Below are positions 1 to 64,000 of a DNA stretch of 64,000 nt, in pieces. The DNA comes from Torpedo marmorata. Its lineage: Eukaryota. The notes beneath the pieces are model-generated. The model did no database searches and was not told the DNA's origin. It saw only the letters and a list, made by a program, of their open reading frames with translations. The stretch lies in assembly GCA_977017645.1 (NCBI GenBank), contig OZ360222.1, forward strand, positions 188,666,001-188,730,000, read 5' to 3'. The stretch's first letter is position 1, and each line of letters begins with the position of its first letter. A program made the position numbers and the translations under genes.

Positions 1-214
1 TGATGCAGGTGCCGCTGTCTGGTGTGGTGTTGCTGCGTGCGTGTACGTGCCGTAGGCTCCCACAGCACCGATCAGCGTAGGCTGGAAGAGGAGCAGCTTG
101 AAGGGTAGTCTTCTTGTGTTGGGTGGTGGGGGGAGGGGCAGTGTCTGGGAGAACTCACTCATAATCTGGTGAGTTGGTTAGTGTGGTAACATGAAAGGTT
201 TGATTCGCCCGGTA

Positions 215-1370
215 TCACGACCCATCGCGTATCGACTGGACCAAGCGCAATGATCTCCCCTTTTTTCGGTGGACCCTGTGACTGCTGCACCCACACTCTA
301 CCAGACTCCTCAGAGTCTTGCATGTCGACTTCGTCAGTTTTGGGGGCATTGGAGGATGCCAGGTGGCGTGAGAGTGGAGAGCCCCCCCCTGCCCAGTGAG
401 GCATGAATTTAACTGGTCTACTGTCTGCTGGAGCACACTGAGCCACCCCTGCAATGACTGGGGCGTCAGTGTGCGAATTTTCTTTTTAAGTAGATCATTC
501 ATACGTTCTATTAAGCCAGATGCCTGTGGGTAGTAGGGGATGTGCAGCAGCCACAAGATACCAGCCTCCACCACCCAATTCTGTACTTTTGTCCCCATGA
601 AGTGAGTCCCCAGGTTGGACTGTACCTTCCACGGTTCTCCATAAATGGAAGAGAGATATTGTAGCCCTTTAATGGTACTGTACCTTCCACGGTTCTCCAT
701 AAATGGAAGAGAGATATTGTAGCCCTTTAATGGTACTGTACCTTCCACGGTACTCCATAAATGGAAGAGAGATATTGTAGCCCTTTAATGGTACTGTACC
801 TTCCACGGTTCTCCATAAATGGAAGAGAGATATTGTAGCCCTTTAATGGTACTGTACCTTCCACGGTACTCCATAAATGGAAGAGAGATATTGTAGCCCT
901 TTAATGGTACTGTACCTTCCACGGTACTCCATAAATGGAAGAGAGATATTGTAGCCCTTTAATGGTACTGTACCTTCCACGGTACTCCATAAATGGAAGA
1001 GAGATATTGTAGCCCTTTAATGGTACTGTCCTGGTCGGACCTCTGGCAGGGCACCGCCACCAGGACACCCGAGTATGTGTCGACCATTGTGAGGACATAC
1101 TACTTTTTATTTTGGTGTGGGTGCGGCCCGACACAGTCGACCTGCCATACCTGGTCTGCTCCAGTGCCACGGCGAATGTGACCCAGTGGACCCGTCGGCC
1201 AGCCCCGTGGTTTCACCTGCTGGCATGTGGGGCAATTGTCCACCGCGGTTCTAGCCACATCGTGTGTGAGTGCCACCCCTAGGCCCTCTGCCCACCGTAG
1301 CGTGCCGTGGGACCCCGGATGCTCGCTCTTGCGGTGCGCCCATGTTGCCAGTGCACTGAGGTCAGTGTGA
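215..1370 (-). pseudogene. ERV integrase, disrupted
   Basis: ORFs 1100..1603, 901..1170 and 215..748 carry HHCC and core DDE-region motifs; broken by the 58-bp array and frameshifts. Confidence 0.9.
620..1025. repeat. Tandem array, 7 x 58 bp, inside the integrase core
   Basis: Unit ctgtaccttccacggt(t/a)ctccataaatggaagagagatattgtagccctttaatggta starts at 620, 678, 736, 794, 852, 910 and 968. Confidence 0.97.
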
Positions 1371-2361
1371 TTGGGTTGCAGTGTGGCTGAGCAGATTTGT
1401 GCTGCGCAGTCTACGGCAGCATTGTGTGCAGCCTTCGCTGTGTCTCTGTTGGTATGCGCGCCCACATGTTGGACCGTGTGCATTCTTTGCCCAGCCTGCT
1501 CCCAGATAAACCACCAGTGCTGCTGGCCCCAGAGCAGGCGACTGTGAATTTGCCAGCCCATGTTGTGCCACTGGGCCATCCATACAGCCATGCCATTGGC
1601 CACTGCCCAGGAGTCACGTTAAATACAGATAGGGCCTGTGGTTTCTCGGAGGGGGAGTGCTACTACGGCCAGCTGACTGGATCACCCCCGCCCCATCTTG
1701 TGAAAGGGTCTGACCCATGGCAGGGTGTAGCACCACTGCCTTCCAAAGTGCTTGCTGCTCTTCCACCAGCTGGAGCCATCTGTGAATCAGGCCTGTTGCT
1801 GCTGGTCTGGATCGAGGGTGTCGATAGGCTGGCCCCAGGCTACGGGGGAGGGGTGCACGGCAGGGACCTGGGGAGGGGGAGCGTCGCTTTTGGGGGGGGG
1901 GGACATGACCTGCTTGTACAGTCGGCTCACCCCCTCAGAGAGGTTCGCGATGTACCACCTCCACTTTACTACGGAGGACCGCTGGGCACGACCCTCCTTG
2001 TGGGTGGCATCGACGGACTTGACCCATCGCAAGATGGGGAGGTGAGGTCGGAGTGCGATAGCCTCGCCAGCCGTTTGGTGCTCGGTGGCGAGGAGCGCTA
2101 GGTTGCATGCTAGCAGCTGGCACTCGAATGGGCTTTAGCGGCAGGCAGCTTCAGAGAGGGTCTTGGTCCAGAAGCCGAGTGGGACTCTGCGACCTTTCAT
2201 CTTTTGCCCGAGACTCCACTCGCCTATTGTAGTGGTGGCAGAAACCTGTAGCTCGAAGGGGACCCCTGTCGGGTGGGGGGGGCTTGTGGCAGTGCCTGCT
2301 CAACGGCCTGTTTTGCCATGTCGAAAGCCGTTTGCTGCTCGGACTCCGTTGATTTTTTTTT

Positions 2362-2611
2362 AGATAAATTTAGACATGCAGCACGGTAACAGGCCATTTC
2401 AGCCCACGAGCCCATGCCGCCCAATTTACACCCAATTAACCAACAACCCCTGGTATGTTTCAAAAGGTGGGAGGAAACCGGAGCACCCGGGGTAAACCCA
2501 CGCAGACACGGGGAGAACGTACAAACTCCTTACAGATAGCACGGGATTTGAACCCTGGTCCCGATCGCTGGCGCTGTAACAGCGTTGCGCTAACCGCTAC
2601 GACAACCATGC
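2362..2611 (-). mobile_element. tRNA-derived V-SINE inserted in ERV pol
   Basis: Minus strand has a tRNA-like head (gtagcggttagc...gggttcaaatccc), V-domain ctccggtttcctccca and an A-rich tail; similar copies at ~35265 and ~57894. Confidence 0.88.
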
Positions 2612-3260
2612 AGCTTTTTTCCTGGAGACCCGGTACCATGGCTGGAGTATCATTGTAAGGTTGGGAATGGGTTGTTGTCAGTCGCCAAAGAGGCTAACGA
2701 AGCTCTGGGTTTCCACTTCATTAGTTGGCACCGCCTTGTTAAGAATTTTATTTTTGGCGGTGGCTGGGATCTTTCTGTGGCCTGAATGCTACTGTATTCC
2801 TAGGAACAGGACTGTCTGACTGGGGCCCTGCACTTTATCGGGGTTAATGGCCCAGCCATGTGCACTGAGTGCAGTAATTAAAGTGTCCAGGGCCTGTGCC
2901 ACAGCATCCTCTAGGGGCCTTGCAGGAGGATATCCTCGATATAATGTGTGGTATCGATGCCTGGGGAAGGCTGATATTTTTTAAATCCCTGGCAATTAGA
3001 TGGTGGCACAGTGTGGGGTTGTGGAGATAGCCCTGGGGCAGGCGACAAAAGGTATATTGGCTGCCCTCTCAAGCAAAGCAAATTGGTCCTGTGATTCTAA
3101 ACTGAGGGGAATTGAAAAGAAAGCATTCGTGTTTGGTATCCCTCCCCCCCCCCCCGATGTCTTCAAGCAAGGTGACCACATCGGGGACTGCGACAGTGAG
3201 GGAGAGGGGGGGGCTACTTTATTTAATTTTCTATAATCAATGGTTATCCGTCATGTGCCG

Positions 3261-6200
3261 TTTTTTAAAAAATATTTTATTTAAAAATTTTAAATCACAA
3301 AATACATAAAATAAAATATAAAATTATCAAAGTATTTGTGATACATTTTCACCCCTCCTCCCTCCCTCCCCTCCCCAACCCTCCCAACCCCACTAATCTA
3401 ATAAAAATAAAAATATAAAATAAAAATAGAAAAAGAAGAAGAAAAAAGAAAGAAAAAGATAGAGTAAGGAGAATGCCAATCTATAAACTAATTCTATTAT
3501 AGAGGTCAAGTATGCCAGTAGATCCGATACCCAGAGATCTTCAAATCCTTAAACCAACAACTTTCATATTTGGGCTCCAAATTTTTAAGAAAAAATGATA
3601 TTTGTTACGTAAATTATAAGTAATTTTTTCAAGTGGTATACATGAACGAAGTTCTGCATGCCATCTTTCTAATCCTAAATCTAAATCAGATTTCCAAGTA
3701 ATAGCAATACATTTCTTTGAAACAGCTAAAACAATTCGCAAAAACTCTATTTGATACATACCGGTATTTAATTTCATCTTAATACTAAATTTTCTAATAT
3801 CTCCAAACAAAAATATCAGGATCCATTGGAAATGTAATCTTAAATACTTTATCTAAAAATTTTTTAACTTTCAACCAAAAATCATAAACTTTTGGACAAA
3901 ACCATGTAGAATGTACAAAAGAACCTTCCTCTTTATTACATCTAAAACATAAACCTGATAATGTCGGATTAAATTTCTTTAGTTTTTTAGGTGTTAAATA
4001 TAATTGATGAAAAAAATTGTATTGTACTAATCTATATCTAACATTAATAATCTTCGTCATACTTAGTTTACATAATTCTTTCCAATGATTTTCATCTATT
4101 GTTACATTCAAATCTAATTCCCATTTTAATCTTGATTTATGAATTCCTACCTTAGGCACTTTCCTCTGAAACAATTTATACATTTGAGAAATAAATTTAT
4201 TGACATCTCCTTTAGTAACTAATAATTCTAATTCATTCTGTCTTGGTAAAATCAAAGCATAACTTAATTTCTCAATCAGAAAAGCTCTAATTTGATAATA
4301 AGCAAAAAGTGTATTATCTAATATATTAAATTTATCTTTCATTCTTTAAAAAGTAATAAATTTTCCAGCTTCAAAACAATCATTAATTTTCTTAATTCCT
4401 TTTTGAAACCAAATTTTAAATAATTGATTATTAATAGTAAATGGAATAAGTCCATTTTGATATAAAGGCATCCTTGAAGAAATCAATCCTTTTCCTCCTA
4501 TTTCCTTATCCGTCTTATTCCATATTTCTAACAAATGTTTAAGAACAGGAGAATTTTTCTTTCTTGTTGATATTAATTTAGAATCCCATTTATAAATAAC
4601 TTCTTCTTTGGAATCTTCTCCTATATTATTTAATTCTATTTTAATCCAAGCAGAAGATTTAGTTGAATCAAAAAATTCATTAACAAATTTTAATTGAGCT
4701 GCTTTATAATAATTTTGGAAATTAGGAAGTTGTAAACCACCCATTTCATAATTCCAAGTTAACTTTTCCATACCTACTCTTGCTAACTTTCCTTTCCATA
4801 AGAATTTTCTAATAATTGAATTTAAATCTTTAAAAAATTTTTGAGGAATTTCATAAGGAATTGATTGAAAAAGATATTGAATTCTTGGAAAAACATTCAT
4901 TTTAATACAATTTACTCTTCCCATTAAAGTTATAGGTAAATCTTTCCAATTTTCTAAATCTTTCTTTATTTTCACAAATAATGGTAAATAATTTAATTTG
5001 TATAAATTAGCCAATTTTGTGTCAACCCTTATTTCCAAATATTTAATTCCTTCCTTTACCCATTTAAATTGTGTAATTTCTTTACATCTACTATAATCCC
5101 CTTGTGATAATGCCATAATTTCATTTTTATCAGAATTAATTTTATATCCAGATATTTCCCCATATTCTCTCAATAACACAGACAGTTGTACTAAGGATGT
5201 AGTAGATTTTGTCATATATATCAATACATCATCTGCGAATAAACTAATTTTATGTTCTTCCATTCCAACTTTAATACCAACTATTTTAGGATCTTTTCTA
5301 ACTAATTCTGCCAAAGGTTCTATCGCCAAAATAAATAATGCTGGTGACAAAGGACATCCTTGTCTAGTAGATCGAGTCAAAGGAAATTTTGAAGAAATTT
5401 GTCCATTTGTAACTACTTTAGCAGATGGTTCTTTATATATAGTTTTAATCCAATTAATAAATGTATTTCCAAAACCAAATTTCTCCAATACCTTAAATAA
5501 AAAATTCCACTCTAATCTATCAAAAGCCTTTTCGGCGTCTAAAGTTAAAACTAATGGTAAATCTTCCTTCTTTTTATGTAAATTAATTAAACTAATCAAT
5601 CTAGCTATATTATCTTTTGAATATCTATTTTTAATAAAACCAGCTTGATCGACATGAATTAAATCTGGTAAATAATTAGCCATTCTATTTGCTAAAATTT
5701 TTGCCATTATCTTATAATCTACATTTAATAATGAAATAGGACTATAAGATTCAGTTTTCAATACATCTCTATCTTTCTTTTGTATAACTGTAATTATTGC
5801 ATTTAAGAAAGTATCTGGTAATGAGTGAGTTTCCGTAATTTGATTCAATACATCCATATATGGAGTTATTAATAAATCTTTAAACTCTTTGTAAAATTCT
5901 GATGGAAATCCATCTTCACCTGGAGATTTACCACTCTTTAGAGAAGTAAGAACTTCATTAACTTCCCTCATTGAGAAAGGTAAATCTAAAGATTCTCACT
6001 TTGAGTATTCAATTTAGGTAATATAATTTTAGATAAAAATCTAGTAATTTTAGAGTCGTCTTGATCAATCTGAGATTTATATAAATTCAAATAATAATCT
6101 TTAAAAGAATCATTTATTTCTCGAGGTTTATAAGTTATTTCTCTAGAGTTCTTTTTCCTTATAGCATTTATAGTTCTAGAAGTTTGTCCTTTTTTAATTG

Positions 6201-6590
6201 CCATGCCAAAACTTTGAGCTCTTTCCCCTAACTCATAGTATCTTTGTTTAGTTCTTTCAATTAATTTTTCCATTTAATATGTTTGTAATAAATTGTAATG
6301 TAATTTCTTCCCAATTAAATGGTTCCTTTTTTGAATTGATCTGTTTTTTTGTAAATCTTTTTCCAAACACAATCTCCTTCTCTAAATTTTCTACTTCCCT
6401 AAGATAATCTTTCTTAATTTTTGCTGAATAACTTATTATTTGACCTCTTAAATAAGCTTTTAAAGCTTCCTAAATAATAAATTTATTATCAGTAGAATTA
6501 GAATTTATTTGTAAAAATTCCTGAATTTCCCTTCTCATATAATCACAAAAATCTTTTCTTTTTAATAAAGAAGAATTGAATCTCCAGCTG
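3261..6590 (-). mobile_element. 5'-truncated L1-clade LINE (ORF2 RT to C-terminus) inserted in ERV RT
   Basis: ORFs 5986..6273, 4346..5971 (KSPGEDG, LDAEKAFD, TRQGCPLSP, FADD) and 3794..4342 (CFRC...H...C); AATAAA and A-tail at ~3261-3281; near-perfect TSD atgt(g/a)ccgttttt at 3253-3265 and 6591-6603; very AT-rich. Confidence 0.95.
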
Positions 6591-6659
6591 ATGTACCGTT
6601 TTTCTTGCGCACAGGCCAGATCAGACTATTAAAGGGAAAATGGCGGGTTAAATTACTTT

Positions 6660-7192
6660 CTCTTATAACAAGGCGTCGATGACCTCGGCGATCTCTTTTT
6701 TGCCCCCTGGCTGGCACCCGGTACTATCGGTACTGTCGGGTGCTGACTACCTGGGAGGGGGGGGAGGATGACTATCGGTGCCCATTTAGTGGCTCCGACT
6801 ACACTGGTTGCCCGGGTGACCCCGAAGATGAACTTTCCTCTGTTGGTGCGCAGTGACTGCCCCTTGAGCACATTCATGCCTAGAATGCACTCGGGGAAGG
6901 CTGCGACCAGAGCGGACACGGATCGGGGAGGTTCATTACCGAAGGAGAGGCGGAGGGTAACCTCTCTGGCAGGGATAATGGACCCTCCTAATCCCTCTAC
7001 AGAAACCTGTGGACCCCTCCAACCTGCGGGATTACCGGGGATAATGGTGTGCTCGGCACCGGTATCTACTTACGCCAGCCAGCGCTGGGTATTCCCCTTT
7101 TCCCCATGTACAGCCACCGGGATATATGGCTTCGGGTCGCCCGGGCGGGACAGGACTGCTGAATAGATCCGCCGGGGGTCCTGGCCTTCATC
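6660..7192 (-). pseudogene. ERV aspartic protease region
   Basis: GDPKPYIPVAVHG...WLA*VDTGAEHT, then ECILGMNVL; in-frame stop just before the active site. Confidence 0.85.
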
Positions 7193-8700
7193 CTATGGGA
7201 GGGGGGTGGAGGTCTGCCACCCCGCGGGCGATGTTTCCTGCCGCCGGATATGGGCTATTTCCTCTCACACCAGGGATCTAAGCTTTAACCTGAGGGAGTC
7301 AGGGGCCACCTCTGGTGGGGGAAGGTGGAGTGGGCGGTGAATTAGAAGCTCCACCCTTACAGGACTTCACCCCCGCTATGCTCTTTCCAGAGAGCATACA
7401 TGGTGAAAGTGGAAATTCTATGAATGCGGGCACGATCCACACCAGCGCACATTAGATCCATGTACATGTCTCTATGGGTCACCGGCAAGATGGCATCGCT
7501 GCGCTTTGTCTCAGCCCTGCGAACCTGAGCAGGTGCTCTCCGCTCCATGTACTCCAGTCCCTCCAGGAGGGTAGTGGCTTCCTAGATGGTTTTCCAGGTC
7601 AACGGTCCCATGAGGGCAAGACCACCCCTCTAAGGTCGGGGCGCGCTGTGGTGACTAAGTAGCCCACTAGGGCACCAGTCACCCTCGTGTTCTCGGGGAA
7701 ATGGCGTGGGTGCCCCCGTAGATGCCCATGATGAGTGCCCACTCCCAAATGACCCTTGTTGCTTCACTGACGGTGTGCCACTGCGGCCGGCCGTTTAGGT
7801 CCCATTCTAGAAGGATAGGGAATCTGGCCCGCACCGCAATCACTACCCGATCCCATAGGGTAGTGCCGTCACCGATCACTTCTGGCGGTGCCTGCAGTGC
7901 GTTGTTAATCGTCTGTTGATCAGACAGACTGCCGAGGGCGCTCGCTTCCAGGCGAGAGAGGCAAATATTGAGGGCCCCTCTCCCCATAGCCGTCGCAGCC
8001 ACGTGGCTAGGTGATCGCCCGACCGCTGGAGGTTTCAGTCCCCAACCCGGTTAGCTCCTTGGCAGAGTGGTCTCTCAGGTTTCTCCTGTACTTTCACAGT
8101 GACCGCATGCGTGCCCATCTGAGGTCCCCCCATTTTCGTCTATTTCCCCATTTTGGGGTGTCAGTGGGGTGCCCTCGTGGCGGGTCTGGGACCGTGTAGT
8201 CACTGGTCGGGCTTGCCAAGGCTCGGTCACACAGAGGGGAGGGTGCGTGTAATAGGACTCAGCTTCCTCATAGTCATCACTCTCCATCCACACATCCCCA
8301 TCCCCCAACAACGTCATCCTCTTCCCCCTGCCGGACGATGGCTCGGACTTTAACTGGCTCGAGCTGCCAGCCAGACTGTCGAGCTGCTTGCAGCTGCTGC
8401 ATTTTAATCAGCTTGCAAACTGCCTCTGTACTCTTAATTTCTACGTTGGTGGCCCAAACTCAGGCAGTCTGCACTGCCTCCTGTAGGGCACTACAGCAAT
8501 ACTGGAGGGATTCTATTTCCCTATCTTTCTGGGCACCCTGTTGACCTAACTCTGCTGTAATTCCCCAGTGGTGTCTCAGGAGAGACGCCATAAGCCAAAG
8601 GGCCCCCCCATGACTCCCCTCGGTCTCGGGAAATCCTGAATTCTCAAGGAGGGACGCCACGTGGTGCCCAATCTTATCCCCCCTGCGGGTTCATGCTGTC
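7193..8700 (-). pseudogene. ERV gag, fragmented
   Basis: Lies between PBS and protease; N-terminal coiled-coil-like segment; C-terminal VTHRDMYMDLMCAGVDRARIH...YALWKE resembles class III gag; no CCHC knuckle seen. Confidence 0.75.
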
Positions 8701-8930
8701 AGCCCTGTCTAACAGTCTCCCGTGGTCCGCCAGTAAACCCACGAACCTGCTGAACCTCGCATTATCATCAGTCCACCCGGGAATTCTACTCTCGTGCCCT
8801 GAAGCTCCCTTACTAGGTGTGGGGTCCTTCCTGTTCACGAAGAAGTATGCTATAAACACACACACACGACAGGAGATTCAGACACATGCTGGTTAGTATC
8901 ACTTCAAACATCGTGACCACGCATGTATGA

Positions 8931-8948
8931 ACCCTGCTCACGGCGCCA
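8931..8948 (-). promoter_or_regulatory. Primer-binding site, tRNA-Ser type
   Basis: Minus strand TGGCGCCGTGAGCAGGGT, 2 nt after the LTR-terminal CA; closely matches the complement of vertebrate tRNA-Ser(CGA/UGA) 3' ends. Confidence 0.8.
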
Positions 8949-8950
8949 TT

Positions 8951-9493
8951 TGTTGTGTGGGAAGGGAAAAATTCGGTGGGTTCAAAGAATAGTGGGTCTG
9001 GACACAGGCTGAATGCAGAAACAATCTTTATTGAAACACACGTAAGGGGATTGCAACAGGGATAACACACACAAGTAAAACACAAAAGTCTGCCTACACT
9101 GTGGTTGAAGTAAAAACACAATGCTGGAGAAACTCAGCAGGTCAAACAGTGTACTTTATATAGTAAAGCTAAAGATACATAACCAACACATGCAAGTATT
9201 CTCAATCATACAACGCAGTGCAACTAGTCGCATCGGACTTATTACTACCGATACTAGCAGCTGTTCATACAGACTACCATACGCTACCCACTGTTCCTTG
9301 TCTGAAGTGGGCTCGGCTCAGATTCTATACAACTACATCAGTGTACAACAACTCCGATCCCTATGTAGTGCACACCTTACCAGCGACTCCTCCAGTGTTG
9401 TCCACAGTAGAGTTCGTCTCAGGGCCGAAGAGGAAGAGCTACTGCACATGGTGGACTTTATAGTACAGTAAGCTGGAGGGTCTGGCCCAGGCA
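8951..9493 (-). repeat. ERV 5' LTR, containing a Penelope-tail insertion at 9078-9184
   Basis: TG...CA termini on the minus strand, AATAAA at 9027-9032, abuts the PBS on one side and interrupts a CR1 ORF on the other; the insertion is flanked by aacac(ac/tg)caagta-type direct repeats at 9064-9077 and 9185-9198. Confidence 0.82.
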
Positions 9494-10018
9494 ATCTCTC
9501 CTCATAGGCTAACCCCCTTATCTTTGGAATCAACCTGGTGAACCTCTTCTGGTCCGCCTCCAGAACCAGTACCTCCTTCCTCAAGTAAAGAGACCAGTAC
9601 TCCAAATGCAGCCTCACCAGTACCTTGTACAGTTGCAGCATAACCTCCCTGCTCCTAAATTCAATCCCTCTAGTAATGAAGGCCAACATTCCATTTGCCT
9701 TCTTGATAGCCTGCTGCACCAGCAAACCAACCTTTTGCGATTCATGCACAAGCAGTCCCAAATCCCTCTGCATGGCAGCATGCTGCAATCGCTTTCCATT
9801 TAAATAATAAGCTGATCTTCCATTTTTCCTTCCAAAGTGGATAACTTCACATTTATCAACATTGTACTCCATCTGCCAGACCCTTGCCCACTCACTTAAC
9901 CTATCTATATATCTCTTTGCAGAGTCTCCGTATACTCTGCACAATTTGCTTTTCCACTCAATTTAGTGTCATCAGCAAACTTGGATACACTGCACTCTGT
10001 CCCCTCTTCCAGATCATT
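9494..10018 (-). mobile_element. CR1 LINE fragment, the ERV insertion target
   Basis: ORF 9333..9944: WQMEYNVDKCEVIHFG...KANGMLAFI...LYKVLVRLHLEY...YEERL, cut at the LTR. Confidence 0.9.
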
Positions 10019-10548
10019 AATAACAGAGGACTCACTGGTTTACTGGCTGTTCCTGGTTATGCATGCAGAGACGGTCATCCAGAGCTGCTGGAAGATCATC
10101 AACGTGGTGAAAGATGTCCTTTGGTCTGCCCGAAACTTGTTGGTCTTCCAGCACAGTGAGATGTGAGTGATGGAATACGGGAATGTTGCCGACTGGCACA
10201 TTCCAGGCTGCAAGGGGACACGGTCAGGGCCGCACTTAGGCTTGGTGCAGCCAACACAAGGGCTGTGGGGGGGGGGGAATCACAGGTGGGATCCTTCCAC
10301 TACTGGGCATTCAGTGAGTGAGACAGAAGGGAAAGCCCCTCAAACAATAGAGGGATTGAATAACTATAATGGGCCATATTTGTTGCTACAATGTGATGGT
10401 GTGATGTAGCAAATTAGAGGATTAACATTATGTACAGTAATGGAATGTATCTCTGAATATGACACTAAGGATGTGTAAAGACTTTGCACTGCTTTCCTCT
10501 GTGTATAATTTTATTGTGAATGAAGTTTATTTATGGAGAAAAAATAAA
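10019..10548 (+). mobile_element. 3' end of an L1/Tx1-like LINE
   Basis: CWKIINVVKDVLWSARNLLVFQH C-terminal motif followed by an A-rich tail. Confidence 0.6.
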
Positions 10549-10779
10549 ATTCTGTGGCCACAACTTTTTTTCACCACACTTGGCAAAGTAAGGATTCATG
10601 CCACATTGAGGCATATCTTCATTGCAAGGGATTCTGATGTATTGAAAAGAAGATGTGCATTTTAGGCACAGATGCATAATCATTTATGATCACAGTCATC
10701 TTATCTGATATTTGTGTAATGAAGAAAATATTTCAAATTCCAATGATATCTGTTGGTAAAAATAATTGAAATCTTTTAG

Positions 10780-10937
10780 CTCATGAGGATGAGGATAAGG
10801 ATGATGACTTCCGAGCTCCACTCTACAAGAATGTGGAAATCAAAGGAATCCAAGTACGGATGAAATGGTGCGCAACGTGCCATTTTTACAGACCACCCCG
10901 ATGTTCTCATTGCAGTGTATGTAATAACTGTGTTGAG
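10780..10937 (+). CDS. ZDHHC8: ZDHHC8 coding exon, start of the cysteine-rich domain
   Basis: AG/GT bounded; [52 protein letters not shown]. Confidence 0.93.
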
Positions 10938-12943
10938 GTAAGAGATGCTGCTGTTACAGTTGCTAAATAACTTGGCACAAGCACAATGGCACAATGATAT
11001 TTCTTTCTACATTTGTCTTGCCAATTATTTCCCCTCTCCTGGGGATGCTACTTGGCTGTGGCTTAACAGATGCTAGGAACTTTTGTTTATTTTGCTCAAA
11101 TAACCACTATCCCTAGCTGAATCCTGATCATGAGTATTGATAAACTGACCACAATAGCAAAGCTTGAATCTTCATTAGTCAAGTTCCCACCCATGTGTTT
11201 CTAGTGAGGTCTGTGAACAGCAATTAGAAGCCATGCCTTCTCTGAACTGCTTCCAATGTGTGTACATGTTCTTTAAAAAAGGAACAAATCTATACACAGT
11301 AGTTGAAGTATAGTGGCGCCACTTCCCAATATAATTGATGCATCAGCTCCCAACTTTTTCATTCAATCCCCCCAAGCAATAGAAAATAAAAATCTGTTAC
11401 ATTTCCAAATCAGATAACCAGAATTCTTGCCCTTCTGCTAATCTTGCACTGGGACACCCAGATCCCTCAGCATATCCGGGCTGTGTTATCTCTCATATTT
11501 TCATTACCAAGGTGCACCATTTCAGTTTTTTTCCCACATTACACTCCCATTTCCCAGGCGTTTGTTCATTCACTTTGATCTACTTACATACCTTTGTTCT
11601 TTTCACAACGGACTTTCCAACCTATATTTGTTTCATCAGCATATTTAGTATCTTCAGTGGCACTGAATTTCATGACTTGTTCATGACAATAAATTCTGAT
11701 TCTGATTCTGATTTACCAAATCATTTACCTATATAAATTATTAAAATTTTGAGGCCCCATCCCGAATCCAAGTGTCTACAATAATATTTACTTGCTATGC
11801 CATCAGTTTTTACTTTCCTCGATAACCTTTGCTGTATCAAATATCTTCTGGAATCTGTTCCAAAACATTTTTCCACCATTTAGATTAATTGACCATCCTG
11901 TCGTTGCTGGACTTGTCAATTGACCCGTCTTTGAACAAGGTTGTCACAGTTGCCTCCTTTAGTTTACCTCTCCTGGTCCAGATGACTTACAACATTTTTA
12001 AGCTCTCTTTATTGATAGCTATCCTTCTGTAAAACTATTTTTTCATGTATTGGCTAAAACCAGATCAATTTTTTTTTAAAAAGCATAAAAGTTAATTAAA
12101 GAGTGAACTCACATCTCAAATTACAGTTAGTTGAAAGACTGGGTTGGGTCCATAAAATATTTGGATTGTGCAAAAACTACACTTTAAACATTTGTCTTGC
12201 ATGCCATTCCAAATGTTCTCCTTGACAGTTTAATATCACAACCAAATAATTGTTGAACATTTGTGAAGATTGTACAGGCCCTGTATCACAACTAATACCA
12301 ACTAAATAGAATCTCTAAGAAATCAAGATTCAAGGTTATTTTTATTGTCACGTAATAATACATTAAAAGATGTAACATACTTTTGCCTGCCATAAGGCAG
12401 ACAAAGAGTCGCCATTAGTATTGCCCGGTGCCCCTTACATTACGAGAGAAAAAGAAGCAAAAGAGTCCCTTCAGAGTCACTGAGTGTCCATGGATTCTCC
12501 TCCAGCGCTACCACAGCCTCTGCAGCCACACAGACTCCTGTTCAGTTCATTGGCAACCCGAGCTCCGGATCTAAGCCTCCGACACAATCAGGAAGCCTTC
12601 AGCCCTCTTGCCCTCAGCATCCTCTGAAATCCCAGCTCCAATACCAGGTTCCCATGAGCCAGTCGCCAACAGCCCGCAGCTGTCACCGCTACGAAACCTT
12701 AAAGCTTGTCGCACAATATTTAGAATCTGAGAAGGAGGTCAAATGCGGCACCAGGGAGTGGTTGCTTTTCATTTTCTGCTGTTGATTTCCAGAATAATGA
12801 GAAACACTGATAAGCAGATCATAAATGTCGAATATCTGTACCTATTATTGCAAAGAAATTGTAGCCTGTAATAGAAAAGATTTTGTATCAAATCACAATA
12901 AGAAAAAATATTAATGTTTTTGTCCCCTTCATTTTATTTCCAG

Positions 12944-13116
12944 GACTTTGATCATCACTGTCCGTGGGTGAACAACTGCATAGGACGAAGAAATTACCGC
13001 TACTTCTTCCTCTTTCTCCTCTCCCTTAGCACACACATGGTTGGGGTATTTATTTTTGGGCTAATTTATGTCTTAAACCATGTTAAAGAGCTTTCTACCC
13101 CACGTACTGCCATCAC
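12944..13116 (+). CDS. ZDHHC8: ZDHHC8 coding exon with the DHHC motif
   Basis: [35 protein letters not shown]...; the residues fit ZDHHC8 better than ZDHHC5; donor GTATCCTT. Confidence 0.95.
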
Positions 13117-15698
13117 GTATCCTTTGTTGTATTACTACATAATCTTTTGTTCTGTTTGATGTGACCTCTTTTAATATGTTAAAAATGTGTGTATTCTCTG
13201 CACATACATGGATAAGTAAGCAGCAGCAATTTAAACAGTCCCTTTGGCATAGTAGAGATCCTGTGCATTTCACACAGAGTACCAAACAGAATTTTACATT
13301 GAGCCAAGTAAGTACCGGTAAGTCTTTGTCAAGAATAAGTTTTCAGGAATATCTCAAAGGATTAAAACTTCGGTGTTTCTTATTTCAATAGCTATAAGAT
13401 TCACCAGCTTACAAAACATCACAGGAATCGACAAATCTACAAAAGTGTTGCAAATATGGGCAGTAGAAATTCAATCACGTCATGTTTTATACAACACTGC
13501 ATGAGTGAAAATGAAAATCTCTAAGCGAGAATATTTGATAACAGATGTAATTAAACTTGTTTGCCATTACTCAGAAGTCCAGCTGCATCAGCAGACAATC
13601 AAATGATATCATTCCCTGGGCAATAATCGCTCCCTCTACAGCACTGTTGGAAAGCACTGTTGGAAAAGTAATCCACATTACTGCGAGAGTGTTGTGGATT
13701 TCTAGCACAGCCCTACTTTCATAGTGTCACACTGAATTGGGACCCCACTGTCAAGTACCATTATTTTCTCTTCTATTCTGCACCACAGTGCTATGAGCCC
13801 TCCCCCTATAACCCACTGATCCCACCAACTTGATTAAGCCCCTGTTCCCACCCTGAAAATGTCTTCTCATGTCAAATTCCCTGACACTTAAAACTTTGCA
13901 TTTGGAACCATAAACACCATTACTTATCACTGTTACAAGCCATAATCTCCATCCACCAGTTTCCCTGTTAATTCCAATATTGTCCCTATGAAGGCTTTCT
14001 GAGTCTATGTTTGGAGCCAGTGGATATGAGTGAGGTCCTTAATGAATAATGTACCTCATTGGAATTCACCAGGGATAGGATACGATAGTGGGAAAGTTAA
14101 GAGAGTTGTGCTAATATTCTTGCCTGTGTCTGTATCAAGAAGGGGGACGTGTCAAAATATTGGCGCACTTCAGGGTGGATAAATCCTCAGACCTGAGGGA
14201 TCTTTTTCCAAGATGAGAGGAGATTGCGGCAGCCCTGGGAGAGATTTTGACATCTACATTAGCCACGGGAGAGGTATCAGAAGACTGTAGGAGCGCTAAA
14301 GTTGTCACCTTGGCAATCAAGATAAACTTGGAAACTACTGGCTGGTAAACCTATCATCAACATTAAGGAAGTTGTTGGAGAAGATTTTGAAAGATAACAT
14401 TTATCTTTATTGGGAAAGTGTGAACTAATATCTCAAATTACAGTTAGTTGAAGGATGGTGTTGGCAGAAAGACTGTCAACATACCGAAGAACCCATCCCA
14501 CCTTGGCCACGCTCTCTTCTCCCTCTTCCCTTCGAGGAGATTGTTCGAGTGAGAAAGTATGCACTAACAAGTTGAAAGATGGTTTATTTCCCACCATCAG
14601 GTTCTTTAATGATTGTTCTCATTTCCTTAGTGATCTCATGCTGCCCTTGATATGTACTGATATATCCCTTCGCAGTATGTATAGATGAGACTTGCCTCAT
14701 CTTGTCTCCTAATTTCAAAGTATCATCTTCCAATGCGTGAGCTACGATATTCCGAATTATCATCCCTTTAATCCAATAAATCAAGTTCTGTGGCAGTTAC
14801 TTTTGTCGTTTTAATTCGTTGATTAAGCGTATAAACATTTTACATAGTTTCGCAATAAAACTTCCATATAGTTGAATAATAAAGCATTTACGGTATTTAA
14901 GAGATACAAAAACATTTAAAGAGATGGAAAATTGCAAAGAAAATATGTCTCGTGCTTATGCATCTTTCACATCTCGTAGAATGAAAAGCAATGGCTCTAG
15001 CCTGGGCAGATATTACGACATATTACATCATAATCACTATAGTAACACTACAAACAATAGTTCCCTTAAAGAGACAGGCATATAATTAACTAAGAGTCAA
15101 AACACTAGTTTTAACCTTTACAGTATGGGTCACTCACTTTCACAGTGCAATGAGTTCCATTGTCTGGAACTGAAGAAAGAATAAGTACTGATCTGGCTCT
15201 GATGTTCCCATGATCAAATACCATAATAACAATTGATCAATGAATGAATAATCGTGTCAGAGGCTTTTGAGTTCATGAGGACCATGCACTATTATGAAGC
15301 AATTCCCTCAGAAAATATGGGAAACATTGGATATGAAAGTAAAATTTATCCTTGATGTCCATGAAACTTAATTATATAATATAAGTGACAATTTCACCCC
15401 TAATAATCAAAGGGAGAAACTCTAATATTCATATTAAAATAAGACCAATTTCAAGCTGCCTGCTTTTAAAATAATTTTTCTGAAAGGTAGTTTACATGAA
15501 GCATCAAACTGATACACTGTGCTGATCCATTTGCCTATTATATCCAGAAATTTTAATCCAGAAATGTTTACTTTGGATTAAATTTATTGAGAAAAATTAA
15601 CAATTTTTGATCTTGTGTACTGATTCTTGTGATTACGGAGCAAAATAAATTTGTACTTATTGAATGTTAAATGATCTTTCCTTGACCAAAGTAAAAAG
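13117..15698 (+). other. U12-type (minor spliceosome) GT-AG intron
   Basis: 5' site GTATCCTTT; branch site TTTCCTTGAC at 15677-15686, with the branch A 13 nt from the 3' end; no polypyrimidine tract. Confidence 0.92.
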
Positions 15699-15801
15699 CA
15701 TGGCTGTCATGTGTGTAGCAGGTCTTTTCTTCATTCCTGTTGTGGGTCTCACAGGCTTCCACATGGTTTTAGTTGCCAGGGGGAGGACAACAAACGAACA
15801 A
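15699..15801 (+). CDS. ZDHHC8: ZDHHC8 coding exon
   Basis: [34 protein letters not shown] (TTxE motif); GTAAGT donor. Confidence 0.95.
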
Positions 15802-16053
15802 GTAAGTTGATCAGACAAAGGATGTATAAAAGTGGTTGAATGTTCTGGAAGTTTGGCACTAAGCTTCCAAAGTAATGTCGCTGCGCTGGTCACTTTTATT
15901 TTGTCAGTTCACAGGTAGAGTTGAGTTGATTTATAAAACCAAAATAAATGATCATGGATATCTTTAATAGATAATTTAATATGACTGCTCATGTCATAGA
16001 GTACTGAATTGGTGTATAAGCTGTATACTAAATCCACTTTGTATATCATGCAG

Positions 16054-16145
16054 GTAACAGGTAAATTTCGAGGTGGTGTAAATCCATTCACCCGTGGATG
16101 CTGTGGTAATGTGGAATATGTACTTTGTAGTCCTCTCGCTCCCAG
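16054..16145 (+). CDS. ZDHHC8: ZDHHC8 coding exon
   Basis: [31 protein letters not shown]; phases consistent with neighbours. Confidence 0.95.
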
Positions 16146-17374
16146 GTAGGTGTTTCTGTTGCAATTTTTATTGCTAATATTTTTATAATGACAAATCCAA
16201 CATCTTGCTTCTATAAATGGAATATTTAATGGATGCGTGAAATTTTAAAATAACTTTATAAATTTAAAATGTTTTAAAATAAATATGGAACACATTTGTA
16301 GTGCAGCAGGGGAAGTATCTGAATTAAACTTGTGGTATAATGGTTTTAGTGTAATTGTGAAATTGGCAATAAGGTTGTTGAACTTGAAAGCCTGGCATCT
16401 TAAATTTATAAAATATTCAGTGCATTCAACAGTGCATCAGCTTGCATTTTAAGTACAAGTTATAGCCACACCTGATAATGGCTGATTAGGGATATAAATA
16501 AACTGCTGTTCTGAATTTGGCACCTTTGATAAATCAAATGCTCATGACAGTTTTCAGGCAATACTTTCCCCTTAAAAGACAATCTATACAATTATATGTA
16601 TATATGGTTACATTAAAATTAATTCTTAAGAAGCAGCACTAAATTGACATCCCTTGTTAATAACTTGGTTTTCTTGGTTAACAAGCTCTGTTCCCATCGT
16701 ATAAAACTCCAAATCTTGTCCTTGTATTTTAACTCTTTCCTGACCTACATGATGTTTTATCTGGAAAAGTCTTCAATTAGGAGTTTACCCTTGTTTCTGT
16801 ATTTTGTCCCAAATTTAATGGATAATGCATGGCCAAGTGATGTGCTTTCTCTGTACTGTTTACAAATGACTGAGGTTCTTGAAACTTGTGAGACAAAAGA
16901 CAAACTGCTGGAGAAACCCAGTGGCTCCAGCAGTATTTGTGGAAGGAAATAGAAGTTCCTCCAGCAGTTTGTTTTTTTTTGCTCCAGGTTCCAGCATATG
17001 CAATTTCTTGTGTTTCATCAAAAATTAAGAACCAGATAGCAATGTGACTTCTTTATTCCCTGAGTTTGAAACAGACCCATCATCCCAGTAATTATTTAAA
17101 TTGATTTAAAATTCCCTTCTTGGAAGGCGGATGTTAATTTGCTATAGTAGTTACATTGATGGACCTCAATATTATCTGATTAACCTTTTCCTTGTTTGAT
17201 TTTCTTACTGTTTATAATATTCATTGAGCTTCATGGGATAATTTGATCCGTTTTTTTTAATGATGTTGTATGTACAATATGTATTATCCAATAGTGTTGT
17301 TTAATCACAGTGATATTTGTTAATTATAATTTTAGTACTTCTGTGTATAATGTAAGTGGTTATCTTGTCCCTAG

Positions 17375-17507
17375 GTATATAGTTGACTACAAAAAGGAAG
17401 AAGTGGTAATGGTGAAATCTCCTTTTGTTAGACTTCAGTTGTCTGAAAAACAAATTACGCTCCAGATAAATGACAATGGAATTCAGGGCAATCTGAATAG
17501 GACCAAG
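17375..17507 (+). CDS. ZDHHC8: ZDHHC8 coding exon
   Basis: YIVDYKKEEVVMVKSPFVRLQLSEKQITLQINDNGIQGNLNRTK; AG/GTAAG. Confidence 0.88.
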
Positions 17508-18493
17508 GTAAGAGATGGAAATTGTGTTTTTAAAAATTGTTAAATATTTGTACTACTTTAGTTGGCTTTATAAACTATTTGCATTTTGAATTAACTGCCT
17601 ATGATTCTACAACTGCAAGAAAATAGCAATACAATAGCATTGGTCACATTTGCTGCTAAGCATTTTATGATTCTAGAAACTCTTTCTGGGTGCTAATGAA
17701 ATCAGATTATAAAGTTATAAATGTAATTTGGTTCCACTGTATATTTGGTAGCTTAGCATAAAGGGTTCAGAACTTAATGAACCTATCAGTTTCACCGCTT
17801 ATGATGTTAACCCAGTGTTGTGTAATCTCAATTTTGATGCGAAAGATAAAAATTGTAGCAAAGATCTCCAATTTCTTTTGTGTACTTGTTAATAGGTTGG
17901 GTGTCCAAACTATTTTTATCGATTAAAGTAAGCATCATAATTAGTTTTGGAGAAAGAAAGGTGGGAAATTGAATTAAAAATTGAATTGTATATTAGACAA
18001 ACCTGGCCAATTAAAATATTGAATGTGATAACCAAATATTTTCCCATTAACAAAATGCCTTTTAATACATTGCTTTTAACTTGCAGCAGGCATTCAAGCC
18101 TAATCAATTAATTTAAACAAGGGTATTAAATAAAGCACTGTGTGCAGTCCATTTTGATGATTATTCCATGAATATATTATCCTGCAGCAATAATTTTGTT
18201 TGTTATCCTTTGACAACCAATGTGATTATCATGATTTCTTATTACAGGTGTACTACCACCAGACTAAATACACCTTTTCATCTGGTTTTTGACTTTCAAA
18301 TTTATAAAATCCTTATATCTCCTTTGTAGAATGCAAAGATTTTAATTTCTGATGTGAAGGCTCAAAGTTACACATTTTAATGGAAGCACATGAATATACA
18401 AGAAAAAAAATTCTGACCTTAAAAATCAAAGTTAAAATAGTTATTGTGATGTTCCAAATTAAAAACTGCATTTCTTTTCTAAATTTTTTTTAG

Positions 18494-18617
18494 TCCAAAG
18501 GAAGTTTGGAGGCTTTGGATGTTCAATCAACAGAAGTCGAGCCCCCCCTCCCACCTAAACTAGGTCCGAGCAAATATGCAAACCTTAAAAACCAACTCAG
18601 TACTTCAGTCAATGAAG
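18494..18617 (+). CDS. ZDHHC8: ZDHHC8 coding exon
   Basis: SKGSLEALDVQSTEVEPPLPPKLG...; AG/GT, phase 0 to 1. Confidence 0.88.
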
Positions 18618-21432
18618 GTAATGAACTCAATGAGAAATAGCAATAATTCTGTTCAGAGGAAGTATTTAACTTATTGTTATTTGATTGTGTTATATTTTAG
18701 GTGGATAATGCAATGGGAGTTTCATGCCAGATAATAAGTATTCTACTTTCTCAAAATCACAATTATTACTTTTATTCTTGCCCTTCAACCTGTGTTACAA
18801 CTTATTCTTATTATCTTAAAAATCAGAAAAAGCAGGATATATTTGAAAGGTCAGGTAGCCTCTGTAGAGTGAGAAACAACGTTTCAGAAGAAATGGAAGC
18901 AGCAGGATCCAATTTGGCCCTTAAAATTCACTCCGCCAGACAATAAAATCATTGCAGATCTTTCTCTTAAAGTCATTGAGTCATACAGCACAGAACAGGC
19001 TCTTCAGCCCAACTTGTCCATGTCAACCAAGTTTGCATTTTGGACTAATTCCATTGGCCTGCATTTGGTCCATATTCCTCCAAGCCCCTCGCATCCATAA
19101 ATTTGTTCAAATTTTATTTGAGTGTATTTATTGTGTTTGCTTGTACAGTTTCCTTTGGCGGCTCATTCTATGTACAAACCATCCTCTGAGTTCCCTCCTA
19201 AGTACTTCCCCTCTCATCTTAAACCTTCAACTCCACTTTCCCACTAGAAACCCCATCCAGGAAAATATCAGCTCCACAAAAACCCTGTCAAGCTTTGTAA
19301 GAATTTTGTAAGTTTAATTTTGATCATGTGTTATTTTGCTAAAAAAAAATTATACAGGCCAGTCTACCTATTCACTCTTTCTATGACGAACCTGCTGTAC
19401 TGGGAATCAATCTGGTGAACTTTTGCTATACTTCCTCTATCATGGGTATATTCTACCTTGCACTAGGGGACCAGATCTATGCACACTATTCCAGGTGTGG
19501 GTCTGCTCTGGGAGCACTATTATTGGAGCAAGATATCTTTACTCTTAAAGACCAAGATGCTGTTCACCTTCTTACCTACCTGATGAGCATGCGTATTAAC
19601 TTTTAGCGATTCGTATACAAAGACAGCCAGATTTTGCTTAACACCTATACCTTTCAACCTCCACCCAGTGAAAATATACTCTGTCTTTTTATTCTTTCGA
19701 CCAAAGTGCACATTTTACTTTTTTCATGTTATATTCCACTTGAAATATCCTTACCCATTTCTTTAACTATCTATATCCCACGAAACCTCTCTGCTTCCTG
19801 CAGCTAATTTTGTAGCATCTGCAAAACTTGGATGTACTGTACATCATCCTCTCACTGAAATTGATGGAGCTTGCCAGTACCGATCCCTGTAGAAATTTAT
19901 TGTTCTGGCCTCTCAATCCAAAAATATCTGAAGATCTTAGACCTAAAAAATGTACTCAGTGTGACTCTCCTCCTGTGTGCCTGAGCTTCCAAACATTTCC
20001 AGCATTTTACATTTCCGATTTTCAGTATTTTGAGTTTGTATTCTTGTGAACTTTCTCCAATCATTTGATTCCTTGATATTTTCACCAAGTTGTCATTGCA
20101 TCTTGTTGAAAGAGGGAATGCACCTTGTTCCTTACTGCAGCAAATTAGTTTGACTACTTTTAGATAAGCAATATCAATAGAAATTATGCAAATATTACAA
20201 ACCGAGCTGAGCAAAGCATTAACCTTTGTTTCCATTTTAGATACTGACAGACTTCTATTTTATTTCCAGTATTTTTAAAGTTTTGCGTTAGAGGGGACGA
20301 TACAAAAAGAGGTCGCCATTCAGCCCCTCAATCCTGTTGGTCATTCCTGACTGATCTATAATCTAACCCCATGCGCCAACCCTTGGTATTTCTTATCAAC
20401 AAAACTGGCCAGCTGAGATTTAAATATAAATTGATAACATTTCATTAAAGTGAAATGACTTTAATATAATTAGTGAATTTTGTGTACATTTCCTGTCCTT
20501 ATCCATTAATTTTTTTAAAATTACTTCATTCTCTGAAGCATAATCTTTTTCACAGTACATTGGCAACTCAAGATCATCATTGGCAAATAGAAGTTGCTTG
20601 TTTATAATCGATTGAGAATAATGGAAAATGTTTTCTGTGCTCTTGGAAAGGCCACATTAGGTCCACAATAAAGTGTCTCATTTATTTTTCCTTTCCTTGC
20701 ACTGTAAGATCAGGTGTTCACCCAGTGGTTTGAAGTAATTCGTAACGTGCCATGTAGTAAAATAATGTGTGCAGTTAATAATTACAGTATTCATTTAACT
20801 GTGAACTATTCTGTTTGTCCCACAAGTGTTTTTCTGGTTATGTTTAAAATATGTGACCGGATGCTCCTTTCTTCTGCTTGTGTGTGAATATATACTTGTA
20901 TGTAACTTTGAGTGGAAGATAAGAAATTGTTAATGGTGGAAAGGAAACAGTTCATATGGCCCACATTGATTCTGATAGTCGACTCTGTAGCTAAAGTGAA
21001 CAGCACTGAATTGGGATTTGTGAAACATTTGAACTAAATAAGGCACTTTTCAACTACATTTCAAGCACTCTAATCCTAAATGTGAATATCTACATGTGCC
21101 TACACATGATCACTGGTTAATAATCATCACCAGGATTCCTGGTTGTTCCCTGTACAAAAGAACAACAATCAAGATTAAGTTATCTCCTTGACTGAAATCA
21201 TCTGACCTGACCTTAACTTGGTGTATTCTTGATATAATCAACCTTCCCACACATAATATTTTCTTCATCAATTTCCAAATTTATTCTTTAAAGCTTCAGA
21301 ATTCAAAACATAGGGCTTAAATTGTTTTAGATTTAAAACAATCATCGCGATAAAGATTTGTGGAAAAGGGAGGTCCATGTAAATGTCTTTGTGCTGATGA
21401 CATTTTGTAATTATTCATAGACAATCTTACTA

Positions 21433-21742
21433 CAGGTTGTACCTCTTTAATCCAGCGACGTTGGGACCTGGCTATTGCCAGACCACAGAAAATACCGGAA
21501 AACAGAAATTGACCCCTAAGGGAACCCACTATGTAAAACATATCAAAGGAAGAACAAAGCTTAAAACAGGAAATAATACTGTGGGGCGGCATGGTTAGCG
21601 TAGCGGTTAATGCAACACCTTTACAGCACCAGCGATCGGGACCGGGGATCGAGTCCCGTGCTGTCTGTAAGGAGTTTGTACTAACGGCGGCAGTTTCAAA
21701 CGTGCCGGACCACAGAGTGCCAGATAAGAGAGGTACAACCTG
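21433..21742. mobile_element. Tc1/mariner-pogo-type MITE with an internal V-SINE head (~21583-21682)
   Basis: 14-bp TIRs caggttgtacctct / agaggtacaacctg, each flanked by TA. Confidence 0.8.
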
Positions 21743-22322
21743 TATTGCTGTAAATACAATTTAAATATTTATGTGGAACACTAAATTCCCGGTGAAACAT
21801 CTTACAGTTCAATTTACGTAATAAACTCTTTTGAATGCTGATTTTTTTCCCCACACTGTGAAAACATTGACTTATGGAGAGCAATAAATTCTGCACTCAA
21901 CTGGAGTCTATCGTGATGTAATATGGAAAAGAAATTTCATATAGATTGTCTAATATGTCTTTACATGAAAATAACAATAATGGCTACTTCTATAAATTCT
22001 TTTAAAGATATTGTAAATACTACCTCAGTATTCAAAGGGTTTATTGTTGTCTCTACCAGTTTCCTAATACACCCCACCCTCATTATATTACAATCCGTCT
22101 TACAGCTACTGCATTCTATTTTCATTTTTATGTTATGGAATGGAATCATCGAGTTAAAGTGTGCATCTGGTTCCAACATGCTAAGACTCCTGAAACCCTA
22201 CAAGAATGGTGTGAACCAATGTTCCTCAAACGCTTCCCTTCTGTTGTTTTTCAGTAGTTAGAGTGTACCTTTGTGTCTGTGTGTATTGCTACCTGTACTA
22301 CATTGTCATTGTCTTATTGCAG

Positions 22323-22441
22323 ATAGTGGTCTCTCATCCAAGCCCATCAACCCACCCACTCCTGCCATGTTTAAGTATCGACCAGCATACAGCAGTTCAG
22401 GTGCAAACCCCAAAGTTCTCTACCATGCTGCTAGTGAGAAG
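22323..22441 (+). CDS. ZDHHC8: ZDHHC8 coding exon
   Basis: DSGLSSKPINPPTPAMFKYRPAY...; phase 1 to 0. Confidence 0.88.
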
Positions 22442-23452
22442 GTGAGGAAATGCAGGGTTCGGTGCTAGACAACAATCCTTGGGCACTGCTTTTTGATGGG
22501 GCATTTTTATTTTGTTTTCCATAACTTGGTTAGGGTGGAAAGAGTTGAGTCGAGAAGTAATTAACACTAATACAACACAGAAAGAATGCAGTATTCTTCT
22601 GGATTCATCTATAAACCACTACATCTCTGTGGAATGTCAAGAAGAAAATTAAATAAATTGTATAGTTTTTAACAGCAGATTTTTGATTGCTATTCTATAC
22701 ACATCATATTTTAGACCTTAAATAATGAAGGGAATCCGAAGCATATTCTGTTAGTCTTGAAGTATTTCAAACAATGAATTTCTTTTGTCACTCTGAGTGT
22801 TTAAAAAGGTTTAGGAGTTGGATACTTTGCTATAAATGTTAAGATTGATTAACTGGAATCTCACTGTGGTCAGCATCAATATTGTATATTGCAGTTAAAA
22901 CTCTTAATGTTTTGATGTACATTTAAAAGCAAAACTTAGTTCACCTTATAAAAATAGTAAGTTGCTGAGTCTGTAAGTTCACACATTACATAAGAAGACA
23001 ATGGAAAATCAGCGTTGTGAATCAACAAGGAAAAATGTCAGAAGGAACCTTTTCAATTAATTTCTTGCCATTAATGTGGTGAAACAAATCGTCACAAAAT
23101 ATAGTGCATGAATTAGATTTCAAAGTGGATTTTCAGTATAGATTGATTCTTAATGAGTTTTTTAAAAATCAAATATCACCAGTCTAGAATTGACCAAATG
23201 CCTATATTTAAAAAGAAAACATTGACCAGTATTCTGATCATCGGAATAACAGCTTTTAAAATCTCTGAAAGATAAAGCTACATTGCAGTCTGGTCCTCCT
23301 TTGGGTAATGCTTCATTCCATTGCTTGTGCATGCAACACCCTGGATATTGAATCAGACAACAAAAGTACAAGTTAGTGGTCAATTAACCTACCAACTCAT
23401 GCACCTTAGAGATGTGAGAGGAAACCAAGGAACCTCTCACAGTCAGAAAAAT

Positions 23453-23730
23453 ATGATTTCAGATTTATTGTCAGAGTACATACATGACATCACATACAAC
23501 CCTGAGATTCCTTTTTCCTGCGGGCACGGCAGAATTACCACTAATTGGTAGTGCAAAAAATAAACTCTACACAGCGTAAACAAATAAAAGAACTGTAAAC
23601 AGATAACGAATGTAAACAAACTGTGCAATACAGAGAGAACAAAAGAAAATCAATAAAGTGCACAAGTAAGAGTCCTTAAATGAGTCTCTGATTGAGTTTG
23701 TCGTTGAGGAGTCTGATGGTGGAGGGGTAT
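23453..23730 (-). mobile_element. Rex1/Babar-like LINE 3' tail
   Basis: Nearly the same sequence as the tail at 40590-40840. Confidence 0.7.
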
Positions 23731-24464
23731 TCCACACAGATAGCACCAGTCAAGATTGAACCCAGAGCACTGGAGCTATGAGACAGCAGCATTGAGGTGC
23801 ACCATTGGACTGCCCATCATATGTACATTTATCCAGTACCTTTCCATGACCCCAGGCCATCCCAAAACAATTTAAGTAATGATAATGAGTTTATTGTCAT
23901 GTACATTATACAATGTACACAAGCATAGAAACTTTTCCTTCTGGAAACTGGTCGCTTTTGCAGTGAAGGACGTGGAAGCCAATTGTAGCACAGCAAGATC
24001 ACAATATGCAGTGCGATTATGCTCAGGTGGTCCATTTAATTTAAGTTGATTGAGGGATGAAATATGAGTTAGGCCAAAGGAAGGACGTCCCTCCTGTTAT
24101 TCAGAGCTGTACCACTGGAACTTTTCACTCGAGAGAGCTAATGGGGTCCTAGCTTAACACCTCATCTGGAAGTTTCACTCCCGGCTGTTGCAGTGGGATG
24201 TCATGATAGATTTTTATGCTCAAATGTCTGAAGTGGAATTTGAACCCACAGTCTTCCACTTCAAAGGGGACAGTTGTACCAACTGATCCACCAGACATTT
24301 TTAATTCAAATTTACAGTGAGTTAAAACCAAAACCACTTGTTATCTTTAACTCAAGCAAGGTCATATGGAATCAACTGAATTTTTAAAAAAGATGACATT
24401 GGCTGTGATTATTGACTGATGAAATTGATTAATTTTGGTAATTGTCAAATCTCCTATCTGAAAG

Positions 24465-25504
24465 ATTTCCATGCTGGATGGACATAAAGAGGCGCCTATC
24501 ATGGAAGAATGCAGCAGAGCTCACGATTACAGGTCCGAGCCAAATCTCGACATCCCTGACTACCGGTCACCATCGCTTCACAAGACTTACCAATCATCAC
24601 CGTTTCAGCTTGACTCGCTCTCCGTTAACTCTCGCTCTTTGAGCCTGAAATCTGCCCACAGGAGAGGAACAGACAAGGCTCAGTTACACCAAATGAAGTC
24701 TGACTGCTCATCCCCCAATCAGCATAAAAATAGCTTTGGTCTGAATTCGTTGTCCAACAGAAATGGAAGCCTATCCTATGATAGTTTGTTAAATCCCCCC
24801 TCTACGCATTCAGGGGTGGATTCCACAGCACATGTTGGAGTTCCAACCACGGGGTACCACTCACCATATTTATCAGCCAAAATGTGCCAGATACGAGGGG
24901 CAGATCTCCAGCATCAACCTGTGCAAGGTTACAGCCCGGTACATAGAGGCTCATCTCCACAGCAACGGGAGCCATCGCCAGTTCGATATGACAACCTTTC
25001 TAAGCAAATCATGGCCTCCATTCAAGAGAGAAAGGCAATGGAAGAGCGCAGAAAACTCAGAGCCTCACCTGATTCGGTGTTGCTGGACTCAGGGGCATGT
25101 GATGCGCCGGGCTCATACAACTTACAACAAATGGACACTTTCTCAGAGGACTCGAGAAGGACAACCACTGGCATGTGTGGTTCTCGAGATAACCTTATGT
25201 CTGCTGCTACCAGCAACACGAGGAGCCCTCTACTGCGCGCCTCTGCCTCCTCCCTTTCGAGCACGGTGTCAAGGGTAGCAAGGACTTCCACTAGTTCTCT
25301 CCACGCAGACATAGCAAACAACAATGTGAAGTCCAACCATACTTTGCAAAGCAGATCTGTTGAGACCTCGTTTAGGTCTTCAGGACATCAAATCCCACCC
25401 TCCTCATTGATTCGATCCCCGACTTATGGAAGCCAAAAGCCTCTCTCCTTTGTCACTGCAATGGAAATGTCAGAAGGAGTGCCTCAGCCTCTGATAACCC
25501 CACG
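24465..25504 (+). CDS. ZDHHC8: ZDHHC8 large coding exon, cytoplasmic tail
   Basis: ORF 24471..25508 with SRSLSLK, RNGSLSYDSLL, GYHSPYL and REPSPVRYDNLSKQIMASIQERK; donor GTAGGT, phase 2. Confidence 0.93.
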
Positions 25505-26586
25505 GTAGGTAAAACTCCTCCACTCTGAACCCTTGTAAAGCTGTGGGAATAAGCACCTTGAAATACAATCACAGTTTGCACCAACATATAATTTTGAATC
25601 ATTTTGTTTTCGGGAGCGATAGATATGGAGGATAATTTCAGGAATTTAACTGGGAATTTCCTGGCATAAGTCACCATTGCATTCCTTGTGTGACTTCTGC
25701 ATTATTCACACATGGGAACACGTCAACCCCTGTTCAGTTTTATTTTTGCAGCATTTAAACGGAACTTAAACCATGTTATCCCATGTACAATTGTGGTTGG
25801 GCTCTCCTAAGACAACTAGATCTTCATGCCACTACAGCATATTGGGTCCCCTTTAAGGTTAGTCTCCTACTTGTTTGAGGCCCTTCACCCACCATTCCTC
25901 TCAACCTTCCACCTGAGGGCTGCTCCCTCACCATTTGATCTTATTCCAAACGTACTCTGCTGGAGGAACTTGGCCAGTTGAGCAGCATCAGTCAGAGGAA
26001 AAGAATGGTCAATGATTCAGGCCAAAACCCTTTTTCTCCCACTAATGCTGTTTGATCCACTGAGTTCCTCCAGCGGAGTGTGTTTGGCTTCAGATTCCAG
26101 CATCTGCAGTCTCCTGCGCATCTCCTTTGATTGATTGATCCTCTTGATTCTGTGGAACAGTGAGTCCCTTAATGGTGGTCTTAATACCCAGTGCCCACCA
26201 CTTTTCTAATTCCTGCCCCACAGTCTGTGTTTCCAACTACAGCCTCATATCATTCTTTCCCCCTGCACCCAACCCACCTTCTCCTGATGTTGGCGTAGGT
26301 CCTCATTAGGTCTGTGGCCCATGTTCCTCTTGATCTTTGTACTGGTGAAAGTAGTCTTTGTTGCCACCTTGCAAAGTATTATAATGTGTTGGTAACAATG
26401 TGTTAATGGGGAGCTTGGTTATAGAAATGACAATATTAGTTCACTTTGCTTAATGACTCAATAAAAACAAATTTATTTTACTGCCCCCTCCACAATAGAG
26501 TTGGTCATAATCCTGAATAAACCGGCTGTGTGCTCCAGGAATATGTGGATTGAATGTATGAACCGACTACCTTTCTGTTTTTTCAG

Positions 26587-26770
26587 TGACGAGGTTCAAA
26601 TGAAGACGGCTCACAACAAAATTAACGGACAGCCAAAACGTTTGTCCAGGGTGGATAGCCGGCTAAGCTCATCCTCTATTTCCCACGGTGCTACAGTCAG
26701 TCCCACCAGGCAGTCAAACGTCAAAAAGGTGTCGGGTGTGGGCGGGACCACTTACGAGATCTCAGTGTGA
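26587..26770 (+). CDS. ZDHHC8: ZDHHC8 terminal coding exon with PDZ ligand
   Basis: DEVQMK...[15 protein letters not shown]. Confidence 0.95.
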
Positions 26771-29700
26771 ACAGCCATTGACCACGGCAGCTGTAAAGTT
26801 GGACGCACTTTGAATACTCTTTGTCGCAGCAGCTCTGTGTGTTCTGGCCCAACCAGTTGCAGCCTTATTTCTCCAGAGGTGGTAAAATCAATCTGAAACA
26901 TGGTTTCAAACCAGGGCTGGCCCACCACAAATATTTGCTTTTTTTTGTCTCTTCTGCACTGTAAAGTGACATTTTAGCATCTTGTCAAGGAGGTGTGGCT
27001 TTTATTGAAGCCACTGCTGTGTGTTTGCCTATCTATGGGAATCTTGTGTAAAAGTTCATGCAGTGTTGCATTAGTATTAACCTGGACCTCTGAATGATTT
27101 TATGGTGATGAAGAGTTTGTCTGGCCCGCCATTCAAACTTGACAATACCGTTTGACAAATGAAAAACCTTTTATTTTGTGATAATAGACATTGGCACAAT
27201 TGTGTGGCACCAAAGCTTGTCGATTCCCTTCCTTCTTTGGAGGAAGTGATGCTCGTACATCAGCCAAAAGATATTTTAAAATTCTCTCCTCGAGAATGAG
27301 ATGTTATGCCATTAGACAACCTTGTATGTGAGTGTAATGTGTGTGTGTGCACCTGTGTGTCTAGTCGGGCTTGTATGAAGTCCAAATGGGAGTGTATTGC
27401 TTCAGGGCACAAGACTCTCAAAGCTTTAAGGTTATTTGTAGAGATAAATAATACGATTTATTAAAACATTAAAGATTCTCATCAGTAAACAAAAGTTGGA
27501 ATTGACAGTTTTATAGATACCCAGGAGAGGAGTGATCACACCTGGGATAAAGATAAAAGAAAGTTAGACATTTCTCGTGTACACAATTTTGGTGATTCCA
27601 TCTGTGGACAGGTAGGGTATCAGAAATCAGGTCATTTTCACACCGCAGTGAAATGCGAGGCTTGTGTGCCCGTGATTCACCAACATGGTAAGTTTTTGAT
27701 TATTGCCATGGTTTTAATGAGTTAGTGAGGTGAGGCAACTTCACCTTGCAGGCAGACAAGTCAAGACAGCAAGTATTCCTCCCTGCATCTTGTGATGATG
27801 ATGATGCAGAGCTGGAAGCGGGGTTCCTGCTTCTCCATTCCTACACTAGAATGGTGGCTGGAGATAGGTTGCACTGAAAAAGGAAGGAACCAATCAAATC
27901 CAGTGTCATTTATTTCCAATACAATATCATGCATATTATTTTATGAGTTGCCAGCAAATAACTCAAATGCATGTTTGTCATGCATTTTAAGCTAAAGTGA
28001 TACATTGTGATGTTAACCACTTAAATGGACCTTGGTTTACCAATGCCTAAGTAAACCTGTGAGTTGTACTTGTGCCATCTTGTCTTGCGGGTATTACATT
28101 TTTTGGTTTTAATCCAGATTATTTTGGTTTTTGCTTTTCATCCTTTTGATCCTTAAAGCAAGTCTGAGGTGGAACAATCAAAGGTTTTATTGTGTCAGAT
28201 TTTTACTATTTTAAGGAAAATGCAGCCATCTTTTATTCAAGTATTTAATTCCATTGTGATATGCAGAGCCTTTAATTTCCTATTATGTTGTTTCCAAGAT
28301 CACCAAAACCAATATTAACAATCCATTCCCAGTTATTCTGAAGAGAGGACTAAAAATTGATTGCTTGCAATGTCAGTTATGAGCCGGAGGCTTGTATTGT
28401 CACCTCCTGTGTGCATTTCATACTCAAGATTACATTAAAATTGAAAACACAAAGATCTCGATTGACACTCCAGTACTGAGGAAGGGCTGCATTGTTAGAT
28501 GTGCTGTCAAGTGGATATAAAAGACATCATGGTATTATTTTCATGATGACCAGGGAAATAATGCCCTGGAGTTCAGTCAATAGTTATTTCTCACTCAACA
28601 TTGCACCATGAGCTGGTCAGCATGCTATTTGTCAGAGCTTGGTGCATTTCCTACTTTAGAATCTTTGCTGCACTTCTGAATCATTTTATTAGCTGCAAAA
28701 TGGTTTTGAATATCTTAAAAGCGGTTTGAAAGGCACTGTGGAAATTCAAGTTTGAAGTTAAAATCAACATTAATCCCATCGATGTCTGGCATCCACTTTA
28801 TTTTCTCACTCCAGGACCCCAGTTTTCTTGCTCTTAATTGCAAAACAAAATAACATTTTCATTTATAATATTTTGATGCGGTTAATGCGGTTCCTCAATT
28901 TAAGTATGGGATAATTCTTCAGCTTCATCTCATTAATTTCTCATGTTTTTTATGATACTGTTTCCCCTGTTATTCCGCATCTCTGGTTCAACCTAATTTT
29001 GGATTGGTACAGGAATAATTCTCGGGCTTGTTTCACCATTCAGTGAGAACATAGATGATCTAACTCAATTGACCCATATCCCTTGACTCAGCTTCAGTCA
29101 TTAGTTTGTAGAAGAGTGCAGCATTTTTGCTGCATTCATTCCAGAAAGCCCTGGCTTTATTTTGTACATCCACTAGTGAATATAGTTACTGTTCTTCTAC
29201 CAAATCTCCTGCTTGTAGTATCTTGAAAACTTTGAAATTCCCCCTCAGCTTTCTAAATTCCAACAAATATCACTCCACTCTATATATAATCATTATTAAA
29301 CTCTTGGTTTATTTTATTCTTCTGATAAATTTGCACTTCATCCAAGACCTGTATATCCTTCCAAAGTTGGTTGTGCCCATAATTGCTGCAAATTTAGTAA
29401 ACTATGACATTAAGTTGCTGTAGCCTAACGTTTGGTAATTATATCTCCGACATATAATGACTAGTATTCCATTTACCATTGTTCATATTTTCCAAGCTTG
29501 TATACTTTAATCTCACCTGTTTCTTGCTTGCATTTCAGAGGTACACAGTTCATTTGGATTGTGCTCTGTTCTGTACCATTTAGGTCCAAAGTAATAAAGC
29601 TCTTATTTGCCTATATTTGAAATCTATTTGGCACAATATTGCCCCTCTGCTTAAATTTATTAATTATCTCTAATTGAATGCACTCATCTGTACTGCTTAC

Positions 29701-32700
29701 ATTGCCGCCGAGCTTTGAACCATCAGCACATTTGAGTGTATGGGATCATCAAACTCGATGATCCCAAAATGAATAATTGCATGCCATCGCACTATTCACA
29801 GCCTGTCAATTTGGTTATTGTCCTAATCCGTCTCTTTACCCCTTTCCAATCACTCCACTCCCTTTAAAGTTTTTTTGGCATTTCAGGTTTGATTATCTCT
29901 CCATTTATTTAGTACATAAACAGTTTTTTGAAATGTTATCCCTTGATACAAGACAATGTTTCCCCTCACATTTTGGTGAGATTCTTAGCTGTAGACATTG
30001 GACTCCCTCCTCAAGGTCACAACATAACTTAATGTTGCAGAATCTGATCCTATCATTGATCATTGCAACTCAGTTGAAAGTGATACCATTTCTCTGCTTC
30101 ATATTATGAAGCTATCTAAATCCTGGTATATTACATCACAGCGCAGTAGCTTATGAAAAATCACTCAAACTTGAGTACCGGATCCTCAGCTGCTTATGAA
30201 AATCTCACCAAGACCGGGTTCAAACCCCACCATGGTCTCGCTTTTCCTGATTTCTATAATCTCTTTCAATTCTGGCCTTCTAATTGCTATCAGGGGCTGT
30301 GCCTTCAGCTTCCAAGACCATAAGCTTTGTCATTCCCTCCTAACCCTTTTTGTCTTTCGGCCTCTCTGTCCTTTAACAGTATCTTCCCAATTCCTTTGGT
30401 TATCTGTTTTAACATCCCTGTAATTGTCAAATTTTCTTTGATAATTATCATATGAAACTTGTGTTTATTCAGTGTCTGTAATGTAATTAAAATGATTCTT
30501 GAAGTTGTACAAATATTCATTGTGTTGAAGTGCTTTGGTTATAAGGGGTACTATAGAATTGAAACTGTTTAAATGAGGCCACTTGGATAACAGTCGGTAA
30601 GACCAGCCATTCTCAACATTTTTTTGGATATGCCCCCCGCCCCCCACTCCCCCTCCCCTGGACTCAAAGTTTATGGGTCCCCTTCCCTGTGAAGCAGTCA
30701 CGTTTTTTGGTTTCTTCCATATTTCTACCGTCTACATACAAAATATTTATGTTGCGTGAGGTGAAAAGAAAACAAGGCTTTTACTTGAATGTGTTGTGGC
30801 CCCCATTGAGAATGGCTGGGTTTGACCACAGTCATCCTTGGTGAGCAGATCAGTGCATACAGAGCTGATGCTACAACCAATCTTCTTTGCAACCCTTTAC
30901 ATTTTCAATGAAAGTGGGAGGAATGCCTCAATTGCCCAGACATCAGACGAGTTGTGCTTTTGCTAATATTCCTACAAATTAAAAAAAGCATAAAATAACA
31001 GCTAAGTGATTGCACAACCAACGGATCAAATCAAAGCTTCACTGTCCTGCCATGGTCATGAATGGTGGTGGACAATTAAATAGGAGATGGCAACTCCAAG
31101 AACTTCCCTCCCCTTGGTGATGACAGGCCCCAGCATGTTAATGGCCAAAACCTTTACAGCATGTTCAGACAGAAGTACTGAGTGGGTGATCCATCTGAAA
31201 TTCCTCCTGAGAGCCCCACGTCACAGACGCTGTTCTCCAGCTAATTTGTTTCACTCCATAGTGATACTAGTAGACGACTGAATACAGCAAATGTTTTGGG
31301 ATCAGAAATCATTCCAGCTGTAATTCTGAAGCCTTGAGCCCCAGAATTAGCTTCATCTCTTGCCAAGCTATTCCAGTATTGTTACAATACTGGTATGAAC
31401 TTGACAATGTGGTTTAAAACAATCCCCTGGTACATTCTGTTCATGAAAAGCAGGACAAATCCAATCCCAGTGATTACAGCCTACTTTCAGTCATCAGTAA
31501 AGTATGACAGTTCAGTCAAACAACTACTCACCATCACTTGTTCACTGATCCCCAATTTGAGCTTCACCAACAACACTTGGCTCGAGACCTCAACATTACC
31601 ATGGTCTAAACAGCTGAATTCCATGTGAAATTGACCACCCTTGACATGAAGGCAGAACTTGACCATGTGCAGCATCAAGCAACGATAGCTGGTGTAATTT
31701 AAAGTCAATGGGCTTCAGGGGAATGCACTCCAATGGTTTGAGTTGAACTTTGCATCAAGGACAGTGGTTGTGGTTACTGGAGGTCAATCCCAGCCTCAGG
31801 ATGTCATTTAAGAATGCCTCTAGGAAGTGGCCTCAAGCCAACCACTTTCAGTTGTTTCATCAAAGAACTTTGTTCCATCGCTGGATCAAAGATGGCAATT
31901 GTCGTTGCACAAGTTTCAATTCCACAGTGAATGAAGCAGCTCAGAAGACCTGTTTCCAACAAACCTGTGACATCTACCACCAGGCCAATAGGTGCATTGG
32001 CAACATTCCCAGTAGTACGTCTTCCTCCTAATCATGCACCATCCAACATGGAAATATTTCTTGTTCTTTCATCATAAGTCTGTCTGAAACCTGGAACTTC
32101 CTACCCAACGTTGTGGGAGTACCTTCATCAGAAGGACTGCATTAGTTTCAGAAGCTGACTCAAACGCAGGTTCTCAAGGGAATTAATCTTGGGTGTATGA
32201 GAAAATGAATGAAAAATTGTCCGTTTTAAAACACATGATTTATACAATGTCGCCTTCATGTGGCACGCTTGATATAATATGACTCAGTGGTGTCCTGAAT
32301 CTTTGAAACTCCTGTTAATTATGCAGCTGGGCAACAGTTTAAGCAAAATAATCAGCATAAGGTTATTTTCAAATGTGCATTACTCAGCAGATAGCAGTGG
32401 TTGACATCAGTTTTCTTTGAATTATTACAGAGTCAAGCTATGATTGAAATGCCTTTGTCTGAAATACATTTGTAGTATCAGACTGCCTCCACTCCCCAAA
32501 TCCCCATAGATTTTGAATTCCTATCCCAGCACCACCAGGCAGCGAGACTTGCATTCCAATCCAATGCTTTCATTGACAACCTCAAATCAGAGCTGAACCA
32601 AATCTCTTCACAGACCTGAAACATCAACCATTCTTTTTCTCCCACTGATGCTGCTCAACCCCCTGAATTCCTCTAGAAGATTGTATTCTTTTGCATGTTG

Positions 32701-35264
32701 GATTCCAGGAAGGAGTGAGACCACAAGTCCTCATCAACATTTTTCTTGAATCTTCATCTTCTGATCTTAACCGTACTGTTATGGGGAGTTTTGGGGTGCA
32801 GTGTGATTAGAATTAAACTATTAAGTCAGTTGCCTTGTCAATATCAGGAAGCAACTCTGTAGGCAGATCCCCAGATCAGTGTCTCATGCCAAGAATCCAT
32901 AGAGGATGAAAGCTAATAATCACAGCAAAGCAAAAAGTGATGTGCCGCGTTTAGGTAGCTGTACTTTAGATGCAGGTGTTGTCAGATGATTCCCTGAGCC
33001 AAAATTTCCAATTATACATTCAAGGGGATTGAGAGCAGAGAGTGTCATTGAAACTTACAAAATCCTCATGGGCTCAACGGGTTAAATGCAGGGCGGGGTT
33101 GGGTGGGGGGGGACATTTTCCCCCAGCCCAGGAGTGAAGGATGACACCCTGAGAATGAGGATAGGATGATTAGGACTGAGGTGAAGTGAAATTTCTTCAT
33201 GCTGTCATTAGCGAATCTTTGAAATTCTCTCCCCCAAAGACCTCCAGCATTGAGTTCATTCAGAGATTGAGAGATTTCTGGATATTAAGTGAATCAAGGT
33301 ATCTGGGGATAGGGAAATGCCTTTGAGGTAGGTTTGCTTTCTCCTGATCCTATGTTTTTTATGTTTACTGGCAGCAGTCATAAAATACGGAAACACTCAG
33401 CACGTCAGGCAGCGTCTGTGGAAAGAGAAACAGTTAATGTTTCAGGTCTGAGGCCCTTCAAAAGAACTGACAAAGTGCCCTTGGCCTGAAGCACTTTCTC
33501 TTTCCACAGTGCTATCTGATCTTCTGACTGTTTCCAGCACATTGCATGTTTTTATTTCAGGTTTCCAGAATCTACATGTTGTTTTAAATTTTAAGTGGTC
33601 CACAGTCCTTTGGTTGATGTTGTTCACATCTATATAAGTACTTGCTGAATACTGATGGATCCCATCTCTTCCTGGAAATATTGAAATTACAGCCAGGATT
33701 TTCCTTGCTTGTTGCTTTCACTATTGTAGCTTTGATGCCATTTCCTCTGGTCTGCTGTCCAGTTGATCTAAAAATATTAGAAATAGCTCCAATTTTTTCC
33801 TCAAACATAAATCAGTTCTTTAATAAGATCAGCAAGTGCTACAGGAGAGAGAATACTGCAAATTAAATCAGCCACAAAAATGACACCCCTGGTCAAACAC
33901 AACCTATGTCCAACACTGTCTTCTTTCTCTCCTACATTTAACAGGTTCAATAAAGGGTTTCAGCTCCAAATGTCGACTATTCTTTCTCTCCCACTGATGC
34001 TGAGTTCCTCCAGCAGATTGTGTTTAGCTCCAGATTCCAGCATCTGCAGTCACCTGTGTGTCTCCAATGTCCAACAATTATGATCAGTTCTGGCCTCTGG
34101 TAATTTCAGGTCCAATAGTTTTGGCAAATTACTTAACAATAAATATGTACGGTTAATTAGCCTGTTTTCAAGTTATTGCCTAGAAGGGAAACTTTTGCAA
34201 AAATAATAATTAGTTTTGAAAGAAAATTCTGAAAGGGAGCATACCTTTTGCTGACAGTTATCTTTTTTTTGTCAGACGGGTGGGGAGATTGTTGACGCTG
34301 GATCCTGTAGTTCTCCGGCTTTTATCGGCTTCATCATTACAGAAGATTTGACATTTCTTGTGCATGTGCTCTCCCTTGCCGCCCCACTCCTCAAAGTTTG
34401 GTTCAAATTTGAATATCCACGGAGGAATAAGATATCAGTTGGGATGTTGTGCCTGGAGCAAATGAGAACCAAGCCCTGTTCACGTACCACCAGATTCAAG
34501 GACCATTTCTTCCCACTGTTAAGAGACTCCTAAATGAACCGCAGACTAATAAAAATGAAGCTACTTTTCTCCGTTTCAACTGATTGCTCTCTGTAATTCA
34601 GCACTTTGTATGTCTACTGGACTGCTCACAAAACAACCTCCATATCACTACATGTGACAATAAACTTAAACTTAAAAGTTCCCACTCCAATTAATGTCCA
34701 CGCTCAATGTACGTTTCATCTTCTAAATCTGTTTCTTCCTGTGGTGGTGGTTCCATTGCTTGTCACATTGATCCGGTTGTGAACTTCAGACAATTGCCTC
34801 TTTAACACAATCTAACAAATATTCTGATTGGCAAATTTCTGCAAATTTGTCATTTGTTTGTCATAGCTGAGGAGTGCACTGCAGTTTAACTATTTTGGGT
34901 CTGAAAACTGTGTCAGATGCCTCTTCGGTTTTTAGCTATGATAATATCTCCAATGTTAAACATCCAGTGTTGTAAGCACACATTGGTATATACTCCTTCA
35001 CTATTGGTGCCACATTATCAAAGGGATTAGTCTGATTCTTATTGGAATATGGTGGGCCTTTTCATGAAGGTGTTTTAATAGTACTTTTATTTTAAAGAAT
35101 AATATATGGCTGCTGGTTTTTTTTAAGATTAACTTGCTGTCAAAGGTTCTGTAAAATCAGTATATGATTCTCTAGATAATGGAAATGGAACAAATGTTTA
35201 AAACCTGTATCCCTTTTTCTTTTTAAAAAAAAAAGTAATTGCGTGTTGCAAAGCTGAATTAAAT

Positions 35265-35490
35265 TTAGACATACAGCACGGTAACAGGCCATTTTGGCCC
35301 ACGAGTCCGTGCTGCCCCATTTACACCCCAGGTACGGTTTAAACGATGGGAGGAAACTCTACACCCCGGGGAAAACCCACGCAGACACGGGGAGAACGTA
35401 CAAACTCCTTACAGACAGCGCGGGACTCAAACCCCGGTCCGGTCCCGATCGCTGGCGCTGTAAAGGCGTTGCGCTAACTGCTACAAACGA
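35265..35490 (-). mobile_element. V-SINE
   Basis: Same family as 2362-2611. Confidence 0.85.
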
Positions 35491-38400
35491 TTGAAATTCT
35501 GAATATACACAGTAAGCGTCTTTAAGGATGGTCGTACATTGGCATTTTCTCCAGCTCTGACCAAAGTGTCAATTCATGGTTTGTAAAAAGGTGTGAGTGC
35601 AGGTCCTGTCACAAGGAGTCGAGCACAGCGATCTTGATTGGTGCTCCAGTGCAGTACTGTGGGGGTGCTCCAGTACTGTTGACCACTTCTGTTAAACCAA
35701 GGCCTCATTCACCATTGTGGATGGATGCCAACAATCCCATGTCTTTATTTTGAAGAACGGTGCTCTCCCTCTTGCCCCAGCTGATGTTTATTCCCCCAAC
35801 CACATGACCACTAAAGATTGATGATCTCGTTATTACATTTCTACTTGTTGGAGCTTGCTGTGTACAAATTGTCTAACATTCACAGCATTGCAACAATGAC
35901 AACACTTCTAAAGTTCTTCATTATTTGTAAAGCACTTTGGGACACCCTATCCCTACCTGAAGCACAAATCTTGTCTGATCGTGTGCTGACCTGCTGTTTC
36001 TTCCCATATTTTACGCTTTTATTTATCCACAACATTTTGAGATTTTTTTTCTCCCACCCACCCCCCACCTCCGCCCCAATTAAATTAATATGAATTGCTC
36101 AAAGAATCCTCCAGAGGAGAAAATTGTGTTGACTTTCTTAACTAAACTTCATTTCTGGGTATGTGTTCTGTGTGCGTGTAAATATATTTGCATGAGTTTA
36201 TTTAAATGTAAAAAAAAAATAGGAAAATATTTATTTTCACTTGTATTTAAGCACAGAATGGCTACATTTATCTTGTAAATCTTTGATAAAGAAATAATCA
36301 GCTGTTAGCCCCTCTTTCAAATTGATGTCTTTGTTCTGTACTGTTAATCCCATCCCACTTAACTGAAATAAATGTTTTCTGTGTTTTATGTATATCATGT
36401 TTTCTACTGGAATGTAATAGCAGACTCTTTTTCTTATGAGAATCAAAATCATTAGTGAAATTAGCAGTTTTTTTTCTCCCTTCTGTAGACATTCGAATTG
36501 TTTTAACTGGTCAAATAGCGAACTGATCTTTAACCAATGTCATCCTGCTTATGACATTCTTAAATGTTAACAGTTGCATTTTAGATTTTGTACTTTTTAC
36601 AGATAGACCAATGGATATTACTGGCAGTCATTTCATGCAGTCACTTCCCTTTTCCCCTGCTCGTAAGTTTCCTAGTTACTTGGAAGATGTGATAGTGGAT
36701 GGTTAAACAGCCACCAAAGAGCATTGCATTAATGTAGCAGTTTGTAATATTGTCAAAGAAAATATAAAGGGAAATGAATTGCTGCACCCTTTCTTTCTAT
36801 AGTCAAGTATTCTGTAAAGTTAAGCCATTGGAAATGTACCTTTTGATTGAAGATTGATGCTTGTCAGAGTGTATTATTATCCACTTACCTGGGCAAATAT
36901 ATTTCCACCAGACTTAAATCCTTTGCAGTTTAGCAATAAGTGTCAGTGAGGGCTGAGACACTCATCAGGAAGATGCCAGGCATGATCCTGAATTAACATA
37001 CCATGCCTGGAATGGTTTACAGGACATCTGACCTACATGTCTGGCCTGTGATGAGGAGGGGTGGTTTGGGGAAACTTGAGCTATATTTAAATTGATCATC
37101 GATCAATGATCCCTATTTGAAACGGGTGCTCACTAAAGACAGAATTGAGTTGACTGGAATAAACCATGTCTCATTAACCAAACAATGTCTCCACACACAT
37201 CCACAGCATGCTGATCAAGGAGCGGTGTGGGAAAGGAGTTTGGGCATCTGGAAACATCAAAGGGGTTTGTGTTCCAGTTCAGAAGTGGGGTTGCAAAAAC
37301 CAAAACAAGATGATCAAAACAAAATTAGGCACGATCAGAGGGAAATTTTAAAAATGAGTGAGTGGATAATAATATCATTCCGAGCCTTACTTTGTAATTT
37401 CATGTGGATGTTGCACTTAAAACGCAAGTAGAAACAACAGCTGGGTTCCAGTCACCTGAGTGTCCCTCCTTAAACACCTGTTTATTGTATTTAGCAGTAA
37501 TATTAAAGTCTTGTTTTATTGTAGAAGCCATTACAAAAGACAAGTCTATAAAATCTTTATATTTTCGAACGTGCTTTTAAATAAATTTAACAGAAACCCA
37601 AAACCTTTCAAATGACTCTTTCAAAACAAATATCTTTTGTGGCAGGCATTATTATCAATTAAAAGAGAATGTTACTGGGATTATTGCTAATTTAAGATTT
37701 TTCTAAAAGTCACAAAGACATATACATCTGCTGAAATGTATTTGCCAGTTTCTCCTTCCATATGTAGTACTATTGGATTCCTAGCATTAATTAACATTTT
37801 CAGGATTCCCCTTTAATTTTATGCAACCAAGTCCTGAATATCTTTAGGCAACAGGCATTACAAGTAATGCTTTGGCTTTTCCTTTCCCCTGGAGTAATCT
37901 TGTTGAACTCTTCCAACCTTGACTCCAGAACATTCTAAGCTTGTGACTTTCTGGTTTTCCAGTAAATGTCATAATTTGCAATGATTACATCAAGTGTGAA
38001 TGTGATCAGCATCCTCCAGAAAGGAGACTATCTTTTAAAACAAAAGATACCAACTGCTTTCATGCTACCTTGAATTGCATTCACAGTTATCACAAAACTG
38101 ACTCACCATTTCCAAATGTGGCCATAAAAATGGGGCAAGAAACATAAATCTTGGGACTTCCCGTGCCTGTTCCTGAATACATCCAACCCCAAGGAATTCT
38201 GCAAATTGGAACTTTAACTTTTTCATTAAGGGAAAGAAACCAGATGTGATTAACCCTGATCCTTGGTGTTTGATTTTGTGGAACTAGAGTATTTTACAAA
38301 ATCTATGCAATCACAGTGTTTAAAAAAGGGTTATTCATAGAAGAGCAGCAGAATCTCTATGGTTTTTCTGCTGATATTTAATCTCTTCAACAGAACGACT

Positions 38401-40226
38401 AAAAGAAAGGTGACCAGCCATGATCCCAATGCTGTTTCTTGGAGTTTGTGTCATTTGTCTGCCACATTTCCAAAATAACAGGCTGCACTTCAAAAGTACA
38501 TAATTTGTTAATTTTTTGGCATGTCCCATGGTCACAATAGGCCCGAGATAAATTAAGTCCTTTTTTTTCCTTGAATGGCCAAAGAGTTGGTCCTTGCTGT
38601 CCTCCCGAGAGGCATTTTCAAGGAGGTTTTGGCAGATAAGTGATTCAGGAATTTGTTTTGTCCCTGAGCTTGCCATAATTAGTTGTGGTTCCACCTCCTC
38701 AACTTTGAAGTGGTGCTGTGGATTTAAACCACGTCAAACCATTTATGAAAGTTTTAGTAGATGACAAACAAAAACATAGTTCATTTTTCCCACTTTATTG
38801 ACACTAAAGCCTGGCTGTGCCAGTTATACATGTTTCAATGCAGTGGTCCAAGAATGAAAGCAGCTAGCCAAGAAATGGCTCCAACATGTGTTTGGAACCA
38901 ACAATCACTTAGCAAACACTGTTGGGCCTTCCTTAATTCTCTCAAGTTCAATGCTTTTCCATGTCAGAAAAGATGAGCTCTAACTGTCAGCGTCATTCAA
39001 AGACCTGTCTGGTCTATGATGCCAAGGTGATTACAAATCTGAATGGAAATAATCTATACTTAAAAATGTAAGAAAATGGGACCTGAAGAATCAACTCTTC
39101 AACCTACCCTGCTGTTCATTATAATGAGAGATCTGCTCTAGGGCTTATCCCCTTTGTTGTACTAGATCCATGTAGCTCTCAATTCTCTGATTTTTAAATT
39201 CTATTTCCTCTAAATAATGATCCGTACGCCTGTGGGATAGAGAATTCCACGAACGCTATCCTCTGCAAGAAATAGTTCCCCTGCACCTCGGTTTTAAATG
39301 ACTGCCTCCTTGTCATGATGTCACATCATTTGAGACTACCACTAATGGATACATCTCGACACGTTGCAAGAAGGACACCCCTCAATCTTCTAAAATTCCA
39401 TTTAATATACAGGATGCTTCTGGTCAGTTCAACTTTAATGGCTCTATAATTAACAAGGATCCAAAAATGTCACTAACACGCTTGTGTCATTTGCCTGGTT
39501 TCCAGCCACATATCTAGGACACAGAACTTACTTTGACCCACACCCTGTATACACTATAACAACCTCTGCATTCGTAAACTCCATAAAAATCTATAGAAAA
39601 GACTTTATGAACTGAATTTTGTCAAAAGCCTTATCAATTAAGTGATAGCGACTGTGCTTCAAATTCTCTCCCTAAACAATTCATTTGACCTTCCCTAGTC
39701 CTTCAACCAATGTGTTGTCGCCAATCACCTCTCACAAAGCCCATTTCTGTATTGAGGGATACAGAGACTTTTCCAAAGGATGGAGATGAAAGGCTACCTA
39801 TGGCAAACAAAGAAAGGTGCGACAATGACCTCAGTGGCAGAGGTGGGAGTTCACGTAGTGAGGCAGCAACTAAGGAGTTGGCCAATTAGTCCCATGAGCT
39901 GCCATGCTCTTCAATACGACTTTAGCCTCACAGTCCTTCTCCCTCCCCATTCCCCTTGAACCGTGCCTCTCTCCTCACTCTGCCTCCGCATCCCTTGTCA
40001 TTTAAACATCTGTCACTGGGGACCACAGGAAAGTGATGTGGACGGGGTAACTATAGAAAGAGCCTAAACTTAAGAAGGAGGAGAGTGGATCCAAGCATGG
40101 ATTGCAGGAGCCCTGTTATGGGTAACCGTTAGAATTCTGAGTATCAGTCACCTTTCCCTAAATAAAGTGCTGTTGGTGTTTGGAATTCAAAACAGCTCAA
40201 ATCTAAGGCTACGTCCACACACAGTA

Positions 40227-40382
40227 GTGTTGTACACATGTGGAAGTATGTTCTGTGTGTTGTACACATGTGGAAGTATTTTCTGTGTGTTGTACACATG
40301 TGGAAGTATGTTCTGTGTGTTGTACACATGTGGAAGTATGTTCTGTGTGTTGTACACATGTGGAAGTATGTTCTGTGTGTTG
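40227..40382. repeat. Tandem repeat, ~5 x 30 bp
   Basis: Unit gtgttgtacacatgtggaagtatgttctgt. Confidence 0.95.
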
Positions 40383-40587
40383 CCTGCTACTGATGTGTGT
40401 TACTGACAGCTCTCCCTTGCTGTGTGATTTTGGTTGCTGGTATGTCAGCAGATTAGCTGTGAACTGAGGACATCACACAGATCACGTTATGTTAAAACCA
40501 GGCTGCTACATTCATTGGTGAAATGCATGCTCATTCATTCAATGTATAACTTACAAGCATCTGTGCATCTCTTGTGGCTAACCAAAC

Positions 40588-41423
40588 CAGATTCAGATTT
40601 ATTGTCAGCGTACATACATGACATCACATACAACCCTGAGATTCTTTCTCCTGCGGGCCAGGCAGAATCACCACTTATTGGTAGTGCAAAAAAAAACTAT
40701 ACACAACGTACACATGTAAACAAATAAAGAACTGTAAACAAACTGCAATACAGAGAAAATAAAAAAATCAATAAAGTGAACAAGAATCCTTAAATGAACC
40801 CCTGATTGAGTTTGTTGTTGAGGAGTTTGATGGTGGAGGGGTAGCAGCTGTTCCTGAACCTGGTGGTGCGAGTCTTGTGGCACCTATACCTCTTTCTTGA
40901 TGGTAGCAGTGAGAACAGAGCGTGTGCTGGGTGATGTGGATCCTTGATGATTGCTGCTGCTGCTCTGCGACGGCAGCGTTCCCTGTAGATGTTCTCGATC
41001 GCGGGGAGGGTTTTGCCTGTGATGTTCTGGGCTGTATCCACTACCTTTTGAAGGGCTTTACGCTCAGGGGTATTGGTGTCCCCGTACTAGACTGATGCAG
41101 CCGGTCAGCACCCTTTCCACCACACATCTAGAAATTTGCAAGGTTTTCTGGTGTCATACCAAACCGCCGCAAACTCATGAGAAAATAGAGGCACTGACGT
41201 CCTTCTTCACGATGCCATTTGTGTGTTGGGCCCAGGAAAGATCCTCCGATAGTGATCCCCAAGAACTTAAATTTGCTCACCCTCTCCACCTCTGATCCCC
41301 CAATGATCACTGGATTGTATACCTCTGGCTTTCCCTTCCTGAAGTCAACAATCAGCTCCTTGGTTTTGGTGACATTGAGTGTGAGGTTGTTGTTGGTGCA
41401 TCATTCCGCCAAGTTATCAATCT
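40588..41423 (-). mobile_element. Rex1/Babar-like LINE 3' portion
   Basis: VERVSKFKFLGITI; IIKDPHHPAHALFSLLPSRKRYR...TTRFRNS; GACAATAAA tail with short repeats. Confidence 0.85.
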
Positions 41424-42140
41424 AATATGTTGTCTTAATTAATAAATAATGTAACACTATTAATGGTTCAAAATAAAATGAAGCAGCTTTAATTACAAAG
41501 GTCTGACAAACTTGCCAGCCAAGGGTAATGAGAGATGAAGGTGGGGTTAGGATTATGAATGGTCTTGTACTGTTCCCATGTGATCATGCAGTATCCTCTT
41601 CACGCCCCAGTTTTGAGGCTTTTCACCTTTGCTTCAGTAAGAGACAGACTGATGGTTGGTGACACCAGACCTGTGATCACTGACCCTAAGGAACTACTCA
41701 GTAAATGCCCTGGGCAAATAAAAAATATTCCAACGATACTTTCTTTCACGGCTTTGGTTTTAAGGCTGGCAGAGCTCCAGAGACCCCGGTTCAATCCCGA
41801 CCTCCGGTGCTGTCTGTGTGGAGTTTGCACGCTACCCCGTGACCATGTACTTTACCCCATATGCTCTTACTGCCTCCCATATTCCTAATGTGTGTGGATT
41901 GATGGGTTAAATGGTCTCTGTATATTATCCCCAATGTACAGGTGAGTGGTGGAATCTGGGAAGTGCTGATGGGAATGTGGGGGAATACAAAAATGGGATT
42001 AATGTAAGATTAACATAAAAATAGGTGGTTGAGGAGTTATTGGGCCAAAGGTCCTGTTTCTGCACTCTGTATCTCTCAATGACTCCAGCACTTGGTGAAA
42101 TGGGAATTTGTGATGGAACATCAAACCAAAGGTGGCCTCC

Positions 42141-44668
42141 CTGTGTGATGGGGTCCAGTAACACTGGTGGGTCACCCCTGTGTGATGGGGTCTAGTAACA
42201 CTGGTGGGTCACCCCTGTGTGATGGGGTCTAGTAACACTGGTGGGTCACCCCTGTGTGATGGGGTCCAGTAACACTGGTGGTACACCCCTGTGTGATGGG
42301 GTCTAGTAACACTGGTGGGTCACCCCTGTGTGATGGGGTCCAGTAACACTGGTGGGTCACCCCTGTGTGATGGGGTCCAGTAACACTGGTGGTACACCCC
42401 TGTGTGATGGGGTCTAGTAACACTGGTGGGTCACCCCTGTGTGATGGGGTCTAGTAACACTGGTGGGTCACCCCTGTGTGATGGGGTCCAGTAACACTGG
42501 TGGGTCACCCCTGTGTGATGGGGTCCAGTAACACTGGTGGGTCACCCCTGTGTGATGGGGTCTAGTAACACTGGTGGGTCACCCCTGTGTGATGGGGTCT
42601 AGTAACACTGGTGGTACACCCCTGTGTGATGGGGTCTAGTAACACTGGTGGGTCACCCCTGTGTGATGGGGTCTAGTAACACTGGTGGGTCACCCCTGTG
42701 TGATGGGGTCCAGTAACACTGGTGGGTCACCCCTGTGTGATGGGGTCCAGTAACACTGGTGGGTCACCCCTGTGTGATGGGGTCCAGTAACACTGGTGGG
42801 TCACCCCTGTGTGATGGGGTCCAGTAACACTGGTGGGTCACCCCTGTGTGATGGGGTCCAGTAACACTGGTGGGTCACCCCTGTGTGATGGGGTCCAGTA
42901 ACACTGGTGGGTCACCCCTGTGTGATGGGGTCTAGTAACACTGGTGGGTCACCCCTGTGTGATGGGGTCCAGTAACACTGGTGGGTCACCCCTGTGTGAT
43001 GGGGTCTAGTAACACTGGTGGGTCACCCCTGTGTGATGGGGTCTAGTAACACTGGTGGGTCACCCCTGTGTGATGGGGTCCAGTAACACTGGTGGGTCAC
43101 CCCTGTGTGATGGGGTCTAGTAACACTGGTGGGTCACCCCTGTGTGATGGGGTCTAGTAACACTGGTGGGTCACCCCTGTGTGATGGGGTCTAGTAACAC
43201 TGGTGGGTCACCCCTGTGTGATGGGGTCCAGTAACACTGGTGGGTCACCCCTGTGTGATGGGGTCTAGTAACACTGGTGGGTCACCCCTGTGTGATGGGG
43301 TCCAGTAACACTGGTGGGTCACCCCTGTGTGATGGGGTCCAGTAACACTGGTGGGTCACCCCTGTGTGATGGGGTCCAGTAACACTGGTGGGTCACCCCT
43401 GTGTGATGGGGTCCAGTAACACTGGTGGGTCACCCCTGTGTGATGGGGTCCAGTAACACTGGTGGGTCACCCCTGTGTGATGGGGTCTAGTAACACTGGT
43501 GGGTCACCCCTGTGTGATGGGGTCTAGTAACACTGGTGGGTCACCCCTGTGTGATGGGGTCTAGTAACACTGGTGGGTCACCCCTGTGTGATGGGGTCCA
43601 GTAACACTGGTGGGTCACCCCTGTGTGATGGGGTCTAGTAACACTGGTGGGTCACCCCTGTGTGATGGGGTCCAGTAACACTGGTGGGTCACCCCTGTGT
43701 GATGGGGTCTAGTAACACTGGTGGGTCACCCCTGTGTGATGGGGTCCAGTAACACTGGTGGGTCACCCCTGTGTGATGGGGTCCAGTAACACTGGTGGGT
43801 CACCCCTGTGTGATGGGGTCCAGTAACACTGGTGGGTCACCCCTGTGTGATGGGGTCTAGTAACACTGGTGGGTCACCCCTGTGTGATGGGGTGGAGGGG
43901 GTGCAGTAACACTGGTGGGTCACCCCTGTGTGATGGGGTGGAGAGGATGCAGGACCACTGGTGGTACACCCCTGTGTGATGGGGTGGAGGGGGTGCAGGA
44001 CCACTGGTGGGTCACCCCTGTGTGATGGGGTGGAGGGGGTGCAGGACCACTGGTGGTACACCCCTGTGTGATGGGGTGGAGGGGGTGCAGGACCACTGGT
44101 GGGTCACCCCTGTGTGATGGGGTGGAGGGGGTGCAGGACCACTGGTGGGTCACACCTGTGTGATGGGGTGGAGGGGGTGCAGGACCACTGGTGGGTCACC
44201 CCTGTGTGATGGGGTGGAGGGGGTGCAGGACCACTGGTGGGTCACCCCTGTGTGATGGGGTGGAGGGGGTGCAGGACCACTGGTGGGTCACCCCTGTGTG
44301 ATGGGGTGGAGGGGGTGCAGGACCACTGGTGGGTCACCCCTGTGTGATGGGGTGGAGGGGGTGCAGTAACACTGGTGGGTCACACCTGTGTGATGGGGTG
44401 GAGGGGGTGCAGGACCACTGGTGGGTCACCCCTGTGTGATGGGGTGGAGGGGGTGCAGTAACACTGGTGGGTCACACCTGTGTGATGGGGTGGAGAGGAT
44501 GCAGGACCACTGGTGGTACACCCCTGTGTGATGGGGTGGAGGGGGTGCAGGACCACTGGTGGGTCACCCCTGTGTGATGGGGTGGAGGGGGTGCAGGACC
44601 ACTGGTGGGTCACCCCTGTGTGATGGGGTGGAGGGGGTGCAGGACCATTGGTGGTACACCCCTGTGTG
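42141..44668. repeat. Biphasic G-rich minisatellite: 47 x 37 bp then 17 x 46 bp
   Basis: ctgtgtgatggggt(c/t variants)...agtaacactggtgggtcaccc from 42141; ctgtgtgatggggtggagggggtgcaggaccactggtgggtcaccc from 43880. Confidence 0.96.
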
Positions 44669-45159
44669 AGGGCGTGTGGATGGGGGTTGATTGCTGGTGG
44701 TACACGCTCAATGCCACTTGGCTCCCATTAACACCACTTCAAAGGAACACAGTACCAAACCACTTTCCAGTTTAAACATCCATTACCAGAAGATGCTGGA
44801 ATGGGGAGCAGAAACACCAAACTGAGGAACTCAGCGGGCCAAGCAGCGTCTGTTGAGGGAAAGCAGTTGTCTCCAGGAACTAATCACCCAGAAATGGCCT
44901 GAGCAAAAAAATCTCTCAAGGGACATTCAGAAAAATTCATTCTTTTCATGGCTTGGGATGTTGTTGGTGACATGGTGGTGAAGCTGGTGGTGTCACTGCC
45001 CTCAGCTCCAAAGGCCCCTGTTCCAATCCTGACTGAGGAAGGCTCTTGATCTGAAGTATCGACAATTCTCTCCCTCTCCCCTCCCTGGTGCGACTTGACC
45101 CACTGAGTTCCTCGAGCAATTTATCTTTTACAATAATTGTTACATTGGTGGATTATATG

Positions 45160-45605
45160 TAGTTAAACACGAAAATCTGCAAATGCTGGTGTTGAATGCA
45201 ATACACAAAGCTGTTGGAGAAACTCAGCAGGTTATGCAGTATTGTAGGAAGTAGAGGCATTCAATGTTTGAGCGTCTCGTCTGGAATCTGGTAATACAGG
45301 TAGATGTTTAAATCAAAGGGTGGAGGGAGGAGCACTAGCAAGAATAGGTGGATACAGGTGGGAGGGTAGAAGAGAAAAAAGCTGAGGATAGCTCTCTGAT
45401 AGAAGGAAGGGGTGTTACCTCTTACCTGTTAGCCTGTACTCTTGCTGACCTCACCTCTTCCCCCCCCCCCCCAATCTTTTTATTCAGGCATCTACCTGTT
45501 TTTCCAGATTACTGACGAAGGGCTCAGGCCCGAAACATTGAATGCCTTTCACTTCCTAAGGATACTGCATGACCTGCTGAGTTTCTCCATCGCATTTGTG
45601 TATAC
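45160..45605. mobile_element. Miniature inverted Penelope-tail element with a hammerhead-like motif
   Basis: Inverted arms (ggagaaactcagcagg / cctgctgagtttctcc); CTGACGA-A-GGGC-tcag-GCCC-GAAAC at 45512-45536; 12-bp TSD gtggattatatg at 45148-45159 and 45606-45617. Confidence 0.85.
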
Positions 45606-45779
45606 GTGGATTATATGATGGGTTTGAAGAAATGTCTTCAGTTCATCTGACCTGGGCCTGTCAGGAGTTGGATTGCGGTAATTAAATACAAAGAGGGCAA
45701 CAGAACCTTACCAGAGTTCTGTGGACATACTGAGTTCCTTGTTTAAGGAAGGATTTTAACATGTTAGAAGCTACCGGCC

Positions 45780-46325
45780 ACTATTACGTCAACCTTCTTA
45801 GAAGCTCTATCAAGAGCATCCTGGCCGGCTGCATCACAGTGTGGTACAGTTGCTGCAGAGAAATGGATTGGAGGTCAATCCACAGGACCATAAGAGTGGC
45901 AGAGAGGATCACTGGAGCCTCCCTTCCCCCATCAACATGATCTAACAGGATCGTTGTCTGAAGAGGGCGCGCAAAATCATTGAGGACCCCTTCCACCCTG
46001 CACACAGCATCTTTCAGTTGCTCCCGTCGGGGAAGAGATACAGGAGTATCAGAGCCAGCACCACCAGGCTGAGGAACAGCTTCTTCCCACAGGCAGAGAA
46101 TGCTGAACACCAAAGGAACTGCTCACACTAACCACCCGAGACTCTCATATTCATGGAACAATATTTATTTATTTATTTATTTTTATAGATATAATACTTG
46201 TCCTGCATATGTGTTGTTTGTCTGTATGTGTGTTGTGTGTCTGCATGTTTTGCACCAAGGACCAGAGAACGCTGTTTCATTGGGTTGTACTTGTATAATC
46301 AGATGACAATAAACTAGACTTGACT
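45780..46325 (+). mobile_element. Rex1/Babar-like LINE 3' fragment
   Basis: Encodes SILAGCITVWY...DPFHPAHSIFQLLPSGKRYRS...RLRNSFFP; GACAATAAA tail. Confidence 0.82.
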
Positions 46326-46584
46326 AAATCTCAGTGCAGAGAATATTTTCCAGACTAATACAAGGAATGGGTGAAAAGTATTGCACGTCAAGGTTAGACA
46401 GGTTAGGCTTATATCAGATAGAGTTTGGAAGAGTGAGAAAAGACTTGGTTGAAAGAGATAAATTCTCAACTGGAAAAGCCAAGTAAAAACTGCAGATGCT
46501 GGACATCGAAAATAAAAACAGAAAATGCTGGAAATACTCAGCAGGTCAGGCAGCATCTGTGGGGAGAGAAACAGAGGTGACCTG

Positions 46585-47500
46585 TGTTACAAATTCAAAC
46601 CAGCAACGACAGAAGACGCAATGCAAAAGGGGTAAAATTTGAAATTTATATTTATTAAAGATAATTAAACACATAATTTCACAACAATTAACCCCACTAT
46701 AAACGTCTATAAACACTATCCTTATCTAAAGAGTGTGTGTGTGTGTGTAAAGCCCAGACCATTACAGTCTGTGCCCAACCCTTATGTAAAAATGAAAAAC
46801 CTTCCCCAAAACCCCCAGGTCAGTCATAAAAACAAGTCAGTCCCAAAAATACAGTCCACAAAAATTCACTCTCTATGTTCAGGTTCCAAATTCAGCTCTG
46901 TGTGCTGGCAAGAAGGACTTCTTAATGAACGTTGGAGAGAGACAATGACTGTTTATGCTTGGCTTGCTTCTTCTCTGATGACTTTCCCTTCTGGTATTTT
47001 CACAAGGATTGCGAATCCAAATCCGTTCTGGATTGAGGCGTGTACTTGGATCTCACAGCCGGTCTCGCTGATCTCACGCCTGTTCTTCACAAAAGCGGCC
47101 CTCAACTCAGGATTTTGCCATAATCACCAAGGCCTTGTTTTTGGTCCCAACCTTTTCCCCTGGGATGCACAAGCCTGGATTTTTTTCTGATTCAGAAGGC
47201 TCTGTGTTCTTCTGTCAACCTTTTCTCTGGGATGCACAAGCCTGGATCCTGCTGAGTTCTCCCGCCTTTGCAACTCCAAAACTGCCACTGATTCAGTTTT
47301 TCACTGCCTTTTCAAAAAGTCCAACCAACCAAGTATGTATCTTTTCACAGTCTGTCTCCCCCTGGTGTCTCTCTCTGGTAAGTACAAGAAATCCTGGGCA
47401 AGTTAACTCTTTCAGTACCTGGTCCCAGTGTGTACTCCAAAAGACTTCATCCTTCCTGCTGACCGTCCTCAGTCCAAATGGTCAGTCATGGTCCATAACA
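46585..47500 (-). mobile_element. Solo LTR, gypsy-like termini
   Basis: TGTTA...TAACA ends; flanks cctg/catg (3 of 4 match); inverted homologue of 51316-52222. Confidence 0.85.
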
Positions 47501-47759
47501 CATGCAAACTCCACACGACCAACACCAGAAGTCAGGATGGAACATGGGTCTCTGAGATTCACTGCAACAATCACTCAGCTGCCCAGGCTTGTCCTCTGAT
47601 TGTCTTGTCACAGTCAGGTAATGGTGAATGAGCAGCTTTTGTTTGATTGTCTGCATATTTTACACCCAGTGAATTTAAAGCTTGAGATATTAAAATGCAC
47701 CAGTAAATTTAAACAGTAATTTTTCAAAGTTTCATCTGGATTATAAATGGACTTGATTA

Positions 47760-48367
47760 CACTGGATAACAATTTTTTTTCCAAAAGTTTTGCTTCCTGA
47801 AAAAAAAAAAGGGGATTATGATGGACAACTTCAAGCTGAATGCAGACAATTTTAGATTTGCTGTATCACTTAGGAAGTTGAAGAAACATTAAATTAACTT
47901 TTATTGAATTTAGTATGTTTAATCACATAACGATGCTGACACATTGCATTAGTTCAACTGACCAAAAAATGTTTTGCTGCTGATTTTGTTTGTACTCAGC
48001 ATCTGATGCCTCTCGTGTCAGTGTCCAACAATAGTCGGCCGGCATTGATGGATTCCAGTTGCCCTGATACCGCTTTTCCATGGTTGCAATGTCCTGGTGA
48101 AACCTTTCACCATGTTCGTCACTGACTGCACCAAGATCAGCAGGGAAGAAGTCCAAGTGCAAATGTAGAAAATGAATTTTCAATGACATGTTGCACTTCA
48201 TGGTTTTGTACTTACAGACTTAAAATATGACAAGAAATCACAAAATAGGATAAATCTAAAAAATAGTATGTGATAGGAAAATTTGAAGGTGATTTTCGTG
48301 ATCAGCAGCCCAAAATCCGTAAAATACAACCAAAAGTGTTCAGAAAGCAAAATGTTCGTTGTCAGTG
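47760..48367 (-). mobile_element. Internally deleted DNA transposon, probably Chapaev3 (CMC) type
   Basis: CACTG...CAGTG ends with imperfect ~40-bp TIRs; ORF 47923..48201 MSLKIHFLHLHLDFFPADLGAVSDEHGERFHQDI...ADYCW resembles a transposase C-terminus. Confidence 0.7.
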
Positions 48368-48476
48368 TATTTGCACCTTGTTAATATTTTGTGTTCAATG
48401 TGTTTCAATTGAGTAATGAAGTGGGAACATAACGGCATGGATATAATTTCCAATCCCTGAATGAATCTTCTAGTTT

Positions 48477-48706
48477 CAATAGCCTGAATACGACTGGGAT
48501 TGTCTGATCTTGGAAGCTAAGCAGGCACAGGACTGGTCTGTACTTGGAGGGGAGACCGCCTAGGAACACCAAGTGCTGTAGGTTTCTGTGAGGGGCACTG
48601 GACAAAGTAGCGACTCTCTGTCTGCTTTACGGTGGACAAAAATTAAAGAATTTCATGTATGTTACATTCTAAATGTAGTGTTACGTGACAATAATGGAAC
48701 CTTTAC
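48477..48706 (+). mobile_element. 5S rRNA-derived SINE (SINE3-like)
   Basis: 48481-48585 aligns to 5S rRNA (tctgatcttggaagctaagcagg...gtacttggaggggagaccgcctaggaacacc..gtgctgtagg), followed by a LINE-type tail; TSD ctagttt at 48470-48476 and 48707-48713. Confidence 0.85.
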
Positions 48707-49279
48707 CTAGTTTGTTGAAATTGTTGTCCTTTGGCTTTGATTCAAGTTCAAGTTGTTGAACAGATGGAATTTTCCATTGGTATAATGCATACTTTCTTCT
48801 CTGTTCAATCACAGCCTCTGAGGATGGCTCCAGGTGTAGGTCCCTCTCTGGTCCAAGTTGAGGCTTCAGTGCAGTACTGAGGGGTCCTGCACTGTCGGAG
48901 GAACTGGAATTACGATTGAGATGTTAAACTGAGGTCTGTTTTGTTTTCACCTGGTGGACAAGCAGACTTCACAATCTCCTGAGGAACTTTATCCCTCAAT
49001 CGATTTCACAAAAAAATGATGAGAATGGTGTTTGTCGGAGAGTTCTATGCATAAATTGGGTAAAACCTTTTGTAATTAAAATAGGGACTTCAGCAGGGTC
49101 ATCAGTACTTTTGTGAAAGGTGCTATAGAAATGCAAGAAATATCAAAAGGTTGAACTTGGTGAAATAATGTTATGAATTGTAAGTCTTCCCTTTTAAAGC
49201 AGGTTTAGAGAGGAAGTGACATTTGCCACCGAAAACTGCCTGTCAATGGCCTTCTCTAACAAGAGAGCAAGTAATCAGC

Positions 49280-49770
49280 ACTCTGCAACAGGATCCTTGA
49301 CTTCCTCATCAGAATACCACAGTCAGTGCGGATCGGTAACACCAACTCTTCACTGACTATCAACACAGTGGCACCTCAAGGATGCGTGCTTAGCCCACTG
49401 CTCTACTCACTCTACACCCATGACTGTGGCTTGGCTCAATTCAAATGCCATATACAAGTTTGCCGATGACACCACAGTTGTCGGCAGAATCACAATCGAC
49501 AATGAGGAAGCGTACAGGAGGGAGATGGATCAGCTCGTTGAATGGTGTAACAACAACAACCTTGCGCTCAACGTTAGCAAAACTAAGGTACTCATTGGGG
49601 AAATCAGGAGAAGACGAACCAGTCCTCATTCGAGGGGTCAGCAGTAGAAAGGGTTAAGAACTTCAAATTCCTAAGTGTCAACATCTCTGAAGATCTTTCC
49701 TGGGGCCTGCATGTCGCTGCAATCACATAGAAGGCTCGACAGCGGCTATACTTTGTTAGGAGTTTGAACA
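49280..49770 (+). mobile_element. Rex1/Babar-like RT fragment
   Basis: [39 protein letters not shown]. Confidence 0.85.
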
Positions 49771-51315
49771 TGAACATTCATATTTCAAAAAATTAAAAAA
49801 AGATTCTTAGAGCACAGTAGTTTGTACATTAGGTCATTAGGTAACCTTAAGCATAAACTCGAAGATGTGAAAACTTTGTAAAAAGAACTTTAAAAAATAA
49901 TTATTATAAAATGAAAATTTTCGTGAGACCCTTGAACTTGATGTTCCTGTGCAAATTTTTTGATGTCAGGCTCCAAATTGGATAGTGATAGTCGAAGGTC
50001 ACCTCTTGTTGTGATATCAAGTCTGTTCCTGGATTTTGTCAAGGAAACTACCTTGCTGAATCCACATTCAACTAAGTATGTTGAGGGAAAAGCAATGAAA
50101 AATATTTCAGCCTTTTCCCACAGTTTTGGAAATCTATTTGGCAGATTACTCTTAACCCAAAAATCTTTTATAAATCGACTGAACTTGTAGCGTGCAATTA
50201 TATCATTCTGTCTAGAATTTCTGCGTCAACATCGGTGGGTTGTTTATTAAATGGATTTAATATTCAACACTGGATATTGAGGATGAACAGGTCATTAAAT
50301 CTTTCTTGCAGATCTGTGTGTATTTGCTTTAGGTGTTTCACGTAAACAGTTTCCATGCCCACCCTAAATACCTTGGGGCCTCTATTGTTAAGGATTTTAG
50401 TCTATCCCCCCCGTCCCCCCAAATGTGCTGTGGCCCCCAGGAGGGGCTGTAGGGTCCCTGTTGAGAATGGCTGATCTGGAGCCCTTCCACACGGTTGGAG
50501 CTTACTACAGTCAGTGGGGCTGCAATTTGCACCCACCAGTTACTCATCCAGGCTACTCTGACAAACCCTCTCAAACCTGTGACCTGTACCTCCAGAGAAG
50601 TCCAGGGTAGCAGGTGCAGGGGAACACCACCACGTGCAGATTCCCCTGCAAGTCACACACTGTCTAGCTGGTTTTCTTTCATTCATTTAAACATTGTCGC
50701 TGAGTCTAAATCCTAGAAAAGAGATGAGGAACTGCATCTCCCAGAAAGTAGGGAACCTGTAGAGTTCTCTGTCCAGTGAAGCAGCGGACGTATTTGCCTC
50801 ATTGAATGTATTTAAAACACAGATTGATTTTTGAATAGTCGGGAATTAAGTGTCTTGGGGAACGGACAGGTAAGTGGAGTTCAGGGCCAGATCAGGCATG
50901 GAATGGTGGAGCAGGCCCGATGGGCCAAATGGCCTAGGCCTATTTCTTATGTCTTCCACTTTCCCCAGAAGGTCTGTACAGTTGCTGAAGAACAGGTCAG
51001 CATCACTTTCTGAAGGGGAATATGTGGAATTAGTTGGTGCGTTTGCATTGATGTCTTTGTCCTGAAAAACAAGACTGGATAATACGTATTCAGAGTTTCT
51101 GGTCTCAGTGGGAATGGGGGAGAGGTTGGAGGGGTTGCAGAGAAAAAGGAGGGGGAGTTGGGACTGGGTGTGTTATGCTCAGTGAGTGAATGCTGATAAT
51201 AGATCCTTTTGATGTCTTCAACTTATTTCCCACGTTGTTTATGAGGAGTGAAACACGAAAGTTTGCAGACGATGAGATTGTACTTAAAAACACAGCGTCC
51301 ACAGGAGGTAAAGAT

Positions 51316-52222
51316 TGTTATGGACCATGACTGACCATTTGGACTGCGGACGGTCAGCAGGAAGGATGAAGTCTTTTGGAGTATACACTGGGGCCAGGTA
51401 CTGAAAGAGTTAACTTCCCCAGCTACTTGGTGTACCCAGACAAGATACATTGTTGCACTCTTGGTGTACCCAGACAGAGAGAGACCAGAGAGAGAGAGAC
51501 AGACTGTGGACAAGATACATTTGTTTCACTTTTGCAAAAAGCAGGTGCAGATTTCTGCAGGAAAAGCAGACAGTTGTAAGTTGCAAAGGCTACAGGACAC
51601 AGCCAAATCCAGGCTTGTGAAAGCCAGAGAAAATCACTGGCAGAAGAGCACATGGCCTCTTGTCTCAGAGAGAAATTCTGAGAAAAAGCAACTTCTGTGG
51701 AGAACAGGCGTGAGATCAGCGAGACTAGCTGTGAGATTCAAGCACACGCCTAAATCAGTGGTATACTGATCTGGAACTTGCAATCCTTATGAACATACAA
51801 GAAGGGGATATCATCAGAGAAGAAAACAAGTATTTGTAAGCATAAACAGTCATTGTCTCTCTCCAACGTTCATTCAGAAGTACTTCTACCAGACACAGAG
51901 CTGAATTGTAGCCTGAACTTAGAGAGTGAATCTTGTGGACAGTATTATTCTCTCTTTTTTGACTGACTTGTTTTTTATGACTGACCTGGGGTTTTTTTGG
52001 GAAAGTTTTTCCATTTTTACATAAGGGTTGGGCACAGACTGTAATAGTCTGGGCTTTACACACACACAGACACACCTTTTAGATAAGAATAGAGTTTATA
52101 GACGTTTATAGTGGGGTTAATTGTTGTGAAATTATATGTTTACTTGTGTTTAATAAATAATAATTTCAATTTTACCCCTTTTGCATTGCGTCTTCTGTCG
52201 TTGCTGGTTTGATTTTGTAACA
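51316..52222 (+). mobile_element. Solo LTR, gypsy-like termini
   Basis: TGTTA...TAACA ends; perfect 4-bp TSD AGAT at 51312-51315 and 52223-52226; AATAAA near the 3' end. Confidence 0.9.
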
Positions 52223-52366
52223 AGATATATTTATAAACATTAAAATAACTGACCTGGGGAATGGAATAACAGATAGCATGGAAGGGGCGGTCTGGATGCA
52301 GAATTTAAATCGTATGCACTTTCCTGCTGTTAATAACCTGCAAGTTCTTGCTCTTACTGCTGGTTG

Positions 52367-52542
52367 AGTAAAAACACAATGTTGCAGAAACTCAGCAGGT
52401 CAAACAGTGTCCTTTATACAGCAAAGATAAAGATACATAACCAACGTTCTTGGGCTTGAGCCCTTCATCATGATATTGTATCTTTGTTATATAAAGTTCT
52501 CTGTTTGACGTGCTCGAGTTTCTCCTGCATTGTATTTTTACT
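52367..52542. mobile_element. Miniature inverted Penelope-tail element
   Basis: agtaaaaa...tttttact ends, inverted arms, and a degenerate hammerhead-like motif on the minus strand at ~52443-52472. Confidence 0.8.
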
Positions 52543-52544
52543 GT

Positions 52545-54150
52545 AGTAAACACGAAAATCTGTAGACACCGTGGATGAAGTAAAAAACACAAAAGCTGGA
52601 GAATTCAGCAGGTCAAACAGTGTCTTTTATGTAGCAAAGGTAGAAATACATAACCGACGTTTCAGGCTTGAGCCCTTCTTCAAAGTATGAGAAAATGCCG
52701 GCAGACGTCCGAACAAAGGAGTGAGGGGGGAAGGGGGGTGGCAAAGGCAGGAGATGATAGGTGGAGAAAGGAGGGAGGGGACAGCAGCAGAGGGGGAGGA
52801 GGGATGGCTGGTTGGGTGGAAAAAACAGGAAGTACAGGTGAGGGGGAGGGGAAGGGAACAACAAGCTGGTTTAGTGGAAAGCAGAAAAGTCAATGTTAAT
52901 TCCATCTGGCTGGAGAGTGCCGAGACGGAAAATGAGATGTTGTTCCTCCAATTTGCGGGTAGTCTGGGTGGGATAGTACATGAGGCCATGGACAGACATG
53001 TGAGCGTGGGAGTGTGACCCAGAATTGAAATGGTTGGCTACTGGGAGGTCGCTGTTGTTGCGGACGGAGAGGAGGTGCTCAGCAAAGCGGTCTCCCAATC
53101 TACGACCGGTCTCTCCAATGTATAGAAAGCCACAAAGGGAGCACCGGATGCAGTAGATAAGTCCTCTGGATGTACAAGTGAAGTGTAGTTTCACTTGAAA
53201 GGCCTGTTTGGGGCCCTGGACCGTGGTGAGGGGGGAGGTGTGGGCGCAGGTGTTGCACCTCCTGCGGGCACAGGGGAAGGTTCCGGGGGTGCGATGGGTG
53301 GGGAGGGACGAGTGCACGAGTGAATCACGGAGGGAGCGGTCCCTACGGAAGGCCGAGAGGGGAGGAGAAGGAAAAATGTGTCTGGTGGTGGGATCCTGCA
53401 GCAAGTGCCGGAAATTCCGGCGGATAATGTGTTGGATGCGGAGGCTGGTGGGGTGGTAGGTGAGGATGAGGGGTATTCTATGTTTGTTGCGTCTGGGGGC
53501 AGAGGGGGCCAGGGCAGATGAGCGGGAAATGGAGGAGATGCGGGTGAGGGCTGAGTTGATGGTGGTGGAGGGGAAGCCACGTTTGTGGAAAAAGGCAGAC
53601 ATTTCAGAAGATCTGGAGTGGAACACCTCATCTTGGGAACAGATGCGGCGGAGGCGGAGAAATTGAGAGAAGGGGATGGAGTCCTTGCAGGGGACAGGGT
53701 GTGAGGATGTGTAGTCCAGATAGTTGTGGGAGTTGGAGGGTTTGTAGTAAATGTCGGTGGAAAGCTTGTCTCCCGAGATGGAGACAGAGAGATCCAGGAA
53801 GGGGAGAGTGTTATCGGAGATGGACCAGGTGAGTTTGAGATCGTGGTGAAAGTTGGATGCGAAGTGGATGAAGTTGACAAGCTCATCGTGGGTGCATGAG
53901 GCAGCCCCGATGTAGTCGTCGATATACCGGAGGAAGAGATGAGGGGTCTTGCCTGTGTAGGCTTGCAGCATGGATTGCTCCACAAAGCCCACAAACAGGC
54001 AGGCGTAGCTGGGACCCATGCGGGTACCCATGGCTACTCCTTTGATTTGGAGGAAGTGGGATGAGTTGAAGGAGAAGTTATTGAGAGTAAGGACAAGTTC
54101 TGCCAGGCGGAGGAGGGTGGTGGTAGAGGGTGACTGGTCGGGTCTTTGGT
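52545..54150 (-). mobile_element. 5'-truncated Penelope-like element, left arm (RT + GIY-YIG)
   Basis: ORF 52871..54241: KGVAMGT, RYIDD, CARRRCNTC linker, GLIYCIRC...LYIGETGRRLGDRFAEH. Confidence 0.95.
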
Positions 54151-54163
54151 TCTTCCTGGAAAT

Positions 54164-55923
54164 AACTAGTTTCATCTTACCTTGACTCCATCTTTTCTCC
54201 CCTGGTCCAATCCCTCCCCACCTACATCCGCGACACCTCACATGCCCTCCATCTCCTCGATGACTTCAGATTCCCTGAACCGGACCGCATCATCTTCACC
54301 ATGGATGTCCAATCCCTTTATACCTCTATCCCCCACACAGAAGGTCTGAAAGCACTTCGCTTCTTCCTGGACCAAAGACCCGACCAGTCACCCTCTACCA
54401 CCACTCTCCTCCGCCTGGCAGAACTTGTCCTTACTCTCAATAACTTCTCCTTCAACTCATCCCACTTCCTCCAAATCAAAGGAGTAGCCATGGGTACCCG
54501 CATGGGTCCCAGCTACGCCTGCCTGTTTGTGGGCTTTGTGGAGCAATCCATGCTGCAAGCCTACACAGGCAAGACCCCTCATCTCTTCCTCCGGTATATC
54601 GACGACTACATCGGGGCTGCCTCATGCACCCACGATGAGCTTGTCAACTTCATCCACTTCGCATCCAACTTTCACCACGATCTCAAACTCACCTGGTCCA
54701 TCTCCGATAACACTCTCCCCTTCCTGGATCTCTCTGTCTCCATCTCGGGAGACAAGCTTTCCACCGACATTTACTACAAACCCTCCAACTCCCACAACTA
54801 TCTGGACTACACATCCTCACACCCTGTCCCCTGCAAGGACTCCATCCCCTTCTCTCAATTTCTCCGCCTCCGCCGCATCTGTTCCCAAGATGAGGTGTTC
54901 CACTCCAGATCTTCTGAAATGTCTGCCTTTTTCCACAAACGTGGCTTCCCCTCCACCACCATCAACTCAGCCCTCACCCGCATCTCCTCCATTTCCCGCT
55001 CATCTGCCCTGGCCCCCTCTGCCCCCAGACGCAACAAACATAGAATACCCCTCATCCTCACCTACCACCCCACCAGCCTCCGCATCCAACACATTATCCG
55101 CCGGAATTTCCGGCACTTGCTGCAGGATCCCACCACCAGACACATTTTTCCTTCTCCTCCCCTCTCGGCCTTCCGTAGGGACCGCTCCCTCCGTGATTCA
55201 CTCGTGCACTCGTCCCTCCCCACCCATCGCACCCCCGGAACCTTCCCCTGTGCCCGCAGGAGGTGCAACACCTGCGCCCACACCTCCCCCCTCACCACGG
55301 TCCAGGGCCCCAAACAGGCCTTTCAAGTGAAACTACACTTCACTTGTACATCCAGAGGACTTATCTACTGCATCCGGTGCTCCCTTTGTGGCTTTCTATA
55401 CATTGGAGAGACCGGTCGTAGATTGGGAGACCGCTTTGCTGAGCACCTCCTCTCTGTCCGCAACAACAGCGACCTCCCAGTAGCCAACCATTTCAATTCT
55501 GGGTCACACTCCCACACTCACATGTCTGTCCATGGCCTCATGTACTATCCCACCCAGACTACCCGCAAATTGGAGGAACAACATCTCATTTTCCGTCTCG
55601 GCACTCTCCAGCCAGATGGCATTAACATTGACTTTTCTGCTTTCCACTAAACCTGCTTGTCTTTCCCCCCCCTCCCCCCTCACCTGTCCTTCCTGTTTTT
55701 TTCCACCCACCCAGCCATCCCTCCTCCCCCTCTTTGCTGCTGTCCCCTCCCTCCTTTCTCCACCTATCATCTCCTGCCTTTCCCACCCCCCTTCCCCCCT
55801 CACTCCTTTGTTCCGACGTCTGCCGGCATTTTCTCATACTTTGAAGAAGGGCTCAAGCCTGAAACGTCGGTTATGTATTTCTACCTTTGCTACATAAAAG
55901 ACACTGTTTGACCTGCTGAGTTT
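54164..55923 (+). mobile_element. 5'-truncated Penelope-like element, right arm (Cys-rich linker suggests the Neptune group)
   Basis: Open frame from ~54165 (LVSSYLDSIFSPLVQSLPTYIRDT...MDVQSLYT) to the stop at 55650; hammerhead-like TTGAAGA-AGGGCTCAAGCCT-GAAACGTC at 55841-55868. Confidence 0.95.
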
Positions 55924-55936
55924 TTACTGCTGGTTG

Positions 55937-56420
55937 GCGATTCCACCGGATTTTTCAGCGCCGCGCAGCCGCGTTTTGTCCGCTTTCGGCTTCCATAACC
56001 GGAAGACTGTCCGTGGGTCTTCGTCTTCCCGATGACTGAAGTGTGGGACTTTAGTTCCGCGTTAACGGCGGCCCGGTCGCTGCGCTCAGGGTCACCCCAG
56101 GCCGTGGATCATGGCGTTCCGCAAAGTCTTTCAGGTCGCCTGCGGTATCGCGGGCACAGCGGCCGTGGTGGTGGCTGCTGCCGCCACTCAGCGGCGCGGC
56201 GATGGCAGGGTGAAAGCGGCGGCGGCGGTGAGCTGGAGTCCCGGGACTGGAGGCTGGGACTCCAACTGGGACAAGTGAGTGGAGGCCGCGGTCCGGGGCC
56301 GCGCCTGGGGTCCGGGGTCCGGGGCCGCGCCTGGAGCCCGCGGTCCGGGTCGCGCCTGGAGCCCGCGGTCCGGGGCCGCGCCTGGAGCCCGGGGCCGCGC
56401 CTGGAGCCCGGGGCTGACCA
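55937..56420 (+). promoter_or_regulatory. PGAM5 CpG-island promoter, 5' UTR and exon 1 region
   Basis: Dense CpG; ETS-like CCGGAAG at ~55999-56005; GC-rich degenerate tandem units (ggggccgcgcctggagccc) at 56285-56415. Confidence 0.75.
56111..56274 (+). CDS. PGAM5: PGAM5 exon 1 (mitochondrial Ser/Thr/His phosphatase)
   Basis: MAFRKVFQVACGIAGTAAVVVAAAA...GGWDSNWDK (transmembrane segment plus WDxNWD motif); donor GTGAGT. Confidence 0.93.
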
Positions 56421-57659
56421 TTGACACTAATGGTGCATGAAGCAACGTTGCCACCCACTCCCCCGGGGGTTGCACACTAAAACCAGGGACAATGTCGTGG
56501 CCAGTTCACCGTCTCGTGTGTTTGAGGTGTGGAGGGAACCCAGAGCAGCTGAAGAAAGCCTCCACGTCCACGGGGAGAGCAGGCAGCCCCCGGGTGAGGA
56601 TGGTACCGGGTCTATGGCTCTGTCAGTGACTCCACCAGTTTTTTTGCCACCCAGTTATAAAAATAACAAGGGACGTGGATAAGGAAACGATCCCCGTTTA
56701 GAGATATCTGCAGCTATAGGCATAGTTTTAAAGTAAGGGGCAAGAGATGGAGGGGGATGTGAGGAACAAATTTCCGTTGGTTAAAGTCCAGAAGCGCTGC
56801 CTTTGTGGGTGACGGAGGCTTGCCACTCTCATCGGATGAGCAGGTGCAGAGGAGGCTGCAGGCTGTGCTGGAATTGATGTATCCTAGATGGCTAGTATGC
56901 ACATGGTGGGGCTGAATGATTCTGTGACCATACTGCACTCTTGAACCGAGTGCACCGTTGTCTTAGCCTTTGGGAAAAGTATCCCATGGTGTGACTTGAA
57001 GAAGATCCTGGTGGTGCAGGGCTGTAACCCCAGTATCAATGTTCATTATTCTGAATACATCAGAAAAGCAGTTTGTTAATTTGCTGTTTGTGCAAGTTAT
57101 CTGTGAGCACATTGGCTACCCATCTTCATAAATTCTAGCAGTCAAGAATTCAGCATTGGGTGCCAAGTGCTTAGGGTAGCCAAGTTTTTTGTGGTTCATC
57201 CAGGTTTGGTGAGTTTTATTTACTTGAAGTTACTTTTAAAAAATCAGGGTTATTTCCTTTACAGTAAAACTCCAATAATCCACCTCTGATTATAATGGAA
57301 GTCCCAACATCTGACTCAATAAGTGGCATCCGCAATGTCTCAGTGCCACAGCGTTCAATCGTAAATGCCACAGCGTGCTGTCTATGTGGAGTTTGTCGGC
57401 TTCTCTGTGACTGTGTGAGTTTCTCCCACGTCCTAAAGGCATGCAGGTTGGTGGGTTAATTGGCCACTACAATTCCTATAGTGTATAGGTGAGTGATGGA
57501 ATCTGGGGGATGTTGACGAGAATGTGGAGAGAATAAAAATAGGGATTAATGTAGGATGAGTGTAAATGGGTGGTTGATGGCAGTAACGTGATGGGCCGAA
57601 GGGCCACTTTCCGTGCTCTATCGCTCTATGATTCGTATATAATTGAAAATAAATAAGAG

Positions 57660-58815
57660 CAATGTTAGGCCATCCGGCCCATCGAGCCTGTTCTGCTATT
57701 CAATAAGATCATGGCTGATCTGGCCATGGACTCGGCTCCACCTATTCACCTGTTACCCATAACCCCTAATTCCCATCCTATGCAAAAATCTATCTCTCTG
57801 CGTCTTAAATCTATTCAGGGAGGCAGCCTTTACTGTTTCATTAAGCAGAGAATTCCACAGATTTACTACTCTCTGGGAGAAGTAGTTTTTTTTTAGACAT
57901 ACAGCACAGTAACAGGTCATTTCGGCCCACGTGTCCGTGCTGCCCAATTTACACCCCATTAACCTACACTCCCGGTATGTTTCGAACGGTGGGAGGAAAC
58001 TGGAATCCCCGGGGAAAACCCACGCAGACACGGGGAGAACGTACAAACTCCTTACAGACAGCGCGGGATTCAAACACCGGTCCCGATCGCTGGCGCTGTA
58101 AAGATGGAGTGCTAACCGCTACGCCAACCGTGCCACCCTTTTCATCTCTGTTTTAAATCTACTCTGCTGAATCTTGAGGCTCCGTCCCCTAGTTCTCGAC
58201 TCGCCTGCCGGTGAAAATAAATTCCTGCTTCTATCTTATCTATTCCTTTCACAAGGGGCAAATATTTTACACAGAGGGTGGTGGGTGCCTGGTGTAGTGG
58301 GGGAAGTAGATACATTTTAACAAAAAGCAGTAGCATTTTAAGAGGCTTCTCGATGGACACATGAATATGAAGGGGATGGAGGGATATCTGTCAGTGCAAG
58401 TAGATTTTTTAGCTTTGATTTGTACATGTTCAGCGGAGACATGTGGGCCGAAGGTCCTGTTCCTGTGCCTTAGTATTGTATGGTCCATAATTTTGTACGT
58501 TTCTATGAGATCATCCCTCATCCTATAAACAGCAGTGAGTATAGTCCCTGGCGACTCAGTCTCTCCTCATAAACTAACTCCCTCATTACCGGAACCAATC
58601 ATGAACCTCCTCTGCACCGCCTCCAAAGCCAGAATATCCTTTCTCAAGTAAGGAGACCAGAACTGCATGCAGTACTCCAGGTGTGGTCTTACCAGTACCC
58701 TGTACAGTTGCAGCAGAACCTCCCTACTCTTAAATTCAATCCCTCTGGCAATGAAGGACAACATCCTGCTTGCCTTCTTGATTACTTACTACATCTACAA
58801 ACAAACCTTTTGTGA
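57660..58815 (-). mobile_element. CR1 3' fragment interrupted by a V-SINE (57894-58138) and an opposite-strand CR1 tail
   Basis: ORF 58567..58764 FIARGIEFKSREVLLQLYRVLVRPHLEYC; FSQRVVNLWNSL; V-SINE motifs. Confidence 0.8.
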
Positions 58816-59202
58816 AGATCTCAATATTGCTGTCTAGTGAATTTTCCTGGTTTTAGCCAATTCAATATTGCAGAATTTGAAATGTGGGTGCTGGTAATTG
58901 CGGTTAGATCCCAAAAAATGTGTGAGACAAGAGACGGTATTTTGTTTGCGTGTCCATGCTAGTTTAAAAATGAGCATCTCTGCTTGATCCCATCTTCCAG
59001 CTCTTAGTTTCTTCATTCACTTCCCATACAAAAGGTTGTTCCAGTGTATAATGTGGACATAGTGCTGGGTATCGATTGCTGTTGGGTGTTAAACTAGTGC
59101 TCAGCTGGGTAACCAGCTCCCAAGGTGTAGATTTCAAAGGGATTAGTGCAGTGGGATGTGATTTCATTGCCAAGCCATTAATGTCTTTCTTTTGTTCTTC
59201 AG

Positions 59203-59378
59203 GCGTGAGCCAATTTCTCGTATTAAACCCAACCAGAAAAATAAAGAGGCCTCTGAGGACTTAACCACACAGCTTGAGAACTACAAGGTCAAAGCCACGA
59301 GACACATCTTCCTCATCAGGCATTCCCAGTATGACTTGACAGCCACGACAGACAAGGACAGGATCCTGACATCGCTGG
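59203..59378 (+). CDS. PGAM5: PGAM5 exon 2
   Basis: REPISR...KATRHIFLIRHSQY...DRILTSLG (catalytic RHS). Confidence 0.95.
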
Positions 59379-60123
59379 GTCTGTACTTCCTGCAAGTTGT
59401 CTGCTTTTAGCAACGTAAACCTTCTGAATTTAGTATTTTTCATCATTTCTCTATCTGCAGGTGCCTATGAACAGGAGGGAAGCCTTGAGCCCAACAGTGG
59501 GATCGTGGCTGAACTGTAACTTAATTCTGTACAACCCTCTTTCCCCAGAACTCTTTAAACCCTTGGCTGTGAAAATATCAATCTCGTATTTAAAATTAAC
59601 CACAGAGAAAGCATCCATTGTGGTACCTGGAAGAGAGCAGCTGAGTGTGGACGTTTCCTGACATTACTCCTGAGAGGCTGACACAAATTTCTGGGACTCC
59701 TGAAGCAGTGGAAATAGATTCCACCACCAGACTTGCCTAGCCCTCCCCTTTCACCATTCGAAGGGACCATTCCTTTTGTGAATCCCCACTTCCCTCTTCA
59801 CCAACCGATCCGTGTCTTATGGTGCATACCCATGCAAACTTGGGAGATTCAACATCCAGGGACCTTAGTGGTCCTTCCAGGTGAAGCAGTGATTCTCTTG
59901 TACCTCTGCCAATCCAGTGAGCAGCATTCTTTGCTCACAGTCTGGTGACCTCAGCATTGGGGAAACAAAACGCACATTTGGGTAACTGCTTTGCAGAGCA
60001 CCTGCATTCAGTATTAAGTACAGTATTTGAGAGAAGTTCCTTATGGATAATGGTGACTGGTTTAAAGCTTTGTAGCCTGTGGTCTGGGGTTCTTGTGTTT
60101 ATGGAATATTCATTTCTCTCCAG

Positions 60124-60249
60124 GTCGTGAACAAGCTGAACTGACAGGTCAACGACTGGCAAGTCTAGGGTTGAACTACGACGTCTTGATCCACTCCAGC
60201 ATGACCAGGGCAAGAGAGACGGCAGCTATTATTCGTAAATACTTGCCAG
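60124..60249 (+). CDS. PGAM5: PGAM5 exon 3
   Basis: [41 protein letters not shown]. Confidence 0.95.
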
Positions 60250-60625
60250 GTGGGTCCATTTCACCCTGTGCAGTGTTCTACTCACTCGCTCACTGAAGTA
60301 CTTTGCAGACAGGTATTCTCTCACAGATGTAGGTAGTTATTGTGCAGTGTTATTGTCACAGGAGCTGTATCTGCTCCAAATCTCAGCTATCTCTGTGACA
60401 AGCCACACTGACTTCACATAGACATGCTTTTCCATGTTTAGAGAGAACTAATCTTTGGGGTCGAGTGTGTGAGGGATTGTGGCTTGTACATGAGGTACAC
60501 AGAGCTCAGAAGGGGCAGGTTAGATATCTGGTCTGCTGTGATCTTCCGGCAGGGATTTCCTCACTCTGGGATAGGATCTGATGGCAATTATGGGAGTTGT
60601 TCATGAGCTCTCTCAATGAGTTTCG

Positions 60626-60719
60626 AAGTGAGGCTGCATTTGCTCCACTGGGCTGCTGATGCAGGAGCACAAGTGAGGCTGCATTTGCTCCACTGGGCTG
60701 CTGATGCAGGAGCACAAGT
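60626..60719. repeat. Perfect 45-bp tandem duplication
   Basis: aagtgaggctgcatttgctccactgggctgctgatgcaggagcac x2. Confidence 0.9.
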
Positions 60720-60849
60720 TTAAATTTAGCTCAAATAAATGTGAAATAAATGAGTTAGTGAAGTGGTCGGGTTATTGCAAGGATCAGTTTGATTGCCTGA
60801 TGTCCTCTGGGAAGGAAATCTGTCCTTCTCCAGGAAAGTGCAATACTGT

Positions 60850-60965
60850 ACATAGATGTGTTGGAGAAACTCAGCAGGTCACCCAGCATCCATAGGAAGT
60901 AAAGGGTAACCAACGTTTCGGTCCTGGGCCCTTCATCAGCGTTCTCCAGTCTGGCCTGTGTATTG
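60850..60965 (-). mobile_element. Penelope-tail element with an intact hammerhead-like core
   Basis: Minus strand CTGATGA-AGGGCCCAGGACC-GAAACGTT at ~60912-60939; related copy at ~61450-61640. Confidence 0.72.
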
Positions 60966-62869
60966 ACAGCATTATGGTTCACTCTTAACCTGCCTCGAGT
61001 CACCCAGCCAGCACAGGCAGTAAGTAAGTGGTCACCATAGCGACAAGTAAAAAATTATTTTCAATTTATCTTTTAAGTTGTGATGATGGGGGCTAAGGTG
61101 CCCATTCTGTCCCCCATTCTGGCCAGGGCAGTGATAATGCAGCCCTTACACTTCCAACGACCCGGGTCCAGTTCTATGCTGTCTGTGTGGAGTTTGCAGG
61201 TTTCCCTCGAGTACTCGTTTCCTCCCACATCTCAAAGACTTGCAGCTTAGCCACTGTAAATTCCTCCGGGTATAGGGTCTGCTGGGCGAATTGGGGGAGG
61301 GGGTATTAAGGACCACATGGGGGAGAATAGGTTGCAGGGAATTAAGTGGGGTAATGGAATAGTATTTTGCCCAAGTTCCTAGTGACTCTTTGTATACAAG
61401 TTGACAGGGTGCCAGTTAAACAGGAATGTCTGCAGAGGCTGGGGTCGAGTGCAGTACTCAAACGTGCTGGAGAATATCAGCGGGACACGCAGCATCCAGA
61501 GGAAGTAAAGGGTAACCAACGTTTCGGGCATGGGCCATTCATCGAGTATCTGGTAAACCTGGTAGCAGCCTGAATAAAAAGGTGGGGGAGGAACACAAGC
61601 TGACAGGCAAGAGGTAATTAGGTGGATACAGGGGGGAGAAAGAAGCGATGAAGTCTGGCCCTGCCTGGGAACGACGGACTGATGATTATGGGGGTGAGCT
61701 TGCTTGAGTATTCCGATAAAATTGTTTGTTCAAAATCCCATCCAACAGTGTGGAGGGGTTTTGGGTAAACTGTTGTGGAAACAAAAGCTGGCCTTAATTT
61801 GTGGAAAAAAAATTAAATTCTCCAACTTCAGGTTCATCTTAGATGACATGGAGACTCCCAGAGACATTCCTCAACTGTGGGGGGCATGTACAAGACCAGT
61901 CTCCACCCAGGTGAAACAGAGAATGCGTGGACATCCCTCCCCACTGCGGGGGGTGGGGGGGTGGTGCTGTGGGCTCTGCATGCCCGACCTGGTGGGCAGC
62001 TCAGCGTGGCTGGTCGATGAGCCATGCACATCTTGGCCACAGTCTGTTGGGGACTCGGTGTCCGGTTGCTTGATGCAGCCCGACGTCTCCCTGCAAAAGC
62101 AGGAACAAGAAGGATGCAGCGTTAATCGAGAGGAAAGTGTCGGGAGTTCCTGGGATGTACACAGGACCACTCCCGTAAAAGGGCAAATGAGGGTGGGTCC
62201 AGGAATGAGTCAATTAAAGGAGAGAAAGTCTGAGACAATGGTGATGCACTGGGATTTAAGTGGGCGATGGAGGGAAGTGTGACAACATTTGGTTAATCTG
62301 AGAAAAATTGGTCTTGAGGGACTTGGATAAAAGTTAGGATGATAAAATAGGTCACAATGTCACAGTCATCCAGCATGGAAACAAGCCCTTTGGCCCATCT
62401 TGCCCATGCTGATCAAGTTCCCTGCCTGAGCTTGTCCCATTTGCCTGAGTTTGAACCATATCCCTCTAAACCTTTCATATCCACATACCTGTCCAAATGT
62501 CTTATTAAAATGTAATTTCATATGCCTCTGGCAACTCATTTCACTTTGCTGCTGTGTGGAAATATTACTCCTCTCTCCCTCTCTCAACCTCCCCCTTCTT
62601 AGCACTTTGATTTTTTGGGACCTCTTTGTGAGGCCCGGTGACAGGTTTTGTTATAACTCTGTGAAGTGCCTTGAGGACTTTCACCATGTTGTCAGAATAC
62701 TGGGCTCCAGAAAGTGTTGTGGTGTGTGGATTGTGCCACTTGATTTGCCTTCATTGCACCTTTGTAAGGACCTACAAGAGTGTTCACCAGACAGGTGATT
62801 ACAGAAGGAGGAGCGGTTTGTAATAGCTACCGGCTGTTCATACTGAGCACTTGCGTGCTGTGATTCCAG

Positions 62870-62958
62870 GTCTGGAGATGACGAGCTGTGACCTGCTGAG
62901 GGAAGGTGCTCCGATTGAACCTGACCCACCCGTCAGCCATTGGAAACCAGAGGCAATG
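62870..62958 (+). CDS. PGAM5: PGAM5 exon 4; gene continues beyond the window
   Basis: [29 protein letters not shown]; AG/GTAAG. Confidence 0.95.
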
Positions 62959-63074
62959 GTAAGAGACGGCCTGAAGGTGACCAGTACAGGAACATCATGT
63001 CCGTACCAACCATGACCCCAAAGTAAACTAATCTGTCTGCCCCACGTAGTTGTGAGATAGGTGCATCGAGTCTG

Positions 63075-64000
63075 CTCTGCCATTCAAATCATGGCTGATG
63101 TTTTCTTCCTCTCAACCCCATTCTCCTCCCTTCTCCCGATAACCTTTGACACACTTACTAATCAAGAACCTATCAACCTCTGCTATAAATCTACCCAATG
63201 ACTTGGTCTCCACAGCCATTTGTGGCAACGAATTTCCAGATTCATGACCCTCTGGCTGAAGACATTTCTCCTCATCTCTGTTCTAACGGGACGTTCTTTT
63301 ACCCTGAGGCTGTGCCCTCTGGTCCTACACTCTCCCACCATTGAAAGCATCTTCTCCACGTCCAGTCTATCTAGCGCTTTCAATATTCCTTATGATTCAA
63401 TGAGATCCTCACTCACCCTTCTAATCTCCAGTGGGTACAGGACCAGAGACATCAAACGCTCCTCAAACGTTAACCCTCTCATCCTCGGGATTATTCTCGT
63501 AAATCTCTGGACTTTCTCCAACACCAATACATCCCTCCTTAGATATGGGGCCAATAACTGCTCACAATACTCAATGTGGTCTGACCAACGCCTTGCAAAG
63601 CCTCCGCATTACTTCCTTGCTTTTATATTCTGGTCCTCTCGAAATGAATGCTCACATTGCATTTGCCTTCCTTACTACCAATTGAACCTGCAGGTTAACC
63701 TTTAGGCAATCCTGCCCTATGTCCCTTTGGTTTGCCGCTTTCAGAATTCTCTCCCAATTTAGAAAATAGTCCATGCGTTTATTCCTTCTACCAAAGTGCA
63801 TGACCATACATTTCCCTCGTGGGAAGCTATATTCCATCTGCCACTTCTTTACTGAATTTCCAAACCTGTCCAAGTCCCTCTGCAGACTTCCTGCTTCCTC
63901 AACACTACCTACTCCTCCACCTATCTTCGTATCATTTGCAAATTTGGCCATAAAGCTATCAATTCCATCATCTAAATCTAAATAAAAAGTAGCGGACCCA
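63075..64000 (-). mobile_element. CR1 LINE 3' portion
   Basis: AKFANDTKIGG...LQRDLDR; RTRGHSLRV...FSQRVMNL. Confidence 0.88.

Follow-up and report, generated by a model that had tools for sequence, protein, structure and literature searches.

The window analyzed here, a 64,000-nt stretch of Torpedo marmorata contig OZ360222.1, contains a series of short arms related to the 3' end of a Penelope-like element (PLE), which were located with a profile that gave 91 matches in 584 kb and none on the reversed sequence. Three old tail-out pairs, each consisting of a minus arm followed by a plus arm bearing the tail, lie at about 16868-17016, at 25937-26125 and at 33380-33582, and a target site duplication (TSD) was sought but found in none of the three. 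An older-subfamily pair at 45160-45605 combines a tailed minus arm with a tailless plus arm, has a canonical C3 hammerhead core at 45512, and is flanked by an exact 12-nt TSD (45148-45159/45606-45617), as the first-pass annotation had reported. The profile confirmed five of the six short tail-out pairs proposed there, but at 60850-60965 it detected one clear arm only, i.e., the tailless minus arm 60845-60943, in which a C3 hammerhead core follows about 6 nt after the start; the supposed inverted partner amounts to at most a faint resemblance of about 25 nt, and no TSD was found at this site. Solo tailed arms are located at 9078-9187 (minus strand, unit positions 3803-3913, with a possible 14-nt TSD at 9064-9077/9185-9198 containing two mismatches), at 33947-34065 (plus) and 46485-46570 (minus), both of an old subfamily, and at 61418-61640 (minus), the latter with a hammerhead-like core and an upstream pyrimidine tract. 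The first three agree with the earlier description, but the last one extends from 61418 and takes in the tail. The profile additionally revealed old arms at 32610-32693 (plus, E 5.6e-13), 44782-44866 (minus, E 1.2e-10) and 45033-45131 (plus), as well as a short degraded tailed arm at 51251-51315 (minus, E 3e-4). We considered 44782-45131 as a further pair and rejected it, because 166 nt of sequence that does not look PLE-derived separates its two arms. A blastn match at 18819-18878 did not reappear with the final profile, and the host open reading frame at 24462-25508 gave no Pfam match and no Atlas match above 0.85.

The largest element is a young coding copy at 52547-55924, which the profile confirmed as a tail-out pair, though its length is 3.38 kb and not 3.5 kb. 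Its left arm (52547-54150, minus strand) is a 5'-truncated PLE covering unit positions 2308-3914, including the 32-nt tail (L end), and matches the full unit described below at 98.6%, while its right arm (54164-55924, plus strand) covers positions 2101-3861 at 98.9%, is tailless, stops about 20 nt before the usual S end and retains amino acids 688-1181 of the ORF, i.e., the reverse transcriptase (RT) core and GIY-YIG. The first-pass annotation had missed that this copy is nested, having inserted within the right TSD of an older short pair (mini) at 52367-52543. The 9-nt TSD of the coding copy (52535-52543/55921-55929) has its left copy in the right end of the mini, and the 13-nt TSD of the mini (52354-52366/55924-55936) has its right copy displaced by the later insertion. 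The minus and plus arms of the mini correspond to positions 3779-3878 (84%) and 3816-3878 (77%) of the young unit. The two arms of the coding copy are discordant at source variants (6/27 sites in one count and 5/33 in another), with differences mostly at unit positions 3557-3860.

The full-length source is a 3,914-nt PLE unit of the Neptune/Nematis type (L052:3471-7384) with a single ORF encoding a 1,181-amino-acid protein that combines RT with a C-terminal GIY-YIG domain; in L051, L052 and L061 a full unit is preceded by a truncated tailed copy, giving a partial tandem. All 150 scored matches, taken from 243,486 first-look candidates, were 100% identical over 120 amino acids. Pfam matched the protein to RVT_1 (E 4e-6) and to GIY-YIG (E 0.002), in each case below the curated cut-off, and the top Atlas clusters were RT/GIY-YIG at 0.97-0.98. 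The protein carries YIDD at residue 831, DKG at residue 590, and a CCHH motif formed by two cysteines between LIY (1086-1088) and YIG (1099) and by histidines 1114 and 1129; PMC8557442 defines canonical endonuclease-positive (EN+) PLEs by DKG and by CCHH with two cysteines placed between GIY and YIG. The partial tandem (pLTR), the adjoining inverted 5'-truncated copy and the optional tail of 30-40 nt typical of that class are present as well, and between RT and endonuclease we found Cx4CxxC at residue 1049, which conforms to the CX2-5CxxC linker of Neptune/Nematis. Judged by its sequence features, the element is thus a canonical EN+ PLE of the Neptune/Nematis type. Four contig-only runs from other organisms contain sequence related to the pLTR-ORF junction, though runs of this kind cannot show the start.

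The arms are 3' parts of this unit, which upholds the earlier proposal that they are derived from PLE 3' ends by retroposition rather than being MITEs. Their 3' ends fall into two discrete classes, at unit positions 3877-3885 (tailless) and 3913-3914 (tailed), the 32-nt tail being the difference. One tailed and one tailless arm were combined in 100 of 109 distinct pairs and, among 100 unselected sites, in all 36 paired ones, compared with 49% if the ends were independent. A TSD was present in 80 of 84 young pairs (control, 0/60), with both median and mode at 14 nt; its length is narrow (13-16 nt in 71/80). A weak base preference is alike at both nicks of the young pairs. In the young unit the start sites consist of U-rich repeats on either side of a small predicted hairpin, and the ATG follows the tail by about 40 nt. 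Both short and long arms continue into the ORF leader: at least five leader bases are matched by the tailed ends of 24/71 short arms and 48/97 long ones, with matches of up to 10-13 bases, while a search for any other recurring flank after 168 tailed ends found none. The junctions between arms in the 109 pairs show microhomology of 1-8 nt (45), are blunt (7) or contain inserts (57), and the 55 short pairs have 50 different junction types. In 55/100 pairs it is the tailless arm that extends further in the 5' direction, in 35/100 the tailed one.

Inverted pairs are far more frequent than chance adjacency would produce. Genome-wide, 959 exact tail-out pairs are spaced at 60-90 nt versus 25 expected, whereas tail-in pairs number 28 versus 25, and tandem pairs, satellite arrays included, 322 versus 50. 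Over 60-180 nt, 7,061 tail-out pairs stand against 98 expected, with 1,992, 2,829 and 1,281 in the 91-120, 121-150 and 151-180 nt bins. Pairs had been called routine, which overstates their frequency: 36/100 unselected sites have an inverted partner that possesses a 3' end of its own, and 13/100 have an internal inverted piece. The smallest pairs measure less than 200 nt, and the largest reach 3-4 kb and contain ORF sequence in each arm. Elsewhere in the genome, some tail pieces form head-to-tail arrays.

A strict scan of the window found the hammerhead motif at 45512 (plus), 55841 (plus; 55841-55868, in the right arm of the coding copy) and 52683 (minus; 52656-52683, in its left arm), i.e., three matches versus none in 30 shuffles; the core previously placed at 60912-60939 fits a relaxed pattern only, because of a stem II mismatch. 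With its core boxes, stem I, stem II and a palindromic remnant of stem III (ACGT) in place, the motif is, by primary structure, a minimal type I hammerhead, as suggested before. The copy at 55841-55868 is a U3-G8 variant with a predicted cut after 55868 (unit 3805). An Rfam search gave no hammerhead match, and minimum-energy folding did not recover a monomer hammerhead (z -1.1 to 0.5, not significant). Among 120 older copies, 79 fit the relaxed pattern, with 84-94% of stem II pairs intact and covariation at stem I positions 2-3 (0/1,000 shuffles each, by a statistic that ignores kinship), and the ACGT palindrome is kept across subfamilies. The young lineage has U3 with a retained G8 instead of a Watson-Crick 3-8 pair, and U3 is also found in 55 of the 79 older copies; C3-G8 is kept in the copies at 45 and 60 kb.

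The 5' ends of the arms cluster some 30 nt before the cut site, with enrichment at unit 3771-3786, within the 5' half of the hammerhead. Only 1 of 344 arms begins at the cut site (unit 3806), and genome-wide 359 ends lie at 3802-3806 versus 1,900 at 3770-3774, as counted with comparable though not identical search patterns; we therefore rejected hammerhead cleavage as the origin of the minis. Since 936 ends lie at 3747-3751 versus the 1,900 at 3770-3774, the 5' ends form a broad zone and not a hard edge. Unit positions 3771-3777 contain a putative initiator-like motif. Positions 3750-3757 correspond, with one mismatch, to the downstream promoter element of Penelope given in PMC2377424, and these two motifs would imply different start sites.

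The two arms of a pair share source variants. At diagnostic non-CpG sites their discordance is 2-6% versus 25-43% for random partners, i.e., 22/436 in long pairs (null 24.7 ± 2.7%), 3/123 in short pairs (null 38.9 ± 4.6%) and 1/18 in mixed pairs, in a family in which more than 20 haplotypes coexist. Private mutations are shared between partner arms in 3 cases and unshared in 102; hence the arms were not homogenized later, and we rejected gene conversion as the source of their identity. Besides the coding copy, a few pairs are discordant (3/17 in L283 and 2/8 in L071), so that two templates, or a switch between templates, were involved in some events. At the four sites compared, short and long arms have identical alleles. 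Arm lengths are also coupled: 29 pairs comprised 14 short-short, 11 long-long and 4 mixed (Fisher p 1.5e-4, or 3.8e-4 without one duplicate). Within long-long pairs there was no rank correlation of 5' ends (rho 0.05, n = 24), while the median 5'-end difference was 353 versus 681 in permutations (p 0.019), and a protein-selected set showed no length coupling (rho -0.04, n = 19).

These observations led us to conclude, with a probability of roughly 0.7, that the pairs are 5'-truncated head-to-head insertions of the autonomous PLE in which both cut strands primed on RNA of the same source. A dimer of the element's protein would cut both target strands with a stagger of about 14 nt, and each cut end would prime reverse transcription on same-source RNA, one at the near start, giving the tailless arm, and the other at the far start, giving the tailed arm, so that both cDNAs would begin at the pLTR-ORF junction of the RNA before host end-joining united their ends. 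Solo arms would arise when one primer gives little or no cDNA, and minis of about 180-280 nt when both cDNAs terminate a little upstream of the hammerhead, which would probably be at or close to the 5' terminus of the RNA. We slightly favor a single RNA molecule serving both primers, which would require putative strand displacement, as one RNA feeds two overlapping cDNAs. Two RNAs from the same locus are a less probable source; they would also yield matching arms if one locus dominates germ-cell expression. More tentatively still, the dimer may perform concerted double priming on one RNA at sites flanking the tail hairpin, with a ribozyme dimer selecting the form of the template instead of supplying two of them: on a linear transcript both RTs would run off the RNA 5' end and leave paired "strong-stop" cDNAs, i.e., the minis, whereas RNA circularized by two pLTR hammerheads (a cis dimer), or a template jump, would let them continue into the ORF and give long arms and partial tandems.

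The preferred reading, double priming on same-source RNA, resembles the behavior in vitro of PAc, the Poseidon PLE of Anolis carolinensis (Frangieh et al. 2024, PMC11167929). Its protein, a predicted dimer, cleaves and extends both strands, and reverse transcription initiates internally at two sites that bound the tail, upstream of RNA that is required. The start site is alike for top and bottom strands, by which coupling is neither predicted nor excluded. PAc differs in belonging to the Poseidon clade, with hammerhead and tail inside the ORF start, whereas here the ATG follows the tail and the linker is Cx4CxxC; inverted pairs are not addressed in that study.

The first-pass annotation had instead suggested that ribozyme-mediated dimerization of RNA delivers two templates per cut. 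In a restricted form of this idea, two same-locus pLTR RNAs, or the two pLTRs of one transcript, would pair through ACGT and feed one double cut. The conserved palindrome, the compensatory stem I changes, the 5'-end pile-up within the 5' half of the hammerhead and the minority of discordant pairs agree with this, as does the report that minimal PLE hammerheads cleave, weakly, as dimers only (PMC4209133). However, because the arms match at source variants, free pairing from an RNA pool can be discarded, except where a single locus is dominant; the scarcity of arms starting at the cut site also disfavors delivery from a general pool, and a symmetric dimer alone leaves the strict tailed/tailless split unexplained. 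Moreover, Naiad PLEs, which lack canonical hammerheads, make the same inverted, one-tailed structures according to PMC8557442, and catalytic hammerhead mutations left insertion in vitro unchanged (PMC11167929), although such mutants do not test pairing. We thus regard this explanation as unlikely.

Two further alternatives are highly improbable. The minis might be a separate non-autonomous family whose palindromic units are copied as such (a retro-MITE) or moved as DNA-transposon MITEs; the narrow TSD, the real size peak in the spacing bins and a few recurring junctions would fit. Yet the copies are not homogeneous, the diversity of junction types being nearly one per short pair, and the recurrent junction formed by an 8-nt palindrome, seen in 3/60 minis, occurs with two different marker sets. 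The ends are unequal with a tail on one side, in place of symmetric terminal inverted repeats; short and long arms do not differ in allele at the sites compared; sizes extend to several kb of coding sequence; and the ORF leader is the sole recurring flank after the tail. Fold-back, in which a single cDNA folds at a palindrome and copies itself, was proposed for rotifer PLEs in PMC3846280, would give both arms common variants and could use that same palindrome, but for complete pairs it is largely refuted, and we give it the lowest probability of all. The tailless arm often reaches further 5', and a tailed arm cannot copy a tailless one; both outer ends adjoin the TSD at defined start sites; and most junctions are microhomologous, blunt or filled with inserts, not hairpins. 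Fold-back may account for some of the sites with an internal inverted piece.

In LINE-1 twin priming, both target strands likewise prime cDNA and an inversion arises within one TSD, the two segments being adjacent, non-overlapping parts of one RNA. Here, in contrast, both arms span the same 3' region from two fixed starts 32 nt apart.

The insertion system itself is not new. Craig et al. (2021, PMC8557442) and Arkhipova et al. (2013, PMC3846280) describe inverted copies and one-sided tails as PLE features, and canonical EN+ PLEs such as Penelope of Drosophila virilis and Pen2a_Av of Adineta vaga show the same 5' truncation, partial pLTR tandem, head-to-head inverted 5'-truncated copy adjoining the 5' end, and 30-40-nt tail, often at one end, with the TSD around the whole unit. 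What differs is that the tail split, "often" seen there, is near-obligate here, and that the TSD is narrow with a mode of 14 nt, whereas PMC8557442 describes a variable one, set by second-strand cleavage after target-primed reverse transcription, and PMC3846280 lists 8-10 bp; the available parts of these two papers contain no report of same-source arms. The origin of PLE tandem and inverted structures is called open in PMC11167929 and PMC8557442. Since at least 141,888 exact tail 17-mers of the young family are present in the genome, each insertion can be taken as a readout of the reaction, and four constraints apply to any mechanism: (i) a tailed with a tailless arm, (ii) a stagger of about 14 nt, (iii) a shared source and (iv) the association of short arms with short arms. 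In annotation, such palindromes should be assigned to PLE insertions and kept apart from MITEs and microRNA-like hairpins.

The hammerheads share with the minimal type I motifs of PLEs (Cervera and de la Pena 2014, PMC4209133) the core-stem II-GAAAC order, the palindromic stem III remnant and one unpaired base before stem II; the U3-G8 of the young lineage differs from the U3-A8 covariation reported there. The same paper recorded dual min-HHRs 100-700 bp apart on opposite strands in Schistosoma. Animal non-LTR retrozymes (bioRxiv 10.64898/2026.07.22.740005) resemble our arms in their type I hammerhead and, together with the non-autonomous Chlamys elements, in being short, non-coding and related to the PLE pLTR. 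They form head-to-tail tandem families with their own consensus, each retrozyme unit with a hammerhead, whereas the elements of the window are head-to-head or single and are individually truncated pieces of a coding element.

Every stretch that the first-pass annotation had listed could be aligned to the final ~150 nt of the coding copy, the young pair of Penelope-like elements (PLE) at 52547-55924. Five of the six short inverted pairs and the coding copy were confirmed as tail-out, i.e. a minus arm followed by a plus arm, each arm being a 5′-truncated PLE 3′ end, whereas 60850-60965 shows one arm. Within the window, clear target-site duplications (TSDs) were found only for the 45 kb pair (12 nt), the older mini at 52367-52543 (13 nt), and the coding copy (9 nt), which is nested in the older mini, having inserted into that element's right TSD. 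A PLE-end profile gave 91 matches over 584 kb, made up of the window, 200 kb of neighbours, and 320 kb taken at arbitrary places, and none when the sequence was reversed; matches at most 60 nt apart were tail-out in 13 cases, tail-in in 3, and tandem in 0.

The excess of inverted orientation over chance, which had been proposed for genome-wide tabulation, was borne out. In the 6.2-Gb genome (the window being G000:C11:188666001-188730000), the exact tail 17-mer occurs 141,888 times, from which 25 chance pairs are expected per orientation per 31-nt bin. At a spacing of 60-90 nt, there were 959 tail-out and 28 tail-in pairs (chance 25 each), and 322 tandem pairs versus 50 by chance, satellite arrays included. 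The next three bins held 1,992, 2,829, and 1,281 tail-out pairs, giving 7,061 versus 98 over all four. Of the first 100 sites along contig C1, 36 were accompanied by an inverted partner with a 3′ end of its own (23 pairs when counted by position, one duplicated segment included) and 13 by an inverted internal piece; 12 had a piece on the same strand, and 39 had no such neighbour. Inverted pairs are common, yet not the rule.

A full PLE at L052:3471-7384 (3,914 nt), one of the full-unit loci picked for long frames, supplies the "unit" numbering used below (for the plus arm of the coding copy, window position = unit + 52063). It encodes a 1,181-aa ORF with DKG, YIDD, a Cx4CxxC linker, and a CCHH-type GIY-YIG domain, features that, by the criteria of PMC8557442, assign the parent on sequence grounds to canonical EN+ PLEs of Neptune/Nematis type. 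A 120-aa query returned 243,486 first-look candidates in the genome, and all 150 of the 150 scored were 100% identical. The coding copy in the window is missing its first 687 aa and cannot be a source. In full copies, a truncated tailed copy abuts upstream with zero gap (partial tandem). The 3′ ends fall at two places, unit 3877-3885 (tailless, S) or 3913-3914 (tailed, L), and a small hairpin flanked by two U-rich repeats is predicted in the 32-nt tail (fold z not significant).

These two ends are coupled. Among 109 distinct pairs, many of them chosen by spacing patterns without end sequences, 100 were L+S, against 49% expected if ends were independent; four combined L with a truncated end, and the three LL and two SS pairs all lay in multi-piece loci. 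Of 84 young L+S pairs, 80 carried a TSD, which measured 13-16 nt in 71 (mode 14), versus 0/60 for mismatched flanks; solo arms had a repeat of at least 12 nt in 15 of 54 listed, counted by eye. Base preference was weak and similar at both nick sites. The arms meet through microhomology (45 junctions), bluntly (7), or across inserts of 1-20 nt (42) or longer (15).

Partner arms also share source variants; more than 20 PLE haplotypes coexist in the genome. At non-CpG diagnostic sites, with five complex loci and pairs below 90% identity left out, discordance was 22/436 cells in 23 long pairs (null 24.7 ± 2.7%), 3/123 in 55 short pairs (null 38.9 ± 4.6%), and 1/18 in eight mixed pairs, a value as low being reached in 2/1,000 null draws. 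Since private mutations of partner arms were nearly all unshared (3 shared versus 102 unshared), the match dates from insertion. The arms of the coding copy and of loci L283 and L071 differ over the last few hundred bases, which counts against a strict one-template rule. In 29 pairs selected neither by spacing nor by protein, both arms were short in 14, both long in 11, and of mixed length in 4 (p 1.5e-4); arm lengths showed no rank correlation within long-long pairs or in 19 protein-selected pairs.

The view that the minis form a separate non-autonomous family was not upheld. The 55 short pairs comprise 50 junction types, and a recurrent 8-nt palindrome junction occurs with two marker sets; we therefore rejected a clonal family, and the minis represent repeated independent formation. 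At unselected sites, 15 of the 36 5′ ends in unit 3740-3842 fell at 3771-3786 (p 1.6e-4; three duplicates dropped). Genome-wide, 1,900 ends lay at 3770-3774, 936 at 3747-3751, and 359 at 3802-3806, ratios being approximate as the end patterns differ slightly; the zone is broad, with no hard edge. Tailed ends read at least 5 bases into the ORF leader, which has two variants, in 24 of 71 short and 48 of 97 long arms (maximum 13), and no other recurrent flank was found beyond them. The template would accordingly have carried the tail followed by the leader, as a pLTR-ORF junction does. At L150:1674, L136:5386, L119:2539, and L208, T runs of 8-28 nt follow tailed ends, beyond the 4 templated U, which suggests reiterative copying at the start site. 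At L284, L254, L275, and L304, arms are fused same-strand to far unit parts (e.g. 1-187 to 3778-3880), consistent with template jumps.

The hammerhead motif lies at unit 3772-3812, with a predicted cut after 3805. Of the cores reported earlier, strict matches were retrieved at 45512, 55841, and 52683 in the window (0 in 30 shuffles). A relaxed pattern fitted 79 of 120 older copies. In these, stem II pairing was 84-94% intact, and covariation was seen at stem I positions 2 and 3 (0/1,000 shuffles, kinship ignored), position 1 showing no excess over shuffles. U3 was present in 55 and C3 in 22 of these copies, with G8 kept, so that the supposed C-to-T variant is a lineage feature. With U3 facing G8, the 3-8 pair is no longer Watson-Crick, and activity is probably reduced. 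At 45496-45511, the 45 kb subfamily has a pyrimidine tract ending in CAG directly 5′ of stem I, resembling D. virilis Penelope, in which an intron acceptor occupies that position (PMC4209133); the young family, in contrast, has no AG there.

The best supported mechanism, to which we assign a probability of roughly 0.7, is a staggered double cut followed by two primings on RNA from one source. The target would be cut twice, each priming would use one of the known start sites, and both cDNAs would be truncated independently and then united by end-joining. A fold-back origin of the pairs is disfavoured, since the arm extending further 5′ was S in 55 pairs and L in 35, with a tie in 10. As to the earlier suggestion that a hammerhead RNA dimer delivers two templates per cut, a start at the cut site was seen in only 1 of 344 arms; the general form is disfavoured, and what is left, a same-locus RNA dimer supplying the templates, we consider unlikely. 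Long arms would require RNA carrying ORF sequence upstream of the pLTR-ORF junction, for which read-through tandem transcripts, a template jump, or a circle are candidates; jump-like joins are present in L284, L254, and L275, and a circle has been proposed in PMC4209133. Published work already describes an inverted copy, a tail on one side, dual hammerheads on opposite strands, and cleavage as dimers. In the searchable literature, older subscription titles aside, no paper was found to report arms from the same source, an almost constant TSD of 14 nt, or obligate L+S coupling. The pattern is real, abundant, ordinary PLE insertion, and the pairs place quantitative constraints on the PLE integration mechanism.

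The repeats in the window have a shark- or ray-like look. A 5.6-kb element at 46585-52222 is bounded by inverted repeats of ~900 nt (46585-47500/51316-52222, 80-98% piecewise) and resembles a DNA transposon of the long-terminal-inverted-repeat type; it had no transposase-assigned open frame and no TSD, and at locus L193 a PLE arm is flanked by a matching end. Inside it, 48466-48584 is degraded 5S rRNA-like (36.6 bits versus a gathering score of 38). Broken minus-strand frames at 215-8050, which we take to resemble retroviral/LTR-element protease and integrase, had no Pfam match; a LINE RT frame lies between them (3794-5995, RVT_1 E 6e-37), and the stretch also holds a 58-nt minisatellite at 619-1029. 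The 348-codon plus-strand frame at 24462-25508 is a probable large host-gene exon and carries what we believe to be a ZDHHC5/8 palmitoyltransferase motif, with no confirming match in Pfam or Atlas. Another short dispersed repeat, presumably SINE-like, has copies at 2519-2614, 21584-21681, 35398-35484, 41778-41829, 47503-47554, and 58041-58138. A 2.5-kb minisatellite at 42139-44687 consists of 37-nt and then 46-nt units with a common core. Elsewhere in the genome, PLE tail pieces form head-to-tail arrays at G000:C11:121744749-121745683, C30:223060484-223060980, and C5:283622816-283623022, with 46-, 80-, and 95-nt periods, possibly satellites arising from truncated PLE copies.

Follow-up and report, generated by a model that had tools for sequence, protein, structure and literature searches.

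The window analysed here, a stretch of 64,000 nucleotides from Torpedo marmorata, contains two 5'-truncated Penelope-like elements joined head to head. The question raised by this locus is how such a palindrome is formed and in how many events. The reading favored here, to which we give a probability of about 0.7, is that of two nested insertions of EN+ Penelope-like elements, the younger of which would have arisen by priming on two strands followed by end joining. The features concerned are collected in Table 1.

Table 1. Features of the palindromic locus and its surroundings (positions in the window)
Feature	Position	Strand	Remarks
13-bp direct repeat, left copy	52354..52366	+	Adjoins the left end of the mini-palindrome exactly
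Mini-palindrome (stump), tail-out, 177 bp	52367..52543	.	Two 3'-end (pLTR) stumps left by elements of this kind in a previous wave
9-bp repeat TTTTTACTG, left copy	52535..52543	+	Candidate duplication of the young pair
Left arm	52545..54150	-	5'-truncated young Penelope-like copy: RT core to GIY-YIG, 3' UTR/pLTR, long tail
Long tail of the left arm, 34 nt	52545..52578	-	At the left-arm end only
Junction filler	54151..54163	+	13 nt
Right arm	54164..55922	+	5'-truncated young copy, without long tail
'Spacer'	54164..54370	+	207 nt; extra 5' reach of the right arm beyond the left arm
Hammerhead-like motif of the pLTR (candidate)	55835..55877	+	Mirror copy at ~52648-52689, minus strand
9-bp repeat TTTTTACTG, right copy	55921..55929	+	Abuts the right arm
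13-bp direct repeat, right copy	55924..55936	+	First 5 nt are also the element's tail end
First coding exon, PGAM5-like host gene	56111..56276	+	175 nt past the insertion; PGAM5 N-terminal peptides match weakly (E 0.2)

Judging from its sequence, the element is a young EN+ Penelope-like element in which the RT is followed by a C-terminal GIY-YIG in a single ORF. The Pfam model for GIY-YIG matched both arms (E ~3e-4 to 4e-4) and that for RVT_1 the right arm only (E 4e-6), all just under the curated cut-offs, and a PDB sequence search with the right-arm protein returned 0 matches. The left arm is 99.3% identical over 1607 nt to L069, a natural full-length copy, and the right arm 98.9%. The ORF of the left arm ends at 52871 and the open frame of the right arm extends from 54166 to 55650. 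As originally predicted, both frames are stop-free and a single residue (T/A) differs among the 425 shared codons. The inverted arms of ~1.55 kb were likewise confirmed: when 52602-54150 is aligned with 54371-55922, 1535 of 1553 columns are identical, and 15 of the 18 that differ fall in the last 300 nt. Both arms lack the 5' pLTR as well as the initial ~60% of the ORF (~1170 codons), so the young insertion was most likely dead on arrival.

The two blocks of this alignment are separated by 220 nt, first described as a spacer. From 54164 onward the match to the reference copy is unbroken, so the 'spacer' proper belongs to the right arm and what separates the arms is the short filler alone. The first 10 nt of this filler duplicate 54362-54371, i.e. 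the sense-strand bases immediately 5' of the left-arm break, and on this match are a presumed templated insertion. The junction 28-mer of the window has a single occurrence in the genome. The outer limit of the left arm had been placed at ~52605; the arm in fact continues to 52545 through its long tail. This 34-nt extension is the terminus of most other family copies, and the same sequence forms, in full-length copies, the segment between the 5' pLTR and the ORF start. The right arm ends ~23 nt before the usual short-tail site (reference position 4073 vs 4085-4103 in other short arms).

Searched with the right arm, the 6.2-Gb genome yielded 1306 candidates, and nearly all of the 40 scored were at 99%. 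Two samples were drawn from the family, one with the 39 other top matches to the left arm's 3' tail (sample 1) and one with 34 loci covering the remaining long matches absent from sample 1 (sample 2). Both consist of top matches and are biased to young copies, sample 1 also to one tail type and sample 2 to long arms. The count of family arrangements suggested with the original prediction, carried out on these top-match samples, gave head-to-head pairs in 27 of the 73 other young copies (18/39 in sample 1, 9/34 in sample 2) and a partial-tandem pLTR in seven loci (L069, L099, L102, L118, L125, L129 and L130). Full-length relatives carry this 5' pLTR in partial tandem together with open frames of ~1170 codons (1164 and 1181 codons in the natural copies L102 and L125); it is missing from the window's truncated pair.

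A direct repeat of 14-18 bp lies within ~10 nt of both outer ends in 25 of the 27 other pairs, whereas among 873 mismatched control pairs it is seen in 2. The remaining two pairs are L063, whose repeat has 11 bp and one mismatch, and L103, which has no repeat. In 26 of the 27 other pairs a long-tail arm faces a short-tail arm (18/18 with a short-tail partner in sample 1, 8/9 in sample 2). Old mini-palindromes, retrieved with a query that lacks the long tail, follow the same rule (27/28; P ~1e-7 at best-case even odds). With long and short tails combined in nearly all pairs, the two ends were not chosen independently. All 28 junctions differ, the window's included, and the central junction common across copies that would mark an autonomous fold-back or MITE-like element is absent. 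Since every junction is different and that of the window is unique, the palindrome is made anew at each insertion.

The head-to-head pair is ordinary for its class and its layout is already described. In canonical EN+ Penelope-like elements, an inverted 5'-truncated copy is found adjacent to the element and a 30-40 bp tail is present on one side (Craig et al. 2021; PMC8557442). The Torpedo family resembles the elements described there by its RT and C-terminal GIY-YIG, its 5' truncation, the inverted copy at the 5' end, the tail of 34 nt at one end only and the partial tandems among relatives (7 loci). The difference is one of degree: both window arms are long (1.6-1.8 kb) and enclose no direct pLTR or full-length copy (PMC8557442). 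The window shows an inverted 5'-truncated copy in a unit flanked by a short candidate duplication, the latter being atypical (9 bp). Inverted pLTRs are a known peculiarity of PLEs (PMC8969392). For Pen2a_Av and Pen2_Av of Adineta vaga, inverted pLTRs inside an 8-10 bp duplication are given as the typical Penelope structure and head-to-head as the most frequent arrangement (Arkhipova et al. 2013; PMC3846280). As in that account, the insert is bounded by inverted pLTRs within a duplication and a probable secondary insertion into another Penelope copy is seen, whereas duplications in the Torpedo family measure ~14-15 bp (PMC3846280). Both descriptions treat as an open question how PLEs come by their one-sided tails and inverted repeats (PMC8557442; PMC3846280).

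The original prediction enclosed the whole 3.58 kb, mini-palindrome included, as one unit in the 13-bp repeat. The repeat itself was verified and occurs in the window in those two copies only. The mini-palindrome is indeed present, but it is older than the arms beside it. Its own arms are 73% alike and 83-87% identical to the young family. Against the majority base per column of 28 relatives, 17 of its 174 sites are different (7/107 and 10/67 in its halves), i.e. ~10%, whereas the young arms are ~1% from their own family majority. A source copy for a carried-along stump is wanting as well: its diagnostic 26-mer has a single occurrence in the 6.2-Gb genome, and the best other full-length match among the 2977 candidates of the stump search reaches 88%. 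Finally, 20 of 28 stump relatives bear their own duplication scoring at least 10 (controls 11/812). Because of this age gap, this missing source and these separate duplications, it is likely that the young pair inserted later into the end of an older stump. The DNA enclosed by the 13-bp repeat is neither of one age nor matched by a source locus, and the repeat does not abut both young ends. Most likely it arose as a target-site duplication when the older mini-palindrome inserted; an overlap of duplication and tail end, 5 nt in its right copy, is frequent among family duplications. Between the young long tail and the 13-bp repeat, which lies beyond the older element, there are 178 nt, against 1 nt between this tail and the 9-bp repeat, so that a single unit within the 13-bp repeat is probably wrong.

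Several observations stand against nesting. The 9-bp repeat falls below the usual family length and is statistically weak, as 43 of 873 control pairs score at least 9, and 8 of its 9 letters are also those of the family's short-tail end. The right arm is ~23 nt short on any reading. The 13-bp repeat is perfect despite the age of the stump, and a clear long tail is seen at neither end of the stump, while at least one is present in 28/28 relatives. Old tail-like DNA lies within 30 nt of the ends in 0 of 73 other loci, leaving aside 7 where the 5' pLTR of the copy itself is involved; the family therefore has no habit of inserting into old tails. The letters would also fit a variant: an old long tail stood at the right end of the stump, the young pair took the place of most of it, and a small target deletion arose instead of a duplication. 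The right boundary of the young pair would accordingly be either a shortened 9-bp duplication or the edge of a small target deletion. The segment 52325-52366 was considered as the decayed long tail of the stump and set aside, being far more diverged than the stump's left half; its tail alignment beats 2000/2000 shuffles, and once the last 13 bp are removed it is equalled by 65/2000. Contigs of four sequencing runs were compared over 55860-56480, and one contig of a related organism (run X6, record 32) matches 55922-56308 without extending into the young arm, which fits a recent insertion. When an empty second copy of the site was sought by way of the left flank, the outcome was limited to a high-copy repeat occupying the first ~165 nt of that flank.

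The stump might instead have been carried along in one event as a 3' transduction, reverse transcription having begun at its outer tail on a read-through RNA and the 13-bp repeat bounding all 3.58 kb. The 13-bp repeat, perfect and near the family duplication size, speaks for this, and the left half of the stump is oriented like the left arm and terminates at a start site of the normal kind. That PLEs can capture flanking DNA has been published, at least in the description of Arkhipova et al. (PMC3846280), and the X6 contig, in which no stump-like sequence continues past the right junction, would agree with an empty site. Such an event is nevertheless unlikely. It needs a source locus with an identical stump, to which both the unique 26-mer and the 88% best match are opposed, and a comparable carried relic is found in 0 of 73 other loci. 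It further supposes that a long tail had landed earlier exactly at the stump end, that the right arm has suffered a deletion and that both ends are of the short type, a combination of ends seen in 1/27 in the family.

Nested insertion being preferred, the next point is how the two young arms came to face each other. The original prediction supposed that both strands of one staggered cut were primed independently and that the cDNAs were joined at their truncated 5' ends. Priming from both target strands and joining of 5'-truncated ends is supported by the family evidence as the best-fitting mechanism. Only the word 'independently' has to be withdrawn: in view of the 26/27 and 27/28 long and short combinations, priming looks coordinated. 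The main competitor is self-priming, in which one template, the first cDNA or an antisense transcript, is folded and copied into a hairpin that is then integrated; self-priming on an antisense template was proposed for the head-to-head arrangement (PMC3846280).

The lengths of the arms bear directly on this fold-back. Among 27 pairs (window included, L103 excluded), 17 have the greater length in the short-tail arm and 8 in the long-tail arm, and 2 have equal arms; the excess of longer short-tail arms is not significant (18 vs 8 with L103 counted, P 0.076). A copy cannot gain a tail that its template lacks, and fold-back of the first cDNA is therefore refuted in the 17 pairs where the loop-owning arm is without the long tail of the shorter arm. 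The window is one of them, its longer right arm lacking the tail that the shorter left arm has. The antisense version survives this tail test but leaves the strict pairing of long and short tails unexplained, as well as the blunt or filled junctions (13/28) and the arms with different alleles (6/27). The 28 junctions comprise 15 overlaps of 1-12 nt (10 of them of 1-3 nt), 3 blunt joints and 10 with inserted bases, mostly traceable to the element. From general knowledge of repair, they look like the end-joining of two free ends. Break points fall within 300 nt of each other in 12/27 pairs, against 5.3 by permutation (P 0.0015), which speaks for fold-back; overall they are uncorrelated (Spearman 0.09), which speaks against it. 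Two near-perfect palindromes, L100 and L122, the former centered on a 12-bp self-complementary word, are further points in its favor.

Alleles were analyzed in 27 pairs (window included, L098 excluded as too short). Minority alleles common to both arms number 36, vs 8.0 expected from other copies, and the arms are therefore mostly derived from one source. This too is in keeping with a folded single template, and taken as a whole fold-back is improbable as the origin of the pair. Where it reads inversions as antisense self-priming, the published account (PMC3846280) differs from ours, in which tail geometry and arm alleles favor both-strand priming. In 6/27 pairs (L070, L072, L100, L103, L131 and the window), one arm alone carries at least two non-CpG family alleles. 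The 3' UTR of the window's right arm has six such alleles, at reference positions 3772, 3813, 3814, 3840, 3861 and 3933, which are present in 7-40 other loci and not in the left arm; the left arm has two. At these positions, the right-arm 3' UTR bears alleles of another subfamily. An impression that discordant alleles lie mainly in short-tail arms was dropped, sample 1 having been selected on the sequence of the long-tail arm.

Most differences between the window's arms, T/A included, are alleles found in other genomic copies and not post-insertion damage, which makes arm identity a poor clock. The youth that had been deduced from arm similarity stands on another footing: the left arm has a single private substitution and the right arm a single private C-rich cluster, changes so few that the insertion must be very young. 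The differences between the arms could also come from later gene conversion.

That the long arms are separate insertions, head to head by chance, is very improbable. The different subfamily alleles of their 3' UTRs and the atypical outer repeat of the window pair would agree with it. Against this, the inner junction is without duplication, one outer duplication is common to both arms in 25/27 other pairs, and both window arms have the rare allele at reference 3742, known from 8 loci; the arrival of the two long arms in one event, as originally proposed, is thereby supported. A fold-back artefact of the assembly, judged from the assembly sequence, is scarcely credible given the 18 differing columns, many of them real family alleles, the unmirrored flanks, the unique filler and the 27 other pairs, with their own duplications among them. 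Among the sequencing runs searched, none shared half of the words (best share 0.30), and the judgement is that of the assembly sequence.

We infer the order of cutting and priming, and the repair pathway, as follows. Long ago, a stump-sized head-to-head insertion would have produced the 13-bp duplication. Recently, the young family would have entered the AT-rich end of this stump. Its GIY-YIG endonuclease would have cut both strands, with the stagger of ~14-15 nt seen in the family, and each 3' end would have primed reverse transcription on sense element RNA. A start at the distal site would have given the long tail of the left arm, and a start at the proximal site the short tail of the right arm. 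Both cDNAs would have halted early, 207 nt apart, and their free ends would have been united by end-joining repair with the 13-nt, partly templated filler. In L1 twin priming, both nicked strands prime cDNA, and joining with microhomology or filler yields an inversion in one duplication. The process proposed here is alike in its two-strand priming, its joining of cDNAs and its inversion inside one duplication. Twin priming splits one RNA into non-overlapping parts, whereas both arms here copy the same 3' region, each ending at a tail.

The closest biochemical system is PAc, the Poseidon element of Anolis carolinensis, which prefers AT-rich targets, its own pLTR included, and is predicted to act as a dimer (Frangieh et al. 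2024; PMC11167929). In vitro, this PLE cuts and extends both strands, and two adjacent RT start sites define the tail (PMC11167929). Two start sites, AT-rich targets and, on the mechanism proposed here, cleavage and extension of both strands are common to PAc and the Torpedo family (PMC11167929). PAc also bears a hammerhead motif in the pLTR, to which the Torpedo pLTR may offer a candidate counterpart (PMC11167929). The main text on PAc treats no inverted pairs and reports no difference between strands in start site, unlike the one site per strand seen here (PMC11167929). Tails, arm lengths, junctions and alleles nonetheless favor a single complex that primes the two strands, each at its own start site, and usually copies RNA of one locus.

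A more specific version is advanced tentatively, since we hold it to be possible rather than probable. A Penelope RNP, probably a dimer, would act with fixed labor, one strand being primed at the distal and the other at the proximal start site of a cut staggered by 14-15 nt, usually with RNA of the same source and possibly with the same molecule, the trailing enzyme displacing the leading cDNA. Two points run counter to the general and the specific version alike: the common source alleles are predicted by single-template models too, and in vitro no difference in start site was seen between strands (PMC11167929). If the division is fixed, a single reaction would leave both the one-sided tail and the head-to-head inversion, the genome counts would argue against the published idea of antisense self-priming, and mosaic arms like the window's would result when a second RNA, or the 5' pLTR on the first one, is occasionally used. 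A literature search found no published statement of a one-site-per-strand mechanism; most subscription papers were outside its scope, so the mechanism may be published.

The locus is an ordinary product of a known class; what makes it useful is that it leads to an abundant young family with a countable integration scar. From the counts, sharp predictions follow for the existing in vitro system: a cut staggered by 14-15 bp, a single start site on each strand, no fixed rule as to which arm is longer, and occasional pairs whose arms come from different templates.

The hammerhead-like motif was read by eye as a core-like TTGAAGA, a hairpin and GAAAC, and its small hairpin folds. It is put forward as a candidate for its likeness to the canonical hammerhead core. 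A Rfam scan of 52000-56300 gave no hammerhead family; its 7 matches were all far under the gathering score, mostly miRNA models on hairpins.

Between the end of the insertion and the start codon of a putative PGAM5-like gene lie 175 nt, and the pLTR points toward this gene. What we take to be the second exon, with the motif RHIFLIRHSQY, lies at ~59306. The insertion could alter the promoter of this PGAM5-like gene.

Two independent insertions of the young family (L084 and L131) occupy the same position in repeated host sequence and carry the same duplication with a differing arm structure. L105 and L126 form a second such pair, in which an identical site and duplication in repeated host sequence are combined with unlike arms. 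These shared insertion positions point to target hot spots.

In many of the 28 old mini-palindromes (L032-L059), a sample picked by likeness to the stump, i.e. the older mini-palindrome of the window, the longer arm begins at position 3985-3998 of the young-family reference copy. This start falls at the upstream boundary of the hammerhead-like core (position 3991) rather than at the expected cut site, about 4019. In two young-family loci, L082 and L087, the copy does not stop at the long tail but continues for about 30 nt into sequence ahead of the ORF start, and these extensions suggest a putative third, rarer RT start point.

The palindrome itself would be located in the promoter region of a host gene, which we take to be PGAM5-like from a weak match of its first exon to PGAM5 N-terminal peptides and from sequence motifs. 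A GC-rich tandem repeat with a unit of about 26 nt (56270-56413) is found 3' of exon 1. The surrounding repeats and older relics of the same pLTR end are listed in the table.

Features around the palindrome in the window
Feature	Position	Remarks
PGAM5-like gene (presumed), exons (n=2)	56111-56276; about 59190-59380	peptides WDSNWD, RHIFLIRHSQY
LTR-like repeat	51316-52230	left of palindrome locus
Inverted copy of LTR-like repeat	46585-47500	4-5 kb away; 85% alike
Another short repeat, 2 copies	50730-50936; 57666-57887	opposite orientation; 76-88% alike in pieces
Older relics of same pLTR end	9078-9188; 45158-45603; 60859-60938	see below

The final ~150 nt of the LTR-like repeat have many 100% identical genomic copies. 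The pLTR relic at 45201-45603 is itself an inverted pair (76% alike). Elsewhere in the searched assembly (G000), one older subfamily is represented by many copies of equal score, which are grouped on contigs C74 and C48 and on small contigs, where a larger amplified unit probably encloses them.
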